From an uncultured Gammaproteobacteria bacterium (GTDB taxonomy: Bacteria; Patescibacteriota; Patescibacteriia; JACRDY01): 64,000 bases of DNA. Below the pieces are notes generated by a model. It did not search any database and was not told the DNA's origin. It saw only the letters and a list, made by a program, of their open reading frames with translations. The number at the start of each line of letters is the position of its first letter. Positions within the stretch are counted from its first letter, which is position 1. The stretch covers positions 107-64,106 of the forward strand of contig CAZJZH010000001.1 of the NCBI GenBank assembly GCA_964550465.1. Reading direction: 5' to 3'. Below are positions 1 through 64,000 of this stretch, piece after piece. The position numbers and the translations under genes are program-made.

Positions 1-55
1 TGTATGTGGGAGTACTGCCTAGCAGTACGCCTGAACCACGTAATAGAACATCCAT

Positions 56-736
56 ATGCCACGAGGCAAAAAATACACGGCTATTGCCGAAAAAATCGAC
101 GCTGATAAAACCTACACCCTAGCAGAAGCGCTGCAGTTTCTCGCAGACAACAAGGTGGAGAGTTTTGATGCGTCAGTAGAAGTTCACTGTAACTTGGGCA
201 TTGACCCAAAGAAAACTGACCAGCAGCTGCGCAGCACCGTTGTGCTGCCACATGGCACCGGTAAAGATAAGCGGGTAGCAGCTTTTGTGGGTCCAGACAA
301 AGAAGCTGAGGCCAAGGAAGCCGGCGCTGCCCTGGTAGGCGGCGAAGAACTGGTAGCGGAAATTAAAAAGACTGAGAAGACTGATTTTGACGTAGCGGTA
401 GCTACCCCACAGATGATGCCAAAAATTGCCGGTATTGCTAAGATCCTCGGTACCCGCGGCCTGATGCCCTCACCAAAGAATGACACTGTGACTGACAATA
501 TCGGTCAAGCAGTGGCTGATTTGAAGGGTGGTAAGGTGGCCTTTAAAAATGACAACACTGCCAATATCCACCAAGTAGTTGGTCGGTTGTCATTTGGTGC
601 AGACAAGTTGACTGAAAATATTACGACGTTTGTTGAAGCTATTAAAAAAGCCAAACCAGCTGGCAGCAAGGGTACGTACATCAAGAGCCTATCAATTTGT
701 ACGACCATGGGACCAAGCATTCAGATTAGCTTGTAA
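56..736 (+). CDS. rplA: 50S ribosomal protein L1
   Basis: 226 aa. N-terminus MPRGKKYTAIAEKID... and the rest of the sequence match the L1 family. Confidence 0.9.
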   Translation: MPRGKKYTAIAEKIDADKTYTLAEALQFLADNKVESFDASVEVHCNLGIDPKKTDQQLRSTVVLPHGTGKDKRVAAFVGPDKEAEAKEAGAALVGGEELVAEIKKTEKTDFDVAVATPQMMPKIAGIAKILGTRGLMPSPKNDTVTDNIGQAVADLKGGKVAFKNDNTANIHQVVGRLSFGADKLTENITTFVEAIKKAKPAGSKGTYIKSLSICTTMGPSIQISL

Positions 737-753
737 GGCTTGTAAGGAGATTT

Positions 754-788
754 AAAAAAAACCGTTGGCGCTCTGCCAGCGGTTTTTT
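754..788. terminator. Rho-independent terminator-like hairpin (bidirectional)
   Basis: aaaaaaaaccgttggcgctctgccagcggtttttt: an imperfect GC stem with an A-run on one side and a T-run on the other. It lies between the convergent rplA and asparaginase genes. Confidence 0.5.
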
Positions 789-812
789 GATTGATTGATT
801 TCCTGATTACCC

Positions 813-1736
813 TTATTCAATCGAAACTTGCGGCGCCTGACTGTCCGTGACTACACCGCGAATCATCATATCTGTAGAGTAGGCTTCTCCCCAATTACCG
901 GCAGCATCAACCACGATAATACCACCAAGACCCTTCACCTTTCTCACTAAATACCCAATAGCTTTTTCGGCCGCAGTAGCTGCATCACACCCTTCAAACA
1001 ATATATAGTCAGCCACGGTTTTAGCAAGCACCGTACGCAAAAATTGTTCACCAAAACCTGTAGCGGAAACAGCACACGTTTCATTGTCTGCCCACACTCC
1101 AGCGCCAATAACCGGTGAGTCCCCCACTCGACCAAACTGCTTGTTAACAATACCGCCAGTAGAGGTGGCTGCAGCCACGGTGCCATGAATGTCTCGAGCC
1201 ACCGCGCCAATAGTGCCAAATTTTTTATCCGTGGAAGCATCAGTATGATCAAGCACTACCTTACCCTGTTGTCGTGCAGTCTGCCACTGCTCCAATCGAT
1301 GACTGGTCACAAAAAAATCATTATCTGCCATTGGCACCTGTTGAGCGACTGCAAAGGCTTGGGCGCCAGCACCGGCTAACATGACGTGCTCCGTTGTGTC
1401 TTTGACTAAACGCGCCAGACTGGTGGGGTGAATAACGCCCTGCACCCCAATAACTGATCCGGCCGACAAATCTACCCCATCCATAATGGCTGCGTCCATT
1501 TCTACAATACCATCTGCATTGAGCACAGATCCCTTACCCGCATTGTACAGCTCATCGTCTTCCAGTAGATTGGCGCAGTGCTCAACTACGTCAATAGCTG
1601 CCGCACCGCTGGCCAGCCGCTCTTGCCCGGCTAGTAAAATAGCGGCGAGACTTTTTTCGTATTGTTGTTTCTTTTCTGGCGTCAGTTGCTTTAAAAACCC
1701 AGCGCCTCCATGAACGAGAAGCGTGTATTGTGACAT
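813..1736 (-). CDS. Isoaspartyl peptidase / L-asparaginase (Ntn-hydrolase, asparaginase_2 family)
   Basis: 307 aa. LVHGGAGF...NAGKGSV...GTIGAVARD...TSTGG motifs are typical of plant-type asparaginase and isoaspartyl peptidase. Confidence 0.8.
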   Translation of the reverse strand: MSQYTLLVHGGAGFLKQLTPEKKQQYEKSLAAILLAGQERLASGAAAIDVVEHCANLLEDDELYNAGKGSVLNADGIVEMDAAIMDGVDLSAGSVIGVQGVIHPTSLARLVKDTTEHVMLAGAGAQAFAVAQQVPMADNDFFVTSHRLEQWQTARQQGKVVLDHTDASTDKKFGTIGAVARDIHGTVAAATSTGGIVNKQFGRVGDSPVIGAGVWADNETCAVSATGFGEQFLRTVLAKTVADYILFEGCDAATAAEKAIGYLVRKVKGLGGIIVVDAAGNWGEAYSTDMMIRGVVTDSQAPQVSIE

Positions 1737-1841
1737 ATCAATTTCTGTTAATTATCCTTATACACTAGGAGCATACTGTGATTTAGTAAAAAAGAAAAGC
1801 CTTCCGGGTAAAACCGAAAGGCTGTGAATGTGTAATTGACC

Positions 1842-3449
1842 TTAGGATTGAGTCGCCTGCCAGAAGGCATCGAAACGATGTCGATCGACATCAGGATTGA
1901 GGTAGACCACGCCTACCCGGTGATGCGCCGCCGTACCATGGAGTGTTGGTATGTCGAATTTCGGCACTAACACTGCACCACACAAGTGCTTTCCTTGGCG
2001 ACGCAGAGCGTATGGACCAAAATATGCTTGCACATACTCGGCCCATTGCGGCCACGACAGGCCCTCAGCCGTGCGTTGAGTCAAGGCGGTGGAGTTAATA
2101 GTCCAACCGGCTTGTTCAGCACTGTGGCGTACAAAGTAGCTGACGTCATTACCGTTCATCCGTGGATTACAGTCAACCACCCAAGCATACCGACCATCGG
2201 ACCGCCTGATCAGGTCAGTACCGATAAAGCCGGTGTACCCTTCCCTAGCAAGATCCCGCGCCAGTCGTTCCAAGGGCGCCATACCGCCGATATTGCGGAG
2301 AAAATGGTGCTGGGCCGAGCGTCGCCAGTAAGAGCCACCGTAGGAAATACCATCAACCAGCACTTGCTCAGCGACTTGACCAAGCTGCCAATCAAAGCTT
2401 GGGTCATGCTGCACGCGCAGCGTAACGCACGGTGACTGATAGACGGTTGCATCCGCCGGGTTACCCCCCAGCGGTATATCGCCTGTGGGCACCGGCTCGA
2501 GCAATTGCAATCCTTGATGCGCATCGGGGTTTAGCTGGCGCTGTTGGAGATTGCGCACGATCCGCAAAAACTGCTCCCCGGCAAGGGGGTTGCCACAATC
2601 AAAGCGTGCGATACTCGCCTCAACAGCGTTACCTGAGCCACCGCCAACCGCCTTGATGAAGTATTTGACCGTGCGATCAAACGACAGGAGGATCGGTTGA
2701 TACAGGAACTGCTCTGATTCCAACATGTCAGCGAATCGACTGAGGACGTGCTGTGCCGGTGTTTGCGCTAACAGCGCTAGAACTTCAGCCGGCAGCTGCT
2801 CAATCAACACCGCGCCTGGCAAGCTAACTTTGTCAGCATGCTGTCTGTCGCGGAAGAGTAGCTTGTAGAAGTAGTTCTTATCAATCAGCTTTCGCGTAGC
2901 CTGCATTAGCTCCAGGTCTCGTAGGAGCAGACTAACCATGGAGCTGTTACGATCAACTAGCAACACCGGCCTACCAGCAGAACGGAGGTGGTAACTATAG
3001 CTATGAGCATCTACTCGACTTAGCACTGTCTCCGGGTCCGCGTCAGCAGCAACAGTCACTCCAAACCGACCCCACTGTCTGTAGTGGTAGTCATCACCAA
3101 TGACCGCTGCTTGTTCATAAAACGGGCGGTTATAGCGGTGCACTGGGGCAAGGTACTGTTCCATTCGCGTGAGAGCGTTAGCCGGCAATTCGCTGACTAG
3201 TATATCAGCCTGTTGCACTACACCACTAGGCAGAAACATGGCCCTAATAATTCCGAGCTCCCATTCCTTCACCGCAGACTGAGTCACATTAGCACCCGTC
3301 TCTATAAACATACGCCACGAACCATGCACTAGCACTCGCTGACAGGTTGGCATATACCCGTACTGAGCAATCACTGGTGAGCTTAGCTCTGTAGCCAAGA
3401 CATACTGACAATGCGGCATATCTGTCATCAAAACACCTCCTTGACTCAA
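1842..3449 (-). CDS. ATP-grasp-like / carboxylate-amine ligase family protein (tentative)
   Basis: 535 aa ORF with codon-consistent composition. The weak ATP-grasp-like C-terminal region (GFIGTDLI...VVDCNPRMNG) is recognised from memory only. Confidence 0.35.
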   Translation of the reverse strand: MSQGGVLMTDMPHCQYVLATELSSPVIAQYGYMPTCQRVLVHGSWRMFIETGANVTQSAVKEWELGIIRAMFLPSGVVQQADILVSELPANALTRMEQYLAPVHRYNRPFYEQAAVIGDDYHYRQWGRFGVTVAADADPETVLSRVDAHSYSYHLRSAGRPVLLVDRNSSMVSLLLRDLELMQATRKLIDKNYFYKLLFRDRQHADKVSLPGAVLIEQLPAEVLALLAQTPAQHVLSRFADMLESEQFLYQPILLSFDRTVKYFIKAVGGGSGNAVEASIARFDCGNPLAGEQFLRIVRNLQQRQLNPDAHQGLQLLEPVPTGDIPLGGNPADATVYQSPCVTLRVQHDPSFDWQLGQVAEQVLVDGISYGGSYWRRSAQHHFLRNIGGMAPLERLARDLAREGYTGFIGTDLIRRSDGRYAWVVDCNPRMNGNDVSYFVRHSAEQAGWTINSTALTQRTAEGLSWPQWAEYVQAYFGPYALRRQGKHLCGAVLVPKFDIPTLHGTAAHHRVGVVYLNPDVDRHRFDAFWQATQS

Positions 3450-3551
3450 TCCCTGAGAATCGAGTTATTATTAAAGAGCGAAAAAATCTCACTTATCATG
3501 AGATCATTGTATAGTACCTTTTTTGCGTTTTTTGTCAACCTTGCGGGGACA

Positions 3552-3959
3552 TTACCCACTATACCGATTCCCTTCCAACCCCTGCTGACAAAAATCCACC
3601 AACTCCTGCTTACTGCCAAACTCCTGTGGTTGATGCATAGTCGGCTTAATCATCTGATTATAAATCTCTAGCGTCAACGGCACTAAGGTGTACATCCCGC
3701 CACCTTCAGCAGCAGCTCGCTCAAAGACAAAATGGTTACGACTGCGGATCACAAACTCTTTGACCGTAAACGACTTACGGCGCAAGGTATTAAACCAGTT
3801 CATCTGGTTGGTGGCGTGGTCATAGACTACGTCCAGCGCTAGGCGAACAGTCGGGTCGGTCGGACAGCTGACATAGTAGGCCCGCGCCGGAAAACGCACC
3901 ACTCCGGATGATGGTTTGTTGTGCAGGCTATCAACTGGCTTTTGTTGTTGCTGTGACAT
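3552..3959 (-). CDS. hypothetical protein
   Basis: 135 aa ORF in the same orientation as its neighbours and packed tightly against them. No recognisable domain. Confidence 0.4.
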   Translation of the reverse strand: MSQQQQKPVDSLHNKPSSGVVRFPARAYYVSCPTDPTVRLALDVVYDHATNQMNWFNTLRRKSFTVKEFVIRSRNHFVFERAAAEGGGMYTLVPLTLEIYNQMIKPTMHQPQEFGSKQELVDFCQQGLEGNRYSG

Positions 3960-3968
3960 GCCTATAGT

Positions 3969-4301
3969 TTACAATAGATCAGATAAAAGTTCATCTATAT
4001 CAACATCAACCTCTCGACCACGCATATCAATAGCTCTGCCCTGTTCAATATCATCAACGATAGTATCAGGTTTAGCGCGAATAACTGTCTTGTCGTCCAC
4101 ATCAACGGTCGGCCCTTCCTCACAAAACCCCCGGCAAGCCCGGTAGCGCAAATCCACCTGGTCATTAGCTTGTCCGGCGGCCAGACCGTAGTGTTGCTCT
4201 AGCCGCTCCATCAGCCGCGGACCACCCAACGGGCCGCAGGTTTTGCCGCGACAGACACAGATTTTCTTTGGTTTTTGGGCTGGTGGTTGTGTTTCAGACA
4301 T
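3969..4301 (-). CDS. thioredoxin-like [2Fe-2S] ferredoxin domain protein
   Basis: 110 aa. Cys pattern CVCRGKTCGP...CRGFCEEGP resembles NuoE-type thioredoxin-like 2Fe-2S ferredoxins. Confidence 0.5.
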   Translation of the reverse strand: MSETQPPAQKPKKICVCRGKTCGPLGGPRLMERLEQHYGLAAGQANDQVDLRYRACRGFCEEGPTVDVDDKTVIRAKPDTIVDDIEQGRAIDMRGREVDVDIDELLSDLL

Positions 4302-4341
4302 ACATCACCCATTAATACCATAATCCGCCCTGACCGACAAG

Positions 4342-4370
4342 TTGTAGGCCAAGCGCCACGCTGGTATACT
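4342..4370 (+). promoter_or_regulatory. sigma70-like promoter candidate for the dNTP operon
   Basis: ttgtag, a 17-nt spacer, then tatact, followed by aggagg at 4379-4384. Confidence 0.35.
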
Positions 4371-4398
4371 ACAGTCTTAGGAGGACATTTAGTTACTA

Positions 4399-4914
4399 TT
4401 GCTTGTCAGTATGGAAAATCATAATACTCCTACACCTCATGTTCGCCCCAGCTGGGACGAATATTTTATTGGCATTAGTCGAGCCGCTGCTACTCGCGCT
4501 ACCTGTGATCGAGGTCGCTCTGGCTGTTGTATTGCTCGCGATAAACACATCTTGGTCACCGGCTATGTCGGCTCACCCATGGGCGTGCCACACTGCGATG
4601 AGGTTGGTCATGAGATGCACACTGTGCGCCATGCTGACGGCCATGAGTCAAAACACTGTATCCGTACTGCTCATGCTGAACAGAACGCCATCTGCCAAGC
4701 CGCTAAAATGGGTATTGCACTGGTAGGCGCTACCATCTACTGCAAAATGACCCCCTGCTATGTTTGCGCCAAGATGATTATTAACTGTGGCATTAGTCGC
4801 GTGGTCTGCGAAAAAGATTACCACGCCAGTCAGCGTAGTAAGGATATCTTTGCTGAGGCTGGGGTAGCTTTAAAGGTCATGGACAACCAATTAGAACAGT
4901 ACGACAACCAATAG
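4399..4914 (+). CDS. dCMP deaminase (cytidine/deoxycytidylate deaminase family)
   Basis: HAEQNAI...PCYVCAKMI zinc-binding motifs (H-A-E and PC..C). The start may instead be the downstream ATG at 4411. Confidence 0.8.
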   Translation: MLVSMENHNTPTPHVRPSWDEYFIGISRAAATRATCDRGRSGCCIARDKHILVTGYVGSPMGVPHCDEVGHEMHTVRHADGHESKHCIRTAHAEQNAICQAAKMGIALVGATIYCKMTPCYVCAKMIINCGISRVVCEKDYHASQRSKDIFAEAGVALKVMDNQLEQYDNQ

Positions 4915-4915
4915 T

Positions 4916-5791
4916 ATGCAGCAGTATCTCAATTTAGTCAGAAATATTTTAGACCATGGCAAGCGCCGGGCAAATCGCACCGGTATTGATCAGTTGACCA
5001 TCACCGGGGCCATGTTGGAACATGACATGAGTCAAGGCTTCCCTCTCTTGACCACCAAAAAAGTGCCGTTTCGCTTAGTGGCTTCCGAGCTGGAATTTTT
5101 CATTAAAGGCATGACGGATAAGCACTGGCTAAAGGAAAAGTACAATAACCACATTTGGGATGAATGGGCCACACGACTGAAGGTGCCATATGGACACGAT
5201 GAAGAAACCAAACAAAAGATGGCTGCCGAGCGGGACTTAGGGCCGATTTACGGCTTCCAGTGGCGGCACTTCAACGCGCCCTATCGCAACCACAATGACA
5301 ATTACGACGGCGAAGGCGTTGACCAGTTAAAAAACCTAGTAGCCACTTTGAAAAGTAACCCCACTAACCGGCGGATGGTGGTCTCCGCTTGGAACCCTAG
5401 TCAAAACCCGGACATGGCGCTACCACCCTGCCACTATGGCTTTCAAGTCACGGTACTTGATAACAAACTCAACCTGCTGTGGAACCAGCGCTCAGTTGAC
5501 ACCATGCTGGGCCTACCGTTTAACATTGCTAGCTACGCCCTGTTGCTCCACTTGCTGGCCAAAGAAACTGGCTATGAAGAGGGTAAACTGGTCGGCTTCT
5601 TGGCGGACGTCCATATCTACGTCAACCATATTGAAGGTGCTCAAGAACAGCTCCAGCGTGACCCTGACAAATACCCACTACCCTGTCTAGAAACAGATCC
5701 TTTTGCCTCTATCTTTGCTTGGCATCACAAAGACACCAAGCTAAAGGGGTATGAAAGTTACCCTAAAATTTCTTTTGATATCGCCGTCTAA
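4916..5791 (+). CDS. thyA: thymidylate synthase
   Basis: 291 aa. RTGIDQL...FPLLTTKKV...PPCH..FQ are canonical ThyA motifs. Confidence 0.92.
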   Translation: MQQYLNLVRNILDHGKRRANRTGIDQLTITGAMLEHDMSQGFPLLTTKKVPFRLVASELEFFIKGMTDKHWLKEKYNNHIWDEWATRLKVPYGHDEETKQKMAAERDLGPIYGFQWRHFNAPYRNHNDNYDGEGVDQLKNLVATLKSNPTNRRMVVSAWNPSQNPDMALPPCHYGFQVTVLDNKLNLLWNQRSVDTMLGLPFNIASYALLLHLLAKETGYEEGKLVGFLADVHIYVNHIEGAQEQLQRDPDKYPLPCLETDPFASIFAWHHKDTKLKGYESYPKISFDIAV

Positions 5792-5792
5792 T

Positions 5793-6302
5793 ATGAAAGT
5801 CACTCTGGTGATGGCCATGACGGTTGATGGTAAAATCGCTCAGCATGCCACCCATGCCGCTGATTGGACCAGTAAAGCTGATAAAAAAGCCTTTGTAGTC
5901 AAGACCAAGCAGGCCGGAGTGATCATTATGGGCAAGCGCACCTTTGATACCTTCCCCGGTCCCCTGCCAGGTCGCTTAAATGTCGTCATGCACCAAGCCG
6001 GTACAGTGGTGCCAACTGACGGACCAGACAACCTCCGCTATACTACTGACTCCCCTGCTACTATTATTGAACAGTTAGCAGCCGAAGGATATAACGAAGT
6101 TGTCTTAGGCGGTGGCACCACTATCAATAACCTATTCGCGGCTGACGGCTTGATCGATGAATTACTGCTGACCATTGAACCGCGGCTGTTCGGTCAAGGG
6201 CTTGGTCTGTTCAGTCAAGCCTATGACTGGCCGTTACGACTACTAGCTATTAACCAACTGAACGAACAGACCATTCAGCTCCATTACGCTGTTGAAAAAT
6301 AA
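5793..6302 (+). CDS. folA: dihydrofolate reductase family protein
   Basis: MKVTLVMAMTVDGKIA...VIIMGKRTFD...VVLGGGTTIN matches DHFR/RibD-C-like proteins. Placement directly after thyA supports the call. The start was taken at the in-frame ATG just after the thyA stop. Confidence 0.65.
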   Translation: MKVTLVMAMTVDGKIAQHATHAADWTSKADKKAFVVKTKQAGVIIMGKRTFDTFPGPLPGRLNVVMHQAGTVVPTDGPDNLRYTTDSPATIIEQLAAEGYNEVVLGGGTTINNLFAADGLIDELLLTIEPRLFGQGLGLFSQAYDWPLRLLAINQLNEQTIQLHYAVEK

Positions 6303-6309
6303 TCATCCT

Positions 6310-6876
6310 ATGAAAAAACTGATCATCGGCTTTGTTGGTGAAATTGGTGCTGGCAAAGACACCGCGGCCGACTATTTAACAGAACAGTATCAGGCCACCA
6401 AGGTCAGCTTTGGCACTATGTTGATGCAGATTGCCCAAACCTTGCACCTGCCCAATGACCGTGAACATTTAACGCGTATTTCAGAAATGGTCCGCCATGA
6501 ATTTGGCCAGGACATGCTGGCTAAGGTGATTGCTGAAGATGTTAAAAATCTTGATGCGCCCATGATCTGCGTGCCTAACGTCCGACGCCATCAAGACATT
6601 ACCTACTTACGGGAGCTGCCAAACTTTATCCTCATTCACATTACTGCTGAACCGCGCACTCGCTATGAACGTATCACCACTCGCGGTGAAAAAGCTGATG
6701 ACGCCACCAAGACCTGGGAGCAATTTTTACAAGACGCGCAGCTGCCCACGGAGGTGACTATCCGTGAAGTGGCCGCTACCGCTAACCACGCCGTCAGTAA
6801 TGACGGCAGTCCAGCCGAGCTCTACCAGCAAGTTGAAGCTATCATCAAACAATATGTCACAGACGATCAAAATTAA
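6310..6876 (+). CDS. P-loop nucleotide/deoxynucleotide kinase-like protein
   Basis: MKKLIIGFVGEIGAGKDT is a Walker A motif at the N-terminus. It is embedded between DHFR and dut in the dNTP operon. The family (dNMP kinase versus dephospho-CoA-kinase-like) is not resolved. Confidence 0.45.
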   Translation: MKKLIIGFVGEIGAGKDTAADYLTEQYQATKVSFGTMLMQIAQTLHLPNDREHLTRISEMVRHEFGQDMLAKVIAEDVKNLDAPMICVPNVRRHQDITYLRELPNFILIHITAEPRTRYERITTRGEKADDATKTWEQFLQDAQLPTEVTIREVAATANHAVSNDGSPAELYQQVEAIIKQYVTDDQN

Positions 6877-7282
6877 ACGTCTCCATCCAGCAGCTACGCT
6901 ACCGAACTACGCTCACGCCACGGACGCAGGCATGGATCTACACGCCTGTGAAACTATCACCGTACAACCCGGCCAGCGGGTGCATATCCCCACCGGCCTG
7001 GCGGTAGAGTTACCGGCTGGCACGGTCATGCTGATCTGGGACAAGAGTGGCTTAGCCAATAAGCACGGCATCACTAATTTTGCCGGGGTGATTGACGCAG
7101 GCTACCGCGGTGAAGTAGGTATTATCAGCTATAACAGTGGCACGGAGCCTCACACTTTTGCGGCTGGTGATAAAATTGCCCAGGCCCTGATCCAACAAGT
7201 TGAGCAGGTGGAGATAGTTGAAGTAGATGAGCTCAGTCAAGCAGACCGTGGAACAGGCGGCTTTGGTTCAACCGGCACATAG
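6854..7282 (+). CDS. dut: dUTP diphosphatase
   Basis: DAGMDL...GLANKHGI...GVIDAGYRGE...GGFGSTG are classic dUTPase motifs. The start was set at the internal ATG (MSQTIKI) of the longer ORF. Confidence 0.9.
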   Translation: MSQTIKIKRLHPAATLPNYAHATDAGMDLHACETITVQPGQRVHIPTGLAVELPAGTVMLIWDKSGLANKHGITNFAGVIDAGYRGEVGIISYNSGTEPHTFAAGDKIAQALIQQVEQVEIVEVDELSQADRGTGGFGSTGT

Positions 7283-7283
7283 T

Positions 7284-7952
7284 ATGGGGCTACTGATTGT
7301 CATCGACGGTACAGACGGTTCTGGCAAAGCCACGCAAACCAAGCTGCTGGTGGACCGTCTGACTGATCACGGCTGTACCGTCCAGACCATGGCCTTTCCT
7401 CAGTATGGTAAAAAATCAGCCGGACTGGTGGAAGAATACCTCAGCGGCGCTTACGGTACAGCTGATGCGGTTGATCCACGCATCGCTGCCTTCTTTTTTG
7501 CGGCTGATCGTTACGATGCCAGTTTTCAAATTCGCCAATGGCTGGATAGCGGCTGCGTGGTGGTGCTGGACCGTTATGTCTCTGCCAACATGGGTCACCA
7601 GGGCGCCAAGATTGCCGATGTCGACAAGCGCCAACGCTTCATGACCTGGATCTACCGCTTAGAACATGAATTTTTTGATATTCCGGTGCCGGATATGAAC
7701 CTCATCTTGCACGTGCCGGCAGCCGTATCACAGCAACTAGCCCAGCAGCGCAATGAAAAAGAATGGGCTGGCAAAACAAGAGATATTCACGAAGATGACG
7801 CTCAGCACCTAGCGGCAGCCGAAGCCACCTATCTGTGGATGGCCCAGCAGTACCCAGAGTTTCACTTACTCTCCTGTACGGCTGACAACCAGATGCTGCC
7901 ACGTAATGTGATTGCGGAACGGATCTGGCAGGTAGTGAAAGAAAAATTATAG
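7284..7952 (+). CDS. tmk: thymidylate kinase
   Basis: LLIVIDGTDGSGKATQ P-loop and DRY motif (VVLDRYV). The alternative upstream start is 7227. Confidence 0.88.
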   Translation: MGLLIVIDGTDGSGKATQTKLLVDRLTDHGCTVQTMAFPQYGKKSAGLVEEYLSGAYGTADAVDPRIAAFFFAADRYDASFQIRQWLDSGCVVVLDRYVSANMGHQGAKIADVDKRQRFMTWIYRLEHEFFDIPVPDMNLILHVPAAVSQQLAQQRNEKEWAGKTRDIHEDDAQHLAAAEATYLWMAQQYPEFHLLSCTADNQMLPRNVIAERIWQVVKEKL

Positions 7953-7959
7953 CTATCAG

Positions 7960-7985
7960 AAAACCGCCCCCTCGGGGGCGGTTTT
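7960..7985. terminator. Rho-independent terminator (bidirectional)
   Basis: aaaaccgccccctcgggggcggtttt: a perfect 9-bp GC stem flanked by an A-run and a T-run. Confidence 0.65.
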
Positions 7986-7999
7986 GATCTTTTGTGTGT

Positions 8000-8641
8000 T
8001 TACTCGAGCACCCGCGCCGCGGGCGGCACAGGTGGATCGGGCGATTGGTGGTCGGCGTGGATCCGGACGATCTGTCGATCAACCACCAGCTGACCTTCTT
8101 GAGGGCGATAAAAGTCATCGACGGTCAGGAAGACCGTTTGACCGACACTGAGGCGGCTGAACTGCTTGGTGATCGGCACCCAGAAATCCAGCTCCTCCCT
8201 CATGACAGTCGCCACAGTGTCCGACTGATAGAACGGATCCCGTTGGAGGTCCTGGACCTCCTCCAGCACCGCCTGCGTCACACCGTGAACACCCGGCATC
8301 TCCAGCAAGTACACATTGCCGGTGCTCGGGTCCACCAGGGCTTGCGCCACCAGCAGCGGCGTACGTTCCGGCACATTGGCCGGCCCGATACGCAGATCGC
8401 CGAAATTGTACAGCGGCTGCACTCGCCGCTCGTTTTCCAAGGTGGCGAGACTCTCCTGCGCACGAGCGAGTTTACCTTGCAATTTATCGCGCTCAACTTC
8501 AGCACGATAAAGCTTCGCCTCCAGTTCCCGGACGTCGTCTCGCAATTGCTGCTCCACGATCGCCCTATCACTGCAGCCAGTGGTGAGGGCGCCCAACAGC
8601 ACCCCAACGATCGCGAACAAAATGACTTTCTTCATCCCCAT
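8000..8641 (-). CDS. lipoprotein with coiled-coil region (hypothetical)
   Basis: Signal peptide with lipobox LGALTTGCS. The gene lies in the GC-rich (~60%) islet. Confidence 0.5.
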   Translation of the reverse strand: MGMKKVILFAIVGVLLGALTTGCSDRAIVEQQLRDDVRELEAKLYRAEVERDKLQGKLARAQESLATLENERRVQPLYNFGDLRIGPANVPERTPLLVAQALVDPSTGNVYLLEMPGVHGVTQAVLEEVQDLQRDPFYQSDTVATVMREELDFWVPITKQFSRLSVGQTVFLTVDDFYRPQEGQLVVDRQIVRIHADHQSPDPPVPPAARVLE

Positions 8642-8670
8642 TCCTCCTTTTGGTTGGGGGTTGATTATCC

Positions 8671-8946
8671 TTAACCGCGCCGAACTTTGTCCAGCAGCAG
8701 CTGGTCAAGCCAACGATCCTGCTCGGTGATCTGCGCCGCCGAAATTTCCCACTGCAGCACTTCGTTCTGCTGGCGCAGATCGGCAACCTGTTCTCGCTGC
8801 TGAACGACTTGCTGTTGCAAAGCGACATTTTCCTGCTCCAAGTCAGTGATTTCATCACCAGCCCATGTTACTGTCAATAGCAGAAAAAAGCACAGGCTGG
8901 CCAACCATAGCATGCCGATAATCCCGTCCCTTTCCGATTTGCTCAT
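8671..8946 (-). CDS. FtsB/DivIC-like septum-formation-initiator-type protein (tentative)
   Basis: 91 aa with an N-terminal TM helix followed by a Leu/Gln-rich coiled coil (LEQENVALQQQVVQQREQVADLRQQ). Same GC-rich islet. Confidence 0.35.
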   Translation of the reverse strand: MSKSERDGIIGMLWLASLCFFLLLTVTWAGDEITDLEQENVALQQQVVQQREQVADLRQQNEVLQWEISAAQITEQDRWLDQLLLDKVRRG

Positions 8947-9047
8947 TTCTTACATCTCTGACGCTCCTTCCAACCAGATGCTTCTGGTTATTGTTAAGGT
9001 TCTATACGATATAGTAATTTAGCATATTTTGTAAATATTGTCAACCA

Positions 9048-9069
9048 TCACACCTATGCATAGGTGTGA
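9048..9069. promoter_or_regulatory. 22-bp perfect palindrome (candidate operator) upstream of gatB
   Basis: tcacacctatgcataggtgtga read directly from the sequence, about 105 nt upstream of the gatB start in an AT-rich intergenic region. Confidence 0.25.
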
Positions 9070-9173
9070 GGTTAAAATACTATACTCAAATATTGGACGA
9101 CAAGCAATATTTTTCATTCAATTTTAGGAAAAATTTCCCTTTTTCTCGGTATCTGTGATAGAATTGTCGTACT

Positions 9174-10655
9174 ATGGCCTATATCCCTACAATTGGCATG
9201 GAAATCCACTTCCATCTCAAGACCACATCAAAGATGTTCTGCGGCTGCGCCAACACCTACAGCAGCCAACCCAACGTCAATATCTGCCCCGTCTGTACCG
9301 GCCAGCCCGGTGCCCTGCCAGTGCCTAACCAACAAGCCATTGAGTGGATCGGCCTGATTGGCTTGGGGTTGAACTGTCAGCTGGCTGAGCAGTTTTCCTT
9401 TGAACGAAAAAATTATTTCTACCCGGACTTGCCCAAGGGTTACCAAATCACCTCTACCACTCACCCACCCTGCATCGGTGGTCACCTGATGGTGGGCCAG
9501 AAAAAAATTCGCGTTAATCATATTCACCTAGAAGAAGACACCGGCAGTCTCAAACACGACACCGCCGGCGTGACGCTAGTTGACCTTAACCGTTCTAGCG
9601 CCCCACTGGTGGAGCTGGTGACTGAGCCGGACATGACCAGCGGCTGGGAGGCCAAGACGTTTTGTAGTGAACTGCAGTTGATCTTGCGGACTCTGGAGGT
9701 AGCAGATGCTGACATGGAGAAAGGCCAGATGCGTTGTGAGGTCAATATCTCACTGCGCCCAGAAGGACAAGCAGAATTTGGTACCAAAGTGGAAATCAAA
9801 AACCTTAATTCTTTCCGAGCAGTGGAACGAGCGATTGAGTATGAAATCGAGCGACAAGCCGCTCTGCTAGACAAGGGTGAAACAGTCAGTCAGGAAACCC
9901 GCGGCTGGGATGAAAAACAGCAGCGGACCGTGGCTCAGCGCCGCAAAGAAGAGGCTCATGATTACCGCTACTTTCCTGAACCAGACATTCCCCCACTGAC
10001 CTTTGACCAAGCGCGCTATGAACAACTACGCGCCACCTTACCAGAATTACCAGCCGCCAAGCGGCAGCGCTTTATGGGTGAATACGGCTTTGCTGAAGAC
10101 GACGCCCGCATCTTAGCTAACGAGCCATCTCTGGCTGCTTTTACTGAAGCGGTGGTGTCTGAGCTGCAGGGCTGGCTGGAGAGCAGTGATGATACCAACA
10201 CACCAGGCGGTGATATCTGGCGAGACAACCAAGCGGCACTGAGTAAACTAGTTAGTGGCTGGATTACCTCTGAACTGTTTAAGATTATCAAAGACACTGG
10301 CATTGCTCTGGCAGACACTAAAGTGACGCCAGAAAACTTTGCTGAGTTTCTGACCCTAGTGTATCAGAAAAAAATTAACTCCTCGGCTGCGCAGCAAGTG
10401 CTGCAGTTGATGGTAGAAACCGGCCAAGACCCCAGCGATATTGTCGAGGCTGAAGGTTTAAGCCAACTCGATGACACTGCAGCACTGACCGCCGCTGTCC
10501 AAGCAGTCGTTGATGCCAACCCTGATCAAGTAGCGGCTTATAAGGGCGGTAAAGAAGCGTTGTTCAAATTTTTCGTCGGCCAAGTGATGAAAGAAACCAA
10601 GGGTCGGGCTAATCCGGAGGTGGTTGGTGAACTGCTGAAAAAAGCCCTGGGATAA
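9174..10655 (+). CDS. gatB: Asp-tRNA(Asn)/Glu-tRNA(Gln) amidotransferase subunit B
   Basis: 493 aa. MEIHFHL...CGCAN...CPVCTGQPGALPV at the N-terminus and a GatB/YqeY-type C-terminus. Confidence 0.93.
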   Translation: MAYIPTIGMEIHFHLKTTSKMFCGCANTYSSQPNVNICPVCTGQPGALPVPNQQAIEWIGLIGLGLNCQLAEQFSFERKNYFYPDLPKGYQITSTTHPPCIGGHLMVGQKKIRVNHIHLEEDTGSLKHDTAGVTLVDLNRSSAPLVELVTEPDMTSGWEAKTFCSELQLILRTLEVADADMEKGQMRCEVNISLRPEGQAEFGTKVEIKNLNSFRAVERAIEYEIERQAALLDKGETVSQETRGWDEKQQRTVAQRRKEEAHDYRYFPEPDIPPLTFDQARYEQLRATLPELPAAKRQRFMGEYGFAEDDARILANEPSLAAFTEAVVSELQGWLESSDDTNTPGGDIWRDNQAALSKLVSGWITSELFKIIKDTGIALADTKVTPENFAEFLTLVYQKKINSSAAQQVLQLMVETGQDPSDIVEAEGLSQLDDTAALTAAVQAVVDANPDQVAAYKGGKEALFKFFVGQVMKETKGRANPEVVGELLKKALG

Positions 10656-10666
10656 TCTCCTCACCA

Positions 10667-10708
10667 CCTTTTAAAAAACCTCTTCGCTATTTTTACTCTG
10701 AGGTTTTT
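10667..10708 (+). terminator. possible terminator after gatB
   Basis: aaaaacctc...(16-nt loop)...gaggtttttta: a weak stem followed by a T-run. Confidence 0.3.
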
Positions 10709-11075
10709 TACGTTACTTTTGGGGCAAAAGGTTTCTTTCGCCACTTTTGACAGCAAAAGTGGCCAAAACTGCCGGGTCCGCCGTAGGCGGATTCGCCCCG
10801 GACCCCATATGATTTCACCTATACTCTCTTAAAGCTATAAAAGTAACTCTGTTTCACAGTGCTCTGGGGTCTGGGGGAAACATCCCGCCCGAAGCTCGCC
10901 TCTGGGCGGGTAGGCGCCCTGAGCCCCAAAATGAGCGCGCCGGCCCGCACTTCGTTCCGCTGTACGGAACTACGGCGGGTAAAGAGGCGGCTTACCTGTA
11001 GGCTTTCTTGTCCGCCGAATCCTGCGAAGCAGGAGAAGGCGGATGGTTACTTTTGACCTCAAAAGTAACGTAAGA
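10709..11075. other. structured intergenic segment: family of YTTTTG/CAAAAR hairpins flanking a ~190-nt GC-rich (>60%) core
   Basis: Three hairpins sharing the same arms lie at 10716-10736, 10741-10764 (gccacttttg acagc aaaagtggc) and 11044-11069 (gttacttttg acct caaaagtaac). Nested GC hairpins follow, e.g. gggtccgccgtaggcgg...ccggaccc and cctgcgaagcagg. No convincing ORF is present. Confidence 0.3.
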
Positions 11076-11081
11076 AAGTGG

Positions 11082-11999
11082 TTACTGCAAAAAATTTTTA
11101 ACCACCGCCTGCGCTGCTACAAAATCCTCCACCCAGACAATATCCCTATCTCGCTTAAACCAGGTCAGCTGTCGCTTGGCAAAACGGCGGATATCAATCT
11201 CCAAGTGCGTTACCATGTCCTCATACGACAACTCTTTTTTAAGATAGCGGGCCAACCAGCGATACTCCAAACCAAACTCCTCCATGCGCTTCCAGGACAG
11301 TCCCGCTTGATGTAACCGCTGTGCTTCCTCTACCATATCCTGGTGCTCTAGACGATGCATCAAACGATCATGAATCCGCTGACGTAACACCAGCGGTGGT
11401 AAGCGTAAGCCAATTTTACAAAAAGTATAGGGCGGCGCCTGACGATGTCTTTGAAATGACTGTGGCTGCCCAGAAGTGTAATAAATCTCCAGCGCCCGCT
11501 GCACTCGCCGACGATTATGCTGATCAATACTGTGCCAGCTGTCTGGATCAACTTGTTTCAACACTGCCAATAACTGTGGCAGTGTTTTTTTATCCAATCG
11601 CTGTCTGACCTGTTGTTTATCGGCCGTCTCAGTCGGAAACTGATAGCCTTCCACCACTGCGCTGACATACAACCCCGTCCCACCGACCAGCAGTGGCAGT
11701 TTGCCGCGCTGGAGGATATCTTCAATGGCCTGATAGGCTTTTTCTTGATACTGCTCAACAGTAAAATCAGCCTGAGGATTAACAATATCAATCAGGTGAT
11801 GCACCACCTCCTGCTGCTGATACTCTGCTAAATCTTTACCAGTACCCACATCCATGCCGCGGTAGACTTGCCGCGAATCCGCTGAAATAATTTCGCCATT
11901 ATATTGCCGCGCCACATCAATAGCTAAACTGGTCTTACCACTGGCAGTTGAGCCGACAATCACCACTACTTTGTCTGTATTACTCTGTATTTTCGTCAT
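11082..11999 (-). CDS. miaA: tRNA dimethylallyltransferase
   Basis: VVVIVGSTASGKTSLAIDVA...IISADSRQVYRGMDVGTGK is the canonical MiaA N-terminus. The start was set at MTKIQ. Confidence 0.9.
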   Translation of the reverse strand: MTKIQSNTDKVVVIVGSTASGKTSLAIDVARQYNGEIISADSRQVYRGMDVGTGKDLAEYQQQEVVHHLIDIVNPQADFTVEQYQEKAYQAIEDILQRGKLPLLVGGTGLYVSAVVEGYQFPTETADKQQVRQRLDKKTLPQLLAVLKQVDPDSWHSIDQHNRRRVQRALEIYYTSGQPQSFQRHRQAPPYTFCKIGLRLPPLVLRQRIHDRLMHRLEHQDMVEEAQRLHQAGLSWKRMEEFGLEYRWLARYLKKELSYEDMVTHLEIDIRRFAKRQLTWFKRDRDIVWVEDFVAAQAVVKNFLQ

Positions 12000-12044
12000 A
12001 TACCTTAGCAGTATAGGTAAATGCCAGCTTTTACACAATCGATA

Positions 12045-12073
12045 TTGACAAAATTTTATAATGCTGTTATACT
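12045..12073 (+). promoter_or_regulatory. sigma70 consensus promoter for the DEAD-box helicase gene
   Basis: TTGACA, a 17-nt spacer, then TATACT. Confidence 0.5.
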
Positions 12074-12179
12074 TGGGTCATTATTCGATTCGCCTATGCG
12101 AATCATCGACTCGAATCTTTTCTGCGTCATACCGCTCCGGTGATCACGATAAGAACCTTGGGTCACCCTAATACAACGT

Positions 12180-13454
12180 ATGACAACGAAACACACCCCT
12201 GGTGTTGACTCCCCTCGGTTTACGGACCTGGGCTTGGCACCATCACTCTTGGCTATTTTAGCCAAACTGAAATTTACTACTCCCACGCCGATTCAGCACC
12301 AAGCCATTCCCGCTGTGCTGACCGGTAAAGACATTGTCGGTATCGCCCAAACGGGTACCGGCAAGACGTTGGCGTTTGGCTTGCCAATGCTACAACAACT
12401 GAGCAAACTAAAAGGGCAAGGCCTGATTTTGCTCCCTACTCGTGACTTGGCCTTACAAGTTGATGAGGTACTGAAAAAAATTGGTAAAGCCGCTGGTCTC
12501 AAAACAGCAGTTATCATTGGTGGAGCCAACATGAAGAAACAGATTCGTGACTTGGCGGGCCGACCACATGTGATTATTGCCACACCCGGTCGACTGATTG
12601 ATCACTTGGAACAACAGACGGTTAGCCTGAAGCTAGTCAAGGTAGCAGTGCTCGATGAAGCAGACCGCATGTTTGACATTGGCTTCATGCCACAAATCAA
12701 ACGAATTCTTGAAGCTACCCCTACACAACGACAGACCCTGCTATTCTCTGCTACTATGCCGCCAGCCGTGGCGCAGTTAGCTGCCAAATACATGAAAACC
12801 CCGTTTCGGATTGAAGTGGCACCGGCTGGGCAAGCTTCAAAAAATGTGGAACAGGAAATTTTTGTGGTCTGGAAAGAAGATAAACTGACTCTGTTGCGAA
12901 AAATTGTAACGGAAAATAAGGGTACGATTTTGATTTTTACCCGCACTAAATATGGCGCTAAGAAAACCGCTGCGGCCCTGCGGTCACTCAAACAGACAGC
13001 AGTAGAGATTCACTCTAATCGTTCGCTGGCGCAGCGACGAGATGCCTTAGACGGCTTTAAATCTGGCAAGTACCGGATCATGGTAGCCACTGACATTGCT
13101 GCTCGTGGGATTGATGTTGATGGCATCTCTCTGGTAATTAATTTTGACCTACCAGAACAATCCGAAGACTACGTCCACCGTATTGGTCGGACTGGTCGGG
13201 CTAGCCACTTTGGTAAAGCCATCTCCTTTGTCACGCCAGACCAGCACGCTGATGTGAAACAGATTGAAAAACTGATTGATCAGACGCTCAGTATCACTGC
13301 CCTCCCAGACGACATCCGGCCGGCAAAATTTCCTGATATTTCTGCCAACCAATCCGGTCGACGCCGCCGTGGCCAGGTTGGTCGTAACAGCTACCGCAGC
13401 CCGGGCAATGCTCGGCGCCGCTCGGCTGGCCGACCCTCACGCCGTCGCCGCTAA
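12180..13454 (+). CDS. DEAD-box ATP-dependent RNA helicase with Arg-rich C-terminal tail
   Basis: Q-motif (TPTPIQ), AQTGTGKT, DEAD, SAT and HRIGRTGR motifs, and an RRRRG-rich tail. Confidence 0.9.
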   Translation: MTTKHTPGVDSPRFTDLGLAPSLLAILAKLKFTTPTPIQHQAIPAVLTGKDIVGIAQTGTGKTLAFGLPMLQQLSKLKGQGLILLPTRDLALQVDEVLKKIGKAAGLKTAVIIGGANMKKQIRDLAGRPHVIIATPGRLIDHLEQQTVSLKLVKVAVLDEADRMFDIGFMPQIKRILEATPTQRQTLLFSATMPPAVAQLAAKYMKTPFRIEVAPAGQASKNVEQEIFVVWKEDKLTLLRKIVTENKGTILIFTRTKYGAKKTAAALRSLKQTAVEIHSNRSLAQRRDALDGFKSGKYRIMVATDIAARGIDVDGISLVINFDLPEQSEDYVHRIGRTGRASHFGKAISFVTPDQHADVKQIEKLIDQTLSITALPDDIRPAKFPDISANQSGRRRRGQVGRNSYRSPGNARRRSAGRPSRRRR

Positions 13455-13459
13455 GCCTC

Positions 13460-13491
13460 AAAAATCATCCGTCTCGGCGGATGATTTTTTT
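13460..13491 (+). terminator. Rho-independent terminator
   Basis: aaaaatcatccg tctc ggcggatgattttttt, directly after the helicase stop. Confidence 0.55.
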
Positions 13492-13595
13492 GATCCTATC
13501 TTATTTATTGTGATTTTCTCCGAGCTTGCCCGTCATAGCTCACGGGTTCGCCAACAGCGCTGCGTACAGTTGTTCAGGCTAGCGACTTCGGCTTA

Positions 13596-13763
13596 GGCTA
13601 CTGGTCGCGAGGAGCGACGGCGAGCCTTACCAATACTGCCGGCATACTGTTTATTGTGCTGCTGGCGTAGCTGCTGGGCAGCCCGAGTGGCGCCTTTGGG
13701 CTGCTGAGTGGCTTTACGGCGTTGCTGAGCGCGACGGTCTGCCTTGGTCTGGGCTGCTGACAT
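13596..13763 (-). CDS. small, highly basic Arg/Gln-rich protein (56 aa, hypothetical)
   Basis: Hand translation of the minus strand gives MSAAQTKADRRAQQRRKATQQPKGATRAAQQLRQQHNKQYAGSIGKARRRSSRPVA*. It falls below the 60-aa cutoff of the ORF track and directly abuts the downstream gene. Confidence 0.2.
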
Positions 13764-13765
13764 AG

Positions 13766-14686
13766 TTATTCAAATAATTGACGCGTTTCTTCCAACGCTT
13801 GTTGAGCATCACGCTGCTGCTGGGCAGCCCGCCACTGCTCTACCTGAGCTGAGACTTCCTTATAGGTCCCACCAATAAACTCTGTCCGCTCAATCCGTTT
13901 AATAGTGACTGGTTCTGGCTCAAAGGTCAGCCAGTGCTCAACAATAGCCTGCCGACTAGCTGTGCTGATGCTGGCAAAGTCTGTGTCGATATCAGCTACC
14001 GTGTCAGTCACTGCCTGCTGGCCGACTGTAAACAATTCAGCTAATTGCGTAGCCAAATCTAATTCTAGTAGCCGCCGGACCCAATCACTTTCTCCCCCGG
14101 CTCGACTGAGCAAGGCGTCAACCACTAGTTCTTCTGTGCTTGTAGTAGTAGTGACTATAGTTAACTCATCAAAGGTGGTCTGCAGCGCTGCTGCCGTCGC
14201 CGCGTTGAGCGCCTCATCATCGACTGGTGTTGCCGCCACACTACGGAGTCCGTACTGCCGGTCAACCTGGCCAGCCACATACTGCTCCAGCAATTGCTGG
14301 CGTGTTACCTCATCACGTAGCTGCTCTTGCGCCGCCATGATATCGGCGGTCAAATCAGCTGACTGTCGTTGATAGACTGCCAAGGCCTGGGCGCTGGCGG
14401 TCAGTGTTTTTTGATCAGCTGGAGCGGCAAATAATGCCTCGACTTCTGCCACCCGCTGCGCCAGTTGCTCTTGGCGAACCGTAGCCCGAGACAGCGCATC
14501 GGGCTGAAACCACAGCTGCACGCCTCGCCACCATTCTTTGATCGGATAGAGGGCGCTGGTTGGCAAAAGACCAGCATCGGTCGATTGCCCCGCTGCTGCG
14601 TTCACACTACTGCTCAGACCGAGCAGTAGTACTACTAAGAGCGTGCTAACTAGTTTTATCTGCCATTTGTTGTTGTACATGGGCAA
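13766..14686 (-). CDS. secreted hypothetical protein (signal peptide, Ala/Gln-rich helical)
   Basis: N-terminal signal peptide (LLVVLLLGLSSSVNA). The remainder is a low-complexity coiled-coil-like sequence. Confidence 0.45.
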   Translation of the reverse strand: MPMYNNKWQIKLVSTLLVVLLLGLSSSVNAAAGQSTDAGLLPTSALYPIKEWWRGVQLWFQPDALSRATVRQEQLAQRVAEVEALFAAPADQKTLTASAQALAVYQRQSADLTADIMAAQEQLRDEVTRQQLLEQYVAGQVDRQYGLRSVAATPVDDEALNAATAAALQTTFDELTIVTTTTSTEELVVDALLSRAGGESDWVRRLLELDLATQLAELFTVGQQAVTDTVADIDTDFASISTASRQAIVEHWLTFEPEPVTIKRIERTEFIGGTYKEVSAQVEQWRAAQQQRDAQQALEETRQLFE

Positions 14687-16397
14687 TAAAGTCTGCTTGA
14701 CTGTATTCTACCATGTCTTGCTGGCCACGCACACGGACCGCCAATGGTCCGCCGCCAGCTTCCTTGTCACCAATCACCAGCGTGTAGGGCAATTTCTGCT
14801 GCTCAGCATTGCGAATTTTCTTACCAACCGTCTCATCGCTATCATCAACCTCTGCCCGCAGACCAGCCGCTCGTAGTGTGTCGGCCAATTGTTGAGCAAA
14901 CGCGCTATGCGCTTCACTGACCGTAGCCAGCCGCACCTGCACCGGTGCCATCCAGACCGGAAAGGCGCCGGCGTGATGCTCAATAATAATAGACAAGAAT
15001 CGCTCCAGTGAACCCATAATCGCCGCGTGAATCATCACCACCCGCTCTTTATCACCCTGCTCATTAATACAGTGCAAATCAAAGCGCTCCGGCATGTTCA
15101 TATCTAACTGAATCGTTGCTACCTGCCAAGTGCGACCCAGCGAGTCCTTAGCAATGAAGTCAACCTTAGGACCGTAAAAAGCAGCTTCCCCAGGATTTTC
15201 TACAAACGCTACTCCCCGTTCGGTGGCTAGCTGACGAATCTGCTCTTCGGCCGCCTGCCATTCTTGCGGTGTGCCCAGATAGGCCGCAAAATTTTCCGGA
15301 TCATGGAGCGATAATTCCACTGCTAATTCTTCAAAGCCAACTGCCTTGTAAAAAGTATCAACAATATCCCAAATAGCCAGAAACTCTTCCTTGACCTGTC
15401 CTTGGCGACAGAAGACATGAGCATCATCTTGGGTAATACAACGGACCCGAGACAAGCCGGATAGCTCACCAGTCTGCTCGTCACGATAGACCATGGTGGT
15501 GTTGGCATAGCGCTGTGGCATGTCGCGATAACTATGTGGGTGGCGGTCAAAAATCTGGGTGTGGTGCGGACAGTTCATCGGCTTGAGGGCAAATTCGTGA
15601 TCTTCACGAGTTTTAATGCGGAATAACTCATCAGCAAACTTCTGCCAGTGACCACTGGTTTCATACAAATCCTTCTTAGTAATGTGTGGAATCTCTACTT
15701 TGTGATAACCACGAGCTGAGCGCAGTTCCCAGACATAGTCATCTAGGATAGTTCGTAACAGCATGCCTTTCGGCGTCCACAGCGGTAATCCCGGCCCGAC
15801 TAAATCAGAAAAGACAAACAAGTCTAATGTCTTGCCGAGCTTGCGGTGATCGCGCTTCTCTGCTTCTGCTCGCTGATCCAAGTACGCTTGTAATTCTTCT
15901 TTGGTCGCAAAGGCTAAGCCATAGATGCGAGTCAACATAGCCTTACTCTCATCACCACGCCAGTAGGCACCGGCCACCGTGTCGAGCTTAAAGGCAGCTG
16001 CTTTCAATTCCCCGCCATCTTCGACGTGTGGCCCTTTACATAAATCAACAAAATCACCCGAGGTGTACAGCGACACTGTCTCCTCCCCGGCCGCGGCCAA
16101 CTCTTCGATCAGCTCCAACTTATACGGCTGCTGGGCAAACAATGTCCGCGCTTCGTCCAAACTGACTGTTGAGTGCTCAAAGCTGATACCTTGATTGACA
16201 ATTTTCTGCATAGCTTTTTGCAGCTTTGGTAAATCATCCGCGCCCAGCGCTTGCGGCAACTCAAAGTCATAATAAAAACCCGTGTCGATGGCCGGACCAA
16301 TAGCTAATTTGGCATCGGGAAACTGCTGCAACACTGCCATAGCCATGACATGTGACAGTGAATGACGAACGCGTCCAATTGATGATGTATCTGACAT
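14646..16397 (-). CDS. thrS: threonine--tRNA ligase (lacks the N-terminal TGS domain)
   Basis: Class II aaRS motifs and the HxxxH/CxxxH editing-domain signature (HSLSHVMAMA). The start was set at MSDTSS. A Thr T-box lies directly upstream. Confidence 0.92.
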   Translation of the reverse strand: MSDTSSIGRVRHSLSHVMAMAVLQQFPDAKLAIGPAIDTGFYYDFELPQALGADDLPKLQKAMQKIVNQGISFEHSTVSLDEARTLFAQQPYKLELIEELAAAGEETVSLYTSGDFVDLCKGPHVEDGGELKAAAFKLDTVAGAYWRGDESKAMLTRIYGLAFATKEELQAYLDQRAEAEKRDHRKLGKTLDLFVFSDLVGPGLPLWTPKGMLLRTILDDYVWELRSARGYHKVEIPHITKKDLYETSGHWQKFADELFRIKTREDHEFALKPMNCPHHTQIFDRHPHSYRDMPQRYANTTMVYRDEQTGELSGLSRVRCITQDDAHVFCRQGQVKEEFLAIWDIVDTFYKAVGFEELAVELSLHDPENFAAYLGTPQEWQAAEEQIRQLATERGVAFVENPGEAAFYGPKVDFIAKDSLGRTWQVATIQLDMNMPERFDLHCINEQGDKERVVMIHAAIMGSLERFLSIIIEHHAGAFPVWMAPVQVRLATVSEAHSAFAQQLADTLRAAGLRAEVDDSDETVGKKIRNAEQQKLPYTLVIGDKEAGGGPLAVRVRGQQDMVEYSQADFIAHVQQQMADKTS

Positions 16398-16399
16398 AT

Positions 16400-16625
16400 A
16401 GTAAACAATATAATAAAAATCCTCATCCCACAGCCGCACTACCACGTAATAATGATACTGCGTTGGGACGAGGATTTCCCCGCGGTTCCACCCAACGTTC
16501 CTCCCGTCAAACGGAAGACACTTGGTTGCTACTCCAGTCAGCTTAGGTCTGTGACGATTCCTGTTGTGCTAGAACCAGGTGCTTGGTAGGCACCTCAATC
16601 ACTACTGGAAGCTATAGTGTAGTGT
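16400..16625 (-). promoter_or_regulatory. T-box riboswitch leader (Thr specifier) controlling thrS
   Basis: The minus strand contains cgttGGGTGGaACCGCGGgg, the T-box consensus. It is followed by a terminator hairpin aaatcctcgtccca...tgggatgaggattttt and a T-run. Upstream, a stem-loop aggtgc-cuACCAa-gcacct places the ACC (Thr) codon plus a purine in the specifier loop (plus-strand ggt at 16585-16587). Confidence 0.72.
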
Positions 16626-16644
16626 AATCTGTTGGCGCTAATTG

Positions 16645-17847
16645 TCAAGAGTCTGTGCCCGTGACGCGGATATCGATATGATCAAGCAGTTGCGGTACGC
16701 GATTGACCCAGAATGGGAAGAAGCGGACGCGAACTGACTCCACTCCTGCCACCTCAGCGAAATGCTGGTAGACTTCTGCCTCGGTCAGCCCCTTCAAGCG
16801 GTCTTTGGCGAAGGCTTCGCTGTTCAACCGGATAACTGACTGGCCACTGAGTGAGGCTTCAACGGTGGCTGTTTGATTGGCCACATCAATAGCAACAATG
16901 TCGTAGGTTAACTGGTCATAATTGACATCCAGCAGCTGCTGATCGTCTGGTAAACTGTTACGCAGCTGTCGTTCCATGGTGCGGATTAGTGCTTCGCGAT
17001 CAAAGAACACTCCTTCAGCTGTAGCAGTCACCTCCAGGCTAAATTGCTCCACCTGGTCACCAACTGCCGCGCTGGCAGTCTGTTCAATTGGCGCCATGGT
17101 AACCGCGTGCGCCACCTTACTGTCTACCCCCAGTTCACTCAGTACCTGCGCCTCCAACTGCTCGAGTAGTTTCTGTTCAGCAGTGGTGATATCTGATTCT
17201 GCTACCGCTGGTAAACGGCTCTGCCCTAGGGCAATATCGCTAACTGCTTCAGCATAAATGTCTTCTTGGAGCGGCACCCACAGACCAGGGATACTAAAAC
17301 GGGTGCCAGCCGCTATGGTCTTACCTTCTAACTGCGCCGGGTCATCGGCATAGACTGCCACTTCAGCTGACTGACCAACCGGCACATCAACCCGATCAAC
17401 AATGCGTAGTAACGTACCATCATCAGCTAACAAGCGAGTGGTAGCCACCAGTGGCTGTGGTCGGCGGTAGTTATTGACAATCGTTACACGGCCGACAGTG
17501 TCGCTGTCCGCGGCCACAGAACCAGTAGCCTCAAACTGTTGCTGACCAGTTACTTGGCGGTCAAAAAAGGCGCCTGGTAATTGGTCATCGGCTAACTGCC
17601 CATCGCTATCCCCCACCACACTGATAGTGGTAGTGGTATTGACAGTCTGCGGCTGCGGTACCACAGAGATCGTGGCTGAGACAAATGAGAAGTAGAGAAT
17701 CAAAACAATCAACAGCGCGGTGATGATAACAAAACTGACCACTACCTTACGATACAGGTGTAACGAAGGTACTGTGTGGGGTACTTTTTGCTTAGGAGTA
17801 CGCTTGGGCGCGTTAGATTTTGGCGCGGTACGCGGCATAGGCAACAA
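16645..17847 (-). CDS. membrane-anchored hypothetical protein
   Basis: 400 aa with a basic N-terminus and a single TM (VVVSFVIITALLIVLILYF). Confidence 0.45.
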   Translation of the reverse strand: MLPMPRTAPKSNAPKRTPKQKVPHTVPSLHLYRKVVVSFVIITALLIVLILYFSFVSATISVVPQPQTVNTTTTISVVGDSDGQLADDQLPGAFFDRQVTGQQQFEATGSVAADSDTVGRVTIVNNYRRPQPLVATTRLLADDGTLLRIVDRVDVPVGQSAEVAVYADDPAQLEGKTIAAGTRFSIPGLWVPLQEDIYAEAVSDIALGQSRLPAVAESDITTAEQKLLEQLEAQVLSELGVDSKVAHAVTMAPIEQTASAAVGDQVEQFSLEVTATAEGVFFDREALIRTMERQLRNSLPDDQQLLDVNYDQLTYDIVAIDVANQTATVEASLSGQSVIRLNSEAFAKDRLKGLTEAEVYQHFAEVAGVESVRVRFFPFWVNRVPQLLDHIDIRVTGTDS

Positions 17848-17893
17848 TAGAATTGATTATCACTCTTACTATACAATATTTAGCTACGAGCGT

Positions 17894-20800
17894 CTAGGCA
17901 TTGGCGGCGGCTGGCTGGACAATAGCCACGGAACGCTCGCCAACAATCTGCTCCAGTAACTCTTTCACCGTATCGGTAGGATCAACCGTAAACGGTGTAT
18001 CGATTGACTGCCAGCCACGACCTTGGGCTACCAGTAATCTGACTGGCATATCCCCCGCGTGCTGACCAATCACCGCTTTAATCTGATCAACCAATTCCTG
18101 CGTTGGTGGTTGATGGAAGCGAATAAAGACGCCCGGCTGTGGTGCAGCTGGTTTGGCTGGCTGTTGCTGCTGTTGTTGATCAGCACCAGTATTGCGCCAG
18201 TGATTCTGCTTGAGACGAATCGGGCCGCTGTAGTCCTGGATGGTTTTTTCCAGCGAATCAGTCCGCAGCTCGGCTGCTCGTTCTACCACTATCTTCATCT
18301 CGCCATCCTTATCTGATACCCGCCCCTCAACAATAACCAATTGATCCTGACCAAAGACTTCACCGAGCTCCGTCATTTTTTTCGGAAAGACAATCACCTC
18401 GGTGCCTCCAGTGGCGTCCTCGATCCGAGCAAACAGCATCGGGTCCCCTTTGCGGGTAAAGACTCGCTTCTGCATCGATACCACCCCCGCAATGCGCACT
18501 GCTTCTCTACCCTGCTTGATAATCTGTGGTAATTGATTGCACGGCGCAACGATGTGATTTAAGTCACGAGCAAACTCGCGTATTGGGTGTTCCGTAATAT
18601 ACAAGCCTAGGTACTCGCGCTCCCACAGCGCCCGTTCTTTCTTACTGACTGCCGGCACATCGGCTAACCGCAGAGTATATCGCGGACCTGTAGTGCTGTC
18701 AGCAAACAAACTGGTTTGGTTAGAATCCTGGTCTTGATGAGTCTCCTTGATAAATTGCAAAATAGCGTCCATGTTGTACAGGACGGTGTTTGGGTCAATC
18801 ATCTGCCCAAAGGCACCCGCCTTAGCCAAACTTTCCAGCGATTTTTTATTCAACTCTTTCGAGCGTACTCGCAAGAGAAAATCTTCGAAGGTGGTAAAAG
18901 CGCCATTGGCCTTGCGCTCGTGAATAATAGCCTTAACAATGCCCTCGCCAACATTTTTGACGGCATGCAATCCAAAGCGAATACGCGGCTCTGCTGTATT
19001 CAGTGTTTCGGCCACCGCAGTGAAGTTGGTAAAACTTTCATTGATATCTGGCGGCAAGACTGTGATGCCCATAGCGGCGCAATCCGTCACCTCGACTGTC
19101 ACCCGGTCCAGGTTGCCTTGATCAGCGGTTAATAGCGAAGCCATGAACTCCACCGGGTAGTTAGCCTTGAAGTATGCTGTCTGGTAGGCAATGACGGCGT
19201 AACAAGCGGCGTGCGATCGGTTAAACCCATACTGAGCAAACGGCTCGATGAAGTGGAAAATTTCTTTTGCAATCTTGTCAGGGATGCTATTATCAATGGC
19301 GCCTTGGATAAACTTTTCTTTCTGCTCAGCTAGCAAACTGGCAATTTTTTTACCCATGGCCTTACGCAGCACGTCCGCTTCCCCCAGAGTAAAGCCGGCT
19401 AGGTCTTGGGCGATACGCATAATCTGCTCCTGGTAAACAGCGATACCGTAGGTGTTGTTGAGAATTGGTTCCAGTTTAGGATGAATGTAAGACACTTCTT
19501 TGAGGCCATGCTTGCGGGCTACAAAGTCTGGGATAAACTCCATTGGCCCCGGTCGATACAGGGCCACCATAGCAATAATATCTTCAATGTGGTTTGGTTG
19601 CAGCTGTTTGAGGTAACGCTTCATGCCGGCTGATTCGAGCTGGAAGACCCCAGTAGTGTCGCCACGCTGGAACAGCTCAAAAGTTTTAGCATCATCAAAC
19701 GGCAGCTCATCAAGGTCGTACTGCTTGCCGTGAATTTTTTTGATCACATCGATAGTGTTTTCCAAAATGGTCAAGTTCTTCAAGCCCAAGAAGTCCATTT
19801 TCAACAGACCGAGTGACTCAACCGGTGACAGTGAATACTGTGATACCACAGTTTCATCACTCCCACTAGCATACTGAATGGGCGCATACTGGCTGACGGG
19901 CTCCGGGGTAATCAGCACACCACAGGCGTGGGTGGAAGTATGTCGCGCATTACCCTCAATCCGTCGAGCAGTGTCAATTAACAGCTTCGCCTCCTCGTCA
20001 TTGTCATACATTTCTTTGAGCTCCGGCTCTTTGTCGAGCGCTTCATCCAAACTAGTGAACATCGGGATCAGCTTGGAAATTTTGTCGCAGTACCCATATG
20101 GCAAGTCTAATACACGACCAACGTCACGCACTGCCGCCCGGGCCGCCATGGTTCCAAAGGTAATAATCTGGGCTACGTGGTCTTTGCCATACTTACTTTC
20201 CACATACCGAATAACCTCATCACGACGGACATCAGCAAAGTCAAGGTCAATATCGGGCATCGACACACGCTCTGGATTCAAAAACCGCTCAAACAGCAAA
20301 TCGTACTTAATTGGGTCTACATTGGTAATATTGATCAGGTACGACACTAGCGAACCAGCGGCTGAGCCACGACCTGGACCAACGATAATGCCCTGCTCTT
20401 TAGCCCAGTTAACAAAGTCAGCCACAATTAAGAAATATGAAGCGTAACCGGTTTTTTCAATCACCCCGAGCTCATACTCCAGCCGTTCCTGGATAACTGG
20501 GTCCGGCGTATCACCGTACCGCTTAGCGATACCGGCCTGTGACTGATCCGCTAACTGCTGCTGTGGCGTTTTACCAGCTGGCACGGCAAAGAACGGCAAT
20601 TTGATCTCGCCCAAGGTCATTTCAAAATCAACCATGTCGGCAATCTTGGCGGTGTTAGCAATAGCTTCTGGCACATCAGCAAACTTCTCTGTCATGGCCG
20701 CTGCGCTGCGGAACGACAAATCATAGGCCAGCAAGTTCATGCGGTTGGTTTCGTCTTTTTTACGCTTGGTTTGCAGACAGATCAGCACGTCTTGCGCATC

Positions 20801-21445
20801 AGCATCGGGCTGCTCCAGGTAGTGGACGTCGTTAGTCGCTACCAGTGGCACACCTTCCTGCCGCGCGAGAGCAATCAAGGCCTGATTAACCTGCTCAGAC
20901 TCCGGTGTATCGGCCAGACGCTGCAACTCCAGATAAAAATTACCTTCACCAAACACTCGCTGGTGTTTAGCGACCAGCTCCTTGGCCCGCTGCGTATCAT
21001 CAGCCATCAGTGCCTGGGGAATCTCGCCTTGTAGACAGGCGCTAGAGGCAATAATGCCCTCGTGGTATTGCTCCAGTAACTCCCAGTCAACCCGCGGCTT
21101 ATAATAAAAACCCTCCATGTGAGCCATGGAAGTCAGTTTAATCAAATTTTTGTAGCCGGTCTCGTTTCGCGCCAACAAGATCAAGTGGTTACGCACTTCA
21201 TCAATCCGCGGCCGTTTATTCAGTCGGCCATTGGGCGCTACATAAGCCTCTAAACCAATAATGGGCTTAATGCCCGCCTTGGTGGCTTTTTGATAAAACT
21301 CCACCGCGCCATACATGACGCCGTGATCCGTCAAAGCTAAGGCCGACATATGTTCCGCCTTCGCCATATCGACCAATTCACCCACCTTCGGCAGCCCGTC
21401 TAGCAGGCTGTAGTGGGAGTGAACGTGGAGATGAATAAAACTCAT
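17894..21445 (-). CDS. dnaE: DNA polymerase III alpha subunit
   Basis: 1183 aa. The PHP domain begins IHLHVHSHYSLLDG. Polymerase core and OB-fold regions are present. Confidence 0.95.
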   Translation of the reverse strand: MSFIHLHVHSHYSLLDGLPKVGELVDMAKAEHMSALALTDHGVMYGAVEFYQKATKAGIKPIIGLEAYVAPNGRLNKRPRIDEVRNHLILLARNETGYKNLIKLTSMAHMEGFYYKPRVDWELLEQYHEGIIASSACLQGEIPQALMADDTQRAKELVAKHQRVFGEGNFYLELQRLADTPESEQVNQALIALARQEGVPLVATNDVHYLEQPDADAQDVLICLQTKRKKDETNRMNLLAYDLSFRSAAAMTEKFADVPEAIANTAKIADMVDFEMTLGEIKLPFFAVPAGKTPQQQLADQSQAGIAKRYGDTPDPVIQERLEYELGVIEKTGYASYFLIVADFVNWAKEQGIIVGPGRGSAAGSLVSYLINITNVDPIKYDLLFERFLNPERVSMPDIDLDFADVRRDEVIRYVESKYGKDHVAQIITFGTMAARAAVRDVGRVLDLPYGYCDKISKLIPMFTSLDEALDKEPELKEMYDNDEEAKLLIDTARRIEGNARHTSTHACGVLITPEPVSQYAPIQYASGSDETVVSQYSLSPVESLGLLKMDFLGLKNLTILENTIDVIKKIHGKQYDLDELPFDDAKTFELFQRGDTTGVFQLESAGMKRYLKQLQPNHIEDIIAMVALYRPGPMEFIPDFVARKHGLKEVSYIHPKLEPILNNTYGIAVYQEQIMRIAQDLAGFTLGEADVLRKAMGKKIASLLAEQKEKFIQGAIDNSIPDKIAKEIFHFIEPFAQYGFNRSHAACYAVIAYQTAYFKANYPVEFMASLLTADQGNLDRVTVEVTDCAAMGITVLPPDINESFTNFTAVAETLNTAEPRIRFGLHAVKNVGEGIVKAIIHERKANGAFTTFEDFLLRVRSKELNKKSLESLAKAGAFGQMIDPNTVLYNMDAILQFIKETHQDQDSNQTSLFADSTTGPRYTLRLADVPAVSKKERALWEREYLGLYITEHPIREFARDLNHIVAPCNQLPQIIKQGREAVRIAGVVSMQKRVFTRKGDPMLFARIEDATGGTEVIVFPKKMTELGEVFGQDQLVIVEGRVSDKDGEMKIVVERAAELRTDSLEKTIQDYSGPIRLKQNHWRNTGADQQQQQQPAKPAAPQPGVFIRFHQPPTQELVDQIKAVIGQHAGDMPVRLLVAQGRGWQSIDTPFTVDPTDTVKELLEQIVGERSVAIVQPAAANA

Positions 21446-21654
21446 AGTGTTCTAGTGATAGAAAAAAGAAACAGCCCCATCACGGTTTTGTTTCTCAAAA
21501 AATCCACCTCGCTGTTCTATCCTTACCGCTTTTTTGTTTTTCGCTTGGTGGTCTTTGCCTTGACTGGCTCTGCTGGCTCCTCTCCCTCATCATCCTCTGC
21601 CATCATCTCAGCCATTGAATCAGCCGCTGTCTTAGCCTTCCGAGCTACAAAAAA

Positions 21655-21900
21655 CTAGACCACCTGGCTAATGCCATCAGCCACTAATGCCAGGTGACTG
21701 GATGATTTTTCTACTCGCTCCTTGATGGTGTTCATCAGCGCTTCAAAGGCATCGAGCTTCTGCTGGACGCTCTTAGTAACTGTGTACGCCTGCTTGAGCA
21801 ACATGGCCACGTAGTAAATAACCCAGCAGAGGAAGACTGTTAACCACAGGATACAAAATGACAGCACGACAAATAGCAGGTCTTTTGAGGTCTCCAACAT
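21655..21900 (-). CDS. DUF948-like small membrane protein
   Basis: One TM followed by a coiled coil (MLETSKDLLFVVLSFCILWL...). The start was set at the internal Met of the longer ORF. Confidence 0.4.
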   Translation of the reverse strand: MLETSKDLLFVVLSFCILWLTVFLCWVIYYVAMLLKQAYTVTKSVQQKLDAFEALMNTIKERVEKSSSHLALVADGISQVV

Positions 21901-21922
21901 AGTGATGTAGGTTATTTTTGTT

Positions 21923-24373
21923 TTATTGACGCAAGCTGGCCTGGCAATCGCTAGCCAAGGCATCAATGATCTGCTGCTCATGCGCAGTCACCTCTTCAGC
22001 GGTCAGGGTGCGATCATCGGCCTGATAGGTCACATGAAAGGCCAGGCTCTTGTGGTCTACTGCTATTGTACCACCAGTGAAGATGTCGAACAACTCAACC
22101 GCCTCAACCAGTGGCTGGCCGGCACTGCGGACTGTTTTTGCCACCTGCCCCCAGCTAACACTGTCCGGCACGACAATAGCCATATCACGCACCACGGCCG
22201 GGTACTTGGCGGCTGGTGTATAGGTCGTTGGTTTACGTAGACAGGCTGCTAGAGCAGTCACATCAAGGTCAATAATGCCCACCGGCCAGTCAATATCATG
22301 AGCCGTACCAATACCCCGCTTTAGCTCAGTCACCACTCCCAAGGCCTTGCCATCAACCACCACGCCGATACTACGCCCTGGCTCAGCCCATGGCGGCAGC
22401 ACATCCGGTGTAGTGTCAAAATAAAAATCAAATCCTAGGCTACGCAAAACTGTCTCCGCCATGCCCTTAGCGGTAGTAAACGGTTGGTCATCATCCGCCG
22501 CCGCTACCACCACGGTCAAACGCTTCGGTTGGTCTGGTAACATCACGCCGCCGTCAGTCGAGCGAGCGTAGCTACCTGGTTGCGGCAAAAATACCCGACC
22601 AATTTCACACAAGCGAATATCATCAAAGTACCGCGCGTTATCGGCCACTGCTTTGACTAGGTTTTGCACCAAGGTGGTGCGTAATAGTGTCTGGTCTGTG
22701 GCAATAGCATTGGCCAGGGCAATGTGCTGCTGCGGTGTAGTACCAAACAAGCCAACAGTTGCCTCATTAACAAACGAATACGTCTCCACCTGATAGCAAC
22801 CGCCAGCGCCAACTAGCTGGTCAATGATGCTTGTTTCCAGCTGGCGCTCATTATTACCAACTGGCGGAGTGATTGGTAAGGCTGGTAGATGTCCCGTAAT
22901 AGCATCAAAACCGTGCAGTCGCGCTACTTCCTCGACAATGTCTTCAGCTATAGCAATATCACCCGTCGCCCGCCACGATGGCACGCTGATGGTCAGCTCA
23001 CCTTTTTTCTTACTCTTCTTGACGCCAAAGCCGATACTCTTCAGGCTGTCAGTAATGACCTGATCAGTTAGTGGCTGACCGCCAATGCGTCGATTCAGCC
23101 AAGCGGTATCTACATCGATAACCACCGGCGTATCATCCCAATCCCCTACATCAACCACCTTGCTGACGACTTGCACATTGGACTGGATTTGTTGTAACAA
23201 CTCCACTGCTCGACGCAGTGCCTGTTCAGCCATCTGTGGGTCCAGCCCCTTTTCAAAACGAGCACTGGACTCGGTACGAATACCTAAGCGGGTAGCAGTT
23301 TGACGGATACTGATTGGATCAAAGGTGGCCGACTCAAATACCACTGTCGTAGTGTCATCACTGACTCCACTGTCTACACCACCCATAATACCCGCTAGGG
23401 CCAGTATTTTTTTATCATCACGTATCACTACATCATCAGCCGTTAACTGATGCTCTTGCTCATCAAGGGTGGTGAACTGCTGACCCGCCTCAGCCTGAGC
23501 AATGGTAATTGTACCACCAGCAATAGCCTTACTATCAAAGGCGTGCATCGGCTGACCTAACTCCAGCATGACGTAGTTGGTAATATCAACAATAACGTTA
23601 ATGGAGCGAACGCCCACTGCTTCCAGCTGACTGGCCAGCCAGGCTGGTGATGGCTCAACAGTGACACCGTCAACTGCCACCGCCATATAGCGACTGCACT
23701 GCTGAGTAGCTGCGATACTAGCCTGCAATCTATGCTTGCGCCCAGCTCGAATAGCTGGCGTCTTGTACGGCTGTAGCGGTACGTTAAAAATCGCCGCCAG
23801 CTCCCGAGCCAAACCGTAGTGACCCCACAGATCCGGCCGGTGGGTCATCGATTTATTATCAATATCAAAAATAGTGTCATCCATGCCTAACGCTTCAGCC
23901 AGCGGCGTACCAACTTCAGCAGCCAGTCCGGATAGATCCGTAATGTCACCATCCGCACAGGGATGGAGATGTTCGATGCCAATCTCGTTACTGGCGCAGA
24001 TCATACCCTCACTCTGTTGGCCACGGATTTTGATCGGCTTGAGTTCTACTAGCTCCCCTTCCCCATGCCACCGCACCGTGGCACCCACCTTGGCAAAGGC
24101 CACTTTCATCCCTTGCTGCAGATTAGCCCCACCACAGACCACGTCATATTCGGTACTGCCATCACTAACAATCGCTACCCGCAAGCGATCAGCATCTGGA
24201 TGTGGTTGGACTGAGGTGACAATACCAATCACTACACCGGCCAATTGTTGCCCGTGCGACTGCACGCCTTCTACTTCTACCGTCTGCAAAGTAACCTTTT
24301 CAGCAATCTCTTCCGCTGAAAAGCCTTTGGGAATAGTGATAAAATTAGTCAGCCATTTACGAGAAACTAACAT
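21923..24373 (-). CDS. pheT: phenylalanine--tRNA ligase beta subunit
   Basis: 816 aa. N-terminus MLVSRKWL... is the tRNA-binding domain. B3/4, B5 and FDX-ACB domains are recognisable. Confidence 0.93.
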   Translation of the reverse strand: MLVSRKWLTNFITIPKGFSAEEIAEKVTLQTVEVEGVQSHGQQLAGVVIGIVTSVQPHPDADRLRVAIVSDGSTEYDVVCGGANLQQGMKVAFAKVGATVRWHGEGELVELKPIKIRGQQSEGMICASNEIGIEHLHPCADGDITDLSGLAAEVGTPLAEALGMDDTIFDIDNKSMTHRPDLWGHYGLARELAAIFNVPLQPYKTPAIRAGRKHRLQASIAATQQCSRYMAVAVDGVTVEPSPAWLASQLEAVGVRSINVIVDITNYVMLELGQPMHAFDSKAIAGGTITIAQAEAGQQFTTLDEQEHQLTADDVVIRDDKKILALAGIMGGVDSGVSDDTTTVVFESATFDPISIRQTATRLGIRTESSARFEKGLDPQMAEQALRRAVELLQQIQSNVQVVSKVVDVGDWDDTPVVIDVDTAWLNRRIGGQPLTDQVITDSLKSIGFGVKKSKKKGELTISVPSWRATGDIAIAEDIVEEVARLHGFDAITGHLPALPITPPVGNNERQLETSIIDQLVGAGGCYQVETYSFVNEATVGLFGTTPQQHIALANAIATDQTLLRTTLVQNLVKAVADNARYFDDIRLCEIGRVFLPQPGSYARSTDGGVMLPDQPKRLTVVVAAADDDQPFTTAKGMAETVLRSLGFDFYFDTTPDVLPPWAEPGRSIGVVVDGKALGVVTELKRGIGTAHDIDWPVGIIDLDVTALAACLRKPTTYTPAAKYPAVVRDMAIVVPDSVSWGQVAKTVRSAGQPLVEAVELFDIFTGGTIAVDHKSLAFHVTYQADDRTLTAEEVTAHEQQIIDALASDCQASLRQ

Positions 24374-24381
24374 AGAAATAC

Positions 24382-25407
24382 CTAAAATTGCTGCAAAAAG
24401 CGCATGTCACCACTGAGTAACAAACGAATATCATCAATACCGTGGCGAATCATGGTCAAGCGCGTCAGACCAAAGCCAAAAGCAAAGCCACTGTACTGCT
24501 GTGGGTCAATGCCGCCAGCTCGCAAGACATTGGGGTGGACCAGGCCAGCACCCATCAACTCAATCCAGCCGGTCTGCTTACAGACCGAACAGCCTTCCCC
24601 ACCACAGATAGCGCACTGGACATCGACCTCAAAGCCCGGTTCGGTGAAGGGGAAATAGCCTGGTCGCAGACGAATCTTCAATTCTTTATCAAACAATGCG
24701 CGTAAAAACTGTCGCGTCACGCCGACTAAATCTGCCACAGCGATGTCTTTGTCGATCAACAACCCCTCTACTTGATCAAAGGTAGTGTCGTGACTGGCAT
24801 CAGTGGCTTCATAGCGAAAAACACGACCGGGAAAAATAGCCCGCAGGGGTGCGCCGTACTGCTGCATGGCGCGGACCTGTACTGGTGAGGTATGCGTACG
24901 CATGACCAAGCGGTTGTGTTGGTCGCTGTCGGCCTCTGTAATAAAAAACGTATCCTGCATATCCCGTGCTGGGTGACTGGCAGGAATATTTAAGCCCTCA
25001 AAGTTAAAAAATTCAGATTCCAGCTCTGGACCTTCGATAACAGCAAAGCCCATCGAGCCAAAGACTGCTTCGACGTCACGGCGCATAGCCGCTGCAGGGT
25101 GAATATGCCCACGGCATAGTGGCTTGCCTGGTACAGTGACATCAATTGGCGGCGCTGACTGGTTCATCAGCAAACGCTGGCTGGCCGTTGTCAGTTGGGC
25201 GGTCAGAGCATCACGCACGGCATTAGCTGCTTCACCTACTGCCTTGCGCTCTTCCACCGGTAAATACTTGAGCTGTCGCAACACAGCGGTCAATTTACCT
25301 TTACGACCCAAAAATTCCACCTCAACTGCTTGCAAGGCCTCTGTGGTTGTGGCTGCGGCAATAGCGGCTTCAGCTGCTTGTTTGAGTTGTTGTAATTGCT
25401 CAGTCAT
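24382..25407 (-). CDS. pheS: phenylalanine--tRNA ligase alpha subunit
   Basis: 341 aa. The class II core FPFTEPGFEVDV...GAGLVHPNVL is present. The gene lies immediately upstream of pheT. Confidence 0.93.
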   Translation of the reverse strand: MTEQLQQLKQAAEAAIAAATTTEALQAVEVEFLGRKGKLTAVLRQLKYLPVEERKAVGEAANAVRDALTAQLTTASQRLLMNQSAPPIDVTVPGKPLCRGHIHPAAAMRRDVEAVFGSMGFAVIEGPELESEFFNFEGLNIPASHPARDMQDTFFITEADSDQHNRLVMRTHTSPVQVRAMQQYGAPLRAIFPGRVFRYEATDASHDTTFDQVEGLLIDKDIAVADLVGVTRQFLRALFDKELKIRLRPGYFPFTEPGFEVDVQCAICGGEGCSVCKQTGWIELMGAGLVHPNVLRAGGIDPQQYSGFAFGFGLTRLTMIRHGIDDIRLLLSGDMRFLQQF

Positions 25408-25410
25408 GAT

Positions 25411-26058
25411 TTATTCAATCACTATAGTTTCAATTATTCGCTCAAAGACTGGCTGGAAATCATAGGTACCCTTAAAGTTAAAATTTGTCCCGGATACATC
25501 TACAAAACAATCATTAGCTTGCACTACCACGCCACTGGTAGGCAGTCCTTCTGGTACCCCCTGCTGATCAACCTGTAATGCCGATTGTCCATCAATAGTA
25601 ACTCGCTGCCAGTCATCAAAAGTAAACGGACCGACACAGCCTATCCCTTCCTCGCCCCCTGCAACGCACGCGTTATACCGCTCCTGGTCGCGCTGCTCGA
25701 CGTCTGCAATATACTGATCAAGCGTATTACGCCCCTCGGCGGCATAATAAGAAATACTGACATAGCCATCGATAGACTCCTCTGCGCTCGGGTAGTCTGA
25801 TGTCTTACTTGGACGGGTTACTGACGCGCTACCCAGCCACCCCTTCGGCGGCTCTACTCGAAGGTCTACATTTTCCTGAGCCCACTGCTGTGGGTAACTA
25901 ATGCTAAACCCACACTGTTCATTCGTAATGACCTGCCAAGAATCAACAGTCGCTAATTCTTCTTCAGCGGTCATGAGTACCATGGTGTCATTATGAGCAT
26001 ACCATGCACAACCCGAAGTTAAGAGAATGATCATTAACAATGGTGCTAATAGTTTCAT
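25411..26058 (-). CDS. lipoprotein (hypothetical)
   Basis: Signal peptide with lipobox LLTSGCAW. Confidence 0.5.
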   Translation of the reverse strand: MKLLAPLLMIILLTSGCAWYAHNDTMVLMTAEEELATVDSWQVITNEQCGFSISYPQQWAQENVDLRVEPPKGWLGSASVTRPSKTSDYPSAEESIDGYVSISYYAAEGRNTLDQYIADVEQRDQERYNACVAGGEEGIGCVGPFTFDDWQRVTIDGQSALQVDQQGVPEGLPTSGVVVQANDCFVDVSGTNFNFKGTYDFQPVFERIIETIVIE

Positions 26059-26087
26059 AGTCCGGATTTAATATAAGTAATCAATCA

Positions 26088-27206
26088 CTAACCAATAATC
26101 CGTTCAATCAATCCTCCACCCCACCGCACGATATCTCGATAGGTCACAAAGACAATCAACAGTAAGAGTAACAAAAAGCCGATGTTATGGACAATGCTTT
26201 CAAATTTTTGATCGGCTGGTTTGCGGCGAATAGCTTCAATGCCTAAGAACAGCAGCCGTCCGCCATCTAGGGCCGGCAGCGGCAAAATATTGATAATCGC
26301 TAAGTTAATCGACAACAGCGCTACGAACTGCAGCAGGTGGGTAATGCCCAAGCGAGCTACCTGGCCGGTTAAGACAGCAATACCAACCGGTCCAGAGACA
26401 TCGACATCAGCTGACTGACCGGTAACCAAGTCACTGATTAAATCAGCAAACGCCACCACGATCGTGCCGGTTAATTGAGCGGTGGCTTGGACACCAGCCA
26501 CTGGCGCGGCAAACCATGGGTACGAGACTGTACCAACTGACACCAAGCCAACACCTAGAGTGGCGCGACCCAAGTCTTCATTCAGCAGCGGCGTAACAGT
26601 AATCCGCAGCTGCTCATCACCACGCAGCAGCGTCAGATCCATTGATTCGTTTTTACTATCAACGATAAACTCTTGGACATTATCAACATCGGTGTAAGGC
26701 TGCCCATCGATCAACTGGATAATATCACCCGTTTGCACGCCAGCCTCAGCCGCTACAGACTGCGGTACCACGCTGTAGATCTGCACCTGTCGTTCACTGA
26801 CCCGCGCGTATGGCGATAGTCCGGCACTGTCAGCCGGCAGCCCTGATGGCAGACCAATCATAAAGCCAATTGTCAGCAGCACGGCGGCCAACAACCAGTT
26901 CATGGCCACGCCAGCCACTAAAATGATGGCTCGTTGCCAGGCCGGCTTGGCAGCAAAACTACCTGGGTCACTCTTATCTTGCCCGTCTTCCCCTTTAATT
27001 TTGACAAATCCCCCCAATGGCAACCAGTTGAGGGAGTAACGGATGCCGGTTTTTTTACTAATCCAACTGGTGGCCCGAGGTGGAAAGCCAATACCAAACT
27101 CCTCAACATCACAGTCAAACTTTCGAGCAGTATAAAAATGCCCCCACTCGTGCACCAGCACTAGGATAGCTAAAACGGCAATGAAGATGAGAATCGTACC
27201 AACCAT
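26088..27206 (-). CDS. rseP: RIP (site-2) zinc metalloprotease RseP family
   Basis: HEWGHF zinc motif in TM1, an internal PDZ region, and a C-terminal LDGG motif. Confidence 0.8.
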   Translation of the reverse strand: MVGTILIFIAVLAILVLVHEWGHFYTARKFDCDVEEFGIGFPPRATSWISKKTGIRYSLNWLPLGGFVKIKGEDGQDKSDPGSFAAKPAWQRAIILVAGVAMNWLLAAVLLTIGFMIGLPSGLPADSAGLSPYARVSERQVQIYSVVPQSVAAEAGVQTGDIIQLIDGQPYTDVDNVQEFIVDSKNESMDLTLLRGDEQLRITVTPLLNEDLGRATLGVGLVSVGTVSYPWFAAPVAGVQATAQLTGTIVVAFADLISDLVTGQSADVDVSGPVGIAVLTGQVARLGITHLLQFVALLSINLAIINILPLPALDGGRLLFLGIEAIRRKPADQKFESIVHNIGFLLLLLLIVFVTYRDIVRWGGGLIERIIG

Positions 27207-27253
27207 AGTAAAAGTAATCAGTCTGTCCTATAGTAGCGCCTTGGTGCTATCCG

Positions 27254-28726
27254 TCAAGCAGCTGCTATATCAGCTAATAAGGCGATTAGTAATGTGTAGA
27301 ATTTCTGGACATGAACAATATGCACCCGCTCATCCGGCGAATGCGCCCCGGTGATGGTAGGGCCAAAAGAAATCATGTCCATGCCTGGGCAGCGCTGACC
27401 GACAATGCCACACTCTAAGCCAGCGTGAACCGCCTTAACCTCCGGCTCAGTCTCAAACTGCTTGGCATAGACTGCAGTCGCTCGCTGCAAGAGGGCCGAC
27501 TGGGGATTCGGCTGCCAGCCTGGGTATGGTTCACTCTGCGTCACACTGAACTGGTGCTGCTTAAATATATCTGTTACCTGCTGAGCAATGGCCTGACGGG
27601 CGGCATCATTACTACTGCGTTGACTGGTGCCAATAACCATTTCTTGATCAAAGAAATCAATCGTCGCTACGTTGGTTGATGTCTCCACCAGTCCTTCAAT
27701 GTCTTTACTCATCTCAATCACGCCATGCGGCAACGCATTGATCACGGCAATGATGTCCGCCTGAGCATCCACGCCCATGACACTGCTAACCGTTTGATCA
27801 GAAGCTTGGAGTCGCAGCGCTACCTGTTCATCACCACCACTCAGCGTTTGTTGCACTGCTGCCTCAACTGACTCAATCACCGCGTTGGCGTCAGATTCTT
27901 GGTCTGGCGCAAAGGTGATGGTGGCACTGGCTTCGCGCGGAATGGCGTTGCGTTTACTACCACCTTGCAAACTAATCATCCGAAATGGCACCTTGGCCGC
28001 CAAAGTACTCAGCGCTTGGCCGAGGACGCGAATGCTATTGCCTCGCTCTTCGTGAATATCACAACCAGAGTGTCCGCCCCGCAGCCCGCTAACTGTCAAG
28101 GTATAGACGGTCCAATCAGTCGCCAGTGACTCCATCTCCAGCTTCCGCTCACCGATCGTGTCTTGACCACCAGCGCAACCGATGTAAAAAATACCATCCT
28201 CCTCTGAGTCGAGGTTCAACAACATCGTGCCGCTGATCATGCTGGCATCAAGCTGCTGCGCGCCAGTCAGACCAGTTTCTTCATCAACTGTGAAGAGCAG
28301 TTCTAATGGTCCGTGGACAACGGTATCGTCACTGGCCACCGCCAGCGCTGCTGCCACACCCATGCCATTGTCAGCACCTAGCGTAGTGCCCTCAGCGGTA
28401 ATCCACTCACCATCACGAACTAAACGAATCGGATCTGTATCCCAATCATGTTGGACATCACTGTTTTTCTCACAAACCATATCGAGGTGAGATTGAATCA
28501 CCACCACCGGTGCCTGCTCGTGCCCGGCCGTAGCCGGCACCGTCACTACGATATTACCCGCTTCATCCTGGACATGCTTCAGTCCCAACCGCTCAGCCGT
28601 ATCAATGACATACTGACGGATTTTTTCTTCTTTTTTACTTGGGCGAGGTACAGCGGCGATCTTGGCAAACTGCTGCCAGACCACAGCTGGCTCAAGCCCG
28701 GCAATGACTTCCTGATTGCTACTCAT
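27254..28726 (-). CDS. pepD: aminoacyl-histidine dipeptidase (M20 family, PepD-like)
   Basis: 490 aa. HLDMV, GADNGMG and the EE pair of the M20/PepD family are present. Confidence 0.78.
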   Translation of the reverse strand: MSSNQEVIAGLEPAVVWQQFAKIAAVPRPSKKEEKIRQYVIDTAERLGLKHVQDEAGNIVVTVPATAGHEQAPVVVIQSHLDMVCEKNSDVQHDWDTDPIRLVRDGEWITAEGTTLGADNGMGVAAALAVASDDTVVHGPLELLFTVDEETGLTGAQQLDASMISGTMLLNLDSEEDGIFYIGCAGGQDTIGERKLEMESLATDWTVYTLTVSGLRGGHSGCDIHEERGNSIRVLGQALSTLAAKVPFRMISLQGGSKRNAIPREASATITFAPDQESDANAVIESVEAAVQQTLSGGDEQVALRLQASDQTVSSVMGVDAQADIIAVINALPHGVIEMSKDIEGLVETSTNVATIDFFDQEMVIGTSQRSSNDAARQAIAQQVTDIFKQHQFSVTQSEPYPGWQPNPQSALLQRATAVYAKQFETEPEVKAVHAGLECGIVGQRCPGMDMISFGPTITGAHSPDERVHIVHVQKFYTLLIALLADIAAA

Positions 28727-28729
28727 AGA

Positions 28730-30085
28730 CTATGTGGTCAATAATTGTTTAATTTCAGCTAATTTTTCATCAACCAGCTGCTGATCGGTTGATTCTACAT
28801 TCAGCCGCACCAGCGGTTCAGTAGCTGACACCCGTAGACTGAAGCGCCAGTTGTCATAGGCCACCGCTACACCATCGCTGTCGTCCAGCTGTCCATCGGC
28901 GTAGTGCTGCTTGACCGTCTCCAGTGCCGCGTCACGATCCGCCACAGTGAAGTTATGCTCACCAGAGATAAAGAAGCGACTGGTGTATGACTGTAGTAGG
29001 GTCTGCAAATCAGTCTGCCGTTTGGACAACAGCTCCAGGACCATCAGCAGCGGAATCATGCCATTGTCAGCGTACCAGTTGTCACGGAAATAAAAGTGGC
29101 CGCTGGACTCACCACAGAAAACAGCCTGCTCTTTGCGCATCCGGTCCTTGATGTAGGAATGCCCGACCTTGACCTGAAAGGCCGTGCCGCTGTGCTCCTC
29201 AGCTGCTGCCCGCGCGGCATAGACGTAGCGGGTGTCATAGAGGAAGGTAGCGCCGGGCTGCTTGCCTAAGAATTGCTCAATGAAAATGGCTGACAAGTAA
29301 GACGGGTTGTAAAAATTCCCTTGATTATCACAGAAAAATACCCGATCACCATCACCATCCCAAGCTACACCAAAGTCAGCCCCACTGGTCTGCGTCAACT
29401 CCAGTAACTCACCACGATTCTCCGGCCGCAGTGGATCCGGCCGTCCTTTGGGGAAAGTACCATCAGGATCGTAGTTCAGTTTTGATACCTGCAGCGGCAG
29501 ATTGCTGTGAGCGATCAGTTTGTCCAGGATAACCCCATTCATGCCAAAGTTAGCGTTGGCTGCTAGATGGAACTGGGTGATGGCTGACAGATCAACAAAA
29601 GAAGTGACAAAATTCAGATACTCATCCCAGATGTCTTGCTCGGTCACACTGCCCTGTTTACCTGGTGAGGTCAGTGGTCCATCGATAATCATATCCCGCA
29701 GATCAAACAAGCCGTTTTCTGCGAAGACTGGCTGGGCTTCCTGCTTGGTAATTTTGATGCCGGCGTACTCGGCCGGGTTATGCGAGGCTGATGCCACAAT
29801 GCCCCCGTCGTAACCATAGTGACCAACTGCAAAATAGAGCATGTCTGAGGCGATCATACCAATATCAAACACTTCCACTCCAGACTCCACCAACCCGCGG
29901 ATAATTTCCGCCTTAATCTGCCCACTGGCTGGCCGAACATCTTGCCCCACTACCACCCGCTTGGGTTGAAATTTCTGCGCATAAGCCAAGGCTACCTGGT
30001 AGCCCACTGCTGGTGTTAGATCATCATTAAAAATGCCGCGAATATCGTAAGAACGAAAAATATCTGGACTAATCGAGGTGGTCAT
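28730..30085 (-). CDS. phosphomannomutase/phosphoglucomutase
   Basis: The active-site ASHNPAEYAGIK motif and the four-domain PGM/PMM layout. Confidence 0.88.
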   Translation of the reverse strand: MTTSISPDIFRSYDIRGIFNDDLTPAVGYQVALAYAQKFQPKRVVVGQDVRPASGQIKAEIIRGLVESGVEVFDIGMIASDMLYFAVGHYGYDGGIVASASHNPAEYAGIKITKQEAQPVFAENGLFDLRDMIIDGPLTSPGKQGSVTEQDIWDEYLNFVTSFVDLSAITQFHLAANANFGMNGVILDKLIAHSNLPLQVSKLNYDPDGTFPKGRPDPLRPENRGELLELTQTSGADFGVAWDGDGDRVFFCDNQGNFYNPSYLSAIFIEQFLGKQPGATFLYDTRYVYAARAAAEEHSGTAFQVKVGHSYIKDRMRKEQAVFCGESSGHFYFRDNWYADNGMIPLLMVLELLSKRQTDLQTLLQSYTSRFFISGEHNFTVADRDAALETVKQHYADGQLDDSDGVAVAYDNWRFSLRVSATEPLVRLNVESTDQQLVDEKLAEIKQLLTT

Positions 30086-30170
30086 AGGAAAAATTGACTA
30101 ACAGCGCCATTTTTCTTATAATTTAAGTGGATTTTAGTATATCAGTTTCACTTAAGAAACGCTAATTATT

Positions 30171-30767
30171 TTGTGCACTATGGGAAGTTTTATTGCCGGC
30201 TTGGGGGGCATTGTCGGTCTGGTCATCATCGGTATCGTCGTCCTGTTCATTCTGTGGCTGATTGGTGTCTACAACCGCTTTGTCAAACTCAAGCACCGAG
30301 CTGAAGAAGCTTGGTCAGATATTGACGTGCAATTGCAGCGCCGTCACGACCTGATTCCTAACTTAGTTGAGACAGTCAAGGGCTACGCCGCCCATGAGCA
30401 AGAGACTTTGCAAAAGGTGATCGAGGCTCGCAACATGGCCATGGCCGCGCAGAGTAAGGGTGCAGCTGCCTCAGCTGAGGCAGAAAACATGCTGACCGAT
30501 ACACTGAAGTCAATCTTTGCCTTGAGTGAAAGTTACCCTGACCTGAAGGCCAATGAAAATTTTGCCAAGCTGCAAGACGAGCTCAGTGATACGGAGAACA
30601 AAGTCATGGCCGCTCGCCGCTTCTACAACGACACGGTCAAAGCCTTCAACATCTCCTTCGAAACCTTCCCAGCTAACCTCTTTGCTAAGCAACTAGGCTT
30701 TGCTCAGAAGGAATACTTTGAAGTGGGTGGTGAGGCGGTTCGTCAGAACCCTAACGTCAGCTTCTAA
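30171..30767 (+). CDS. lemA: LemA family protein
   Basis: An N-terminal TM followed by a conserved LemA core (NRFVKLKH...EAWSDIDVQLQRRHDLIPNLVETVKGYAAHE). Confidence 0.8.
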   Translation: MCTMGSFIAGLGGIVGLVIIGIVVLFILWLIGVYNRFVKLKHRAEEAWSDIDVQLQRRHDLIPNLVETVKGYAAHEQETLQKVIEARNMAMAAQSKGAAASAEAENMLTDTLKSIFALSESYPDLKANENFAKLQDELSDTENKVMAARRFYNDTVKAFNISFETFPANLFAKQLGFAQKEYFEVGGEAVRQNPNVSF

Positions 30768-30773
30768 CCAGCC

Positions 30774-31649
30774 ATGCTGTACGATCAGATTGATAGTAAT
30801 AAGCGGCGGAGTACCTGGCTAGTTATCCTCTTCGTCGTCTTCGTCTTAGCGGTGGGCTGGTTACTGAGCTACACCACGGACTTTGGTTATGGCTGGCTAG
30901 TGGTAGCCTTTTTCATCTCCATCGCCATGTCTATCAGCGGCTACTTTTATGGTGATCGCATGGCGTTGGCTTCATCTGGCGCCCAGCAAATCGCCAAAGA
31001 AGACAATCCGTATGTCTACCGAATGGTGGAGAACCTCTGTATCGCTACCGGCTTGCCAATACCGAAAGTTCACATCATCCCTGATAACAGTATCAACGCC
31101 TTTGCCACTGGTCGCGACCCAGAGCATGCCTCTGTGGCCGTCACCCAGGGGGCGATTGATAAACTGGAAAACGAAGAGCTGGAAGGCGTCATTGCTCATG
31201 AGTTGGCCCATATCCAGAACTATGACATCCGGCTGATGACCCTGGTGATTGTCTTGGTCGGCACGCTGGCACTGCTGAGTGATATCTTTATCCGTAGTCG
31301 GCTATTTGGTGGTAGTAACGATAATCGTAACCAAGGCGGCCTGCTGGCCATTGTCGGCGTGGCGCTGATCATCCTCTCCCCCATCATCGCCAAACTGATT
31401 CAACTAGCTGTTTCACGTAAGCGAGAGTTTCTGGCAGATGCCTCCGGCGCCCTGATGACCCGCTACCCAGAAGGCTTGGCCCGAGCGCTGGAAAAAATCG
31501 GCCAGCAGTCCCAACCCCTACGCCGCGCCAGTCAGGCCACCGCCCATCTGTACATCAGCAATCCTTTTGGTAAAACATCCTTAGCGAAATTATTTTCTAC
31601 TCACCCGCCCATCGAAGAGCGCGTCGCTGCCCTTCGCTCCGGCGCCTAA
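30774..31649 (+). CDS. M48-family zinc metalloprotease (HtpX-like)
   Basis: HELAHIQNYD (HExxH) flanked by TM helices. Placement directly after lemA is a common arrangement. Confidence 0.7.
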   Translation: MLYDQIDSNKRRSTWLVILFVVFVLAVGWLLSYTTDFGYGWLVVAFFISIAMSISGYFYGDRMALASSGAQQIAKEDNPYVYRMVENLCIATGLPIPKVHIIPDNSINAFATGRDPEHASVAVTQGAIDKLENEELEGVIAHELAHIQNYDIRLMTLVIVLVGTLALLSDIFIRSRLFGGSNDNRNQGGLLAIVGVALIILSPIIAKLIQLAVSRKREFLADASGALMTRYPEGLARALEKIGQQSQPLRRASQATAHLYISNPFGKTSLAKLFSTHPPIEERVAALRSGA

Positions 31650-31662
31650 CCTTAGCAACCTT

Positions 31663-32505
31663 ATGCCTGAAAAAACCTTGATCGACTTTGACGAACTGCT
31701 CAGTCACAGCTGGCGCGACTTCACCCAGCACTTGGGTAAGCTGCTCGGCATGTCTGTGCTGATCACCTTGCCGTCGTTTATCTTGATCGGCCTGGTTGGT
31801 TTTAGTATCGTTGCCTTGCGCGGCAGTGTTACTACTCAGATCATCATGTCCGTGATTATCATTCTATTGCTTCTGACGGTTATTATCGTCAGTATTTGGG
31901 GTGGGGCGGCATTTATTCGTCTGACCCAGGACCTAACCAAATCAATTAGCCAGGTATTTCGCTCCACACGCAATTTAATTTTGCCCTACTTCTTAGTTGG
32001 TTTGTTAGTTAGCGTAATCTTACTGGCCATTGCGCTGGTGCCTATGGCTATCGGCGCTATTGGTTACACTATAGCTATCAATATCATCGCTAACTCGTCA
32101 GTAGAGGTAGCAGCCTCACTGATTGGCGGTATTATCGTTGTAGTTGGTACTATCCTATTTATCCGCCAACTGATCAACTACAGCTTCAGTCAATTTGTTT
32201 TGGTCTATGAAAATAGTCGTGGCATGACGGCCTTGCAGCGTAGCCAGCAACTGGTCCGCGGTCACTGGTGGGGCATCTTTGGTCGGCTACTAGTGTTGTG
32301 GTTGGTTATCGCTATCACCCAAGGGGTATTGAGCAGTATCCTTGGACTAGCTACTAGTAATGATGTAATTTTCTTTTTCTTCAATTTAATTTTTAGCCTC
32401 CTGGTAGCACCATTTAGCGTGCTCTACATCGCTCACCTCTACCGTGATGTAGCCGGACAGACTGCTGCCCCAACACCACCAACCAATGAACCAACCAGCA
32501 ACTAA
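31663..32505 (+). CDS. polytopic membrane protein (hypothetical)
   Basis: About 6 predicted TM helices. Family not recognised. Confidence 0.45.
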   Translation: MPEKTLIDFDELLSHSWRDFTQHLGKLLGMSVLITLPSFILIGLVGFSIVALRGSVTTQIIMSVIIILLLLTVIIVSIWGGAAFIRLTQDLTKSISQVFRSTRNLILPYFLVGLLVSVILLAIALVPMAIGAIGYTIAINIIANSSVEVAASLIGGIIVVVGTILFIRQLINYSFSQFVLVYENSRGMTALQRSQQLVRGHWWGIFGRLLVLWLVIAITQGVLSSILGLATSNDVIFFFFNLIFSLLVAPFSVLYIAHLYRDVAGQTAAPTPPTNEPTSN

Positions 32506-34987
32506 CCAATTCTTCAGTCAGAACCTGAAACGAGCCTTACGCTCGGCTCATGGCTGTGCCCGTGAACTCGGGCAATCTGTGGTGACACCAGAGCACCTGC
32601 TGTTTGGTTTAATCGTCACTCGCGGCAGTGTTAGTAGTGAGCTGTTGCATAAACAAGGGGTGCGTCCCTTGCAAACCCAGCGACTGATTGCTGAGCTGTT
32701 TTCCGCTACCACTGGCGATACGCCACCAGAGCTGACTGGTCCGGCGCAGCGCGTTCTTCAGCAGATGGCTATCATTGCCCAGCGCCACCAGCACCGCTAC
32801 ATCGGCACCGAACACCTGCTGGCGGCCCTACTGGAAAACCCGCCCAAACTAGTGCTAGCCATCTTGGCCCAGAGCAGTGTTAATCTGGAAACACTGACTG
32901 ACCAACTAACAGTCATCTTACGCAGCACCAGTAAACTCAACGATATTGGTGGCATTCTGCAGCAGCAGTCTGAGTCATCGCCACCAGGTGATGAAGGCAT
33001 GCCCTTTGGGCAACCGCCACAGCCCGCCAACAGCGGCAACGTCTTGGAATTATTCACGGTTGACCTGACTGACCCAGATGTCCAATCAGACATCGACCCG
33101 GTGATTGGCCGCCAGACAGAAATTGAGCGGCTGACCCAGATTCTCTGTCGTCGCACCAAAAACAACCCCGTCCTACTGGGTGAGCCGGGCGTTGGCAAAA
33201 CAGCTATCGTTGAAGGTTTAGCTAAAAATATCGTCAATGCTCGCGTGCCGGAAGTCCTGCTCGATAAGCAGATTTTAATGCTTGATTTGGGGCTGCTGTT
33301 GGCCGGTACCATGTACCGTGGGGAATTTGAACAACGGCTGAAAAATGTTATTACAGAAATTCAAAAAGATGACTCTGTCATTCTCTTTATTGATGAACTC
33401 CATACGCTGACCGGCGCTGGCGCTGCGCCTGGTTCTATGGATGCGGCTAATATTCTCAAACCTTCACTGGCCCGCGGACAGATCCGCTGTATCGGCGCCA
33501 CCACCCTGGATGAGTACCGTAAACATATTGAAGCTGACCCCGCTCTAGAACGCCGCTTTCAACCGGTAATGGTAGCTGAACCAACAGTGGAAAAAACGGT
33601 CGCCATCCTCACCGGTGTGAAACCTCACTATGAGTCATACCACCACGTCACTATTACTGATGAGGCTATCAAAGCGGCGGCTCAGTTGTCACACCGCTAT
33701 GTAACAGAACGATTCTTGCCAGACAAGGCTATTGACCTAATTGATGAGGCGGCCGCTAAAGTCCGCGTGGCCCACAAACCTAGTCACGTTATGCAAAAAG
33801 CCCGCTCGATTGAACAGGGTATTGCGGTGCTAGAAAAGAATAAGCGGCAAGCTATTGCTGATGAAAAATTTGACCAAGCCTTGTCTTATAAGCATCAACA
33901 AGCAAAAGCCCAGCAAGAACTGCACCACCTGCGCAGCGCAATTGAAAAAGAACAGCAGCAGCGGATTGGTCGCATCACAGCTGAAAATATCGCTCAACTG
34001 GTGTCAGACATGACCGGTATCCCCCTAGCAGAAGTAGCTGAAGACCAGCAGCAGAAGATTTTAGACCTGGAAAAATCGCTTAAAAAAGCCATTGTTGGCC
34101 AAGACGAAGCGATTGAACAACTAGTCCGCGCCATTAAGCGCTCTCGGGCCGGCGTGGCTACCGAACAGCGCCCTATTGGCTCATTTATCTTCCTGGGTCC
34201 CTCTGGGGTCGGTAAGACCGCCTTGGCTAAAGTGCTGGCCAAAGAATTATTTGAAGACGAGTCAGCCCTGGTCAAAATTGACATGTCGGAATTCCGCGAA
34301 AGTTTCAATGTGTCGAAACTGATCGGCTCGCCACCCGGCTATGTTGGCTACCGCGAAAGTGGTCAGCTAACTGAGGCTGTCCGCCGTCGACCGTACAGCG
34401 TGGTGCTGTTTGATGAAATTGAAAAAGCTCACCCGGAAATCTTTAACATCCTGCTGCAGGTGATGGAAGACGGCATGCTGACTGATGCTACCGGTCGCCA
34501 GGTCAACTTCAAAAACACCATCATCATTATGACCTCCAATGTCGGTTTGCAGCAGTTTGTTCGCACCAAGTCGATTGGCTTTGATGCTGTGGCTACTAAT
34601 GATGACCTCTACGATGAAATGAAAGGCTACCTAGAAAAAAGCTTAGTTGATCAGTTCCGACCAGAATTCCTCAACCGACTGGACGCCACCCTATTCTTCC
34701 GCCCACTCAACGCGGCTGATTTGAAAAAGATTGTCCGCCTGCAGTTAGCTGAGCTGAATAGTCGACTCGGCAAGCAAGGCGTCACCATAAAAGCTGATGC
34801 CAAAGCCGTCAATTGGCTGGCCACTCACCAGCAGGCACCACAGCAAGGCGCTCGGCTGATCCGCCGGCATATTCAGACATTGATCGAAACACCGTTGTCA
34901 GAACTGATTTTGCAGCAGAAAACTACCAAACGTGGTATAATCTCAGTAACCGTTTCAGATAATAACCTCCAGCTGACTCCTCAGTAA
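32486..34987 (+). CDS. clpC: ATP-dependent Clp protease ATP-binding subunit ClpC-type (two AAA+ modules)
   Basis: Two Clp_N repeats and two Walker A motifs ([15 protein letters not shown] and [15 protein letters not shown]). A UVR-like middle region and the Clp C-terminal D2-small domain are present. Confidence 0.85.
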
Positions 34988-35019
34988 CTTGATCCGCCGG
35001 AGGGTAACGACACACGTCT

Positions 35020-35721
35020 ATGGCGGAAGCAAACGTCCTGACCAACCAAACCTTGTCCAAGGGTGCTTTTCGACGTCAACAACGACAAGAGACTGCGACG
35101 GCCAATAGCCAATCTACTGCTCGTCAAGCGACAACCCAAGATCCTCAGGCTATGTCTGCTCGGCAGTACTTGCGCCAAGGACGTCGCATTCGCGCTAAAG
35201 AGCTGCGTGACAATCAAGCGAAGTCTCGACTTCGCAAAAACGCCAACGCTCTTGCCGACGTAGCAGGTGAAGTAGCAACTGCTCATTTACTAAAATTATC
35301 ATGGATTAACCTGATTGATAGCTTTGGTTTAACCCTGCTCTACATCAACTTTCACTTTGCGGCGCGGTACTTCGCTGGTAGTCGTCGTTTTTGTCAGTTT
35401 GGTATTGAGTGGTTTACTTTTGGGAAAGTAGGGGTAGCAAAGAAGGCAAAGGGGCGTGCCCGTCAGCAAGCCACCCGCAACAGTCAAGGCAAGGTGGCAG
35501 CCAGTGGCAGTCGCATTGCTGGCGCGGCCAGTAGCGCTGTGATTAAAGCTAAGAACCTAGCCAAAGTCATGGCCTCTAAGCCCATTGAACTAGCTGAAAT
35601 TATCGTCCTAGTTGTATTGGATATAATTATCGCTACGCTGTTGCTGATATCATTTTTGACGCTGATGCTACCAATTCTAGCCCCTATTGTTGGCTGGACA
35701 TTTTTGGCTAGTTATTTTTGA
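35020..35721 (+). CDS. hypothetical protein (basic N-terminus, C-terminal TM)
   Basis: 233 aa. Arg/Gln-rich N-terminal half and a hydrophobic C-terminal helix. Confidence 0.4.
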   Translation: MAEANVLTNQTLSKGAFRRQQRQETATANSQSTARQATTQDPQAMSARQYLRQGRRIRAKELRDNQAKSRLRKNANALADVAGEVATAHLLKLSWINLIDSFGLTLLYINFHFAARYFAGSRRFCQFGIEWFTFGKVGVAKKAKGRARQQATRNSQGKVAASGSRIAGAASSAVIKAKNLAKVMASKPIELAEIIVLVVLDIIIATLLLISFLTLMLPILAPIVGWTFLASYF

Positions 35722-35742
35722 TCCTATTCTAGACATACCCCT

Positions 35743-36993
35743 ATGAGTGACCGCACTAAACGTATCTTGTTTATCATCGCTTTCGTGCTAGCCGCTGGGC
35801 TGTTAGCCTATGCGCTGTACTTCATACTATTTGGCGCCACCTCAACGCCAACCACGCCAACCAATCAAATCAACCAAGGTGACGATTTTTCTGGTGGCTT
35901 ACCACCAGCCAACACTGGCAGCGGTACGGTCTTGCTAAACGTCAACGGTCGACTGGTACCTTCTGACGAAGTTGACACCACTCCCCCAGCCACTTCTACT
36001 GCTAGTCCTATCGCCCGTGGTGGCACCACGCAAGTGACGCAAGTATCAACCACACCAATAGAATCAATGTACCGATCATCTGACGGTAACAACCTGGTTG
36101 GCTACAACCCAAATGACGGCAAGTTCTACAAATATAACGCTGACGGCAGCGTCACTGCCCTATCTGATGATGAATTCTTTAATGTCGATGAAGTTACCTG
36201 GGCACCGGATAGCGCTAAAGCTATTATGAAGTTCCCTGACGGCGCCACTATTTACTACAATTTCTTAACCAAAGAACAGAAGACGCTACCCAACCACTGG
36301 GAAGAATTTGACTTTTCTGACGACTCGACAAAGATCGCCTTTAAAAACATGCGCTTGGACCGCGAGAACCGTTGGCTGTCCGTAGCTAATGCTGACGGCA
36401 GCCAGGTGCGTAACATCGCGCCGGTGGGCGATAATAGTAGTAACATCTCTGTCTTGTGGTCACCAACTGGACAGGTGGTCGGGAACTACCGTCAGAGCAT
36501 GGACTTTGACCGTCAACGCTTGATCTTTATCACCACTGACGGTACCGAATTACCCGCTGTCGTACTGCAAGGGCGTGGTCTGGAGCAACAGTACAGTCCG
36601 GATGGCGAATTCCTCTTCTACAGTGTCTACTCCAGCTTTACCGACCTACAACCCAACCTGTGGTTCACCACCGCTCGTGGTGACCAGTCTGGTCTGCTGC
36701 GCGTCAACTTAGAGCTTAATACCTGGGCGGATAAATGTGCCTTCGCTGATGGTCAAACCGTCTACTGCGCCGTGCCACAGTACCTGCCGAAAGGGGCTGG
36801 GCTGGTACCAGAAGTAGCCGATAGTATTCCGGATGATTTCTACAAAATTGACTTACAATCCGGTGCCAAGACCCTGATCGCCACCACTGAAGACAGCTAC
36901 ACAGCTGAGAACATAGTGGTCAGCCAAGATGGTCGTAACTTGTTCTTTACCGACACGGCTACTGGCACCGCTCAACAGATTCGTATCCGCTAA
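35743..36993 (+). CDS. membrane-anchored beta-propeller protein (TolB/PD40-like repeats)
   Basis: N-terminal TM. Repeated W/YSPDG-like motifs (WAPDSAKA, WSPTGQVV, YSPDGEFLFY). Confidence 0.5.
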   Translation: MSDRTKRILFIIAFVLAAGLLAYALYFILFGATSTPTTPTNQINQGDDFSGGLPPANTGSGTVLLNVNGRLVPSDEVDTTPPATSTASPIARGGTTQVTQVSTTPIESMYRSSDGNNLVGYNPNDGKFYKYNADGSVTALSDDEFFNVDEVTWAPDSAKAIMKFPDGATIYYNFLTKEQKTLPNHWEEFDFSDDSTKIAFKNMRLDRENRWLSVANADGSQVRNIAPVGDNSSNISVLWSPTGQVVGNYRQSMDFDRQRLIFITTDGTELPAVVLQGRGLEQQYSPDGEFLFYSVYSSFTDLQPNLWFTTARGDQSGLLRVNLELNTWADKCAFADGQTVYCAVPQYLPKGAGLVPEVADSIPDDFYKIDLQSGAKTLIATTEDSYTAENIVVSQDGRNLFFTDTATGTAQQIRIR

Positions 36994-37002
36994 CTATTTC
37001 CC

Positions 37003-38175
37003 ATGCGCCTTCACTTCTTCCATTGGTTAATTGTCAGCTGCCTGGTTATCGGCAGTGGCCTTGTGGTCAGCGGCGTCTTGGCGCAAGACGAACAGCCTGT
37101 CAATTTACTACTGGACGAGCCAGACCTGCAAATCAATCTACCGAGCGTCAACCTGACGCCCTCCTCAGACATTAAAGCTACTGGACCACAAGGCAATCAG
37201 TACTACGCCATTCCGTGGATTGCCGAATACATCAGCGGTGCCTATCAGTTTATCATTGGTGCGGCTATTGCCCTGGCGATTATTGTTATCATTGTAGCTG
37301 GCTTCACCTGGATGACGGCCGGTGGTAATGCTGATGCAGTCAATCGAGCTAAGACTACTATCGTCGGTGCTGTCACTGGCGTACTGTTGGCTTTGGGCAG
37401 CTTTTCTATTCTCTATATTGTTAACCCAAATTTAACCAACTTAACCCCGTTACGAGTGCCAATTATTGGTCGAGTTGGACTAGGGCAATTTTGTTCACCA
37501 GAAGTCTTGCCAAACGAAACTATATACCTCATTAACGACAGAGTGGGAGAGATTAGTGGCGAAAAATTTACTGCTGGACGTAAAACCACCTGCGGGTTGT
37601 ATTACAGTAAGGGTGAAGAAATAACTAGTGGCAGTATCTGTATTGGCTCCTCTTGTGGTGGCAGCACTGCCTGCGTGCCAAATATTAATGAAGACGGCTC
37701 CATCAACGCCTACGGTGGTGCGTTACCAATACCACCATATATGCAGGTAGACTATGCCTGTCAAAACCCTGGCACGGTATGTAATAAAATTAAAGATGAC
37801 GACGTTGAGCGCTCTTTTGGTCTGGGAGAAGGTCAGCGAGTATGCGATCTTATCAATAACAGCCCTGGTGCTCGTACTGGCACTAACGGCGGTACCTGCG
37901 TCTGGGTAGACAAAGACGCTGCTCGTATTTTTGCTGGTGATGACCGATGCTACTGGTGCTCGCAGGAGCTGTACCAAAAACTAGCAGCTGATTGGGATGG
38001 TGGCTTTACTCCCGATGTTGATGAAGATGACCCTCAAACTATTTGTGAATTATTAGCGGATGAGGAAGTTGATGATTGGAGTGATATCATTAAGTACACA
38101 TCAATGGACACTATCCGTGGCCTTGATAAGTGGGAAGTTTCTGCCTGCGCCAGTGCTAAGTGTAATGGCCTATGA
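37003..38175 (+). CDS. secreted VirB2/TrbC-pilin-like two-helix protein with C-terminal Cys-rich domain (paralog 1)
   Basis: Signal peptide. The conserved core YYAIPWIAEYISGAYQFIIGAAIALAIIVIIVAGFTWMTAGGNADAVNRAKTTIVGAVTGVLLALGSFSILYIVNPN is shared with the ORFs at 38172 and 40633. The C-terminal region (about 220 aa) contains about 16 Cys. Confidence 0.5.
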   Translation: MRLHFFHWLIVSCLVIGSGLVVSGVLAQDEQPVNLLLDEPDLQINLPSVNLTPSSDIKATGPQGNQYYAIPWIAEYISGAYQFIIGAAIALAIIVIIVAGFTWMTAGGNADAVNRAKTTIVGAVTGVLLALGSFSILYIVNPNLTNLTPLRVPIIGRVGLGQFCSPEVLPNETIYLINDRVGEISGEKFTAGRKTTCGLYYSKGEEITSGSICIGSSCGGSTACVPNINEDGSINAYGGALPIPPYMQVDYACQNPGTVCNKIKDDDVERSFGLGEGQRVCDLINNSPGARTGTNGGTCVWVDKDAARIFAGDDRCYWCSQELYQKLAADWDGGFTPDVDEDDPQTICELLADEEVDDWSDIIKYTSMDTIRGLDKWEVSACASAKCNGL

Positions 38176-39485
38176 TTAAAAAAAGCCTCATTATCGCTAT
38201 CCTCTCCTTCAGTCTCCTGTCTTCCGCAGTAGCGGTACCGGTATGGGCTCAAGACGATGAGCCGGAAACTGAAGAGACTGAAACAACGGCGGATAATGAG
38301 GAAGAAGCTGGACAATGCACCCGCAAAGAAAACGACTACTTCAGTGGCTCTTGCGCTGATGCGACGGGCAGTAGTAAATGTTGCGATGGCTGCACCTGTC
38401 ACAATATTGAAAATGAGACTGGTGACATTATTGCGCACGAATGCATTAGCTGTCCACCAGAAGGGCAACGTGTACAATTAAGTATCCCAGACACACAAAT
38501 AGGCTTCCCTGACGGTGACGTTAGTTTTTCTCGTGATGTGCCATTACGTGGTCCTGAGGGTAATCAATTCTATAGCATTCCCTGGATTGCTGAGTACATC
38601 AGCTCAGCTTATCAGTTCATTATCGGTGCTGCCGTACTATTAGCTATCATCGTCATTATTATAGCCGGCTTTACTTGGATGACAGCTGGTGGTAACGGTG
38701 ATGCTGTTAAGCGAGCCAAAGAGCAAATTCTGGGTGCAGTGACAGGGGTGTTACTGGCAGTAGGTAGCTATTCTATCCTCTATATTGTCAATCCTAACTT
38801 AGTCAACCTAACACCCGTGACCGTGCCATACACGCAATACACGGAGCTTGATTTTGAAGATGAGGCGCAAGAACTGGCTGGGCTGAGCAATAGAGGGCCT
38901 GCGAATGGTTCATACCCTTCAATTGGTGGTGAATGCTTCCCATTTGCTAATGGCCCTATCCGCGGAATTGCTAACAATTTTGGGCAGCGTCGAAAATTTA
39001 AAGATGGATCTCCTCGGTGCCACGCTGGTGTAGATATTCCTACTGCAGGAAATAGGCCCGAGGATGTTGTAGCCATTGCTGATGGGAGAGTTGTCGCTGG
39101 ACCATACTCATTTCTCCCTAACTGCAAAACAGGCCCAGGGGATAGCGTAGCGCTATTAGTGCAGCACGGAGCTAATGTTGTGAACTACGGTGAATTAAAT
39201 GTTGGCACGGTGACTGTCAAAGCTGGTGATACCGTAAAAGCAGGTGATACATTAGGCACTGCCTCTAACTGTGGCATGCTGCATTTTGAACTTTACACAA
39301 GCGGAACTGCGGCTAATACAAGTTGGCCCACCCCCGACAACCAGGCTGTTGGTGATGACCCAAATTACTGTGCTAAGCACTATCTCAGCACCAAACCAAA
39401 AAACCTCTTGGATCCCACCTCAACCCTAAAGGATTTATCCTCAAAAGTATGCGCGAACGCGGGCGAAGCAACAGAGACAGAGTAA
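38172..39485 (+). CDS. secreted pilin-like two-helix protein fused to M23/LytM-like peptidase domain (paralog 2)
   Basis: Signal peptide and an N-terminal Cys-rich acidic segment. The same conserved core as paralog 1 (FYSIPWIAEYISSAYQFIIGAA...GFTWMTAGGNGDAVKRAK...). The C-terminal region (HAGVDIP...DGRVV...GMLHFELY) resembles M23 peptidases. Confidence 0.5.
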   Translation: MIKKSLIIAILSFSLLSSAVAVPVWAQDDEPETEETETTADNEEEAGQCTRKENDYFSGSCADATGSSKCCDGCTCHNIENETGDIIAHECISCPPEGQRVQLSIPDTQIGFPDGDVSFSRDVPLRGPEGNQFYSIPWIAEYISSAYQFIIGAAVLLAIIVIIIAGFTWMTAGGNGDAVKRAKEQILGAVTGVLLAVGSYSILYIVNPNLVNLTPVTVPYTQYTELDFEDEAQELAGLSNRGPANGSYPSIGGECFPFANGPIRGIANNFGQRRKFKDGSPRCHAGVDIPTAGNRPEDVVAIADGRVVAGPYSFLPNCKTGPGDSVALLVQHGANVVNYGELNVGTVTVKAGDTVKAGDTLGTASNCGMLHFELYTSGTAANTSWPTPDNQAVGDDPNYCAKHYLSTKPKNLLDPTSTLKDLSSKVCANAGEATETE

Positions 39486-40636
39486 GTAGCGCCATCTACA
39501 AGTTTCGCTGGTGGCTTTTGATAGCCCTACTACTTGCTGGCACTACCATAGCCCTACAGTACGTCGTGTCTTTTTCCAACGACCAAAATATCGCTGTTGC
39601 TCGCGTTCAATCGATCGTAGCAGAGGAAGCACAGCCTGGTATTATAAACGACGCCCAACGAGTTACTCAAACCGTTACCTTAACATTCAACACTGGTCCA
39701 CTAGCTGGTCAACAAGTGACTACTACACACGCCTATGAAACGGCTGGACCATACATTTTTATTGGTCCATTGCAGCAGAACGATTGGGTCGTGACACAAA
39801 TCAACCTCAAAACCCTGACTGGAGAGCCTTTGGTTATTGTGGTCACGCGTCTATTCTTGCTACCACTTATTCCCCTACTAGCATTATTTCTAGGGATTAT
39901 AATTTTGGTTGGACAAAAAAAGGGCTTTTTAACACTGATTAGCCTAGTGATATCAGGCTTACTCTTATTTGGCGCCGTCATACCGCTAGTCACTAAAGCT
40001 GGCTGGAACCCTATCAGCGCCATATTAGTTATCGCCGTCCCAATGACGGTTATTGATGTGTTGGTTGTTGTGGGTTGGAACAAAAAAAGCTTGGCTGCAA
40101 GTATTGGTATGCTAACAGCAGTGTTCATAACCTTTTTACTGTCCACTGGATTTGCCGCTCTAATGAAAGTACCTGGTGAGCTGGCCAACGAAGATGCTTC
40201 CCTATACTATCAAATGCCAGAAATTACCGCCGTGTCTGTTTTTTTGGCTGGGATTTTACTTGGCGCTATTGGCGCTGTTAACGATATCGCTGTATCAATT
40301 GCTGCAGCCGTTCAAGAAGTGAAGTATGTGAAGCCATCTGCAACTATAGAAGAATTGTGGTCCTCCGGCATGCGTGTAGGTAGAGATATTATCGGCACTA
40401 TGACTAATACGCTTATATTCGCTTATGTTGGGACATCACTGGTAGTGTGGCTCAGCTATGGCCAAGGAGATTATTCGCCATTTCTAGCGCTTAACGTTGC
40501 CTCCGTCAGTGAAGAACTACTCCGTTCCCTATCTAGCACTATCGGTCTGGCGGTAGCGGTGCCGGTCACTGCCTGGGCCAGCGCCTATTTGTATACCAAA
40601 AAAAAGATCGCTCCTAAAGAATCCTCCTCCACATGA
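39449..40636 (+). CDS. YibE/F-like polytopic membrane protein (tentative)
   Basis: N-terminal TM, an extracytoplasmic domain of about 110 aa, then about 8 TM helices. Overall architecture is like the YibE/F family. The start is uncertain (37-nt overlap with the upstream gene). Confidence 0.4.
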   Translation: MRERGRSNRDRVSSAIYKFRWWLLIALLLAGTTIALQYVVSFSNDQNIAVARVQSIVAEEAQPGIINDAQRVTQTVTLTFNTGPLAGQQVTTTHAYETAGPYIFIGPLQQNDWVVTQINLKTLTGEPLVIVVTRLFLLPLIPLLALFLGIIILVGQKKGFLTLISLVISGLLLFGAVIPLVTKAGWNPISAILVIAVPMTVIDVLVVVGWNKKSLAASIGMLTAVFITFLLSTGFAALMKVPGELANEDASLYYQMPEITAVSVFLAGILLGAIGAVNDIAVSIAAAVQEVKYVKPSATIEELWSSGMRVGRDIIGTMTNTLIFAYVGTSLVVWLSYGQGDYSPFLALNVASVSEELLRSLSSTIGLAVAVPVTAWASAYLYTKKKIAPKESSST

Positions 40637-41979
40637 ACCGCTTACCTTTATTAATCTGTGGCAGCATTATTAGCATCATGTTGCTCATACCCACCCTGCC
40701 AGCTGCTGCCCAGGAAGGTGAGATGTGCTGTGCCTGTACCAGTTCAGTCGATGGCCGCTCGGCAGAGTTTTACCATGACCCATACGAAGACGCTGACTCA
40801 TCTGATGAAGACCCTTGCGCTCGCTTTGAAACTGACGACGCATCAACTGAAGATGGTTTCAATATTGCTTGCGAACTACTCAATGAAGCCTGCCCAACAG
40901 CTGGTGGTGGTGACATTGACGTGGTACCACCAACAGCCCAAGTTGACATTCCCGGTTTCAACGGCTTTACCGATGAATTAGAAATTTACGGCAGTGACAC
41001 GGAACGGTTTTACACCGTGCCCTGGTTAGCTGAGTATACCCGAGCTATTTATCAGTTCGGCGTCGGTGTAGCAGTAGCCCTGGCTATTATCGTCATTATC
41101 GTTGCCGGCTTTACTTGGATGACGGCCGGCGGCAACGCTGACGCAGTCGGTCGGGCTAAAACAACTATTGTCGGAGCGGTCACTGGGCTGATTTTAGCGG
41201 TGGGCAGCTACTCTATTCTCTTTTTAGTTAACCCAAACATTGTCAACCTGACTCCGGTAGTAGTGCCAGCAGTCAATAAAACCGAACTCAATATTACCAC
41301 TATTCCGGAAGGGGTCTACACGCAGATCACCGGCAAAGCCCTCATTCGTCCCTTTGGCCCAGAAATGGAAGCGATGATGCGAACCGTAGCTGAAAAAAAT
41401 GACCATATTGATTTTTGTACGCTGCAGGCAATTTTACAGAAAGAATCCGGTGGAAATGCTAACGCCGTCGGGCATGACGAAGATGCGCCGGTGTCTGGTG
41501 TCTCCGCTCGGACAAATTTTATTAGCTCTGGCAAATACCACTCCGGCCGGAATTTTACCCCCAACGCTACCCTCAAAACTGATAGAAGCTTTGTTAATGA
41601 TGACAAAACCTGCACCACACAACTAAGTGTCAGCGAAGGTGGCTGTTCTGACCCTGACACTTTAAACCTCGACTGGCGCTATTCACACGGCATTGGCCTG
41701 GGGCAAATCACCATTTTCCCTGGCCGTTTCTGCAGTAGTAAGCCCAGTATTCAAATTGGTAGCACCTGTTATACCGTACCAATGCTACTTGATCCAGAAC
41801 AGCAGTTCCAAGCCGTGGCCGATCTATGGAAAACAAAGTGCTCTGGCGAAACCGTCAAAAAATGCTTTAAAAATTATGCCGGTAGTGGCAGCTGGGCTGA
41901 AGCTACCGCTACTCAAAAAATGGCCGTCTACCAGAAATGTGTCGGTGATGGTTTAAATAAAACGACAAACAGTGAATAA
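40633..41979 (+). CDS. secreted pilin-like two-helix protein fused to SLT-type lytic transglycosylase domain (paralog 3)
   Basis: Signal peptide and a Cys/Asp-rich N-terminal segment. Conserved core FYTVPWLAEYTRAIYQFGVGVAVALAIIVIIVAGFTWMTAGGNADAVGRAKTTIVGAVTG.... The C-terminal region carries the SLT motifs LQAILQKESGGN and HGIGLGQI. Confidence 0.5.
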   Translation: MNRLPLLICGSIISIMLLIPTLPAAAQEGEMCCACTSSVDGRSAEFYHDPYEDADSSDEDPCARFETDDASTEDGFNIACELLNEACPTAGGGDIDVVPPTAQVDIPGFNGFTDELEIYGSDTERFYTVPWLAEYTRAIYQFGVGVAVALAIIVIIVAGFTWMTAGGNADAVGRAKTTIVGAVTGLILAVGSYSILFLVNPNIVNLTPVVVPAVNKTELNITTIPEGVYTQITGKALIRPFGPEMEAMMRTVAEKNDHIDFCTLQAILQKESGGNANAVGHDEDAPVSGVSARTNFISSGKYHSGRNFTPNATLKTDRSFVNDDKTCTTQLSVSEGGCSDPDTLNLDWRYSHGIGLGQITIFPGRFCSSKPSIQIGSTCYTVPMLLDPEQQFQAVADLWKTKCSGETVKKCFKNYAGSGSWAEATATQKMAVYQKCVGDGLNKTTNSE

Positions 41980-42561
41980 ATGCGCCTACTCCCCGCCTCA
42001 TTTTTCGCCCAACCCACCCGCCGAGTAGCTCGTCAGCTGCTCGGCTGTGTCTTGTTTCACCGCCAGGCTGACCAGCTCTACAGCGGCATTATCACAGAAA
42101 CAGAAGCCTACTGCGGGCCGCATGACACCGCCTCACACGCCAGTCGTGGTCGCACCCGACGGACCGAAGTGATGTTTGGTCCGCCGGGCCACACCTATGT
42201 CTACCTGATTTATGGTATGTACCACTGCCTCAATGTAGTGACAGAAAAAACCGACTACCCTGCGGCTGTATTAATCCGAGGCATCCAGGCGTTTGAACCT
42301 ATTGCCGCCACGCAACGGTGGCAGTATGACCAAGCCACTCCTCTGCCACCCAAGCTGGCTAACGGCCCCGGCAAGCTGTGCCGCTATATGGATATCACCA
42401 CACAGCACAACAACCAGCTGCTAAGCAAAGCTAATGGCCTATGGATTGCTAACGCGCACATCAAGCCAAAAATGATTACCACTGCGCCACGAGTGGGTAT
42501 TGATTACGCCGGAGCGTATACGGATAAGCCGTGGCGCTATATCGCGACGGATTTTAAGTAA
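41980..42561 (+). CDS. mpg: DNA-3-methyladenine glycosylase (AAG/Mpg family)
   Basis: FF...ARQLLG..L...GIITETEAY...D.ASHA.RG.T.R...MFGPPGH.YVY..YGMYH.LNVV matches the Mpg family. Confidence 0.8.
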   Translation: MRLLPASFFAQPTRRVARQLLGCVLFHRQADQLYSGIITETEAYCGPHDTASHASRGRTRRTEVMFGPPGHTYVYLIYGMYHCLNVVTEKTDYPAAVLIRGIQAFEPIAATQRWQYDQATPLPPKLANGPGKLCRYMDITTQHNNQLLSKANGLWIANAHIKPKMITTAPRVGIDYAGAYTDKPWRYIATDFK

Positions 42562-42739
42562 TAGAAAAGCCGCCCCCTGTCGGGAGGGGACGGCTGTGGG
42601 TGTCGTGCCTAATGTACAACGATTCCAAGCTATGAGTAGCTGAGGTGGGAGAATCATTGTCAACACGACCGGGACTTCGTGTGTGCCGCGTACTCAGGTA
42701 TGCACATTTGACATACCTCAATACATTTAAATAGGCAAA

Positions 42740-43210
42740 TTATGCCAATGTCGGCATCGGCCGCTGTTGTACCGCCAAGAACTGCGCTCGCGTCATCGGT
42801 TGGCGCTGATCAGCAACTCGACAATGTTGCTCCATGAACCGCTGCAACGCCTGCGGCCCTTTCCGCAAAACATCTGCGGGGATTTTTTTGCCCGTTGGCG
42901 TCTTGAGCTGACTGGCTCGCAGAGTCATCATGCGAGGCGATTGGCTGCTGTGTTGGTGTGATGCCACATGCACCAACTCCAACCGGACATGACAATCACC
43001 TTGGCCGTTACATTTGACGTTGATTGGCCTCGCTAGCGTGCCGATATTGTCGATTTGCACACGCAGTGGTGACGGATTGATAAACATGACGATGTCTGCC
43101 CCTACCGCATTCGGATTCGCTGCCATTTTGTGGCTACCTGTACCTTTCACTGTGTTGGTTAAAGAACTCATGCCCCTATTTTTGTAGATGGCAAACTGAA
43201 CCGTTACCAT
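42740..43210 (-). CDS. hypothetical protein
   Basis: The ORF is preceded by a strong SD (gaaggaaGGAGGTatg). The start was set at MVTVQFAIYKNRG. No recognised domain. Confidence 0.4.
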   Translation of the reverse strand: MVTVQFAIYKNRGMSSLTNTVKGTGSHKMAANPNAVGADIVMFINPSPLRVQIDNIGTLARPINVKCNGQGDCHVRLELVHVASHQHSSQSPRMMTLRASQLKTPTGKKIPADVLRKGPQALQRFMEQHCRVADQRQPMTRAQFLAVQQRPMPTLA

Positions 43211-43300
43211 ACCTCCTTCCTTCGTCCGGTCAGTGGTCAACTATCTACACCACAGGTGCATAAGATATATTCTATCACCGCTGCGCCATGATCGTCAATA

Positions 43301-45373
43301 TTACTCTAAATGTATCCCCGCCTGATGACGGCAGCGTTGTTGGAGCGCTAAGTGATTATCTAAATTTGGGTCTTTTTTGAGGATCTTTTGAGCCCACTGA
43401 GCGGCTCGCTTGATATTTTGCACATCAAACAAATTAGCTGCGACAAATGATGGTACACCGCTCTGAGCTGTGCCAAACACCTCACCGGGTCCACGGAGTG
43501 ACAGATCTTTTTCAGCTAGAGCAAAGCCATCTGTACTCTCAACCAGTGCCAACAGCCGGTCAATGCTGGTCTGTGTATCTGTTTCTGTCAGCAGGTAACA
43601 GTAACCGGGGTGCTGTCCCCGCCCGACTCGGCCCCGGAACTGGTGCAACTGCGCTAAACCAAACCGCTCCGCACTTTCGATCATCATGATGGTAGCATTA
43701 GGCACATTAACCCCCACCTCAATCACCGACGTACTGACCAATATATCAACCTGTCCTGTTACAAATGATTCCATCACTGCTTCCTTATCCACCTGCTTCA
43801 TCCGGCCATGCAACAATGCTACGCGCGCCTGGGGGAAAATATTTTGCTGTACATCATCATATACCTCAGTAGCTGAACGAGCGCTGAGGGACTGTGAGCC
43901 CTCAATTAACGGACAGACCACAAAGACTTGCCGGCCATCAGCAATCTGCTGCTTGATGTGCTGATAACAGGCCGCTCGCTGCTCAGGCAGCACTAAGCTG
44001 GTCTGGACTGGCTGGCGACCGGGTGGCAGTTGATTGATAACAGACAGGTCCAAATCTCCGTACAGCGTCAGCGCCAGTGAACGCGGGATAGGTGTGGCAG
44101 TCATAGACAGAAAGTGCGGAATGGTCGCTTGATCACCGGAGTTTTGCTGTAAGGCTTGGCGCTGAGCCACACCGAAACGGTGCTGCTCATCGACAATAGC
44201 TAGCACCAAATTTTTGAAAGTCACTTTTTCTTGAATCAAAGCATGGGTGCCAATGGCTACATCAATCCGCCCTGCTGCTAATTGTTTCACCGCTACGGCC
44301 GGCTTAACTATTTCATCATCAACCAGCACCTGCTTACCGGTCAGCAGCGCTATCCGCACACCATGAGAAGCTAATAAATCTACAAAGGTAGTGTAGTGCT
44401 GCTTAGCTAAAATATCTGTCGGTACCATCAGGGCTACTTGATGGCCGGTAGTGACTGTATTGAGTACGGCTAGTGCGGCCACCAAGGTCTTGCCACTGCC
44501 AACATCCCCTTCCAGCAGCCGATTCATCGGCTGGGCTTGCTCTAGGTCTTTTAAAATATCCCAGGCACTCTGACGCTGCGCATCGGTCAATCTAAACGGC
44601 AGTGCGGCGACAAACTGTTTAATAATCTTTTCTTGAAATGGCACGGCAATGGCCTGTTGCGCGGCCAGCTGCTGTCGCGCTTGTTGATTGCGCACCTGGA
44701 CTACCAGGAAAGCTTCAAACCGAAAGCGTTGTCGAGCCAAGTCGAGCTGCTCGGTATCTGCGGGAAAGTGGACTGTTTCCAGTGCTTCAGCAATAACCGG
44801 AAAGCTATATGCCTGCAGCGCAGCCGGTGGAATGATATCCGCTGCGGTAGCGGCGGCTGGCAACGCCTGCTTGATCAAAAATCGCAACTGCTTGGTGGTC
44901 AGACCTTTGGTAGTAGCGTAAATAGGAATCAATCGGCCGGTATGGGTCGATCCGGTAACCGCAGTGCTAGCGGTTACTTTTTCGTAATTGGGACTAGCCA
45001 TAGTCAGCCGCTGCTTACCACTGACCTTACCCGCTACCATCAGCTCATCACCGGGCTGGATGACTTTGGCAATATGGACTTGGTTAAACCACAACAATCG
45101 AATCTGACCGGTGTCATCTGACAACAACACCTCAATCATCCGGACGCGGCGGCCCCATGGTCGCATGGTCCGCACACTGTCTACCACTCCCCTGACAGTC
45201 ACCGTTTGTCCCGGCTGTAATTGATCAATCGTCACCTGCTGGGAAAAATCATCATAGCGAAAGGGAAAGTGATATAACAAATCACCAATGGTGTTGATAC
45301 CTAGGCGCTGCAGTTGCGGGGTTAATTTTTTGGCCATGGCATGGACCTGGCTGACCGGTTGATCAATCCGCAT
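43301..45373 (-). CDS. recG: ATP-dependent DNA helicase RecG
   Basis: 690 aa. Wedge/OB N-terminal domain and helicase motifs (GDVGSGKT, DEQHRFG, a TATPIPR-like motif). An alternative start is MAKKL at 45337. Confidence 0.9.
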   Translation of the reverse strand: MRIDQPVSQVHAMAKKLTPQLQRLGINTIGDLLYHFPFRYDDFSQQVTIDQLQPGQTVTVRGVVDSVRTMRPWGRRVRMIEVLLSDDTGQIRLLWFNQVHIAKVIQPGDELMVAGKVSGKQRLTMASPNYEKVTASTAVTGSTHTGRLIPIYATTKGLTTKQLRFLIKQALPAAATAADIIPPAALQAYSFPVIAEALETVHFPADTEQLDLARQRFRFEAFLVVQVRNQQARQQLAAQQAIAVPFQEKIIKQFVAALPFRLTDAQRQSAWDILKDLEQAQPMNRLLEGDVGSGKTLVAALAVLNTVTTGHQVALMVPTDILAKQHYTTFVDLLASHGVRIALLTGKQVLVDDEIVKPAVAVKQLAAGRIDVAIGTHALIQEKVTFKNLVLAIVDEQHRFGVAQRQALQQNSGDQATIPHFLSMTATPIPRSLALTLYGDLDLSVINQLPPGRQPVQTSLVLPEQRAACYQHIKQQIADGRQVFVVCPLIEGSQSLSARSATEVYDDVQQNIFPQARVALLHGRMKQVDKEAVMESFVTGQVDILVSTSVIEVGVNVPNATIMMIESAERFGLAQLHQFRGRVGRGQHPGYCYLLTETDTQTSIDRLLALVESTDGFALAEKDLSLRGPGEVFGTAQSGVPSFVAANLFDVQNIKRAAQWAQKILKKDPNLDNHLALQQRCRHQAGIHLE

Positions 45374-45427
45374 GATGACTTGCTACAAATAACACCAGGC
45401 ACCAACTGGTGACTGAGAAACAAAAAA

Positions 45428-45500
45428 CGCGCTTGGCAGGACTCGAACCTGCAACCCCCACCTCCGCAAGGTGATGCTCTATCCATTGAGCTACAAGCGC
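45428..45500 (-). tRNA. tRNA-Arg (anticodon read as GCG; possibly ACG/CCG-type after checking)
   Basis: The minus strand folds as a cloverleaf: GCGCTTG-TA-GCTCAATGGATAGAGC-A-TCACC-TTGCGGA-GGTGG-GGGTT-GCAGG-TTCGAGT-CCTGC-CAAGCGC-G. CCA is not encoded. Confidence 0.75.
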
Positions 45501-45546
45501 ATGATTGCGCTTGGTACAGTACCACAGCCGCTGGAGATTGTCTAGG

Positions 45547-46026
45547 CTAGATCTTAAACACCCGCTCAAGCACGCTGGACAGTGGCTCATCCGTTTTGTC
45601 CAAATCTTCATCAAGGTAATCAAGCAAGATACTGCGGATAGCTATCGGGTCCTGATCAGCTAAGTCAATTTTCAATCGAGCGTGCAGTATACCCCCAGTA
45701 TGGACATACAAATCAGTTACCTCTGGTGGTTCGTAGATAATATAAAAATCCCGCAACTCGTCCCAGTCATAAAACTTATCCGCTAACCGTAGGCCGTTCT
45801 CATAGAAGGCGACAGCAATCATCTCTGGCTGTTCATGGCGGCGTAAATAAAACACCACCCCAGCCAGTAGGATAATGACCGCAAAGAGAAAGTTAGCCGT
45901 AAACAAGGCGTACAGCAAAAACAGCACCGCGGCCGCCATAGCAACCGTATACCAAAACTGTCCTCGGTCTTCTCGCGTAAACTCAGGAAATTGCCATTCG
46001 GCTAATTTTTCACCATATTGAGCCAT
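45547..46026 (-). CDS. membrane protein (hypothetical)
   Basis: 159 aa with two TM helices near the N-terminus and an acidic C-terminus. Confidence 0.45.
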   Translation of the reverse strand: MAQYGEKLAEWQFPEFTREDRGQFWYTVAMAAAVLFLLYALFTANFLFAVIILLAGVVFYLRRHEQPEMIAVAFYENGLRLADKFYDWDELRDFYIIYEPPEVTDLYVHTGGILHARLKIDLADQDPIAIRSILLDYLDEDLDKTDEPLSSVLERVFKI

Positions 46027-46117
46027 ATACTCGTGTTATTTCTAGGCAGTATATATTGATTGACAGCCTATTCTTACCATAGTATACTACAATCCGATTT
46101 GTTCGTCCAAACTGAAT

Positions 46118-46204
46118 GGAGAGGTGGCTGCCCGCGACATGACTGGCGGAGCCAGTCTGTGCGGGTCCGACCACTGCGCCGCAGGCGCAGATGGGCGGAA
46201 GTGG
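46118..46204 (+). repeat. ~87-nt repeat, copy A (shares first 13 nt with tRNA-Ser 5' end)
   Basis: ggagaggtggctgcccgcgacatgactggcggagccagtctgtgcgggtccgaccactgcgccgcaggcgcagatgggcggaagtgg. It contains two perfect 7-bp hairpins (gactggc/gccagtc and ctgcgcc/ggcgcag). Confidence 0.5.
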
Positions 46205-46226
46205 TACTATACAAAATAACAACTAC

Positions 46227-46316
<90 letters not shown>

Positions 46317-46440
46317 AATTTGCTCATAAGCAAATTTGGCAGATTAAGGATTAAGATTTAGGATTAAGGGTATGTATTTGTCTTGAGTAAAAGCAAATCT
46401 CCTTAATACTCAACCTTAATCCTACGTCTGATAACAATAC

Positions 46441-46527
46441 GGAGAGGTAGCTGCCCGCGACATGACTGGCGGAGCCAGTCTGTGCGGGTCCGACCACTGC
46501 GCCGCAGGCGCAGATGGGCGGAAGTGG
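46441..46527 (+). repeat. ~87-nt repeat, copy B (1 mismatch to copy A)
   Basis: ggagaggtagctgcccgcgac...gggcggaagtgg. Direct repeat of copy A, 323 bp downstream of it. Confidence 0.5.
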
Positions 46528-46573
46528 AAAAGCACATTAACAATTACGACTATTTTCTTTTTTGCTTAACTAG

Positions 46574-46849
46574 TTGCTATACAGTACATCCACTATGTAC
46601 TATGTATACATCCTAAAAAGTAAGCGGAACGGGAAATTCTACATTGGGCTAACTTGCAATCTACCTCGACGAGTATGGCAACACAATAACGCTCATACCA
46701 AATCAACACTACACGGTATTCCTTGGCAAGTTGTGTATTACGAGGCATATTGCGATAAAAATTTAGCAAGTAAAACTGAATCATTTTACAAAACAAGTCA
46801 AGGTAGAAGGCAAATTAAAAAGAAGTTGCGATTACAAAATAACGATTAA
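46574..46849 (+). CDS. GIY-YIG nuclease superfamily protein (small, YhbQ/UPF0213-like)
   Basis: YVYILKSKRNGKFYIGLTCNLPRRVWQHN is the GIY-YIG motif. The gene is AT-rich relative to the window and its stop codon abuts tRNA-Ser(GCT). Confidence 0.55.
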   Translation: MLYSTSTMYYVYILKSKRNGKFYIGLTCNLPRRVWQHNNAHTKSTLHGIPWQVVYYEAYCDKNLASKTESFYKTSQGRRQIKKKLRLQNND

Positions 46850-46943
46850 GGAGAGGTGGCTGAGTGGTTGAAAGCGGCGGATTGCTAATCCGTTATAGGG
46901 GTATATGCTCCTATCGAGGGTTCGAATCCCTCCCTCTCCGCCA
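46850..46943 (+). tRNA. tRNA-Ser (GCT)
   Basis: GGAGAGGTGGCTGAGTGGTTGAAAGCGGCGGATTGCTAATCCG...GAGGGTTCGAATCCCTCCCTCTCCGCCA. Long variable arm. Anticodon loop tTGCTaa. CCA is encoded. Confidence 0.85.
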
Positions 46944-46969
46944 GTTCATCTCCGCGATGCGGAGTGAAC

Positions 46970-47013
46970 TGGTCCGACCACTGCGCCACAGGCGCAGATG
47001 GGCGGAATGTGTA
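46970..47013 (+). repeat. partial third copy of the ~87-nt repeat (3' half)
   Basis: ctggtccgaccactgcgccacaggcgcagatgggcggaatgtg matches the 3' half of copies A and B with a few mismatches. It lies directly after tRNA-Ser(GCT). Confidence 0.4.
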
Positions 47014-47121
47014 GAAACTTTTGTTGCTATTAATAATCTACTGACTACGTACAGGCGAACTTCTGTATGTGGCGAAGGGATTCGAAGGGCAGCAGCGATA
47101 TTCTTTTTTCTATATTACAAT

Positions 47122-47155
47122 AAAAAACAGCTCGCCTGAGCGAGCTGTTTTTTTG
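47122..47155. terminator. Rho-independent terminator (bidirectional)
   Basis: aaaaaacagctcgc ctga gcgagctgttttttt: an 8-bp perfect stem. Confidence 0.6.
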
Positions 47156-47177
47156 TTTGTGAGAGGCTGCGTACTCA

Positions 47178-47408
47178 TCATTCACCATCAATCAGTGGAT
47201 ACTGTTGTACTGCTGATCGCCGCTTAGCTGAGTCGGAGAATTCCCCCTTCATCGCCTTTGTAACCCGCTGCCGCTCTGTCACAGTACGGTTCGCATCAAC
47301 CGTGAACCAGGTGAAACAGTCTGGATTATCGCACACCACCAGAGTACCAGCACTCGTACCCGCAGCCGCTTGGCGTAGAGCACCTGTTTGACACTTTGTA
47401 CACTGCAT
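47178..47408 (-). CDS. small zinc-ribbon-like protein (hypothetical)
   Basis: 76 aa. CTKCQ...CDNPDC Cys pairs. A strong SD (AGGAGGAaagaATG) precedes the ORF. Confidence 0.45.
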   Translation of the reverse strand: MQCTKCQTGALRQAAAGTSAGTLVVCDNPDCFTWFTVDANRTVTERQRVTKAMKGEFSDSAKRRSAVQQYPLIDGE

Positions 47409-47481
47409 TCTTTCCTCCTAACTAAGGTGATATATCCCTATTTAGACAAAAGACACGTCTGTTGTCAATACCTTTATCTAT

Positions 47482-47514
47482 ACATGAATCATACGGTAAC
47501 TAAAAACGATTCGC
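47482..47514. terminator. Rho-independent terminator (bidirectional) downstream of sodA
   Basis: aaaaacgattcgccgcggcgaatcgttttttt: a 10-bp perfect palindromic stem. Confidence 0.6.
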
Positions 47515-47541
47515 CGCGGCGAATCGTTTTTTTATATTCTC

Positions 47542-48126
47542 TTACGGTAGCAGCGTACAAACTTGCCACCAGGCGTCGATATAATCCGGTCGCTTGTTCT
47601 GATATTTGAGGTAATAGGCATGCTCCCCAAAAACTAAGCCAATGACTGGCTGGTGTACCAGCAAATACGGTGAGTCATGATTGGGGTTAATGTACACAGT
47701 CAGCTGCCCCTGAGCATCCCGCGCCAACCAAGCCCAACCACTGCCAAAGCGACCAGCAGCTGCAGCCACAAATTGTTCTTTAAAGGTATCTACAGAACCA
47801 AAGGTTTTTTTAATCTCTGCTACCAGCTGTTCATCCACCTGCTTGTCTGGCCCCATAATCTGCCAGAAGAAGCTGTGATTGACCGCTCCCCCGCCGTTAT
47901 TACGCAGCGAGGTTTTGTCCGCCTCATCCATCTGCAAGCTATCAAACTGCTGCAACAACTCCTCGACTGACTGCTCAGCCAGATCGGGATATTTTTCTAG
48001 AGTGGCATTAAGTTTGGTGATATAGCCGTTGTGATGCTTAGTATGGTGGATTTCCATGGTCTGAGCATCGATGTGTGGCTCTAGAGCATCGTAAGCGTAT
48101 GGCAGCTGTGGTAGTTCGTAGGGCAT
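47542..48126 (-). CDS. sodA: superoxide dismutase (Fe/Mn family)
   Basis: YELPQLPYAYDALEPHID...HHTKHH...DVWEHAYY-like C-terminal motif (FGEHAYYLKYQN). Confidence 0.9.
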   Translation of the reverse strand: MPYELPQLPYAYDALEPHIDAQTMEIHHTKHHNGYITKLNATLEKYPDLAEQSVEELLQQFDSLQMDEADKTSLRNNGGGAVNHSFFWQIMGPDKQVDEQLVAEIKKTFGSVDTFKEQFVAAAAGRFGSGWAWLARDAQGQLTVYINPNHDSPYLLVHQPVIGLVFGEHAYYLKYQNKRPDYIDAWWQVCTLLP

Positions 48127-48140
48127 AGTATGGGTCATTA

Positions 48141-48833
48141 TTAATTATCATCATCAGCGGTGGCTAAGGCAAATACCTCAACTCGCCGCACACCAGCCGC
48201 TTTGAGCGTAGCAGCAGCAGCGCTGAGAGTAGCGCCAGTGGTAATCACATCATCAACCAACACAACGGTGGCTGGCAATGATGCCCCTGGCACACGAAAA
48301 GCACTCTCCATGTTACGCTGTCTAGCCTGTTCAGTCAAACCAACCTGCGAGCGGGTCCAGCGCTGGCGGACCAACAATCCAGCCTTAACGATCAGCTGCC
48401 GCCTAGCGGCCAGCCAATCAGCGATGACAGCTGCTTGATTAAAGCCTCGCCAGCGTAACCGCCGTCGATGGAGCGGTAATGGCACCACTACCCCATTAAC
48501 CGGTGGTGGCTGGACACAGCTCAGTATAGCCCTGGCTTCACCAGCAAGGTACTGATACTTGACCGCGTGCCACAGTGTATTAAACAGCGGCTGATGGTAA
48601 TCAAAAGCCACCCAACAGACATCAACCGCCGCTGGTGGCTCAACCTGCCGGGCTGGTACCCTACCAATCTGCTTGAGGCAGTCTTCACAACAATACTGCC
48701 CTGCACGACGACAACCAAAGCAGCGGCGCGGAAAAATAAGGTCAATCAAAACTGGCCAGGGTATGTGCATACCTGACCAGTCTATCACTACTATGTAATC
48801 CAATCCTAAATTACAACCAGTAGGCGCCGTCAA
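48141..48833 (-). CDS. comF: ComF family protein (competence; phosphoribosyltransferase-fold)
   Basis: N-terminal Cys4 zinc finger (CFGC...CCEDC) and a PRT motif (VVLVDDVITTGATL). Confidence 0.75.
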   Translation of the reverse strand: MTAPTGCNLGLDYIVVIDWSGMHIPWPVLIDLIFPRRCFGCRRAGQYCCEDCLKQIGRVPARQVEPPAAVDVCWVAFDYHQPLFNTLWHAVKYQYLAGEARAILSCVQPPPVNGVVVPLPLHRRRLRWRGFNQAAVIADWLAARRQLIVKAGLLVRQRWTRSQVGLTEQARQRNMESAFRVPGASLPATVVLVDDVITTGATLSAAAATLKAAGVRRVEVFALATADDDN

Positions 48834-49410
48834 TCAGCCACTGATTGCCTTGTTGGATAAATTCTACCCGCATTGATTGACGGTAAATAGTTGCCTGACC
48901 ATTGACCACTTCTTCCCGCCGGGTAGACACCACTGCCTCAGCTGTACTACCGCTGACCGTCACACTGTCCACTGCCAGGGCCCGGGTAGTCACTACTTGA
49001 TCATCATCACGCTTAGCTTGCTGACTGATAAAGGTATTTGACCAGTTACGCATGGTGGTGGTCATCAGCGGCTGGATGTCACGAATGTTATTAAAATTAT
49101 TTGATGAGGAATAGGTACCAAACCGCTCGACAAACGTCCGGGCTAGTTTTTCTAGTGACACTTCTGACTGCTGCTCAGTGGTCAGTGTAGTGACTGTTTC
49201 CTTGGTTGGCTGCGTGGCTGCTGGCTCTGCTTCAATCACTAACCGACCACTAGCCGTAGCACCGTTTTCGATCACTACATCATCAGTCGGCGTCGTGTCA
49301 GCCGGTTGATTATCACCCCCACCAAAAACAAAAGCTAGAATAATAGCGATAATAACCAGTGGTACGCCCACTGCTAAACCGATCAGGACTGGTCGTGGAA
49401 TATTATTCAT
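48811..49410 (-). CDS. bitopic membrane protein (possible VirB8-like/NTF2-fold T4SS component; hypothetical)
   Basis: N-terminal TM (LIGLAVGVPLVIIAIILAFVF) followed by an extracytoplasmic domain of about 150 aa. It lies directly downstream of virB4 in the same operon. Confidence 0.4.
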   Translation of the reverse strand: MNNIPRPVLIGLAVGVPLVIIAIILAFVFGGGDNQPADTTPTDDVVIENGATASGRLVIEAEPAATQPTKETVTTLTTEQQSEVSLEKLARTFVERFGTYSSSNNFNNIRDIQPLMTTTMRNWSNTFISQQAKRDDDQVVTTRALAVDSVTVSGSTAEAVVSTRREEVVNGQATIYRQSMRVEFIQQGNQWLIDGAYWL

Positions 49411-49415
49411 AGAAA

Positions 49416-51275
49416 TTATACGTTATCGGTAGTCTGTTGATTGTCTGCAAACTCTTTCTTGGCCGCTTCAATCTCCAGCAGCTGCCGTGGGTCAGTAGTA
49501 ATCAGCTGATCTTCAGCGTATGAAGCCACCACCCGAATAGCGGCGTGCTTATTACCGGCAAAGAAAATGCCTTCACCGACAGCTGATTCTAGCAGCAAAT
49601 ACTTCTCCCCTTCTGTCAGCAGGAATGTCTCCTGGACCGTATCAATGGCAGCTGGTGACTGCTTCATCAGCATCTGTAGAGCTGAGTTGGTCACAATCGC
49701 GCGACCGTATTCTGAATGCAAAAAGTCATTAACGTCCTGGGTAATAGTAGTCACGCCCAGATAGTATTTACGTGCTCGTTTGACCAGGGCAAAGATAAAC
49801 TTGGCTGAGTCCTCATGCTGCATCAACCACCAGCCTTCATCAATCACCAACAGCCGTCGTTTCTTCTCTGAGCGAACCACGTTCCAGATGTAGTTAACCA
49901 AGTTGTAAATAGCCAACGGCCGCAGTTCGTCTTCTAGGTCACGGACCGAAAAGGCTACCAGCTGATTGTCTAGGTCGATATTGGTCGGATGGTTCAACAG
50001 CCCGGCAAAGGTGCCTTCGGTATACTTCTTCAGCCGCAGCGCTACGTCCGCACCACCTTCCATGCCTTCTAAAATATCGACAAAGTCTTGCATGATTGGC
50101 GGCTCGACATCGGCTAAATTGGCCTGTGGGGTGATGTCTTTCTTCGCATACGTTTCCAGCAGCGCTCGGTCGACCAATGAGTCTTCTTCTGAGGTCAGTG
50201 TACCAGTCATCAGTCGAACCAGACCCTTGACGGTAATAACACCGCTGCGGATGATGTCATCAGCACTGGTATCAACATCCGTTGGTCGTGGTAAGTCAAA
50301 TGGGTTGACTTTCGAGTCTGCTGATAGCGAAATATTGATATAGGTACCGCCAACTGCCTCACACAGGTGCTGATATTCCTTTTCTGGGTCAATGACAATC
50401 ACCTCAGTACCCATCATCATGCTGCGCAAAATCTCCAGCTTGACCGTATAACTCTTACCGGCACCAGACGTAGCAAAGACCACCATGTTGGCGTTTTGCA
50501 AGGAGAAGCGATCAAACAAGATCAAGCTGTTGTTGTGCCGGTTAATACCGTACATGATGCCATCATCACTGGACAATTCAAACGAGATGAATGGGAATGA
50601 CGAAGCCGCCGGCGAGGTATTCATGTTAAAGAAAATAGCCAGCTCGTCACGGCCCAACGGCAACGTTGAGGTAAAGCCTTGTGAGGCCTGATACAGCACG
50701 TTACGTGAATAGACTAAGCGTGAGCCGAAAATGTCTTCTAAATCACCGGTCAGATCGTCCAACTCTTCTTTTGAGTCGGCATAAATGGTCACATACAACG
50801 CGTACTGGAAAAAATGCTCGATGCCTTGGGTCAAGTTATCACGCAGCTCTTCGATGTCGCGCAGCGCCGTTTCTTTAATCGGGTCACGTGGCGCGCCCTT
50901 GTCGCGGTCAGCTGATAGTTCGGCCTCCAGGTTACCAGCTCGCTTCTTCAGGTCATTGAGGATCAAAGCTGACTTAACCGGATAGAAAAACATCGACACA
51001 TCAATCGGTGAAGAAAAGTTCAAAATAGGCACAAACCAGCCGATGGAAATATAGCGCGGGTAGGTAATAACAAACGACGTCCGGACATACTGACGACCGA
51101 GGCGCAAATAGGTTGACTGAACATCGTACGAAGCCGGCGCCACCAAATCTAAAATCGAAACAGTACCGGAACGGTAGCGCTTTTCTTCGGCAATCACCTG
51201 CGGCGTGACTTCAGCCTGAGCCGGTTTTTTGGCCTCGGCTGACTGCTGTTTTTTATTGTTCCCAAACAAAGCCAT
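49416..51275 (-). CDS. virB4: type IV secretion / conjugal transfer ATPase VirB4 (TrbE/CagE/TraE) family, C-terminal ATPase portion
   Basis: Walker A FATSGAGKSYT and Walker B LLVIDEGWW. The overall VirB4 ATPase-domain pattern is present. Confidence 0.85.
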   Translation of the reverse strand: MALFGNNKKQQSAEAKKPAQAEVTPQVIAEEKRYRSGTVSILDLVAPASYDVQSTYLRLGRQYVRTSFVITYPRYISIGWFVPILNFSSPIDVSMFFYPVKSALILNDLKKRAGNLEAELSADRDKGAPRDPIKETALRDIEELRDNLTQGIEHFFQYALYVTIYADSKEELDDLTGDLEDIFGSRLVYSRNVLYQASQGFTSTLPLGRDELAIFFNMNTSPAASSFPFISFELSSDDGIMYGINRHNNSLILFDRFSLQNANMVVFATSGAGKSYTVKLEILRSMMMGTEVIVIDPEKEYQHLCEAVGGTYINISLSADSKVNPFDLPRPTDVDTSADDIIRSGVITVKGLVRLMTGTLTSEEDSLVDRALLETYAKKDITPQANLADVEPPIMQDFVDILEGMEGGADVALRLKKYTEGTFAGLLNHPTNIDLDNQLVAFSVRDLEDELRPLAIYNLVNYIWNVVRSEKKRRLLVIDEGWWLMQHEDSAKFIFALVKRARKYYLGVTTITQDVNDFLHSEYGRAIVTNSALQMLMKQSPAAIDTVQETFLLTEGEKYLLLESAVGEGIFFAGNKHAAIRVVASYAEDQLITTDPRQLLEIEAAKKEFADNQQTTDNV

Positions 51276-51276
51276 A

Positions 51277-51954
51277 TTAGTTGGTTTCTGTTACATCTAC
51301 CTTGGTCATGTCACGAATCGGCTGGGTAGCAGCAGTATCTGGGTTATATGAACTATAGTACAGCTCAATCAAACTCTGCGTGTCCAGTCGCTGCGAAGTC
51401 AGCCCCACGCCCTCTAAACCAGTAATGACGTGCTCAACGCGCTGCTGCAGCTCCTTGTTGCGTGACTTAAACTTCTTGTCATTTAACTTGACCACTGAAG
51501 CTGGTGAAAATAGCTCCCCAAAGCGGGAGAAAAAGCCTTTCTGCTTATCTGACAGTGGATCATATGGCACGATGACATAAAACCGCTTACTCATAATATC
51601 TCCCAACTCAACCAGTTCCCCGATGTATTTACGGTAATCACCAATCTGCATCTTCAGCAGCTCATTGGTCTGCTCACGCTCCATCTTGCGCAGCTTCTCC
51701 AGGTATGGGGTGATGTCCATCTGCCGAGATTGCACGACGATTTGAATCGGGTAGGTAAAGGAGTTGAGGAACTGCATGTAGGCGCTGATAATGGCCTGCT
51801 GTTCGTCCTCTGATTTGAGATCAAAATTAATACTGGAGACCATCAAAATAGCCCGCAGCGTACCGTCTTTCATAATGACGGTGTCATTGCGAATCTCGTT
51901 AAAGGGCAGCACCTGCCGCGTGTTTGGTTTTTTACTGGTCTGCTTGGCTTGCAT
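51277..51954 (-). CDS. VirB4 N-terminal-domain-like protein (apparent split VirB4)
   Basis: 225 aa directly upstream of the VirB4 ATPase ORF, with a 1-nt gap. The pattern LPF..I.DG..........L.V.SINF.L.SE.EQ matches the VirB4 N-terminal domain. The two ORFs sum to about 844 aa, typical of full-length VirB4. Confidence 0.45.
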   Translation of the reverse strand: MQAKQTSKKPNTRQVLPFNEIRNDTVIMKDGTLRAILMVSSINFDLKSEDEQQAIISAYMQFLNSFTYPIQIVVQSRQMDITPYLEKLRKMEREQTNELLKMQIGDYRKYIGELVELGDIMSKRFYVIVPYDPLSDKQKGFFSRFGELFSPASVVKLNDKKFKSRNKELQQRVEHVITGLEGVGLTSQRLDTQSLIELYYSSYNPDTAATQPIRDMTKVDVTETN

Positions 51955-51957
51955 AGC

Positions 51958-52419
51958 TTACTGCTGTTGATTGGCTACCTCATCATTAGTCGGCCGGTAG
52001 GCGCCGCCGGTATTGACGATCAGTGATAACTCCTCTAAATGACTTTTGTTAATCATCGGCTTAACGGGAATTTTTTCAGTCTCTTCTTCAGTGTCATCCG
52101 TAGCCAGTAAATCTTTAATCTGCTGAGTGGTCATCTCTTTACGCCAAACCATCAGACGTGGTGCCTTGAATGTTTCGATAATATTGAGGAAGAAATAGTG
52201 AAACGGCCGGCCATTGACCTTTAAAAAGGCAATGGTACCAAAGACGCCGAAAGTAACGACGGCCGAAATAATAAAGCCCCAGAAATCAAGTAAGCGATAC
52301 TCGATAAACATCACCAACATGCCCACCACCATGATAATAAATTGGCGGACAGTAATAGGGCCAATAATTTTTGGCTCAACGTCGATAAATTGTGGTACCA
52401 AAAACTTATTGGCAGGCAT
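51958..52419 (-). CDS. PrgI/VirB3-like small membrane protein
   Basis: FLVPQFIDVEPKIIGPITVRQFIIMVVGMLVMFI...: two TM helices. The size and motif are typical of PrgI-family VirB3 homologs of Gram-positive T4SS, and the gene lies upstream of VirB4. Confidence 0.6.
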   Translation of the reverse strand: MPANKFLVPQFIDVEPKIIGPITVRQFIIMVVGMLVMFIEYRLLDFWGFIISAVVTFGVFGTIAFLKVNGRPFHYFFLNIIETFKAPRLMVWRKEMTTQQIKDLLATDDTEEETEKIPVKPMINKSHLEELSLIVNTGGAYRPTNDEVANQQQ

Positions 52420-52426
52420 AGGACTG

Positions 52427-53707
52427 TTAGTATTCTATCATGCTGGACAGCTTTCCCAAAGCACGGAATTCTTCGGCCGATACAAACGGTCGCTGCTCTT
52501 TTTTGCGCTGGGCGATAGTCTGATCGACCGGCTGACCGGCCGCCATACTATCAGCCGCGATAGCCAAATAGAGTCGGTGTACCTGACTAGTGCGCCAGGC
52601 TTCCACTGCCGCTACCCGCTGACCAAAACTCTCTCGTTCCAGCAAATCAATTTTTTCTTTGATTTTGACAATAGCTTTGGCTGGATCACTGTTGAGGGCG
52701 CGGAACTCTTCTACAGGGCCAACTAACTGGGTCGGTGCGTGGACATCGGTAATTTTCTTACCGGCCGCGGCTGGAGCCTGGGCTCGAGTCACCTGTTGCG
52801 GCTTAGCCGGTGGCTGCTTACGCGGTACCGGCTGAGCGGTTGGTGATGGTACGGCTGACTCCTTCTTGCTAGCCGCTACTGAGGTCGACGGCAGTGGTCG
52901 ATCAATAAACGGCTTAGCTGGTGACTGCTGTTTAGCTCGCCGTGGTACTGGTTTGGTGGGTGGAGTTGATGGCTGCGGTGCTGCTGGTTTAGCCGGCGCA
53001 GGAGTTGGTGACGGCGACGCGGCTGCTGACTTTTTCGGTATCAGTGATTCAATAGCTGACCGACCCTGCGGCGGCGCTGGTTTGGGCTTTGGCGGTGGTG
53101 ATGACGGTGGCGCTGTATGTGTCTGCTGCTTTGGTTGAGCTGCAGCGACAGTTTTTTTTGCTGGTGGCTGGTCCGGCGGTGACTGAGTAGATTTTTTAAC
53201 CACTGGCGCTGGTGGTGCTAACTCGTGGCGCAATTCCTGGAGAGAAATTTTATGCAAAGCTGGTGATGGTGACGCTACTGGTTTTACCTCTGGTGATGGC
53301 TGACCCTTTTTCTTATGAGCAGCAATAATAGCCAACACCATGTCAGCCGCAGCCGCGTCTAAGCCCAGTCCCCCACTAGCCACGGCTTTGGTCAGCGTCT
53401 CACGGGTCTGTTGGTCTGTTCGCACACCTTTGAGGTTAATCATGACGGCATTACGCAGCCGCCGGTCAATCAGTTCCTGGTCACCACCAGCGCTGATGCC
53501 GGCTCGTAGTTTAGCTACGATAGCATCAACCTGCTGGTCAGGGTGTGGTGCGGTTGATGACGGCGCAGCTGCCTGACTAGTGCTCGCCGCCTGCTGACCA
53601 ATAAGCGAAAACTGTCCGCTGGCATCGCGGACGGGGATTTCATCAAAGCTGTCATGTGGTGCGCCTCCTGCCATAGATACTGTTTTATCGCCGCCAGGCG
53701 AAGTCAT
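52427..53707 (-). CDS. Pro/Ala-rich low-complexity protein (hypothetical T4SS-associated)
   Basis: 426 aa with a central stretch of about 200 aa of P/A/K/Q-rich repeats (PPPKPKPAPPQ...). It sits in the operon between the PrgI-like gene and the upstream hypothetical gene. Confidence 0.45.
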   Translation of the reverse strand: MTSPGGDKTVSMAGGAPHDSFDEIPVRDASGQFSLIGQQAASTSQAAAPSSTAPHPDQQVDAIVAKLRAGISAGGDQELIDRRLRNAVMINLKGVRTDQQTRETLTKAVASGGLGLDAAAADMVLAIIAAHKKKGQPSPEVKPVASPSPALHKISLQELRHELAPPAPVVKKSTQSPPDQPPAKKTVAAAQPKQQTHTAPPSSPPPKPKPAPPQGRSAIESLIPKKSAAASPSPTPAPAKPAAPQPSTPPTKPVPRRAKQQSPAKPFIDRPLPSTSVAASKKESAVPSPTAQPVPRKQPPAKPQQVTRAQAPAAAGKKITDVHAPTQLVGPVEEFRALNSDPAKAIVKIKEKIDLLERESFGQRVAAVEAWRTSQVHRLYLAIAADSMAAGQPVDQTIAQRKKEQRPFVSAEEFRALGKLSSMIEY

Positions 53708-55115
53708 TTTTAGCTACGTCAAAATACGCCAACTGACTGTAGCGGTCATTACCGGATCGCTTAAGGGTGTTACCCAACCACAAACCAATCCGCGCCGCTT
53801 CACCCTCCGGTAAGCCTAAACGGTCCTGCAAAATAGTGCTCAAGAAGAGCTGTAAAAATCGCGGCGCTGTCGGCATCAGGGCAAAGTCCTTAGCACCTTG
53901 AGCGTCTTGGCGACGCTGCAGCTGCTCTATCACCACCGCGCCAAACTGTGGATCTTCTTTGAGGATATCATCTAGCCGCTCTACCTCTGCCAGTAGTAAC
54001 AGGGCGGCCACTACTTCTTCTTTATCCGGCGTCTGCACCTCAACCAGACGATGGAGCTGCTGGTACAGCTGTTCAATATTGCCGCCAACCGTGCTGCGCA
54101 TCTGCTCCATCCGCTCGATAATCCGCTGGCGCTCGCCTTCATCCCCACGGTAGCGCTGGCGAATAGCTTCGGTCGAAACAGTTGGTTGTGGCGCTACTGT
54201 CGGTCGAGTGGTGACTGGCTGTGGTTGAGTGGATGAAGCTGGTGCTGATTGCGTGGTGGTTTTGGTCGGTGCGACTGTGTTAGCTGGTTCTGCAGCCAGC
54301 ACTTGCTCAACCGCTGTAGCTACCTCCTCATCGGTCAACGGCGTAAACGTGCCTTGACGGTATTCCACCACCGTACCATCTGCCGCCTGAGCATACTCTC
54401 GATCCTCATTGCCAAGCATGTCAGAAGATTTGTACTTCAGTTCTTCAAACAAATCAAACAGGGCTGTGACCTGTTGTCGTTGCTCTGGAGAGAGTTTGCT
54501 GAGGTTGGGGTCTTGAATAAGAAAATCTTGATACGCTAGTTGGTCAACTGGCTCAATGCCCAGTGTAGCAACATAGAGCTTAACCCAATTAGCAATCGTG
54601 CTCGTCGTTTGCCGATCATTAAACGACAGCTGCTCTGCGGTCAATTTTTCTGTATTACTCTGAATAGCTTGGCGGATACGCTCCCGGTACTCGTCACGTT
54701 CATCAACATCATCCTCATACTCCAGTCGATCACGCAGTTTCTCGACAATATCCAGCTCAGCATGCAGGGCCAAACCAGCGGCTAACGACTGGCGAAACTG
54801 ATCAAGCACCTCAGGCCACGGTAATAACGGTAAGCTAACCCAACGCAGTTGAGTGACCAACTGTTGGTACTGAACATATAACTCCGGCGCAGCTGAAGAT
54901 ACTTTTTCTAGTCGTGCTAATTCAACAATGCTGTCAGCAAAATCTTTTGCTTCGACCATGTCATGCTGTAGCACTACTTGTTGGACATCATCCTGCAGCC
55001 GCTGTAACGACTGAGATGTTAACAAACTAAAGCGCGCCTGCTGCTGGCCTTTTGAGCGCGCAGGTCGTGCTGACTGCGGACCCTTTTGTTGAGTTTTTGT
55101 TTTATTTGTCGTCAT
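53685..55115 (-). CDS. hypothetical cytoplasmic protein (T4SS operon member)
   Basis: 476 aa with no TM. Acidic coiled-coil regions. Overlaps both neighbours. Confidence 0.45.
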   Translation of the reverse strand: MTTNKTKTQQKGPQSARPARSKGQQQARFSLLTSQSLQRLQDDVQQVVLQHDMVEAKDFADSIVELARLEKVSSAAPELYVQYQQLVTQLRWVSLPLLPWPEVLDQFRQSLAAGLALHAELDIVEKLRDRLEYEDDVDERDEYRERIRQAIQSNTEKLTAEQLSFNDRQTTSTIANWVKLYVATLGIEPVDQLAYQDFLIQDPNLSKLSPEQRQQVTALFDLFEELKYKSSDMLGNEDREYAQAADGTVVEYRQGTFTPLTDEEVATAVEQVLAAEPANTVAPTKTTTQSAPASSTQPQPVTTRPTVAPQPTVSTEAIRQRYRGDEGERQRIIERMEQMRSTVGGNIEQLYQQLHRLVEVQTPDKEEVVAALLLLAEVERLDDILKEDPQFGAVVIEQLQRRQDAQGAKDFALMPTAPRFLQLFLSTILQDRLGLPEGEAARIGLWLGNTLKRSGNDRYSQLAYFDVAKNDFAWRR

Positions 55116-55123
55116 AGCAAATA

Positions 55124-57997
55124 TTATGCTTGTTCCTCGTCTCGAATCTTGCCAATACTATCCTTCAGGTCGTCCTTAGCATTCTTAACACTCTTACCAA
55201 TTTTACCCTCGATTGCTTTGAGCAGATCATTAATTTCTGTTTCTGACATACCGCCCCGCTGCAAACTTTTTACCATTACATCTTTATCCGACATCAAATC
55301 TTGCAACAGCTGTGTTGGAACGCGGTTAAGCTTAATCTGTTTTTCTAGGTCTCCACCGCGCTTCTCCAGCACCACCTGACCAGCAAGATTCAATTTTACA
55401 CTACCATCAGTCTGCAAGGCCATCATTTCGCCAGTTTTCATCTCGCGCCACATCTTTTCTGTATCTTTCTTCATTACTCGACTCGCCGCTACCATAGCAT
55501 TAGTCTTGATGTCAGCGGCATAGTACTCTCCTCGATTAGAATCATACAAATACCGAGCAACAAAGTTGGTGTCACCAGCTTTCATGGTATTGGCTGATGC
55601 CTCTTTAAGTAATTTCATGGAATCCTGTGCGCCCATACCAAGACGCCCTTCTAATACATCTCGACGAAAATCTTCTATGCCAGTAGCTGAGCCCTCATAG
55701 CCATTCAAATTCAGCATCCATTGCAGATTGCCATCCTTACCAGCACGTTTAATAATTGCCATCGCTTGACCTGTCAAGCCTTGTGCTACCGCCTTTTTAA
55801 ACTCAGCTGCTAATTCTGTTTCATCAAGTTCAGCGAAATCAAAGCCTTTTTGTTCCTCCGCCTCTAGCTCAGCTTGTTGTTGAGTGGCCCGTGTTAAATC
55901 TGGCGTCAATTGCGCTCGCTGCTTTTCAGTCTTAGCGGTGGTATTATTTGCTCGCTCTTCCAGAGTTGATGCCCAACGACGATGACCTTCAGCATCCGCT
56001 GGACTCTCCTCTAAGCGAGCTCTGGCAGCCAACCGCTGTTTTTCGAGTTCATTATATTCCTCAATTGCACCCTTATCGCGCTGTAACTCCTGATAGCGTG
56101 TATCATTTTTATACCGTGATGAATCCCTATCATACGACGCTTCTATATCAGACATTTCTCGCTCAATCCTGCCTAGGTCAGCATTCCGCTTGACTCGATC
56201 ACGCCAAGCGAGCGTACCATCACCAGCTTTGCGAACATCGCTAAACCGACCATCTTGCATTTGACTTTCACTGTAATCCAACTGCTTCTGTATAACTTTT
56301 TCGTCATCACCCATTTTAGCTGCGTGCATAGCAAGAATTTTTGAGGGCGTGTATCCTTCTACATCAGCATACGCACTATCGTATGCCGTCGCATCTGCTA
56401 TCAATTTTTGACGCACTGTCTCAGCATCATCACCTGTTTTACCTACTACCTGGTTAATAACAGATGAGTCCACTACCCCAGTTCTTAGCGCAATTTGCTG
56501 TCGATCAGTCTCCGACAAAGCTTTGCCAGCAGTAGCTGCAACTGCTAGATCGCGCTGTAACCCAGCTTCATATCGTTCCCCTTTAGCGGTGTCAAGCCCT
56601 TTGTTAATATCACCAATATGAGTCATGCGGTTAACCTTGCCTATGCCAGCTGCAAGACCTCCTTTCCAAAAATCCTCCGGATTACCCATCATGGAAATAA
56701 ACTGGCCTCGGCGTGAACGCCCCCCATACTTATTTGATAATTGCTTAGTTTTAGCTCCTGCTTCCAACCAATCTGTTTTTTTTCTTTGCTCCATGCCAGC
56801 TCTAATAGCCTGAAATTGACGCACAGGACTCAGGTCTATACCGGTGCGCTTCGCCTGCTTGCGATTGGCATACGACGCCACTGCCAGTGGTCGTTTCGCT
56901 GTCCACTTAGCCGCTGATGTCCCCCAACTCTTGGCCTTACCAATAGCAGCTGTACCTAACCCAGCTCCGGCCACCTTTAACTGGGCAGTCATGGTTAGAC
57001 CACCAACTAATAAGCCGACAGAGATAATAAAGTTAGTCAAAAATCCCGGCTCACCCGCCTTACCAATACCGGCACTAACTGTACCGGACTCGCTACCAAA
57101 ATTACCACTACTATCACCCGTCAAGCCTGGCTGGTTGAAGCCAGCCGCGCCACTGAATGAGGCCATTGATAACCAGATAAAGAAGGCTAGTGTTGGTCCC
57201 GCTATAACATATTTAGTGAACTCGCCAAACATCTGATTGGCCTTGCCCGCCCCTGAGGGGATCGCCATCAGTAAGAAGACTAGTGGTGACAGTACCACGA
57301 ATAGCCATAACATGACGATGCGAAAAGCTAGCTGCACTACCATGATAAGCATCACTACCAGCAATACTAAGAGATAGAGAATGGCGTAGAGGTAAATGGC
57401 AATCAAATCACCACGGACATCAGTGATCTGCTGTTTATCAACCGCGCCTGGAGAAAACCGCAACACATCCGCCAAGCCCACCCCAGCCATCAGGTTACCC
57501 GGGCCGATATCTTTAAAACCAGCCACAAAAGTCAGCATTACTACTTGACCAGCGTCAATAATCAGTCCATAAATAGTGCGCGAAAAGTTGACCAATAACG
57601 CCAAAAGCAAGACTTTTGGCAGTAATTTTTTGTAGTTATAGTTATCCATCCCCGGCAGAATGGTGGCGATGGCAATAATCAGTAAAATGATGACAAAGGC
57701 CATGTTGGCAACATCTCGCACCAGCACCCAGCCGTAAATCACTGTTGGTGCGTTGATGAACTCATTGTAGCTGGCCACCCAAGCGAGAATGCTAATAACA
57801 GTGACTACCATCTTACCAATAGCGCTAACCAAAAATGCTAGCAAGGCGATAAATAAGTCAGCCACTGTCTCTGTAACTACACCAGCATGCGCCAGTTGCG
57901 GCACTAACACGCCAACCAACACCAGCACCACCGCCAAACCAGCCATCGAGGCGATGGCCTGGCGTGAGCGGCAGAATGTGGTTAAGCGGTTTTTCAT
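55124..57997 (-). CDS. VirB6/TrbL-like polytopic membrane protein with ~550-aa hydrophilic C-terminal extension (TcpH-like architecture)
   Basis: Signal peptide, then about 6 TM helices, a Gly-rich segment, and a long charged coiled-coil tail. This architecture matches VirB6 homologs of monoderm conjugation systems. Confidence 0.55.
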   Translation of the reverse strand: MKNRLTTFCRSRQAIASMAGLAVVLVLVGVLVPQLAHAGVVTETVADLFIALLAFLVSAIGKMVVTVISILAWVASYNEFINAPTVIYGWVLVRDVANMAFVIILLIIAIATILPGMDNYNYKKLLPKVLLLALLVNFSRTIYGLIIDAGQVVMLTFVAGFKDIGPGNLMAGVGLADVLRFSPGAVDKQQITDVRGDLIAIYLYAILYLLVLLVVMLIMVVQLAFRIVMLWLFVVLSPLVFLLMAIPSGAGKANQMFGEFTKYVIAGPTLAFFIWLSMASFSGAAGFNQPGLTGDSSGNFGSESGTVSAGIGKAGEPGFLTNFIISVGLLVGGLTMTAQLKVAGAGLGTAAIGKAKSWGTSAAKWTAKRPLAVASYANRKQAKRTGIDLSPVRQFQAIRAGMEQRKKTDWLEAGAKTKQLSNKYGGRSRRGQFISMMGNPEDFWKGGLAAGIGKVNRMTHIGDINKGLDTAKGERYEAGLQRDLAVAATAGKALSETDRQQIALRTGVVDSSVINQVVGKTGDDAETVRQKLIADATAYDSAYADVEGYTPSKILAMHAAKMGDDEKVIQKQLDYSESQMQDGRFSDVRKAGDGTLAWRDRVKRNADLGRIEREMSDIEASYDRDSSRYKNDTRYQELQRDKGAIEEYNELEKQRLAARARLEESPADAEGHRRWASTLEERANNTTAKTEKQRAQLTPDLTRATQQQAELEAEEQKGFDFAELDETELAAEFKKAVAQGLTGQAMAIIKRAGKDGNLQWMLNLNGYEGSATGIEDFRRDVLEGRLGMGAQDSMKLLKEASANTMKAGDTNFVARYLYDSNRGEYYAADIKTNAMVAASRVMKKDTEKMWREMKTGEMMALQTDGSVKLNLAGQVVLEKRGGDLEKQIKLNRVPTQLLQDLMSDKDVMVKSLQRGGMSETEINDLLKAIEGKIGKSVKNAKDDLKDSIGKIRDEEQA

Positions 57998-58003
57998 GCA
58001 GTG

Positions 58004-61000
58004 TTATAGCTCAGCGTCTGGGGGTAGGATGACAATGTAGCCGTCATACGTCGCCCAGTTTCCTTGATTAGCATCACACGCGGTTTGATCTTGATCAAAC
58101 AAACACGCGTCACCCCCACAGCCACTATCACCACAAACTTGCCAGTTATCAATCACTTGAACTCGTGGTTGTAAAGTATTGCATGGGCCATCATAGTCGC
58201 CCCAATCCGGATCATCATCTGCAATAAATGGACTACAATCAGCTCGATAGACTGAATTACCAGTAAAGTTCTTCGTATTCCCCGCATTACTGGATGCTGT
58301 AGTATAGGCATGTGAGAAGAGTACCTCAAAGTATGCTTCTCGACAGGCCCCATTAGGATTTTCCCCATAATTACTGCTGCCGTCCGTACACTCCTGACGA
58401 ATATTTGCATACGCATCAGACGGGTCATCGCCAAAGGTTCTATCGAGCAGCGCGGTAGGAATATCTGACGTCTGATCATAGCCATCACCCGTATAGTCAA
58501 CACGGAATCGACGGAGCGGCAATTGCTGACCATTTTCATTATAGGCAAAGAAGTGAATATTTCCCCAGAAAAGATCTGTTTTAATGATTGGCCAACCATC
58601 GCCCCGGCCAGCTCGGAAGTCGATCGAAATATGCTCAGAGTCCCCCTGCTCTAACCCCTCGGCGCCACGAGCAATAACCTCAGTAATAACCGGCGCTTGG
58701 CCCAGTACATCACGGTCATCGTACGGCCCTTGGAGTGCGCTTGTTTTCTGCTCCCAGTCATCACCAACTTCATCTTGGCGCCACACACTAAATGCTTTGG
58801 CAAACAACCGACCGATACGGTTAAACCCTTGAGAGAAGTACGATTCATTCGTTCCAAGAGCAGATGTATTGTACCCAACACATCTACCACCACCACTATA
58901 ACAAGCCTCTAGGGCACTATCTGTGTCACAGTTTTCACCCTCTGCCTTGCCACCAAAACAGAAGCTACCTTGGCAATAAGCCGTAGCCAGCCCTTCACAG
59001 GCATATGGCCCGCCAGCCGTGAATACATTCTGCGCTTGATCATGATAGTCAATCACCTCATAAAACTGGTTGTCTGGAACTCCGCTACCACCAGGACGAT
59101 AAGTCCGGTCTGAGTCAGCCTTGAAAGCCCCATAAAAATCATAATAATCCCGTAAGGCGTGTGGCACAGCGCCACCAATAGTATAATCAGCACTAAGCAC
59201 GTCCGTAAAGAAGTGGTTTGTATATATAGCCGCGTGGTCATCCCAGTCATCAATATCGGTAGCTGCTTCTTTAGCGAATTGAGCTAGCGTTGAGCACTGT
59301 TCCTTGTAAACAATAAACGGCCGCAGGGTAATCTTACCATTTCTGTTTGCTTTCGTATCAAGACACCCGTCAGTTCCTCGGCTACCAGCATCATTTGTAC
59401 TATGAATAACGCCAAATCGGAATCTGTCGAGCTGTCCATCGTCATCCCAATACACATTAATCTTAAAGCCATTTTCTTTATTGCCCCGCACATCATCACT
59501 AAAACTATTACCAAACGGGTTAGCAAAAGACTGGTCACCCTCATTCCATAAACGCTGATTGTATGTCCAGCGGGTGTTACTGCTATTGTATGCGTAGGCT
59601 TGATCTAACCAACCGTTGCCAGGGTTATTCCCTGACACCTCTGTTGGGTACCAAATATCCCAACCGCCGCTGGTGGGTTCGTGAAGATCATGCTTATTCG
59701 TATACAGCAACTCTCTATCCGCCGGATCAGCAATAAACACCGCTGCGAACCCGTTCTCAACTCCCTCAACTCCGTCTAACTCAACATTGAGATAGTTCTT
59801 GGGCAACGGGTTCTGTGGCAGTGCCGGTCGTGCGCCCTCACCCTTATCTGGAAATGCACTACTAATACACTCCACTTCTTGGAAGTAGATAGCCAGCACC
59901 TCGTCTCGGTGAATATTGCCGATACGAGCATTGTTAGATGGCTCAACCGATAGTCGACAGTAAGTGAAGTCCTCCTCCTTTTTAACTGGCGTCAGACGAA
60001 TATCACCCACCTTAGCCCACTCCGCGATAATTGGCTGAGTATCATAGGTTGGTTGACCAAATAGGTCGTATCCTGTCACTCGCTTTGTTTTACCTATCTG
60101 CGTAGTATTATCGATTGGACCATATACCCAGCCGTAGTTTTCATCATCATCGCCACTGGAAGGAGGTTGGTTGCTATTACAGAAATCACAATTACCACCG
60201 CTCTCTCCACAGTCATTTTTATCTTCAACACGGACAACACTCCATGGCCCCGGCGCAGCATTGTCATCTGGACCACGAGGCTCTAGACCACTGTCTCGTT
60301 CCCAAAACCAATCAGCATCTTCACGCGTTACCCCCAGTCGATTAGCATTGGCCATAGCAATCGGACTAGCATCAGATCGCTCATAAAAGTATGGGCCATT
60401 GCCTTTTTGCGCCAAACAGTAGTTAAGCTCTTTTCCTTCTATTAGTGCTGTATAGTCAACTGTTGGATCACTCTGGAAGGCATCATTTTCACCACGTAGC
60501 TGATCAAGCGGCATCCAAGTCAAGCATGGGTGCTTGTCAGCCTTTCCTTCAATAGTTCGACTCTCTAAGTATTCTATGCAGTAGCCTCGCCACCCTAGAC
60601 GGACTTGTTTTTCTGTTGGCTTGACACACACATCATGTTCACTTGGTGTCCGAGTCCTTTGCTCAGTATCACGATTTATGTACAAGTCTTCAGCGCCCTC
60701 TCCATCTTCAATATAAATCGGTTCATTAGGCTGTAACATACAGTCGCCATCTCTGTTACAAGGGTCTCCAATTCGAGCAATAGCGCCGGTGATAGAATTA
60801 CCTGCTTCACCGTCTGCGTCTGCGCAAAAGTAATCTCCTTCCCAAGCGGAATCAACATCATTTAGATCATGTGGGAAATACCCCCGACTACCACCAGTGC
60901 TCCATTTTTCATAGCTACACTCACACACATCACCATCCAGCCCGCAGGTCGAAGCATCAGTGTAATACGGATTTTGCCCGTCATAAACTACGCGATCAAA

Positions 61001-64000
61001 TGGGGCGTCGTTATCGGCGTACCCACGACACTGCTTACCGACAGGATCATCCCATTGCCCCACGCCCACACCAAGCACTTCCCGAGCGCCACTACCAGCA
61101 GGAACAAAGGTTAATCCATAATCAGCGCCATCAAAATCACAGGTTGGATCACTGCCACCACAACTATCATCAATACACGGCGTTCCATCACTACACTGCC
61201 CAATGAGCTGTTCTCGCAATGACCAAGCTGGGTAGAGACCTGGAATCGAATACCCGGAGTATTCATAGCCATCCCATCCCAATGAACGGTTCAAATACTT
61301 ATTGATATCTAGGACGCTCCGAGTATCGCGCGCGGCATCACTGGTAACACCCTCACCCCACACTACCGGATCACCAAAGCCTGCTTCATAGCCTGGTGCT
61401 GTCCCATAGAGCTCTTCAATGGCTGGAGGGATTGGTGTTTCATCGCTACACAGAAGCGCGCTCGTGCTACTGGCATCGGGCACAGCGGTACATGAATGAG
61501 TACCAAGACACACTCGACGTAATTCTCCACTGTTTGGATCGGAAATAGCCACGGAGTTATTACACCCTATCCACTCGGCACAAACACGGTCACGACGAAC
61601 AGCAATCATATCATTACTGTCGTTTTGACGATCCGCGCCATCTTCATCTCTACAGTACTGAGAAACATCACCCGTAACCGAACAATTCAGTGGTGGTACT
61701 TGGATATCGTTGTTTTCTTCACTACGCTGATAGGTAGCAACGGCACTGAAGGTCAGGTCAGCTTGCCACTGTTCTTCACCCCCGCCAATGGTAATATCAG
61801 CGTTTTGATAATCAAACTTACCGCGATTTTCGAACAAGACACAACCTTCTTTGAGTGAAGCGCCGTTGCGACAACTATCACGATCAATCAAATCATTGTC
61901 GATGAAGTAGTAGTGATTATTATCATTAAAGGTATCACCATTCGGATCAATAAACTCGGTACAACCGCTTTCATCATCTGGGCACAGCGTGGCTTGTGAG
62001 CGTACATTGCGTGGATTACCACAGCCATTATCGTCAACGCCAGGCTTGAGTGTACAGAGGTCATTATCTTCACTGCCAGCTACCACCCAACAGCTTTGAC
62101 TACCGCCAATATCACGGAAGACACATTCACCTGGACTGTTGTAGGTTGGCCGGGTTGGGTCACCAAAGTAGGCTGGATTTAAGCCATCGGCATCACTAGC
62201 AAAGTTTTCACAACTATGGTGCTGTGGCGCGCAGAGAATACTGTCGTATTGGTTTGGATTGTCTTTGAGATAGACTGGCTCAGCGGCAAAAACGAAGTCG
62301 TAGTCCACATCAAAACTGACATCACCAACACTTGGATCGTTGAAATATGGCGTATCCCCCTTGTACACAGTAGCCTGCCAGTCGATTGGGCTCACCGCCT
62401 GACAACCAGCATCAGCTGCTTGACAGGTATACTCTGGACGGTTAACCAAATAGACAAACTGGTCAGCTGGTACCTGTACTCCGCCACTCATGTTGTACTC
62501 CGCGTTATACGAAATATCGCCAGCGTAATTATAGTCATCAAGGTAATATTCCAAACCAGCAGTGTCATCGGTGGCAATAAATGTACACTCTGTTCCTCCT
62601 TGAGGTACCGTGCAAGCGTCAAAGGTCCCCCCACCAGACTGTGGCGATAACTGTGCCAGACACGTACACCCACCTGCCTCTGTACAAATAGCTGACAAAG
62701 CACAGCGGGTATTAAACGACTGGTACCATGGTGAATTCGAATTGTGCGTATCGATCACTGCCTCACAGCCAATGGCTGATTCTTCACACAAGCGGGTGAA
62801 CGACCGCAGATTGACGATCTGATTATTGGCATCTTGATAGGCCTCACAGCCCAGCATAAATTGTGGGGCCGGCGCACCGCTGTAGTTTTGGTCACACTGG
62901 GCTGGTGTATTCCACGAATCAGCAATCAAGAACTGAGTGTCTGTCACCTGTTCTAGTCGAACATTATCGATATAAATCTGTGATTGGCCGTCAAAGACCA
63001 GCACATCACCGTTCACATCCCAATCAACAAAGACTGGGCCAAAGCGGTAGTACTGCCAGTCAGTACCCATTGATTGATTATTGGCAAAGATACCGTCTTG
63101 ACCGCTGCCATTGAGCTCGCCACTATCACGGAAGAAAATACTGACCGTATTACCGATCTGCGCGGACTTACCCCAGAAAGTGATGGTGTATGCTTGGCCG
63201 CTGACCGGCACTTCACCGTCACCGAGCGAACGAGCTACTTGGTGACCGGCATTATTACTGCGGTATGAGTGCGCGCCAACTGAGTAGCTTTCCCCCACTA
63301 CTACGCCAGCGTACTGATTGCCACCCGGTAGGGCGCTCATGTCCCATGCGGTTGGTGTAGCCTCAAAGCCATCTTCAAAAGCTACCGCAGACGCCCCGGC
63401 ATAGTTACCCTGGTATTCGCGACAGCCCGGCTCGCTACAAGCTATACTCTGTTCCGGTGTACCGAGGTAGCGGCACTGACCAGCAAAGTCGTCCCACTGA
63501 CTAGTGCCTCCCGGCAAACTGCCACACTGTGACTCTGTTAGGTTGTAACACAAACCGTTAAATGATTGACCGCCTAGGTTGACACACAGCTGGCTAGGGA
63601 TAGCCACCGCTTGGCCAGCGCCATCAATGACGCGACACTGACTGAACAAACCGCCAGAATCTAGACAGCTGTCGCCCACACCGTCACTATTGACATCAAC
63701 TGAAGCATCATCGGTCAAGCCAACACCACCGGTCAAACGGTACGGATGACACTGACTGGTACACAGCACGGTGTCTGTCATCAAGCGGTAGCTGATTTGC
63801 CCATCAGCTGAGTAGAACTGGCGGCAATCCGGTGTGTATTCTGGATGATACCAAGTATCCCCTGGATTCTGCCCATAAAACGGCTCACAGCTGTAATTAT
63901 CACCGCCAAAGCCGGTTAGTGGCTGACCAAAGGTAGATGAATCCGCGTCTTGGTCAATGTAGACAAATTCCTCAATAGCAAATGGTTTTTGACTGTCAGT
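58004..64000 (-). CDS. giant Cys-rich extracellular protein (>=1998 aa, N-terminus beyond window edge)
   Basis: Continuous minus-strand ORF. The listed TTG start at 63784 is internal; I traced the frame open upstream to at least 63934 (...GTFPQLGFGGDNYSCEPFYGQNPGDTWYHPEYTPDCRQFYSADGQISYRLMTDTV...). More than 100 Cys. Rich in G, D, N, Y and W. The C-terminus ends ...YIVILPPDAEL. Confidence 0.7.
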   Translation of the reverse strand, partial: TDSQKPFAIEEFVYIDQDADSSTFGQPLTGFGGDNYSCEPFYGQNPGDTWYHPEYTPDCRQFYSADGQISYRLMTDTVLCTSQCHPYRLTGGVGLTDDASVDVNSDGVGDSCLDSGGLFSQCRVIDGAGQAVAIPSQLCVNLGGQSFNGLCYNLTESQCGSLPGGTSQWDDFAGQCRYLGTPEQSIACSEPGCREYQGNYAGASAVAFEDGFEATPTAWDMSALPGGNQYAGVVVGESYSVGAHSYRSNNAGHQVARSLGDGEVPVSGQAYTITFWGKSAQIGNTVSIFFRDSGELNGSGQDGIFANNQSMGTDWQYYRFGPVFVDWDVNGDVLVFDGQSQIYIDNVRLEQVTDTQFLIADSWNTPAQCDQNYSGAPAPQFMLGCEAYQDANNQIVNLRSFTRLCEESAIGCEAVIDTHNSNSPWYQSFNTRCALSAICTEAGGCTCLAQLSPQSGGGTFDACTVPQGGTECTFIATDDTAGLEYYLDDYNYAGDISYNAEYNMSGGVQVPADQFVYLVNRPEYTCQAADAGCQAVSPIDWQATVYKGDTPYFNDPSVGDVSFDVDYDFVFAAEPVYLKDNPNQYDSILCAPQHHSCENFASDADGLNPAYFGDPTRPTYNSPGECVFRDIGGSQSCWVVAGSEDNDLCTLKPGVDDNGCGNPRNVRSQATLCPDDESGCTEFIDPNGDTFNDNNHYYFIDNDLIDRDSCRNGASLKEGCVLFENRGKFDYQNADITIGGGEEQWQADLTFSAVATYQRSEENNDIQVPPLNCSVTGDVSQYCRDEDGADRQNDSNDMIAVRRDRVCAEWIGCNNSVAISDPNSGELRRVCLGTHSCTAVPDASSTSALLCSDETPIPPAIEELYGTAPGYEAGFGDPVVWGEGVTSDAARDTRSVLDINKYLNRSLGWDGYEYSGYSIPGLYPAWSLREQLIGQCSDGTPCIDDSCGGSDPTCDFDGADYGLTFVPAGSGAREVLGVGVGQWDDPVGKQCRGYADNDAPFDRVVYDGQNPYYTDASTCGLDGDVCECSYEKWSTGGSRGYFPHDLNDVDSAWEGDYFCADADGEAGNSITGAIARIGDPCNRDGDCMLQPNEPIYIEDGEGAEDLYINRDTEQRTRTPSEHDVCVKPTEKQVRLGWRGYCIEYLESRTIEGKADKHPCLTWMPLDQLRGENDAFQSDPTVDYTALIEGKELNYCLAQKGNGPYFYERSDASPIAMANANRLGVTREDADWFWERDSGLEPRGPDDNAAPGPWSVVRVEDKNDCGESGGNCDFCNSNQPPSSGDDDENYGWVYGPIDNTTQIGKTKRVTGYDLFGQPTYDTQPIIAEWAKVGDIRLTPVKKEEDFTYCRLSVEPSNNARIGNIHRDEVLAIYFQEVECISSAFPDKGEGARPALPQNPLPKNYLNVELDGVEGVENGFAAVFIADPADRELLYTNKHDLHEPTSGGWDIWYPTEVSGNNPGNGWLDQAYAYNSSNTRWTYNQRLWNEGDQSFANPFGNSFSDDVRGNKENGFKINVYWDDDGQLDRFRFGVIHSTNDAGSRGTDGCLDTKANRNGKITLRPFIVYKEQCSTLAQFAKEAATDIDDWDDHAAIYTNHFFTDVLSADYTIGGAVPHALRDYYDFYGAFKADSDRTYRPGGSGVPDNQFYEVIDYHDQAQNVFTAGGPYACEGLATAYCQGSFCFGGKAEGENCDTDSALEACYSGGGRCVGYNTSALGTNESYFSQGFNRIGRLFAKAFSVWRQDEVGDDWEQKTSALQGPYDDRDVLGQAPVITEVIARGAEGLEQGDSEHISIDFRAGRGDGWPIIKTDLFWGNIHFFAYNENGQQLPLRRFRVDYTGDGYDQTSDIPTALLDRTFGDDPSDAYANIRQECTDGSSNYGENPNGACREAYFEVLFSHAYTTASSNAGNTKNFTGNSVYRADCSPFIADDDPDWGDYDGPCNTLQPRVQVIDNWQVCGDSGCGGDACLFDQDQTACDANQGNWATYDGYIVILPPDAEL

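What the first reader, a model, noticed from the sequence alone, without database searches (positions are those of the whole stretch)
37003..41979. Three paralogous secreted proteins sharing a VirB2-pilin-like two-helix core, each fused to a different cell-wall-remodelling or Cys-rich domain
The ORFs at 37003, 38172 and 40633 share a highly conserved segment of about 90 aa: PWIAEYI..AYQF.IG.A..LAIIVII.AGFTWMTAGGN.DAV.RAK..I.GAVTG..LA.GS.SIL..VNPN.VNLTP. It consists of two hydrophobic helices separated by a short loop, which is the topology and approximate spacing of VirB2/TrbC pilins (compare the ...ISWMFG...LVAGVVGG... segment of Agrobacterium VirB2). The C-terminal domains differ. Paralog 2 carries an M23/LytM-like peptidase (HAGVDI...HFELY). 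Paralog 3 carries an SLT lytic transglycosylase (ESGGN...GLGQI). Paralog 1 carries a Cys-rich domain of about 220 aa. M23, SLT and a Cys-nucleophile domain are the three hydrolase modules of PrgK-type T4SS cell-wall hydrolases. Here the modules are distributed over three paralogs anchored by a pilin-like module, which looks like an undescribed architecture. A YibE/F-like membrane protein is inserted between paralogs 2 and 3.
Basis: partly seen in the sequence, partly recalled or inferred. Interest (0 to 1): 0.85.

Follow-up and report, generated by a model that had tools for sequence, protein, structure and literature searches.

The report
Pilin-like hairpin fused to wall enzymes
Three neighbouring genes of an uncultured ultrasmall (Patescibacteria-type) bacterium each fuse the membrane hairpin of a type IV secretion pilin to a different outward-facing domain, two of them cell-wall-cutting enzymes; this architecture proves common in that group, lies next to its secretion machine, and I found no description of it in the papers I could search.

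Summary
ORFs 37003-38175, 38172-39485 and 40633-41979 share a 98-aa core (66-78% identical) and nothing else, with a YibE/F gene between the second and third. The core belongs to Pfam PF18895 (T4SS_pilin, TrbC/VirB2-related). The three window proteins score just below the curated cut-off, but 104 of their 115 closest relatives match. Cargo: P2 carries an M23 peptidase with its zinc ligands intact and one catalytic His replaced by Met. P3 carries a divergent SLT/GH23-like lysozyme domain, supported only by several weak lines. P1 carries a disulfide-rich domain with no histidine, so it is not a Cys-His hydrolase. A monoderm-type T4SS cluster (PrgI, TrsD-like, VirB4) lies 7.4 kb away and directly abuts such genes in one relative. 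The fusion is widespread: the core profile finds 22,238 clusters, with cargoes including SLT, amidase, M15, NlpC/P60, M23, 3D and giant adhesin-like proteins. Cargo varies at one conserved locus. Cores cluster by genome, while some cargoes recur across genomes. Best reading: a VirB2-VirB1 fusion in which the hairpin docks to, or assembles with, the T4SS. This is a new variant of known Patescibacteria pilin arrays.

The parts
35020..35721 (+). 233-aa protein with a basic N-terminal region and two C-terminal hydrophobic segments. It heads the conserved block.
   Evidence: No Pfam or NCBIfam match. Hydropathy. Homologues sit at the same position in L007, L012 and L017.
35743..36993 (+). 416-aa protein with an N-terminal membrane anchor and a TolB-like beta-propeller. 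It is the conserved upstream partner of the array.
   Evidence: NCBIfam TolB propeller, 24 bits, weak. One N-terminal TM segment. A homologue lies within about 1 kb of the long pilin-like genes in 11 of the 12 RecG-syntenic ('class A') loci of at least 12 kb and upstream of them in all but L003, where it lies between the two.
37003..38175 (+). P1: signal peptide (aa 1-28), short N-terminal region, pilin-like hairpin, and a disulfide-rich C-terminal domain of unknown fold (aa 156-390).
   Evidence: An identical protein is on record (P0001).
37174..37467 (+). P1 shared core (aa 58-155): IPWIAEY motif, TM1, GGN..RAK loop, TM2, NPNLTNLTP motif.
   Evidence: A2. PF18895 at 17.6 bits, E 0.0041. Family HMM E 4e-34.
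38172..39485 (+). P2: signal peptide, acidic N-terminal region with 8 Cys, pilin-like hairpin, C-terminal M23 domain. Its start overlaps the P1 stop by 4 nt.
38541..38834 (+). P2 shared core (aa 124-221).
   Evidence: PF18895 at 22.9 bits, E 9e-5, and TrbC at 17 bits. Family HMM E 2e-34.
39018..39317 (+). P2 Peptidase_M23 domain (aa 283-382). H284 and D288 form HxxxD and H371 is present, but the position of the first His of the canonical HxH is Met369.
   Evidence: PF01551 at 38.2 bits against a cut-off of 28.7. Subfamily alignment A9. Residue numbers.
39449..40636 (+). YibE/F-family polytopic membrane protein inside the array. The called ORF overlaps both neighbouring ORFs.
   Evidence: PF07907, E 9.7e-62. 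Not detected among the ORFs of the other RecG-syntenic loci.
40633..41979 (+). P3: signal peptide, acidic N-terminal region with 6 Cys, pilin-like hairpin, divergent SLT/GH23-like C-terminal domain.
40981..41274 (+). P3 shared core (aa 117-214).
   Evidence: PF18895 at 24.0 bits, E 4.1e-5. Family HMM E 1.7e-33.
41350..41952 (+). P3 lysozyme-like domain: candidate catalytic E271 (KES), an insertion of about 70 aa, then GLGQIT (355-360) and NYAGSG (414-419).
   Evidence: A4 and A6. The profile's best PDB hits are goose lysozyme and MltE at the Glu motif, E 0.35-1.7. hhalign against the SLT domains of relatives gives 82% probability, E 1e-5. The top 8 Foldseek hits are MltE, MltC and MltF, but with E 0.8-3.4 on a low-confidence model.
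48811..49410 (-). 199-aa membrane-anchored protein next to VirB4, a conserved component of the T4SS cluster. Whether it is VirB8-like was not tested.
   Evidence: Homologues adjoin VirB4 in L003, L017 and L019. No Pfam hit.
49416..51275 (-). VirB4-type T4SS ATPase.
   Evidence: PF19044 P-loop_TraG, E 4e-29, and AAA_10.
51277..51954 (-). TrsD-like protein, resembling the N-terminal part of VirB4.
   Evidence: TraC_F_IV at 25.7 bits. A TrsD-VirB4 pairing is described as typical of Patescibacteria (PMC12102498).
51958..52419 (-). PrgI/VirB3-like protein.
   Evidence: PF12666 at 30.6 bits, above the cut-off.
55124..57997 (-). 957-aa protein whose N-terminal third reads as strongly hydrophobic, so probably polytopic. 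It is a VirB6-like candidate by position only.
   Evidence: Sequence; no hydropathy or TM prediction was run on it. No profile hit.

Best explanation
The three genes encode bitopic envelope proteins of a Patescibacteria-type bacterium. After removal of a Sec signal peptide, a VirB2/TrbC-type helical hairpin (PF18895) sits in the cytoplasmic membrane with its short basic loop inside. Both flanking regions face outward. The variable C-terminal cargo is therefore held in the cell-wall zone.

The cargoes are an M23-type metallopeptidase (P2), a divergent GH23/SLT-type muramidase (P3) and a disulfide-rich module that is probably non-enzymatic, perhaps a binding module (P1).

The hairpin is more than a generic anchor. 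It is the module by which T4SS pilins dock to and assemble at the VirB4/VirB3/VirB6 machine. The proteins are in effect VirB2-VirB1 fusions. They bring wall-remodelling activities to the nearby monoderm-type T4SS, either as membrane-resident partners of the channel or as subunits incorporated into its pilus-like structure. They work together with the conserved TolB-like propeller encoded just upstream.

Shown: the homology of the hairpin, the M23 assignment, the topology elements, the conserved locus, the T4SS proximity, the variability of the cargo, and the within-genome similarity of the hairpins.

Inferred: docking or assembly at the T4SS, enzymatic activity, and the target wall (own or host).
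For: Hairpin homology.
- PF18895 and TrbC hits.
- 104 of 115 nearest relatives match PF18895, with a best E of 2.9e-71; 4 also match TrbC.
- An HMM built from the long forms detects the short pilins of classical 5-12-gene arrays. Five sampled short pilins score 34-47 bits on PF18895, and one exceeds the TrbC cut-off.

Topology.
- Signal peptide plus two TM segments with an R/K loop.
- An even count of 14 Cys in each mature protein, all outside the hairpin.

Link to the T4SS.
- PrgI, TrsD and VirB4 lie 7.4 kb away in the window.
- In L003 the order is PrgI-TrsD-VirB4-p199-pilin355-TolB-like-pilin472(SLT), without interruption.
- L017 and L019 repeat the window's arrangement.
- No short pilin is present anywhere in the 64 kb.

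Fusion logic.
- In Southlakia epibionticum, short PF18895 pilins and separate lysozyme/peptidase genes sit in one T4SS cluster. The paper reports the cluster and its pilins as essential, and a second paper says the same of the two hydrolases (PMC10633639; PMC12102498).
- Here the two functions are joined in one chain.
- Relatives carry core + M23 + SLT, as PrgK-type hydrolases do.

Constraint on the hairpin.
- 66-78% amino-acid identity with saturated third codon positions.
- Cores cluster by genome: 20 of 24 have their nearest neighbour in the same locus. Bootstrap support is 89 for the window and 100 for L001, L003 and L021.
- By contrast, the P1-type cargo recurs in L007, L010, L013, L015 and L017, the M23 cargo in L010/P0025, and a P3-type cargo in L035.
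- This pattern is expected if the hairpins of one cell must fit each other or a common partner.
Against: - None of the three window proteins reaches the PF18895 gathering score (17.6, 22.9 and 24.0 against 26.6).
- No pilin is found by sequence in the PDB with the family profile. Fold searches of the hairpin return only generic helical hairpins.
- The genes are not inside the T4SS operon. They follow housekeeping genes (LemA, HtpX, ClpC) in a co-directional run with no strong internal terminator found.
- The range of cargoes (LT, amidase, M15, M23, NlpC/P60, 3D) is also what a set of housekeeping autolysins would look like.
- P2 lacks one canonical catalytic His. P3's assignment rests on weak scores.
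- Only a few loci reach far enough to show VirB4, so the association has not been quantified.
Confidence: 0.55

Rival explanations
1. Housekeeping autolysins on a generic anchor. In these reduced genomes the PF18895 hairpin is simply the lineage's usual membrane anchor for extracytoplasmic proteins. P2, P3 and their relatives would be the ordinary enzymes of wall growth and division, with no functional tie to the T4SS.
For: - The locus lies among housekeeping genes, downstream of ClpC and upstream of a DNA glycosylase and RecG, in conserved chromosomal synteny.
- The cargoes together cover the standard classes of autolysin.
- The same hairpin also carries giant adhesin-like proteins, which suggests a general-purpose anchor.
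- The published survey found classical VirB1 homologues only weakly associated with VirB4 in most Patescibacteria classes (PMC12102498).
Against: - The hairpin is homologous to T4SS pilins, not to a generic TM segment.
- L003 places the genes directly after VirB4-p199.
- The hairpins are held at 66-78% identity and cluster by genome. A passive anchor would not need this, although neutral gene conversion could mimic it.
- P1, the paralog found in the most related loci (first after the TolB-like gene in five of them), has no enzyme signature.
Confidence: 0.2
2. Pilus-displayed or T4SS-delivered weapons. The hairpins co-polymerise into the T4SS pilus, or are handed over by it, so that variable wall-degrading and binding cargoes are presented to the host bacterium. 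They open its peptidoglycan for attachment and nutrient uptake. The locus would be a polymorphic arsenal that tracks host wall chemistry.
For: - Cargo differs between relatives at the same locus: SLT, amidase_2, M15_4, 3D, M23 and unknown domains.
- The hairpin is conserved and homogenised within genomes, much as minor and major pilins share an assembly helix.
- The giant proteins with this hairpin carry lectin- and Ig-like domains.
- Both termini of the hairpin face outward. To my knowledge they are also surface-exposed in solved conjugative pili.
- No short pilin accompanies the T4SS in this window.
- The Patescibacteria T4SS and its pilins are essential for epibiotic growth, with function unknown (PMC10633639; PMC12857230).
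Against: - There is no evidence of polymerisation.
- Cargoes of 175-235 aa, up to about 3,400 aa in relatives, on every subunit would crowd a VirB2-type filament.
- No immunity-like small genes lie in the array; the ORFs abut or overlap.
- The variable parts include the N-terminal region as well, unlike classical polymorphic toxins.
- The host of this organism is unknown.
Confidence: 0.2
3. Pro-pilins. The conserved NPxLVxLxP motif after the second helix is a processing site. The cargo would be cleaved off, leaving an ordinary short pilin for the pilus and releasing a soluble enzyme.
For: - The motif at the hairpin/cargo junction is almost invariant across the family: N141, P142 and L144 are at least 90% conserved.
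- To my knowledge, TrbC and VirB2 pilins undergo C-terminal processing.
Against: - No protease gene is associated with the locus in the window.
- The motif could equally be a structural cap of the helix.
- The N-terminal extensions of 30-95 aa would remain attached.
- Nothing here tests cleavage.
Confidence: 0.05

Closest known systems
VirB2-like pilin arrays of Patescibacteria T4SSs (PF18895). Described in Saccharibacteria (Wang et al. 2023, PMC10633639) and phylum-wide (Quinonero-Coronel et al. 2025, PMC12102498).
   Same: - Same Pfam family for the hairpin.
- Signal peptide followed by two helices.
- Several paralogs in tandem, sometimes interrupted by one non-pilin gene.
- Located within 20 genes of a monoderm-type VirB4/TrsD/PrgI cluster.
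- P2 and P3 meet the criteria that study used (E < 0.001, more than 50% profile coverage); P1 does not.
   Different: - Published arrays consist of small pilins; those seen here in class B loci and in S. epibionticum are roughly 100-220 aa. Paralogs there average 25% identity, with a maximum of 54%.
- The window proteins are 390-448 aa, with N-terminal and large C-terminal extracytoplasmic domains.
- Their hairpins are 66-78% identical.
- The fusion to enzymes is not mentioned in those papers or in the supplement I could read.
VirB1-like multidomain peptidoglycan hydrolases of Gram-positive T4SSs: PrgK of pCF10 (LytM + SLT + CHAP) and TraG of pIP501 (SLT + CHAP).
   Same: - Membrane-anchored, outward-facing M23/LytM and SLT modules associated with a monoderm T4SS.
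- Relatives P0121, P0056 and P0076 even combine M23 and SLT in one chain.
   Different: - To my knowledge the anchor there is a single N-terminal TM segment. Here it is a pilin-type hairpin preceded by a signal peptide.
- In the window the modules are split over paralogs.
- No CHAP equivalent is present (P1 has no His).
- The genes lie outside the core T4SS operon.
TrbC/VirB2/TraA conjugative pilins of diderm bacteria (PF04956).
   Same: - Cleaved leader and two hydrophobic helices around a short basic loop.
- Both ends on the outer side of the membrane.
- Weak direct profile similarity (P2 17 bits). Family members reach E 9.8e-14.
   Different: - Those pilins have no extra domains and, in some cases, are cyclised or acetylated.
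- Polymerisation with bound phospholipid is shown for them and untested here.
- The host here is a monoderm-type organism without an outer-membrane core complex.
Type IV pilus (T4P) major and minor pilins, as an analogy only.
   Same: A conserved hydrophobic assembly module is shared by paralogs of one cell, while the outward domains differ. Some minor pilins carry large functional domains.
   Different: The fold and the machine (PilB/PilC) are unrelated, and there is no homology.

Membership tests
PF18895 T4SS_pilin (TrbC/VirB2-related) | Profile match at or above Pfam's gathering score (26.6 bits). | tested here: not met
   The three window proteins score 17.6, 22.9 and 24.0 bits, E 4e-3 to 4e-5, all below the cut-off. 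At family level the link is firm. 104 of 115 nearest relatives match at E < 1e-3. Close homologues exceed the cut-off: P0028 31.2, P0120 35.1, P0104 36.2.
PF18895 T4SS_pilin (TrbC/VirB2-related) | Leader peptide followed by two hydrophobic helices joined by a short, positively charged loop. | tested here: met
   Hydropathy peaks at aa 83-101 and 119-137 in P1, with equivalents in P2 and P3. The loop is GGNxDAVxRAK. The leader ends in AQ followed by D/E. AF2 models give helix-loop-helix at 71-105/110-140 (P1) and 130-164/169-199 (P3).
PF18895 T4SS_pilin (TrbC/VirB2-related) | Small stand-alone protein with no other domain. | tested here: not met
   The proteins are 390-448 aa, with 175-235 aa C-terminal domains and 30-95 aa N-terminal regions.
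PF18895 T4SS_pilin (TrbC/VirB2-related) | Encoded near virB4 and other T4SS genes. | tested here: met
   VirB4 lies 7.4 kb downstream of P3, with TrsD-like and PrgI beside it. The genes are contiguous with VirB4 in L003.
PF18895 T4SS_pilin (TrbC/VirB2-related) | Polymerises into a pilus. | not testable with these tools
   No multimer modelling or experiment was available.
Peptidase_M23 (P2) | Profile match above the gathering score. | tested here: met
   38.2 bits against 28.7, over aa 283-382. PHROG peptidase and endolysin families also hit.
Peptidase_M23 (P2) | HxxxD and HxH zinc/catalytic motifs. | tested here: inconclusive
   H284 and D288 are present and H371 is present. The first His of HxH is Met369 in P2 and in all four subfamily relatives. 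The zinc ligands appear to be retained. One catalytic His is missing, so activity is uncertain.
SLT / GH23 lytic transglycosylase (P3) | Profile match above the gathering score. | tested here: not met
   P3 gives no hit at E < 0.1. Homologue P0028 scores 19.8 bits against a cut-off of 21.3.
SLT / GH23 lytic transglycosylase (P3) | Catalytic Glu-Ser motif, then GLxQ, then AYNxG. | tested here: met
   E271 is invariant across the six-sequence subfamily, within KES in P3 and in the subfamily consensus. GLGQIT is at 355-360, with G355 and Q358 invariant. NYAGSG is at 414-419, where two of the homologues read AYNxG. An insertion of about 70 aa lies between the first two motifs.
SLT / GH23 lytic transglycosylase (P3) | Lysozyme-like fold. 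| tested here: inconclusive
   The model is poor (mean pLDDT 49.7). The top 8 Foldseek PDB hits are MltE, MltC and MltF, but at E 0.8-3.4. hhalign against the SLT domains of relatives gives 82% probability, E 1e-5, over 39 columns. The profile's best PDB hits are goose lysozyme and MltE at E 0.35-1.7.
CHAP / NlpC-P60 Cys-His hydrolases (P1 C-terminal domain) | Catalytic Cys plus His. | tested here: not met
   P1's only two His residues are in the leader (H4, H7). There is no invariant His in the six-sequence family. No Pfam, PDB-sequence or fold match was found.
PrgK/TraG-type VirB1-like T4SS hydrolases | Several wall-hydrolase domains in one membrane-anchored chain, encoded within the T4SS operon. 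| tested here: not met
   In the window there is one cargo per chain, and the genes lie 7.4 kb from VirB4. Relatives with M23 + SLT in one chain exist.
YibE/F (ORF 39449-40636) | Profile match above the gathering score. | tested here: met
   209 bits, E 9.7e-62.

The most novel reading that the evidence does not exclude
The T4SS pilin hairpin of Patescibacteria is a general display module. Hairpins of one cell co-assemble on the T4SS into a heteropolymeric filament or stalk. That structure carries wall-cutting enzymes, a disulfide-rich binding module and, in other lineages, giant lectin/Ig adhesins. The essential but unexplained T4SS of these epibionts would then be in part a device for presenting a host-matched, exchangeable arsenal that opens the host cell wall.
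Probability: 0.2. Interest if true: 0.85.

Novelty: new variant of a known kind. Interest (0 to 1): 0.6.

Why it matters
The T4SS of Patescibacteria and its pilins are essential for epibiotic growth in the one species tested, yet reviews call its role unknown (PMC11665869, PMC12857230).

A natural fusion of the pilin module to peptidoglycan hydrolases is a 'Rosetta stone' link between two components that Saccharibacteria encode separately in the same cluster. It ties wall breaching to the pilin module.

It also yields concrete experiments:
- Are these proteins in the filament?
- Whose wall do they cut?

Two further observations would interest people working on secretion systems and on the biology of ultrasmall bacteria. 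Cargo is swapped at a conserved locus while the hairpins stay matched within each genome. The same hairpin heads giant adhesin-like proteins. Together these suggest a modular display system.

It also matters for annotation. Counts of 'VirB2 pilins' based on PF18895 include many proteins that are in fact large enzymes or adhesins.

Tried and rejected
- Word-indexed homologue searches were almost useless for this lineage. The core and the P3 C-terminus returned nothing, and the P1 C-terminus returned only itself.
A 14-sequence core alignment worked.
- The first hhalign of the P3 domain against SLT domains gave 98.8%, but the template was contaminated by P3's own subfamily. The clean rerun gave 82%, and I cite only that value.
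- AF2 of P3 with 6 sequences gave a poor model (pLDDT 49.7).
The afdb50 library was unavailable.
- The family profile against PDB sequences gave no hits.
- Phage origin (a holin-endolysin-like fusion) is rejected. There are only M23 hits in PHROGs, no phage genes nearby, and conserved chromosomal synteny.
- Recent duplication or gene conversion as the cause of core similarity is rejected for the window, because third codon positions are saturated.
- 'Split VirB4' is rejected in favour of the published TrsD + VirB4 pair.
- The organism's name could not be obtained. The contig is a 64,168-nt NCBI record without a title in the tools. The Patescibacteria assignment is by relatives and gene content.

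Full report
**1. What is there**

The + strand carries a tight run of genes:
- a 233-aa membrane protein (35020-35721)
- a 416-aa membrane-anchored TolB-like propeller (35743-36993)
- P1 (37003-38175, 390 aa)
- P2 (38172-39485, 437 aa)
- a YibE/F membrane protein (39449-40636; PF07907, E 9.7e-62)
- P3 (40633-41979, 448 aa)
- a methylpurine DNA glycosylase

P1/P2 and YibE-F/P3 overlap by 4 nt. A strong hairpin follows the glycosylase at 42568-42595.

P1, P2 and P3 align only over one 98-aa block. That block is 78% identical between P1 and P2 and 66% for both pairs with P3, with 59 invariant columns. A six-frame scan of the window with a family HMM finds these three ORFs at E of about 1e-34 and nothing else. 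Third codon positions in the block are only 39-47% identical. The copies are therefore old and held together by selection on the protein.

**2. Anatomy**

Each protein begins with a signal-peptide-like segment ending in AQ followed by D/E. An outward-facing N-terminal region follows: short in P1, and acidic with 8 or 6 Cys in P2 and P3. The order after that is:
- the motif (Y)xIPW(I/L)AEY
- a very hydrophobic helix
- the loop GGNxDAVxRAK
- a second helix
- the motif VNPN(L/I)xNLTP
- the cargo

With the leader removed, the positive loop lies inside and both flanks lie outside. This fits the cargo types and the even count of 14 Cys in each mature protein. The AF2 models show the helix-loop-helix.

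**3. The core is a T4SS pilin module**

- Pfam gives PF18895 T4SS_pilin for all three, at 17.6, 22.9 and 24.0 bits against a cut-off of 26.6. P2 also hits TrbC/VirB2.
- NCBIfam gives weak hits to a mycoplasma 'pilin-like conjugal transfer protein'.
- A profile of the three cores, run against 1.84 billion representative proteins, finds 22,238 clusters at E <= 1e-3 and 3,959 at E <= 1e-10.
- Of the 115 best hits, 104 match PF18895 (best E 2.9e-71), 4 match TrbC and 2 match DUF6112.
- An HMM built from these long forms also picks up classical arrays of 5-12 short pilins in other loci. Five sampled short pilins score 34-47 bits on PF18895, and one exceeds the TrbC cut-off.

Family membership of the hairpin is therefore well supported, even though the window copies fall just under the curated threshold. 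The family profile finds nothing by sequence in the PDB. Fold searches of the hairpin are uninformative.

**4. The cargoes**

*P2.* Peptidase_M23 scores 38.2 bits, above the cut-off. H284 and D288 (HxxxD) and H371 are present. The first His of the canonical HxH is Met369, in P2 and in all four subfamily relatives. The domain probably still binds zinc, but catalytic competence is uncertain.

*P3.* There is no Pfam hit. Several weak lines agree instead:
- The six-member subfamily keeps an invariant Glu (E271, within KES in P3 and in the consensus), GLGQIT, and (A)Y(N)xG, the hallmark motifs of family-1 lytic transglycosylases. An insertion of about 70 aa lies between the first two.
- Its profile's best PDB hits are goose lysozyme and MltE at the catalytic Glu, E 0.35-1.7.
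- hhalign against the SLT domains of other family members gives 82% probability, E 1e-5. An earlier 98.8% came from a contaminated template and is discarded.
- The eight best Foldseek hits of a poor model are MltE, MltC and MltF at E 0.8-3.4.
- Homologue P0028 scores 19.8 bits on SLT against a cut-off of 21.3.

I read this as a divergent GH23/SLT-like domain, with moderate confidence.

**5. Context**

The window is chromosomal, with ribosomal protein L1, GatB, DnaE, PheST, ThrRS, RecG and ClpC among others. It looks like a Patescibacteria genome. It carries DUF5667 and DUF5673 proteins, and its closest loci by the core are labelled Magasanikiibacteriota, Patescibacteria and Komeilibacteria.

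On the minus strand, 7.4 kb from P3, lies a monoderm-type T4SS cluster:
- a 199-aa anchored protein
- VirB4 (PF19044, E 4e-29)
- a TrsD-like protein
- PrgI/VirB3
- two unknown proteins
- a 957-aa protein with a strongly hydrophobic N-terminal third
- a 1,926-aa Cys-rich protein

The TrsD + VirB4 + PrgI set is the published signature of Patescibacteria T4SSs (PMC12102498).

**6. Relatives**

Eighty metagenome loci, five genome loci and six loci fetched through individual homologues were examined, 91 in all. Forty of these are at least 12 kb long. They fall into three classes.

*Class A.* These are the window's kind: TolB-like, then 1-4 long fusions of 330-600 aa, then RecG further on.
- The TolB-like gene lies within about 1 kb of the fusions in 11 of 12 such loci, and upstream of them in all but L003.
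- p199-VirB4 lies beyond RecG in L017 and L019.
- L003 is contiguous: PrgI-TrsD-VirB4-p199-fusion(355 aa)-TolB-like-fusion(472 aa, SLT).

*Class B.* Arrays of 5-12 short pilins, as published.

*Class C.* Proteins of about 580-3,465 aa that start with a PF18895 hairpin. The two scanned (3,465 and 2,027 aa; hairpin 46 bits) continue with Laminin_G_3, LTD, Big_5 or TIG domains.

At the class A locus the cargo differs from genome to genome:
- L007: P1-type plus a second fusion, P0004-like with a 3D-type C-terminus read from sequence only (the gene list shows no Pfam hit for it)
- L017: P1-type + unknown + M15_4 + 3D
- L019: SLT
- L021: M23 + unknown
- L023: amidase_2
- L029: unknown + SLT

Among the 115 best family members, Pfam sees SLT (18), Amidase_2 (6), M15_4 (4), C39_2 (4), NlpC/P60 (4), M23 (3), VanY (3), 3D (2), glucosaminidase (1) and GDSL (1). 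Three proteins carry hairpin + M23 + SLT. The P1-type gene is the first after the TolB-like gene in L007, L010, L013, L015 and L017.

**7. Hairpins evolve in concert, cargoes do not**

In a neighbour-joining tree of class A hairpins, paralogs group by genome:
- 20 of 24 have their nearest neighbour in the same locus.
- Bootstrap support for locus monophyly is 89 for the window, 100 for L001, L003 and L021, 89 for L017 and 80 for L029.

Yet some cargoes recur across genomes. The P1-type domain is found in five other loci, the M23 domain in L010/P0025, and a P3-type domain in L035. The P1 and P2 hairpins (78%) are more alike than P1 and its cargo-orthologue in the sister genome (72%).

Either the hairpins are homogenised by old gene conversion, or they co-evolve. 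Both point to a requirement that the hairpins of one cell match each other or a shared partner. A passive anchor would not impose that requirement. The tree rests on about 95 columns and should be repeated with more genomes.

**8. Mechanism**

The best-supported reading (0.55) is a VirB2-VirB1 fusion. The pilin hairpin targets wall-remodelling and binding modules to the T4SS. It does so either by docking in the membrane next to the channel or by incorporation into its pilus-like structure.

The fusion logic is strengthened by Southlakia epibionticum. There, short PF18895 pilins (SEML1_0014-0019) and separate lysozyme/peptidase genes (SEML1_0006 and 0007) sit in one T4SS cluster beside VirB4, a TrsD-like protein and PrgI. 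The cluster and its pilins are reported as essential (PMC10633639), as are the two hydrolases (PMC12102498).

Rivals:
- Housekeeping autolysins on a generic anchor (0.2).
- Pilus-displayed or delivered weapons against the host wall (0.2). This is the most novel reading and is compatible with the variable cargo and the giant adhesin fusions.
- Pro-pilins cleaved at the NPxLVxLxP junction (0.05).

**9. Known or new**

Patescibacteria T4SSs and their VirB2-like arrays are published (PMC10633639, PMC12102498, PMC12857230). P2 and P3 meet the PF18895 criteria used in that survey, so they would have been counted as pilins.

The following do not appear in those papers, in the supplement I could read, or in full-text searches:
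- the fusion of the hairpin to peptidoglycan hydrolases
- its abundance
- the conserved TolB-like partner
- the cargo variability at one locus
- the within-genome matching of hairpins
- the giant adhesin fusions

The library is incomplete, so 'undescribed' is provisional. I rate this a new variant of a known kind, with interest 0.6.

Noticed in passing
L065:9785-20167, L068:9779-20173, L070:9851-16582, L080:3565-9645, L090, L091: Proteins of about 580 to 3,465 aa begin with a PF18895 pilin hairpin. The two I scanned (L068, 3,465 aa; L080, 2,027 aa; hairpin 46 bits, above the cut-off) continue with adhesin-type domains: Laminin_G_3, Lamin tail, Big_5 or TIG. Often two such genes lie in tandem. 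The pilin module therefore also heads giant surface proteins.
   Followed up: partly
window 35743-36993 (and L001, L003, L007, L012, L017, L019-L021, L023, L026, L029, L035): A membrane-anchored TolB-like beta-propeller protein lies within about 1 kb of the long pilin-hydrolase genes in 11 of the 12 syntenic loci and is present upstream in the twelfth. In L003 it sits between two of them, directly after VirB4-p199. Its role is unknown, and it is not listed among known T4SS components.
   Followed up: partly
window 58004-63784 (-): A 1,926-aa, very Cys-rich protein without any Pfam or NCBIfam match ends the T4SS cluster, next to the 957-aa VirB6-like candidate. It has no pilin hairpin. It may be an adhesin or a substrate.
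   Followed up: no
window 51277-51954 and 49416-51275 (-): What looks like a VirB4 split in two is the TrsD-like + VirB4 pair, which the literature reports as the commonest T4SS signature in Patescibacteria.
   Followed up: yes
window 46227-46943: A 91-aa GIY-YIG domain protein (46574-46849; PF01541, E 3.4e-13) sits between two tRNA-Ser genes (46227-46316 and 46850-46943), ending one base before the second.
   Followed up: no
window 48141-48833 (-): A ComF-like phosphoribosyltransferase with a double zinc ribbon lies immediately next to the T4SS cluster and overlaps the 199-aa gene. It is a competence-type gene beside a T4SS.
   Followed up: no
window 47542-48138 (-): An Fe/Mn superoxide dismutase is present in what appears to be a Patescibacteria genome. 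These organisms are usually described as fermentative anaerobes.
   Followed up: no
L002 and L005 (genome contigs): Two contigs labelled 'uncultured Gammaproteobacteria' MAGs carry Patescibacteria-type PF18895 genes. L005 has an array of 8. These are probably binning or labelling errors.
   Followed up: no
window 38253-38540 and 40714-40980; also P0004, P0006, P0012: Several family members share a small N-terminal Cys motif (CCxC ... C ... C) in an acidic region upstream of the hairpin. This is a second outward-facing mini-domain of unknown role.
   Followed up: no
window 4399-7952: There is a compact deoxynucleotide cluster: dCMP deaminase, ThyA, a DHFR/RibD_C-like protein, a P-loop kinase and thymidylate kinase. 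This is notable for a lineage usually said to lack nucleotide synthesis.
   Followed up: no

Follow-up and report, generated by a model that had tools for sequence, protein, structure and literature searches.

A relaxase-free chromosomal T4SS operon encoding a giant cysteine-rich protein, conserved among ABY1 Patescibacteria

Chromosomal T4SSs that lack a relaxase and a coupling protein are typical of the ultra-small Patescibacteria and have already been published (Wang 2023; Quinonero-Coronel 2025). S. epibionticum depends for its epibiotic growth on T4SS genes among which no relaxase or coupling protein is recognisable, while comEC, comF and dprA are dispensable (PMC10633639). A Patescibacteria-wide survey recorded TrsD, PrgI, VirB6 and pilin arrays, found relaxases to be almost absent and T4CP homologues distant from virB4 to be common, placed comF, recG and radA near virB4 in ABY1, and reported no adhesins (PMC12102498).

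The locus described here lies in a 64-kb window (the whole stretch of DNA analysed, from the one available contig of its genome). Like the S. epibionticum cluster SEML1_0006-0019 (PMC10633639) and the surveyed loci (PMC12102498), it is chromosomal and carries an MPF-FATA-like VirB4 beside TrsD and PrgI/VirB3; it also shares with the published patescibacterial systems a VirB6-type protein, VirB2-like pilin paralogues nearby and the lack of a relaxase or coupling protein in the neighbourhood. As in published ABY1 loci, comF and recG lie beside virB4, and PrgL/VirB8-like proteins are detectable. It differs from the described systems in a giant Cys-rich protein with a predicted CBM, conserved in the ABY1 operon, and in its pilin-like genes, which are long hydrolase fusions 6-11 kb away, where an array of small pilins inside the cluster would be usual. 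The essential role of the T4SS is a finding in S. epibionticum. With monoderm MPF-FATA systems (pCF10 Prg/Pcf, C. difficile CTn2 CD1110, pGO1 Trs) the locus has in common a VirB4 scoring above the CD1110 cutoff, a PrgI-type VirB3, a TrsD as in pGO1, a VirB8-like NTF2 protein resembling PrgL/TraM/TcpC, wall hydrolases of M23/SLT type as PrgK, and a large putative adhesin within the operon as PrgB. Unlike them, it is without a relaxase, a VirD4/PcfC-type coupling protein and an oriT-bearing mobile element, its VirB6-like protein is extended (957 aa), its VirB4 is at most 37% identical to theirs, its adhesin is unrelated to PrgB, and VirB2-like hairpins, normally missing in monoderm systems, are present. 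The features are as follows.

58004->64000, minus strand: giant Cys-rich, very acidic, predicted surface protein; 5'-truncated ORF
62945..63379, minus strand: CBM4/9/22-like putative carbohydrate-binding jelly-roll module within the giant protein (residues 208-352 of its truncated sequence)
55124..57997, minus strand: extended VirB6/TrbL-like polytopic membrane protein (HMM matches of homologues, AF2/Foldseek)
53685..55115, minus strand: 476-aa acidic soluble protein, conserved in the operon (jackhmmer and hhalign homology)
52427..53707, minus strand: 426-aa protein with a P/A-rich linker (positional homology upstream of PrgI)
51958..52419, minus strand: PrgI/VirB3-like small membrane protein (PF12666)
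51277..51954, minus strand: TrsD/TraC-like protein, VirB4 N-domain homologue (NF041427, NF045975, PF11130)
49416..51275, minus strand: VirB4-family ATPase of monoderm (MPF-FATA, CD1110) type (NF045971, PF19044)
48811..49410, minus strand: VirB8-like bitopic protein (AF2 and Foldseek)
48141..48833, minus strand: ComFC/GntX-family protein, closing gene of the conserved block (TIGR00201, NF008616, PF00156, PF18912)
47542-48138, minus strand: sodA (Sod_Fe_N/Sod_Fe_C matches), followed by a bidirectional terminator at 47502-47531
37003-38175, 38172-39485 and 40633-41979, plus strand: three paralogous Cys-rich pilin-like proteins (PF18895/PF04956, sub-threshold)

All nine co-directional, tightly packed minus-strand ORFs that the original prediction had placed between 48141 and 64000 are present. 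Gaps between them measure 1-8 nt, and two pairs (comF with the 199-aa ORF, and the 426-aa with the 476-aa ORF) overlap by 23 nt; the TTG start of comF is doubtful, however, and an ATG 21 codons downstream would abolish its overlap. The GC content of the operon (0.48-0.52) equals that of the remaining window. On the same strand, 2 nt 3' of comF, lies sodA (Sod_Fe_N 1e-32, Sod_Fe_C 8e-31). The first terminator, a strong bidirectional one with a 13-bp stem, follows only past sodA, so that the transcription unit probably takes in this gene and ends there. Among relatives, just the close ones (L001, L081 and L082) have sodA following comF; it is a lineage-specific passenger and no secretion component.

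The nine ORFs were searched against Pfam and NCBIfam, and the remaining window against Pfam. The assignment of the VirB4 ATPase is borne out by NCBIfam NF045971 conju_CD1110 (8.2e-102; 341.8 bits against a cutoff of 325) and by Pfam PF19044 P-loop_TraG (4e-29). It is the sole P-loop protein of the operon, with both Walker motifs intact (A, ATSGAGKS at 268; B, LLVIDEGW at 477). The preceding ORF, read earlier as a VirB4 N-terminal domain, is indeed matched by the HMMs of TrsD (NF041427, 5.7e-8) and TraC_F_IV (PF11130, 7e-6), and by NF045975 at model positions 96-233 (4.5e-13). Since all 80 loci compared encode TrsD as an ORF apart, ending in a stop codon of its own, the split from VirB4 is ancestral, and a frameshift is ruled out. 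PrgI, a hydrophobic hairpin of two helices, exceeds the gathering score of PF12666 (5.2e-7; 30.6 bits against 27), as expected for the proposed PrgI/VirB3, and its gene lies directly upstream of TrsD in 75 of the 80 loci.

For the 957-aa VirB6-like protein the evidence comes from family members and a structure model. It consists of a polytopic part (aa ~1-340; seven to nine hydrophobic segments) followed by a hydrophilic, helical, Cys-free domain of ~600 aa, and the sequence itself has no direct match in Pfam or NCBIfam. PF04610 TrbL/VirB6 is nevertheless matched by 11 of 46 homologues (best 8e-6) and PF19590 TrbL_3 by some, and in Foldseek the AF2 model (pLDDT 75) has TrwI/VirB6 chains of R388 in all of the top five PDB places (best E 0.017, prob 0.99). 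These sub-threshold or transitive matches support the VirB6/TrbL-like identity as a prediction. What had been noted simply as a bitopic membrane protein (199 aa; N-terminal TM helix, linker, NTF2-like domain) proved to have a VirB8-like NTF2 fold, modelled by AF2 with pLDDT 96-98 over aa 78-198. Its Foldseek matches include CagV/VirB8 (6iqt, 8e-4), PrgL (7aed, 1.5e-3), IcmL-like 5cnl, DotI 3wz4, TrwG/VirB8 (8rtd_Y and 4nhf) and TcpC 3ub1; the family profile matches PrgL weakly (E=2), and the gene directly follows VirB4 in 73 of 80 loci. The model also matches ARC6, the CaMKII hub and dehydratases; the NTF2 fold is widespread beyond T4SSs, which counts against a firm VirB8 assignment. Taken with these predicted identities, the inner-membrane module is complete, comprising VirB4, TrsD, VirB3/PrgI, an extended VirB6 and a VirB8-like protein.

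One tight operon joins this module to the giant disulfide-rich surface protein, two further conserved families and ComFC. The giant ORF has no in-frame upstream stop and is open to the window edge; as the source contig measures 64168 nt, its end truncates the gene. Of the protein, ~1,998 C-terminal aa lie in the window and the N-terminal ~1,100 aa past the contig, and the complete protein is estimated at about 3,000 aa (full-length homologues have 2,300-3,200 aa). The partial protein contains 3.9% Cys and 312 D+E against 124 K+R; no internal repeats were found in it. Among 1.84 billion proteins, its homologues make up just 54 representative clusters. Many Cys are invariant across them, and one of 3,213 aa (P0144) has a TM anchor at its N-terminus. 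In L081-L084 the giant gene stands, as here, upstream of the VirB6-like gene; it is seen too on a shorter contig (L085), and at least 15 further loci have large Cys-rich ORFs at that site. A family profile (A9) matches the laminarinase CBM4 1gui (E 5.3e-6) in the PDB, besides the xylanase CBMs 3jxs and 1k42 and the endoglucanase CBM 2zex, and one homologue (P0145) has a sub-threshold match to PF02018 CBM_4_9. The giant protein is thus a conserved member of the operon and a predicted sugar-binding surface protein with a CBM4-like module.

Of the two families, the 476-aa protein shows neither a TM segment nor a P-loop and, singly or as a family, no Pfam, NCBIfam or PDB match; its positional equivalents are homologous in 41 of 56 loci (jackhmmer and hhalign, 98% and 97% probability). 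The 426-aa protein, in which a linker (13% P, 16% A) separates a conserved N-terminal motif from a conserved C-terminal domain of ~110 aa, is likewise without a match in Pfam or the PDB; it was detected by tblastn in 53 of 80 loci, and each of its 66 positional equivalents upstream of PrgI is a homologue. As far as we found, neither of these conserved families is named in PMC10633639 or PMC12102498. The comF assignment agrees with TIGR00201 (1.4e-20) and NF008616 GntX (2.6e-19), both below full-length cutoffs, a PRTase domain (PF00156, 4e-7), a double zinc ribbon (PF18912, 8.8e-5) and two CxxC motifs (CFGC and CEDC). Of the 68 loci whose flank is long enough, 55 have comF next to the VirB8-like gene, at a median gap of 68 nt; recG lies less than 5 kb away here and less than 10 kb away in 13 loci.

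The three pilin-like paralogues (390-448 aa, 3.2-3.8% Cys), which are interrupted by a YibE/F gene, align in a near-identical hairpin of two helices, VirB2/TrbC-like, and have dissimilar outer domains. Their scores for PF18895 T4SS_pilin (4e-5, 9e-5, 4e-3) and PF04956 TrbC (7e-3 to 0.3) fall below the gathering scores, so that the VirB2-like identity, resting on sub-threshold or transitive matches, stays putative. One carries a Peptidase_M23 domain (PF01551, 1.7e-9) and one an SLT-like motif scoring only 0.25. Such pilin arrays have been described (PMC12102498), and the trio is probably a pilin-like/VirB1-like accessory set of the system.

The same gene order recurs in 80 species-representative ABY1 genomes (Magasanik-/Falkowbacteria-type), an arrangement far beyond chance. 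The original prediction was that the apparatus is probably resident and the locus no ICE. The contrary reading, that it is part or a decaying remnant of an ICE whose relaxase, VirD4 and integrase lie past the contig end, could appeal to the VirB4 type, which is that of monoderm conjugative elements, to the three tRNA genes and the GIY-YIG ORF (with repeats) situated 1-3 kb away from where the operon ends, and to the upstream side of the giant gene, which is out of view in this genome. We regard it as very improbable. Pfam searches of the whole 64-kb window and NCBIfam searches of the operon yielded no domain of a relaxase, VirD4, integrase or replication protein, as had been predicted for the operon region, and precomputed Pfam annotation of called genes revealed no relaxase, VirD4 or integrase in L081, L083 and L084. 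A VirD4 or relaxase gene may still lie elsewhere in the genome, T4CP homologues distant from virB4 being common in Patescibacteria (PMC12102498). In relatives, only housekeeping genes (ksgA, sua5, prfA) lie upstream of the giant gene; ksgA, sua5, prfA and nrdDG do so in L081, L083 and L084. Order and chromosomal neighbours, comF included, are shared across the whole bacterial class. There is no compositional break and no att-like direct repeat connecting the tRNA region with the operon. VirB4 identity reaches 70-81% against the 80 ABY1 genomes, which implies strong purifying selection, compared with at most 37% to any plasmid VirB4, the best of these being from monoderm hosts. The recurring order, the housekeeping flanks in relatives and the lack of mobility genes therefore indicate a resident apparatus.

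We accordingly interpret the locus, with a probability of roughly 0.85, as the resident, vertically inherited T4SS of an ABY1 patescibacterium, derived from an MPF-FATA system that lost its relaxase and coupling protein and used at the host interface, not for conjugation. We infer a host-contact conduit, in line with the DNA-uptake or cell-contact machine originally suggested and with what others have speculated (PMC11665869, PMC12857230). The giant protein, whose homologues have an anchoring helix at the N-terminus, would bind host-envelope glycans, the VirB2-like/M23/SLT-like proteins may open peptidoglycan or form a short pilus, and VirB4 would drive macromolecules through a VirB6/VirB8 channel.

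As to cargo, import of host nucleic acid to ComFC is slightly favoured over export of proteins or effectors, both readings being tentative. Import of DNA from the host or the surroundings is a possible reading, in which ComFC would take the incoming single strand for recombination, recG being near, or for nucleotide salvage. It has been raised before (PMC11665869, PMC12102498), and it agrees with the place of comFC as last gene of the conserved block, with the lack of coupling protein and relaxase, a pattern of uptake-type T4SSs, and with a dTMP-synthesis/salvage cluster elsewhere in the window, which shows that the organism processes nucleotides. The DNA-uptake systems H. pylori ComB (with ComEC and ComFC) and archaeal Ced, which the apparatus would resemble in its working, share with the locus a VirB4-family ATPase, membrane parts of VirB3/6/8 type, the lack of a coupling protein or relaxase, and a ComFC link (here by gene adjacency). 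However, ComB is a diderm system with VirB7/9/10, and the Ced proteins are unrelated except for the ATPase. The weak match of VirB4 to the CedB family (2e-13) is generic ATPase similarity, ComEC and DprA are outside the view, the adjacency of comF can be incidental, given that sodA rides in the operon too, and the only patescibacterium tested needs its T4SS but can do without ComEC, ComF and DprA (PMC10633639).

Somewhat more doubtful is the export of proteins or effectors into a host bacterium for nutrients, for which the giant protein and the Cys-rich hydrolase fusions are conceivable substrates. This is the commonest non-conjugative T4SS function and has been suggested for Saccharibacteria (PMC10633639, PMC11665869); T4CP-less exporters, Ptl and Brucella VirB, are known (PMC12102498), and the operon and its surroundings encode large proteins of secreted type. 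Yet the usual substrate receptor, a coupling protein, is missing, no effector-like gene was identified, and the N-terminal hydrophobic anchor or signal of the giant homologues suggests that they leave by a Sec-dependent route and not through the T4SS. That the apparatus serves surface biogenesis only, assembling a VirB2-like pilus or displaying the giant adhesin for attachment, with no cargo transfer, seems unlikely: the nearby VirB2-like hairpins, the giant CBM-bearing protein within the operon and the essential pilin arrays of S. epibionticum (PMC10633639) speak for it, but the pilin-like proteins are hydrolase fusions and no small pilins, and the VirB6-/VirB8-like channel components are kept and conserved.

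Relative to the published patescibacterial T4SSs, the advance is incremental and twofold. The giant Cys-rich protein, with an N-terminal anchor in homologues, invariant Cys and a CBM4-like module, is a conserved member of the operon, and two uncharacterised families are likewise conserved in it. To the known picture the locus adds a giant, predicted sugar-binding protein and an in-operon ComF.

The minus strand between 48141 and 64000 carries nine contiguous ORFs, with spacers of 1-8 nt or overlaps of 23 nt, which form the operon considered here.

Features of the operon and of its surroundings
37003-41979, plus strand: three paralogues with a VirB2/TrbC-like two-helix hairpin (sub-threshold T4SS_pilin and TrbC/VirB2 matches)
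46574-46849, plus strand: small GIY-YIG ORF (PF01541, 3.4e-13)
48141-48833, minus strand: ComF-family protein (TIGR00201, 1.4e-20; PRTase; double zinc ribbon)
48811-49410, minus strand: bitopic protein of 199 aa, predicted VirB8-like
49416-51275, minus strand: VirB4-family ATPase (NCBIfam VirB4-like CD1110 family and Pfam P-loop_TraG)
51277-51954, minus strand: TrsD/TraC-like protein, homologous to the VirB4 N-terminal domain (NF041427, 5.7e-8; NF045975, 4.5e-13)
51958-52419, minus strand: PrgI/VirB3 (PF12666, 5.2e-7, above gathering score)
52427-53707, minus strand: conserved protein of 426 aa
53685-55115, minus strand: conserved protein of 476 aa
55124-57997, minus strand: protein of 957 aa, predicted VirB6-like
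58004-64000, minus strand: giant protein, partial
62945-63379, minus strand: CBM4-type carbohydrate-binding module of the giant protein (family profile against PDB)

The VirB4 ATPase, the sole P-loop protein among the operon ORFs, exceeds the cutoff of NF045971 in the NCBIfam scan (8.2e-102; 341.8 bits vs 325), matches Pfam P-loop_TraG at 4e-29 and has both its Walker A (ATSGAGKS) and Walker B (LLVIDEGW) motifs intact. We sought its relatives in one genome per species, which yielded 80 loci; the identity to these Patescibacteria MAGs, of the Magasanik-, Falkow- or Parcubacteria type, is 70-81%. Contiguous with virB4 are trsD and prgI, kept in 80/80 and 75/80 loci respectively, with TrsD encoded by its own ORF in all 80. 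Judged by HMM score and identity, VirB4 thus appears to belong to the MPF-FATA-related Patescibacteria clade, for which the presence of TrsD and PrgI/VirB3 beside virB4 is likewise typical. VirB4, PrgI/VirB3, the VirB4 N-domain ORF and comF, all named in the original prediction, were identified directly by HMM scans, and we consider its observation genuine and its interpretation correct. We discounted weak NCBIfam matches to PspA, DUF1104 and LEF-10 as noise from low-complexity or coiled-coil sequence.

The membrane components required family-wide and structural comparisons. The 957-aa protein, predicted to be VirB6/TrbL-like, has no direct Pfam or NCBIfam match, and a PDB sequence-profile search with its family returned only coiled-coil noise. 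Among its homologues, 11 of 46 match PF04610 (TrbL/VirB6; best 8e-6) and some contain PF19590 (TrbL_3), while the five best PDB matches of its AlphaFold2 model (pLDDT 75) are TrwI/VirB6 chains from the T4SS of R388 (probability 0.99 and E 0.017 for the best, with low TM-scores). Family members and fold therefore point, indirectly, to a VirB6 homologue near virB4, and the layout, with a Cys-free helical domain of ~600 aa behind ~340 aa of hydrophobic helices, fits the 'extended VirB6' type (PMC12857230). For the 199-aa protein, foreseen as a bitopic membrane protein, a single-sequence search gave two relatives, and aligning the fetched loci raised this to 53. The model built from a 52-sequence alignment contains a TM helix (residues 6-29) and an NTF2-like domain (pLDDT 96-98), the best PDB matches of which include CagV/VirB8, an IcmL-like protein, PrgL, DotI, TrwG/VirB8 and TcpC. 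Because unrelated NTF2 proteins match the model as well, and the family profile matches PrgL no better than at E=2, the VirB8 call relies on the combination of fold, topology and position; bitopic topology, a modelled extracytoplasmic NTF2-like domain and location in a T4SS cluster are those of the VirB8/PrgL/TcpC family.

The P/A-rich protein of 426 aa and the acidic one of 476 aa have no Pfam, NCBIfam or PDB family match, either as single sequences or as family alignments, and nothing credible emerged when their families were compared with PDB by profile and with Pfam member by member. Both are conserved members of the operon: homologous positional equivalents of the former were found in 66/66 cases, and the family of the latter spans 41 of 56 loci when hhalign links are included. 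In one relative (L083, 21731-22912), metK, the gene for S-adenosylmethionine synthetase, lies inside the T4SS operon between these two genes.

The frame of the giant protein is stop-free up to the window edge, and the source contig (64168 nt) ends 168 nt further, so that ~1,998 C-terminal residues are present. The protein is strongly acidic and contains 3.9% Cys, vs 3.5% in ComF (zinc-finger cysteines included) and 0-0.2% in the other operon proteins; no internal repeats were found in it. Only 54 clusters of relatives emerged from 1.84 billion representatives searched exhaustively with HMMER. Full-length homologues measure 2,300-3,200 aa, the best of them (P0144, 3,213 aa) starting with a hydrophobic anchor, and dozens of cysteines are invariant in the family alignment. 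The window sequence alone has no Pfam match, and three full-length homologues gave a single sub-threshold CBM match; the family profile, searched against PDB, recognises the beta-jelly-roll of CBM4/9/22 modules in the CBM4-type structures 1gui (5.3e-6), 3jxs (2.4e-4) and 2zex (6.5e-4). We read the giant protein as a putative disulfide-stabilised, glycan-binding surface protein. In at least 15 loci, the gene for the VirB6-like protein is likewise preceded by large Cys-rich ORFs.

At the other end of the operon, the ComF-family protein (PF18912, 8.8e-5; PF00156, 4e-7; TIGR00201 below its full-length cutoff) contains the motifs CFGC and CEDC, and has the N-terminal four-Cys zinc finger and PRTase-like domain expected of a ComFC protein. 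Its gene adjoins the block in 55 of the 68 loci with enough flank. The sodA gene (47542-48138, minus strand) begins 2 nt past the comF stop codon and probably belongs to the T4SS transcription unit, because the only strong terminator (47502-47531) comes after it. The comF-sodA arrangement also occurs in the closest relative, L001, and in L081 and L082, where the operon ends exactly as in the window, and is absent from most ABY1 loci. Directly 5' of the giant gene and on the same strand, L081-L083 encode a protein of ~320-340 aa that has one TM segment and TSP3 repeats of the bacterial, calcium-binding kind (L081 8965-9984, L082 1091-2110, L083 7941-8951), whose gene may be the real start of the operon; in L084 and L085 unannotated ORFs of ~260 aa occupy this position. 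The gene preceding the giant gene comes after sua5 and ksgA in L081-L084.

The original prediction regarded the locus as likely a resident apparatus and not an ICE, and the comparison of synteny that it called for bears this out. The block has the same order in 80/80 related genomes, the order common to all loci by tblastn being VirB6-like, (476-aa), 426-aa, PrgI, TrsD, VirB4, VirB8-like and comF. Contigs with full-length giant homologues show sua5, ksgA, the TSP3-repeat protein gene, the giant gene and the VirB6-like gene, in this order, with the operon running on to at least VirB4 in L081-L083. The taxon-labelled records among the 80 loci are of the Patescibacteria group, and the lineages named (Magasanikbacteria and Falkowbacteria, with Buchanan- and Komeilibacteria for VirB6 homologues) form part of GTDB class ABY1. 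Many of these loci are TPA MAG records titled 'uncultured Gammaproteobacteria bacterium' though their operon is clearly patescibacterial, and the title looks like a placeholder or mislabel.

No relaxase family was detected in any window ORF (Pfam throughout, NCBIfam on the operon), no T4CP family (VirD4/TcpA-type coupling ATPase) or integrase was found by Pfam in the 64-kb window, and the precomputed Pfam annotation of called genes in the upstream contexts of L081-L084, which are housekeeping in character, likewise includes no relaxase, coupling protein or integrase. The remainder of the window is housekeeping (L1, thyA, DHFR, tmk, gatB, miaA, thrS, dnaE, pheST, rseP, clpB-like, recG, sodA), GC content shows no break, and the tRNA region and the operon have no direct repeat in common. 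Plasmid VirB4s, the best ones in monoderm hosts, reach at most 37% identity. We therefore reject the ICE alternative as very unlikely: neither window nor relatives display the relaxase and oriT processing, coupling ATPase, integrase with att repeats or patchy distribution of conjugative MPF-FATA systems and ICEs, and the chromosomal context lacking a nearby relaxase or coupling protein (64-kb window; upstream contexts of relatives) is that of the Patescibacteria clade.

Several further features were observed. A GC-rich element of 87 nt occurs twice with 99% identity (46118-46204 and 46441-46527) and as a partial third copy of 37 nt (46971-47007), interleaved with tRNA-Ser(tga), tRNA-Ser(gct) and the small GIY-YIG ORF. 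It opens with 13 nt identical to those at the 5' end of the nearby tRNA-Ser genes, folds stably (-49.5 kcal/mol, z = -3.6), matches no Rfam family and is absent from all 85 fetched loci. Since the two tRNA-Ser genes of L001 lie 20 nt apart, with neither repeats nor GIY-YIG ORF between them, ~0.5 kb in the window looks like an insertion. About 4 kb upstream of its operon, L081 (1846-6055, minus strand) bears a tandem run of nine lipoprotein-like paralogues (ORFs called at 129-188 aa) with the C-terminal motif HLHS(L/F)(D/A/N)ELH or a close variant (EIH/DIH in two); one ORF, checked against Pfam, gave no match. A compact thymidylate/nucleotide cluster in the window (4399-7952, plus strand: dCMP deaminase, thymidylate synthase, DHFR-like, P-loop kinase, dUTPase, thymidylate kinase) is notable because most descriptions of the lineage credit it with no de novo nucleotide synthesis.

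The three hairpin paralogues are not small pilins: they are hairpin/wall-hydrolase fusions of 390-448 aa, in which the hairpin core is almost identical (PF18895 and PF04956 matches all below gathering scores) and the Cys-rich ectodomains differ, one being of unknown type, one Peptidase_M23 (1.7e-9) and one SLT-like, with an ES...GLGQ motif at an E of only 0.25. A gene for a YibE/F membrane protein separates the second and third. They appear to resemble the published 'VirB2 arrays', and they could also supply a VirB1-like wall-hydrolase function.

Systems of this kind have been published, so the original prediction independently re-derived published conclusions. T4SS were described in Saccharibacteria (McLean 2020, PMC7427843; Wang 2023, PMC10633639), where the apparatus has no recognisable relaxase or coupling protein and is essential for epibiotic growth, as established by Tn-seq for S. 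epibionticum only (PMC10633639). A survey of Patescibacteria (Quinonero-Coronel 2025, PMC12102498) reported MPF-FATA affinity of VirB4, TrsD as its commonest partner, the presence of PrgI, VirB6 and pilin arrays, rare VirB8/PrgL-like proteins, mostly in ABY1, a near absence of relaxases, comF/recG/radA beside virB4 in ABY1, and no adhesins. Reviews call the function unknown and mention that it may deliver effectors or take up DNA or other molecules (PMC11665869, PMC12857230). As far as we found, new with respect to these papers are the CBM-bearing giant protein, encoded by the first large gene of the ABY1 operon and conserved there, and the 426-aa and 476-aa families, likewise conserved; the locus is a further example of a described system, and its incremental content is modest.

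The operon encodes a membrane module of the VirB3/4/6/8 type that is complete, has one ATPase, is strongly conserved across the class and is linked to ComFC and to the putative surface glycan-binding giant protein, and we infer that the apparatus is a host-contact conduit. Import of nucleic acid in ABY1, in the manner of ComB/Ced, has in our estimate a probability of about one in three. It is a slightly more attractive reading for this class because the coupling protein, the usual receptor in export, is absent, ComFC is encoded in the operon and recG lies nearby; the adjacency of comFC was indeed found here, and ComEC and DprA are absent from the window. Against import, com genes are dispensable in S. 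epibionticum (PMC10633639), and sodA, an unrelated passenger, also rides in the operon. Protein export, for which that same receptor would be missing, is only slightly less probable than import, and assembly of a surface structure alone seems quite improbable. Nucleic-acid import can be extended to a scheme that we deem unlikely in its entirety, in which ABY1 would have turned a monoderm-type T4SS into a contact-dependent import machine: the disulfide-rich glycan-binding protein of ~3,000 aa would dock the epibiont onto its host, M23 and SLT hydrolases anchored by VirB2 hairpins would breach the wall, and the VirB6/VirB8/VirB4 channel would draw in DNA, to be received directly by the co-transcribed ComFC.

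Patescibacteria account for much of bacterial diversity and seem to live at the expense of other cells, and their T4SS is essential in the single species tested. The present locus leaves the picture of cargo and direction unchanged; it provides handles for ABY1 in the form of a complete VirB3/4/6/8 module and two conserved components that lack a family match, and its conserved giant CBM-bearing surface protein is a candidate adhesin, a type of protein of which the published survey reported none. Since comFC lies inside the operon, the hypothesis of DNA import is testable; under the extended scheme above, the apparatus would be a Gram-positive-type counterpart of ComB/Ced and would provide both nucleotide supply and gene acquisition to organisms unable to make nucleotides.

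Follow-up and report, generated by a model that had tools for sequence, protein, structure and literature searches.

A giant cysteine-rich protein of Patescibacteria encoded beside the genes of a Gram-positive-type T4SS

The DNA analysed here, called the window, is a stretch of 64,000 nucleotides and ends within a giant open reading frame on the minus strand (58,004..64,000). The visible frame is about two-thirds of a protein of ~3000 residues (~300 kDa) from an uncultivated, ultra-small member of the Patescibacteria, probably of the class ABY1. We propose that this protein is exported, stabilised by disulfides and binds the host envelope as the partner of a chromosomal Gram-positive-type T4SS, a reading that we give an even chance of being right, with the adhesive role itself a prediction. 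Much of the diversity of bacteria belongs to the Patescibacteria, and they seem to spend their lives attached to other microbes. In a Saccharibacterium, the only species tested, the T4SS is essential; its role has been called 'completely unknown' (PMC10633639, PMC11665869). A survey of the Patescibacteria systems reported 'no adhesins such as PrgB' and left unannotated neighbours uncoloured (PMC12102498). A conserved ~300-kDa protein, predicted to be exported and encoded beside the T4SS, is a concrete candidate for what brings the machine into contact with the host. Its family is large, about 1000 clusters at 50% identity, and almost without recognisable domains.

Open reading frame and protein family

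The frame contains 1998 codons without a stop, from position 64,000 down to the stop codon at 58,004–58,006, and runs off the window edge, as the first-pass annotation had described; the automatic list of open reading frames starts it only at an internal TTG (63,784). The visible part has 77 cysteines (3.85%, against 0.87% in the other 46 reading frames of the window), and the more than 100 originally claimed are too many for it; full-length relatives mostly have 90–137. Compared with the same 46 frames, C is enriched 4.45-fold, Y 1.9-fold, N and W 1.8-fold, D 1.7-fold and G 1.5-fold, and K (0.41-fold), L (0.54-fold) and M (0.21-fold) are depleted. The described richness in G, D, N, Y and W is therefore real, and so is the near absence of hydrophobic stretches: the visible part has no TM-like segment, with a maximum Kyte–Doolittle mean over 19 residues of 1.22. 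The GC content of the gene is similar to that of its neighbours.

A first search gave 29 homologues. An exhaustive search widened this to 1016 related cluster representatives (E ≤ 1e-3), of which 545 remain at E ≤ 1e-30; nearly every one has a length of 2300–3900 aa. Almost all are unnamed, and those with names belong to Patescibacteria. The best relative, P0001 (3213 aa, E = 4.3e-264), aligns with the visible part through its residues ~1104–3205; P0002–P0004 follow at E ~1e-200 with 52–60% coverage in one BLAST segment. Homology to the family (P0001–P0037 and P0042–P0186) extends along the whole visible length. The genome scan gave no relative nearer than 37%, and the C-terminal 250 aa on their own retrieved no homologue. 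The exact sequence of the neighbouring 957-aa protein had no entry on record, and an exact 58-nt pattern taken from the end of the window did not occur in metagenome_contigs.

A signal-like hydrophobic segment is present at the N-terminus of 145 of 159 long relatives, with AxA-like sites after it in those sampled, and only 10 of the 159 have a further TM-like segment. These N-termini imply that ~1000–1150 aa of the giant lie past the window edge, and they suggest that it is exported by a Sec-type route, in agreement with the extracellular location first put forward. Pfam, NCBIfam and PDB sequence searches gave no match for the visible part. An LPxTG motif is absent throughout it, as is a C-terminal TM or hydrophobic segment; the polymer adhesin domain (GbpC / antigen I/II) gave no Pfam or NCBIfam match at E ≤ 1 and no PDB sequence match. 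A sortase substrate was rejected in the absence of LP.TG, and a multihaem cytochrome in the absence of CxxCH.

The cysteine-rich core

Residues 1–1200 of the visible part (60,401..64,000, minus strand) form a conserved Cys-rich core, mostly β and with many short C-x5-10-C loops. For most of aa 51–850 and 1151–1200 more than 100 of 181 homologues can be aligned, fewer at aa 101–150 and 451–500. Among the five closest sequences, 51 of the 56 core cysteines are invariant (60 of 77 over the whole visible part). Across 38 sequences there are 23 invariant columns, 15 of which are Cys, and the median Cys content of the family is 4.0%. A structural role of the cysteines is supported by these counts; the invariant and closely spaced pairs would be predicted to form disulfide bonds, as first proposed. 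No thiol-oxidising system was seen within the 64-kb window. The motif C-x(3-10)-[GS]-C-x2-[FYWVIL] occurs 10 times, compared with 1.06 ± 1.15 times in 1000 shuffled sequences (maximum 6). The earlier impression that the protein has no tandem repeats thus holds for long repeats, which are missing both from the visible protein (self-BLASTP) and, as tandem or dispersed DNA repeats, from the gene, but not for this short Cys-loop motif. The AF2 model of the core is β-rich, with a mean pLDDT of 56. A single acidic motif of the thrombospondin type 3 (TSP3), DVNSDGVGD (aa 102–110; 63,671..63,697, minus strand), was located by regular expression and is a possible Ca2+ site.

Within the core, residues ~204–356 (62,933..63,391, minus strand) have a β-jelly-roll fold of the CBM4/16/22 type. 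The Pfam model CBM_4_9 (PF02018) does not match the window protein at E ≤ 1; the copy that passes in relatives is another one, N-terminal (P0043, 40.5 bits; gathering score 25.9). To judge from their fold, the jelly rolls of the family may bind glycans of the host envelope. Modules of the PF02018 clan (CBM4, CBM9, CBM16 and CBM22) make up only about 5–10% of the giant and, in contrast to the proteins that typify these families, it has no recognisable catalytic partner domain.

Hypervariable region and C-terminal domain

Directly after a conserved GWRGYC...CLTWMP...YC motif, the sequence enters a hypervariable region (aa 1201–1750; 58,751..60,400, minus strand). This region can be aligned in only 1–12 of the 181 homologues and is 14–23% identical to the four closest. 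The relatives P0024 and P0025 are 99–100% identical except in the corresponding region, where identity falls to 12–40%, a wholesale replacement; two more pairs of relatives show a dip in identity at the same place. The variation seen in P0024 and P0025 is block replacement and not point diversification. A target of a diversity-generating retroelement was rejected, as no direct repeat involves the gene and no reverse transcriptase is found among the Pfam matches of the window. For the window protein, P0024 and P0025, Pfam gave no match in this region, and a lectin-like look of one cassette is for that reason not put forward. The AF2 model of aa 1201–1998 has a pLDDT of 38 and is unusable, and a Foldseek search with it gave no match.

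The C-terminal domain (aa 1751–1998; 58,007..58,750, minus strand) is moderately conserved and can be aligned in 16–26 of the 181 homologues, with conserved columns in the motifs FYAYN..QxPLR..DW/Y.GDG and P.VQVIDNW.C. Part of it reaches a pLDDT of 60–76 in AF2. The motifs of this domain (DWGDG ... HxY ... VxVxDNWG) look PKD-like to the eye; Pfam gave no match to the domain even at E ≤ 10.

Genomic context

The next gene (55,124..57,997, minus strand) starts 6 nt after the stop codon of the giant and encodes a polytopic membrane protein of 957 aa with a signal-like N-terminus, ~8 TM segments in the first 340 aa and a hydrophilic tail of ~600 aa. It has no Pfam match even at E ≤ 10. We presume it to be an extended VirB6-like protein, a label taken only from its topology, its position and the 'faint' TrbL_3 mark of an orthologue. 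On the same strand follow two conserved operon members without a Pfam match, one of 476 aa and without Cys or TM segments (53,685..55,115), the other of 426 aa (52,427..53,707); a PrgI/VirB3-like protein with two TM segments (51,958..52,419; PF12666, 30.6 bits against a cutoff of 27); a TrsD/TraC-like protein resembling a free-standing VirB4 N-terminus (51,277..51,954; NCBIfam TrsD and VirB4 N-terminal matches); and a VirB4 ATPase of the Gram-positive (CD1110) type (49,416..51,275; NF045971, 341.8 bits against a cutoff of 325; PF19044). The tail of the operon (47,542..49,410, minus strand) encodes a 199-aa protein with a single TM segment, a ComF-like phosphoribosyltransferase and an Fe/Mn superoxide dismutase, an order also found in the P0001 locus. 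All genes from the giant to the dismutase are separated by 1–8 nt or overlap by 23 nt, and a 13-bp hairpin with flanking A- and T-runs (47,502..47,531), just past the dismutase stop, is the likely terminator. The neighbours of the giant in the operon mostly contain 0–1 Cys, the ComF-like protein 8. The giant thus sits inside an MPF_FATA-type T4SS cluster, with the CD1110-type VirB4, PrgI and TrsD in one gap-free operon. Where the first-pass annotation spoke of a VirB6/VirB4 operon, profile matches bear out VirB4, together with PrgI and TrsD, whereas VirB6 stays a presumption.

The TrsD/TraC-like gene (225 aa in the window) is separate in all relatives, and a free-standing TrsD of this kind is normal for Patescibacteria (PMC12102498). 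A split or frameshifted VirB4 was rejected because the 225-aa gene is this known TrsD. The window is housekeeping chromosome, and an origin from a mobile element was rejected for that reason. Elsewhere in the window are an M23 peptidase fused to a T4SS-pilin-like domain and genes with VirB2-like pilin domains.

The order giant, VirB6-like, PrgI, TrsD, VirB4 recurs in 31 of the 36 related loci with sufficient downstream sequence, from Falkow-, Buchanan-, Magasanik- and Uhrbacteria and from unnamed Patescibacteria, and the coupling to T4SS genes that had been suggested for the giant is supported by this recurrence. No VirB6-like gene lies within 10 kb in the remaining five loci, and several others have intervening genes. 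Upstream of the giant, the seven loci with gene calls that were read all have a gene of 243–339 aa directly adjacent and on the same strand, preceded in six of them by ksgA. In these relatives, the small gene is a membrane gene with repeated DTDSDG (calcium-binding, TSP3-type) motifs. The giant, which had been taken for the first gene of the operon, is therefore probably not its head. As the small gene is always present in the seven loci, its pairing with the giant may be more constant than the link to the T4SS.

Alternative functions

Genes upstream that are nearly constant, and T4SS genes that are not nearby in five loci, would also be expected if the giant were a general cell-envelope or S-layer-like structural protein that does not work with the T4SS and shares its location through a conserved, highly expressed neighbourhood (ksgA, RF-1, Sua5). 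We consider this unlikely. ksgA and origin-proximal housekeeping genes are indeed common near virB4 (PMC12102498), and like some envelope proteins the giant is acidic, β-rich, very large and, as predicted, exported and Cys-stabilised. However, neither the window protein nor any of 17 relatives has a Pfam match to SLH or another S-layer domain, and the giant lies immediately beside the VirB6-like gene (mostly <500 nt) in the 31 loci despite a protein identity of only 23–38%. The swap of an internal region between near-identical strains also fits a recognition module better than a lattice former.

The strong conservation of the N-terminal and central two-thirds, with their invariant cysteines, is unusual for a fast-evolving adhesin. 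Together with the tight adjacency to the VirB6-like gene, it could point to a structural extracellular piece of the T4SS channel, such as a stalk, cap or fibre spanning the wall and S-layer, comparable to the diderm outer-membrane core or a pilus tip and not primarily an adhesin. Gram-positive-type systems have no known extracellular conduit (PMC12857230), which leaves room for such a piece, but we judge its probability to be low: none of the known T4SS subunit profiles in Pfam and NCBIfam (VirB1–B11, Prg/Trs) matches the giant, five loci show no link to the T4SS, and the VirB2-like pilin-domain genes of the window could form the conduit. A channel piece and a host-contact protein are inseparable by sequence data.

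More doubtful is a carbohydrate-active or wall-remodelling enzyme that would open the wall of the host, or of the cell itself, for the T4SS (the role of VirB1), with the CBMs attached to a catalytic domain too divergent to be recognised. CBM4/9/16/22 modules are normally attached to glycoside hydrolases, and no fold is assigned for about 85% of the giant; VirB1 homologues lie mostly away from virB4, and other glycosidases may substitute for them (PMC12102498). Yet searches of Pfam, NCBIfam and PDB sequences gave no catalytic family for the window protein, for the four relatives closest to it or for 14 diverse members, and the M23 peptidase with the T4SS-pilin-like domain is a separate gene. 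The first-pass annotation would have given way to in-frame stops or to a known enzyme family, and the visible part shows neither. A pseudogene or chance reading frame has a negligible probability and is already refuted for the visible part: beyond a gene start that falls outside the window nothing speaks for it, and 1998 stop-free codons, the residues conserved in hundreds of full-length homologues and a GC content like that of the neighbours speak against it.

Proposed role

As a host-envelope-binding partner of the T4SS, the giant would leave the cell by the Sec pathway, guided by an N-terminal signal peptide, as predicted from its relatives, and would adopt outside the cell a rigid, mostly β fold with many short-range disulfide loops. 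Calcium may help to stabilise it, given the acidic D/N/G-rich composition and the one TSP3-like motif. The core would present lectin-like jelly rolls of the CBM4/9/16/22 type, one in the window and one further N-terminal in relatives, to glycans of the host envelope. The choice of host surface would lie with the ~550-residue hypervariable region near the C-terminus, which in relatives is exchanged between strains as one block. A binding role is plausible, given the jelly roll and the swapped region. Its conserved parts would connect the giant to the secretion machine; the most plausible docking site is the large extracytoplasmic tail of the VirB6-like protein, a contact suggested only by gene adjacency. 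The giant would in this way hold the T4SS against the host envelope and act as a functional replacement for the PrgB-type adhesins, to which it is unrelated.

More tentatively, the family may be the missing extracellular, host-facing component of the ABY1 T4SS, a disulfide-locked scaffold docked on the extended VirB6-like protein and carrying an exchangeable cassette of ~400–550 residues that determines the host. If this is true, the host range of these uncultivated bacteria could be read, and tested, from one gene. Recombinant domains, antibodies and the population genomics of the cassette provide handles for experiments.

Comparison with known systems

The PrgB / aggregation-substance adhesins of MPF_FATA systems (PMC12857230) are likewise large exported surface proteins within a Gram-positive-type T4SS cluster. 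They share with the giant a glycopolymer-binding module and the expected role of holding two cells together, both predicted in the case of the giant. In contrast to PrgB, the giant has neither LPxTG nor the polymer adhesin domain and shows no sequence similarity; it is also 2–3 times larger, Cys-rich and chromosomal. The T4SSs of Patescibacteria mostly lack a relaxase and are thought not to be conjugative (PMC12102498).

Very large exported proteins that are proposed adhesins are found in other epibiotic, ultra-small bacteria. P. danicum has FhaB-domain proteins of more than 5000 aa without full-length homologues (PMC11809585), and the Absconditicoccaceae have proteins of more than 1500 aa (PMC13059738). 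These carry known adhesin domains (FhaB, FN3, integrin-like), whereas the family of the window giant has none. Compared with the P. danicum proteins, the family numbers about 1000 conserved relatives of full length and occupies a fixed place in the genome.

CagY of Helicobacter pylori is a T4SS-associated surface protein of ~1900 aa with regularly spaced cysteines and a variable region remodelled by recombination. It is homologous to VirB10, has membrane anchors and varies by way of tandem DNA repeats. The giant, in contrast, has no VirB10 domain, TM segment or DNA repeats and varies by the replacement of non-repetitive blocks. Exchangeable specificity modules are also a feature of phage receptor-binding and polymorphic surface proteins. 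The giant differs from the phage proteins in having no phage context and no nearby diversity-generating retroelement or repeat, and its swapped block is internal, followed by the conserved C-terminal domain. What it shares with them and with the polymorphic surface proteins is a conserved scaffold that carries a block swapped between near-identical strains.

Extent and composition of the giant open reading frame

The frame is open on the minus strand for 1998 codons, from the window edge (base 64000) to a stop codon at 58004-58006, in line with the single ORF of more than 6 kb described in the first-pass annotation as running off the edge; the ORF listing starts the frame only at an internal TTG. 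Relative to the window's other 46 ORFs, Cys is enriched 4.45-fold (0.87% in those ORFs), Y 1.9-fold, N and W 1.8-fold, D 1.7-fold, and G 1.5-fold, confirming the reported bias to these six residues; K, L, and M are depleted. The count of more than 100 Cys was too high, as the visible part contains 77 (3.85%). No TM-like segment is found in the visible part, which matches the described near absence of hydrophobic stretches. The statement that no internal repeats are obvious holds for long protein repeats in the visible part and for DNA repeats inside the gene, none of which were found, but not for a short Cys-loop motif, C-x(3-10)-[GS]-C-x2-aromatic/aliphatic, with 10 copies (1.06 ± 1.15 in shuffles).

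Homologues and export

Searches of Pfam, NCBIfam, and PDB sequences gave no match for the giant. The initial search gave 29 relatives, mostly of 2460-3360 aa and nearly all unnamed, or 'hypothetical protein' where named; those named come from Patescibacteria MAGs. An exhaustive HMMER scan with residues 37-1200 (numbered from the window edge) against 1.84 billion cluster representatives returned 1016 at E ≤ 1e-3, of which 545 reach E ≤ 1e-30; almost all are 2300-3900 aa long. The giant is a real, conserved, very large gene and belongs to a large homologous family. Among GTDB species representatives, the family is found in Falkow-, Buchanan-, Magasanik-, Kerfeld-, and Uhrbacteria, which we take to be ABY1 lineages in GTDB, and in unnamed Patescibacteria.

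The homologue P0001 (3213 aa) matches the window fragment over its residues ~1104-3205, so about 1000-1150 residues are missing beyond the window edge. A hydrophobic N-terminal segment is present in 145 of 159 long relatives, followed by an AxA-like site in those read, and only 10 of the 159 have a further TM-like stretch; the median Cys content of relatives is 4.0%. The N-terminal segment and the rarity of other TM stretches indicate a Sec-exported extracellular protein, predicted to be soluble or peripherally attached, and the copy in the window is presumably exported likewise.

Gene neighbourhood

The window is ordinary chromosome (L1, ThyA, DHFR, dUTPase, GatB, ThrRS, DnaE, PheST, ClpB-like, RecG, three tRNAs, and others). 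A gap of 6 nt separates the stop codon of the giant from the start codon of a gene for a 957-aa protein with about eight TM segments in the first 340 residues and then a long hydrophilic tail; from topology and position only, this would be VirB6. The genes that follow encode a 476-aa and a 426-aa protein (both without matches), PrgI/VirB3, TrsD, VirB4 of the Gram-positive CD1110 type, a 199-aa protein with a single TM, a ComF-like protein, and SOD; they are 1-8 nt apart or overlap by 23 nt, with a strong hairpin at the end. The 225-aa TrsD (51277-51954) and the 619-aa VirB4 ATPase (49416-51275) are separate genes in all relatives; a split or frameshifted VirB4 was rejected, the apparent VirB4 N-terminus being the TrsD homologue. 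According to Quinonero-Coronel et al. (PMC12102498), TrsD homologues are the commonest T4SS component in Patescibacteria, and comF and recG are typical members of the T4SS loci in class ABY1; both are also present here. Identity to the nearest relative (locus L001) over the operon (47542-57997) is 84% for VirB4, 68% for TrsD, 63% for SOD, and 60% for PrgI, with 37-46% for membrane or extracellular proteins and 37-38% for the giant and the VirB6-like protein. On these identities, the putatively surface-exposed parts of the operon products evolve fastest.

The gene order in relatives, whether close or distant, runs ksgA, a small gene, the giant, a VirB6-like gene (~900-1000 aa), one to three unknowns, PrgI, TrsD, and VirB4. 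Adjacency to T4SS genes is conserved: at 31 of the 36 loci with at least 2.5 kb of downstream sequence, a VirB6-like gene lies downstream of the giant, mostly less than 500 nt away. This adjacency speaks against a rival explanation, in which the giant is an envelope or S-layer-like protein that shares no more than its location with the T4SS; the remaining five loci, which have no VirB6-like gene within 10 kb, speak for it. At L007, the region downstream of the giant (18414-21203) has no called genes and is followed by a LAGLIDADG endonuclease gene (21203-21838); it may hold an intron-containing rRNA gene in place of the T4SS genes.

The giant had been placed first in the VirB6/VirB4 operon. 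Every relative locus with gene calls read has a gene of 243-339 aa directly upstream (L001, 9025-9984; L003, 8941-9951; L005, 9260-9997; L006, 9122-10000; L007, 9191-9961; L046, 9263-9994; L047, 9250-9993), which makes it unlikely that the giant comes first in its unit. Each of the five translated products (L001-L007) is a single-TM protein that has two Cys, Ca-binding repeats of thrombospondin type 3 (DTDSDG...), and repeated 'SD.EL..L' helices. The small protein, encoded outside the window, is likely a partner of the giant.

Conserved core and C-terminal region

Residues 1-1200 form a core defined by alignability and invariant Cys. Of the 181 homologues, more than 100 can be aligned over most 50-residue blocks of residues 51-850 and over the last block. 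Cys is conserved in the family, with 51 of 56 core Cys invariant among the five closest sequences and Cys occupying 15 of the 23 columns that do not vary among 38 sequences; the giant may well be disulfide-bonded and may bind calcium. The AF2 model of residues 37-1200 (25 homologues) is β-rich and of low overall confidence (pLDDT 56), with a single confident domain, residues ~204-356 (pLDDT 70-91), which gives the giant one predicted lectin-type fold. Relatives carry another copy further N-terminal, above the Pfam CBM_4_9 threshold. Glycan binding would be consistent with this domain. A wall-degrading enzyme, a second rival, would have to carry an unrecognised catalytic domain; CBM_4_9, present in 9 of 14 diverse members, is the sole Pfam family found in those 14. 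The C-terminal region (residues 1751-1998) is moderately conserved, with the motifs FYAYN..QxPLR..DWGDG and PxVxVxDNWGxC, and contains neither LPxTG nor TM; the AF2 model of the C-terminal half is too poor to use (pLDDT 38).

Hypervariable region

Residues 1201-1750 start directly after the conserved GWRGYC...CLTWMP...YC motif, can be aligned in just 1-12 of the 181 homologues, and have 14-23% identity even to the four closest relatives. The homologues P0024 and P0025 match at 99-100% identity over residues 1-2100 and again over 2801-2954, lower identity being confined to residues ~2101-2800. Over residues 2401-2800 identity drops to 12-40%, with many gaps, as ~400 aa give way to unrelated sequence; the jelly-roll-like stretch just ahead of this block is 54-76% identical. 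As the replaced block directly follows a GWxGYC...YYC motif, it corresponds to residues 1201-1750. In relatives, the region is thus swapped as a block between otherwise near-identical strains. Two more pairs dip in identity at the same place; P0024/P0025 is a clean example of a cassette exchanged within the family. DGR-type point diversification was ruled out, since the replacement is of a block and the window has neither template repeat nor reverse transcriptase.

Proposed role

The giant would be a surface factor associated with the T4SS, but related to none of the known ones in sequence or architecture. We put the chances at about even that it is a host-contact partner of the T4SS. In the most economical model, an exported, disulfide-locked scaffold would present lectin-like domains and an exchangeable specificity region and would keep the T4SS in contact with the host envelope, possibly docking to the tail of the VirB6-like protein. 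As to the earlier suggestion of a surface adhesin or host-contact factor, the conserved T4SS adjacency and the lectin-type fold speak for it, although the contact with a host is something we only infer. A structural conduit of the T4SS is the third rival; each of the three rivals is less probable than the host-contact model. PrgB-type adhesins hold the corresponding functional place in Gram-positive conjugation (PMC12857230), but membership of that family was rejected, as LPxTG and the polymer-adhesin domain are both absent from the giant; the Patescibacteria T4SS survey found no PrgB-type adhesins (PMC12102498).

Full-text searches of the literature that was available found no description of the giant family, its T4SS linkage, or the cassette behaviour. 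The T4SS cluster of Patescibacteria is already known. Giant surface proteins are often noted in the group (PMC11809585, PMC13059738). The proposal, inferential as it is, gives a lead that is useful and can be tested.

Other elements in the window

Three long plus-strand proteins (390, 437, and 448 aa) are encoded in 35020-41979, on the strand opposite to the VirB4 operon and 6-20 kb away. Each contains a stretch with weak similarity to T4SS_pilin/VirB2 (E = 4e-3 to 4e-5), and one of them also carries a fused M23 peptidase domain. Paralogous repeats of 258 nt (37204-37461, 38571-38828, and 41011-41268), 70-72% identical, make up the pilin-like parts. The genes resemble the 'VirB2 arrays' reported in Patescibacteria, but the proteins are far longer than pilins.

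Two 87-nt copies (46118-46204 and 46441-46527) are 99% identical, share their first 13 nt with the adjacent tRNA-Ser genes, and fit no Rfam family; a third, partial copy lies near 46963-47010. The copies flank two tRNA-Ser genes along with an ORF for a small GIY-YIG nuclease (46595-46849, Pfam E = 2.6e-13); a small element, either mobile or derived from a tRNA, may account for the whole region (46118-47010).
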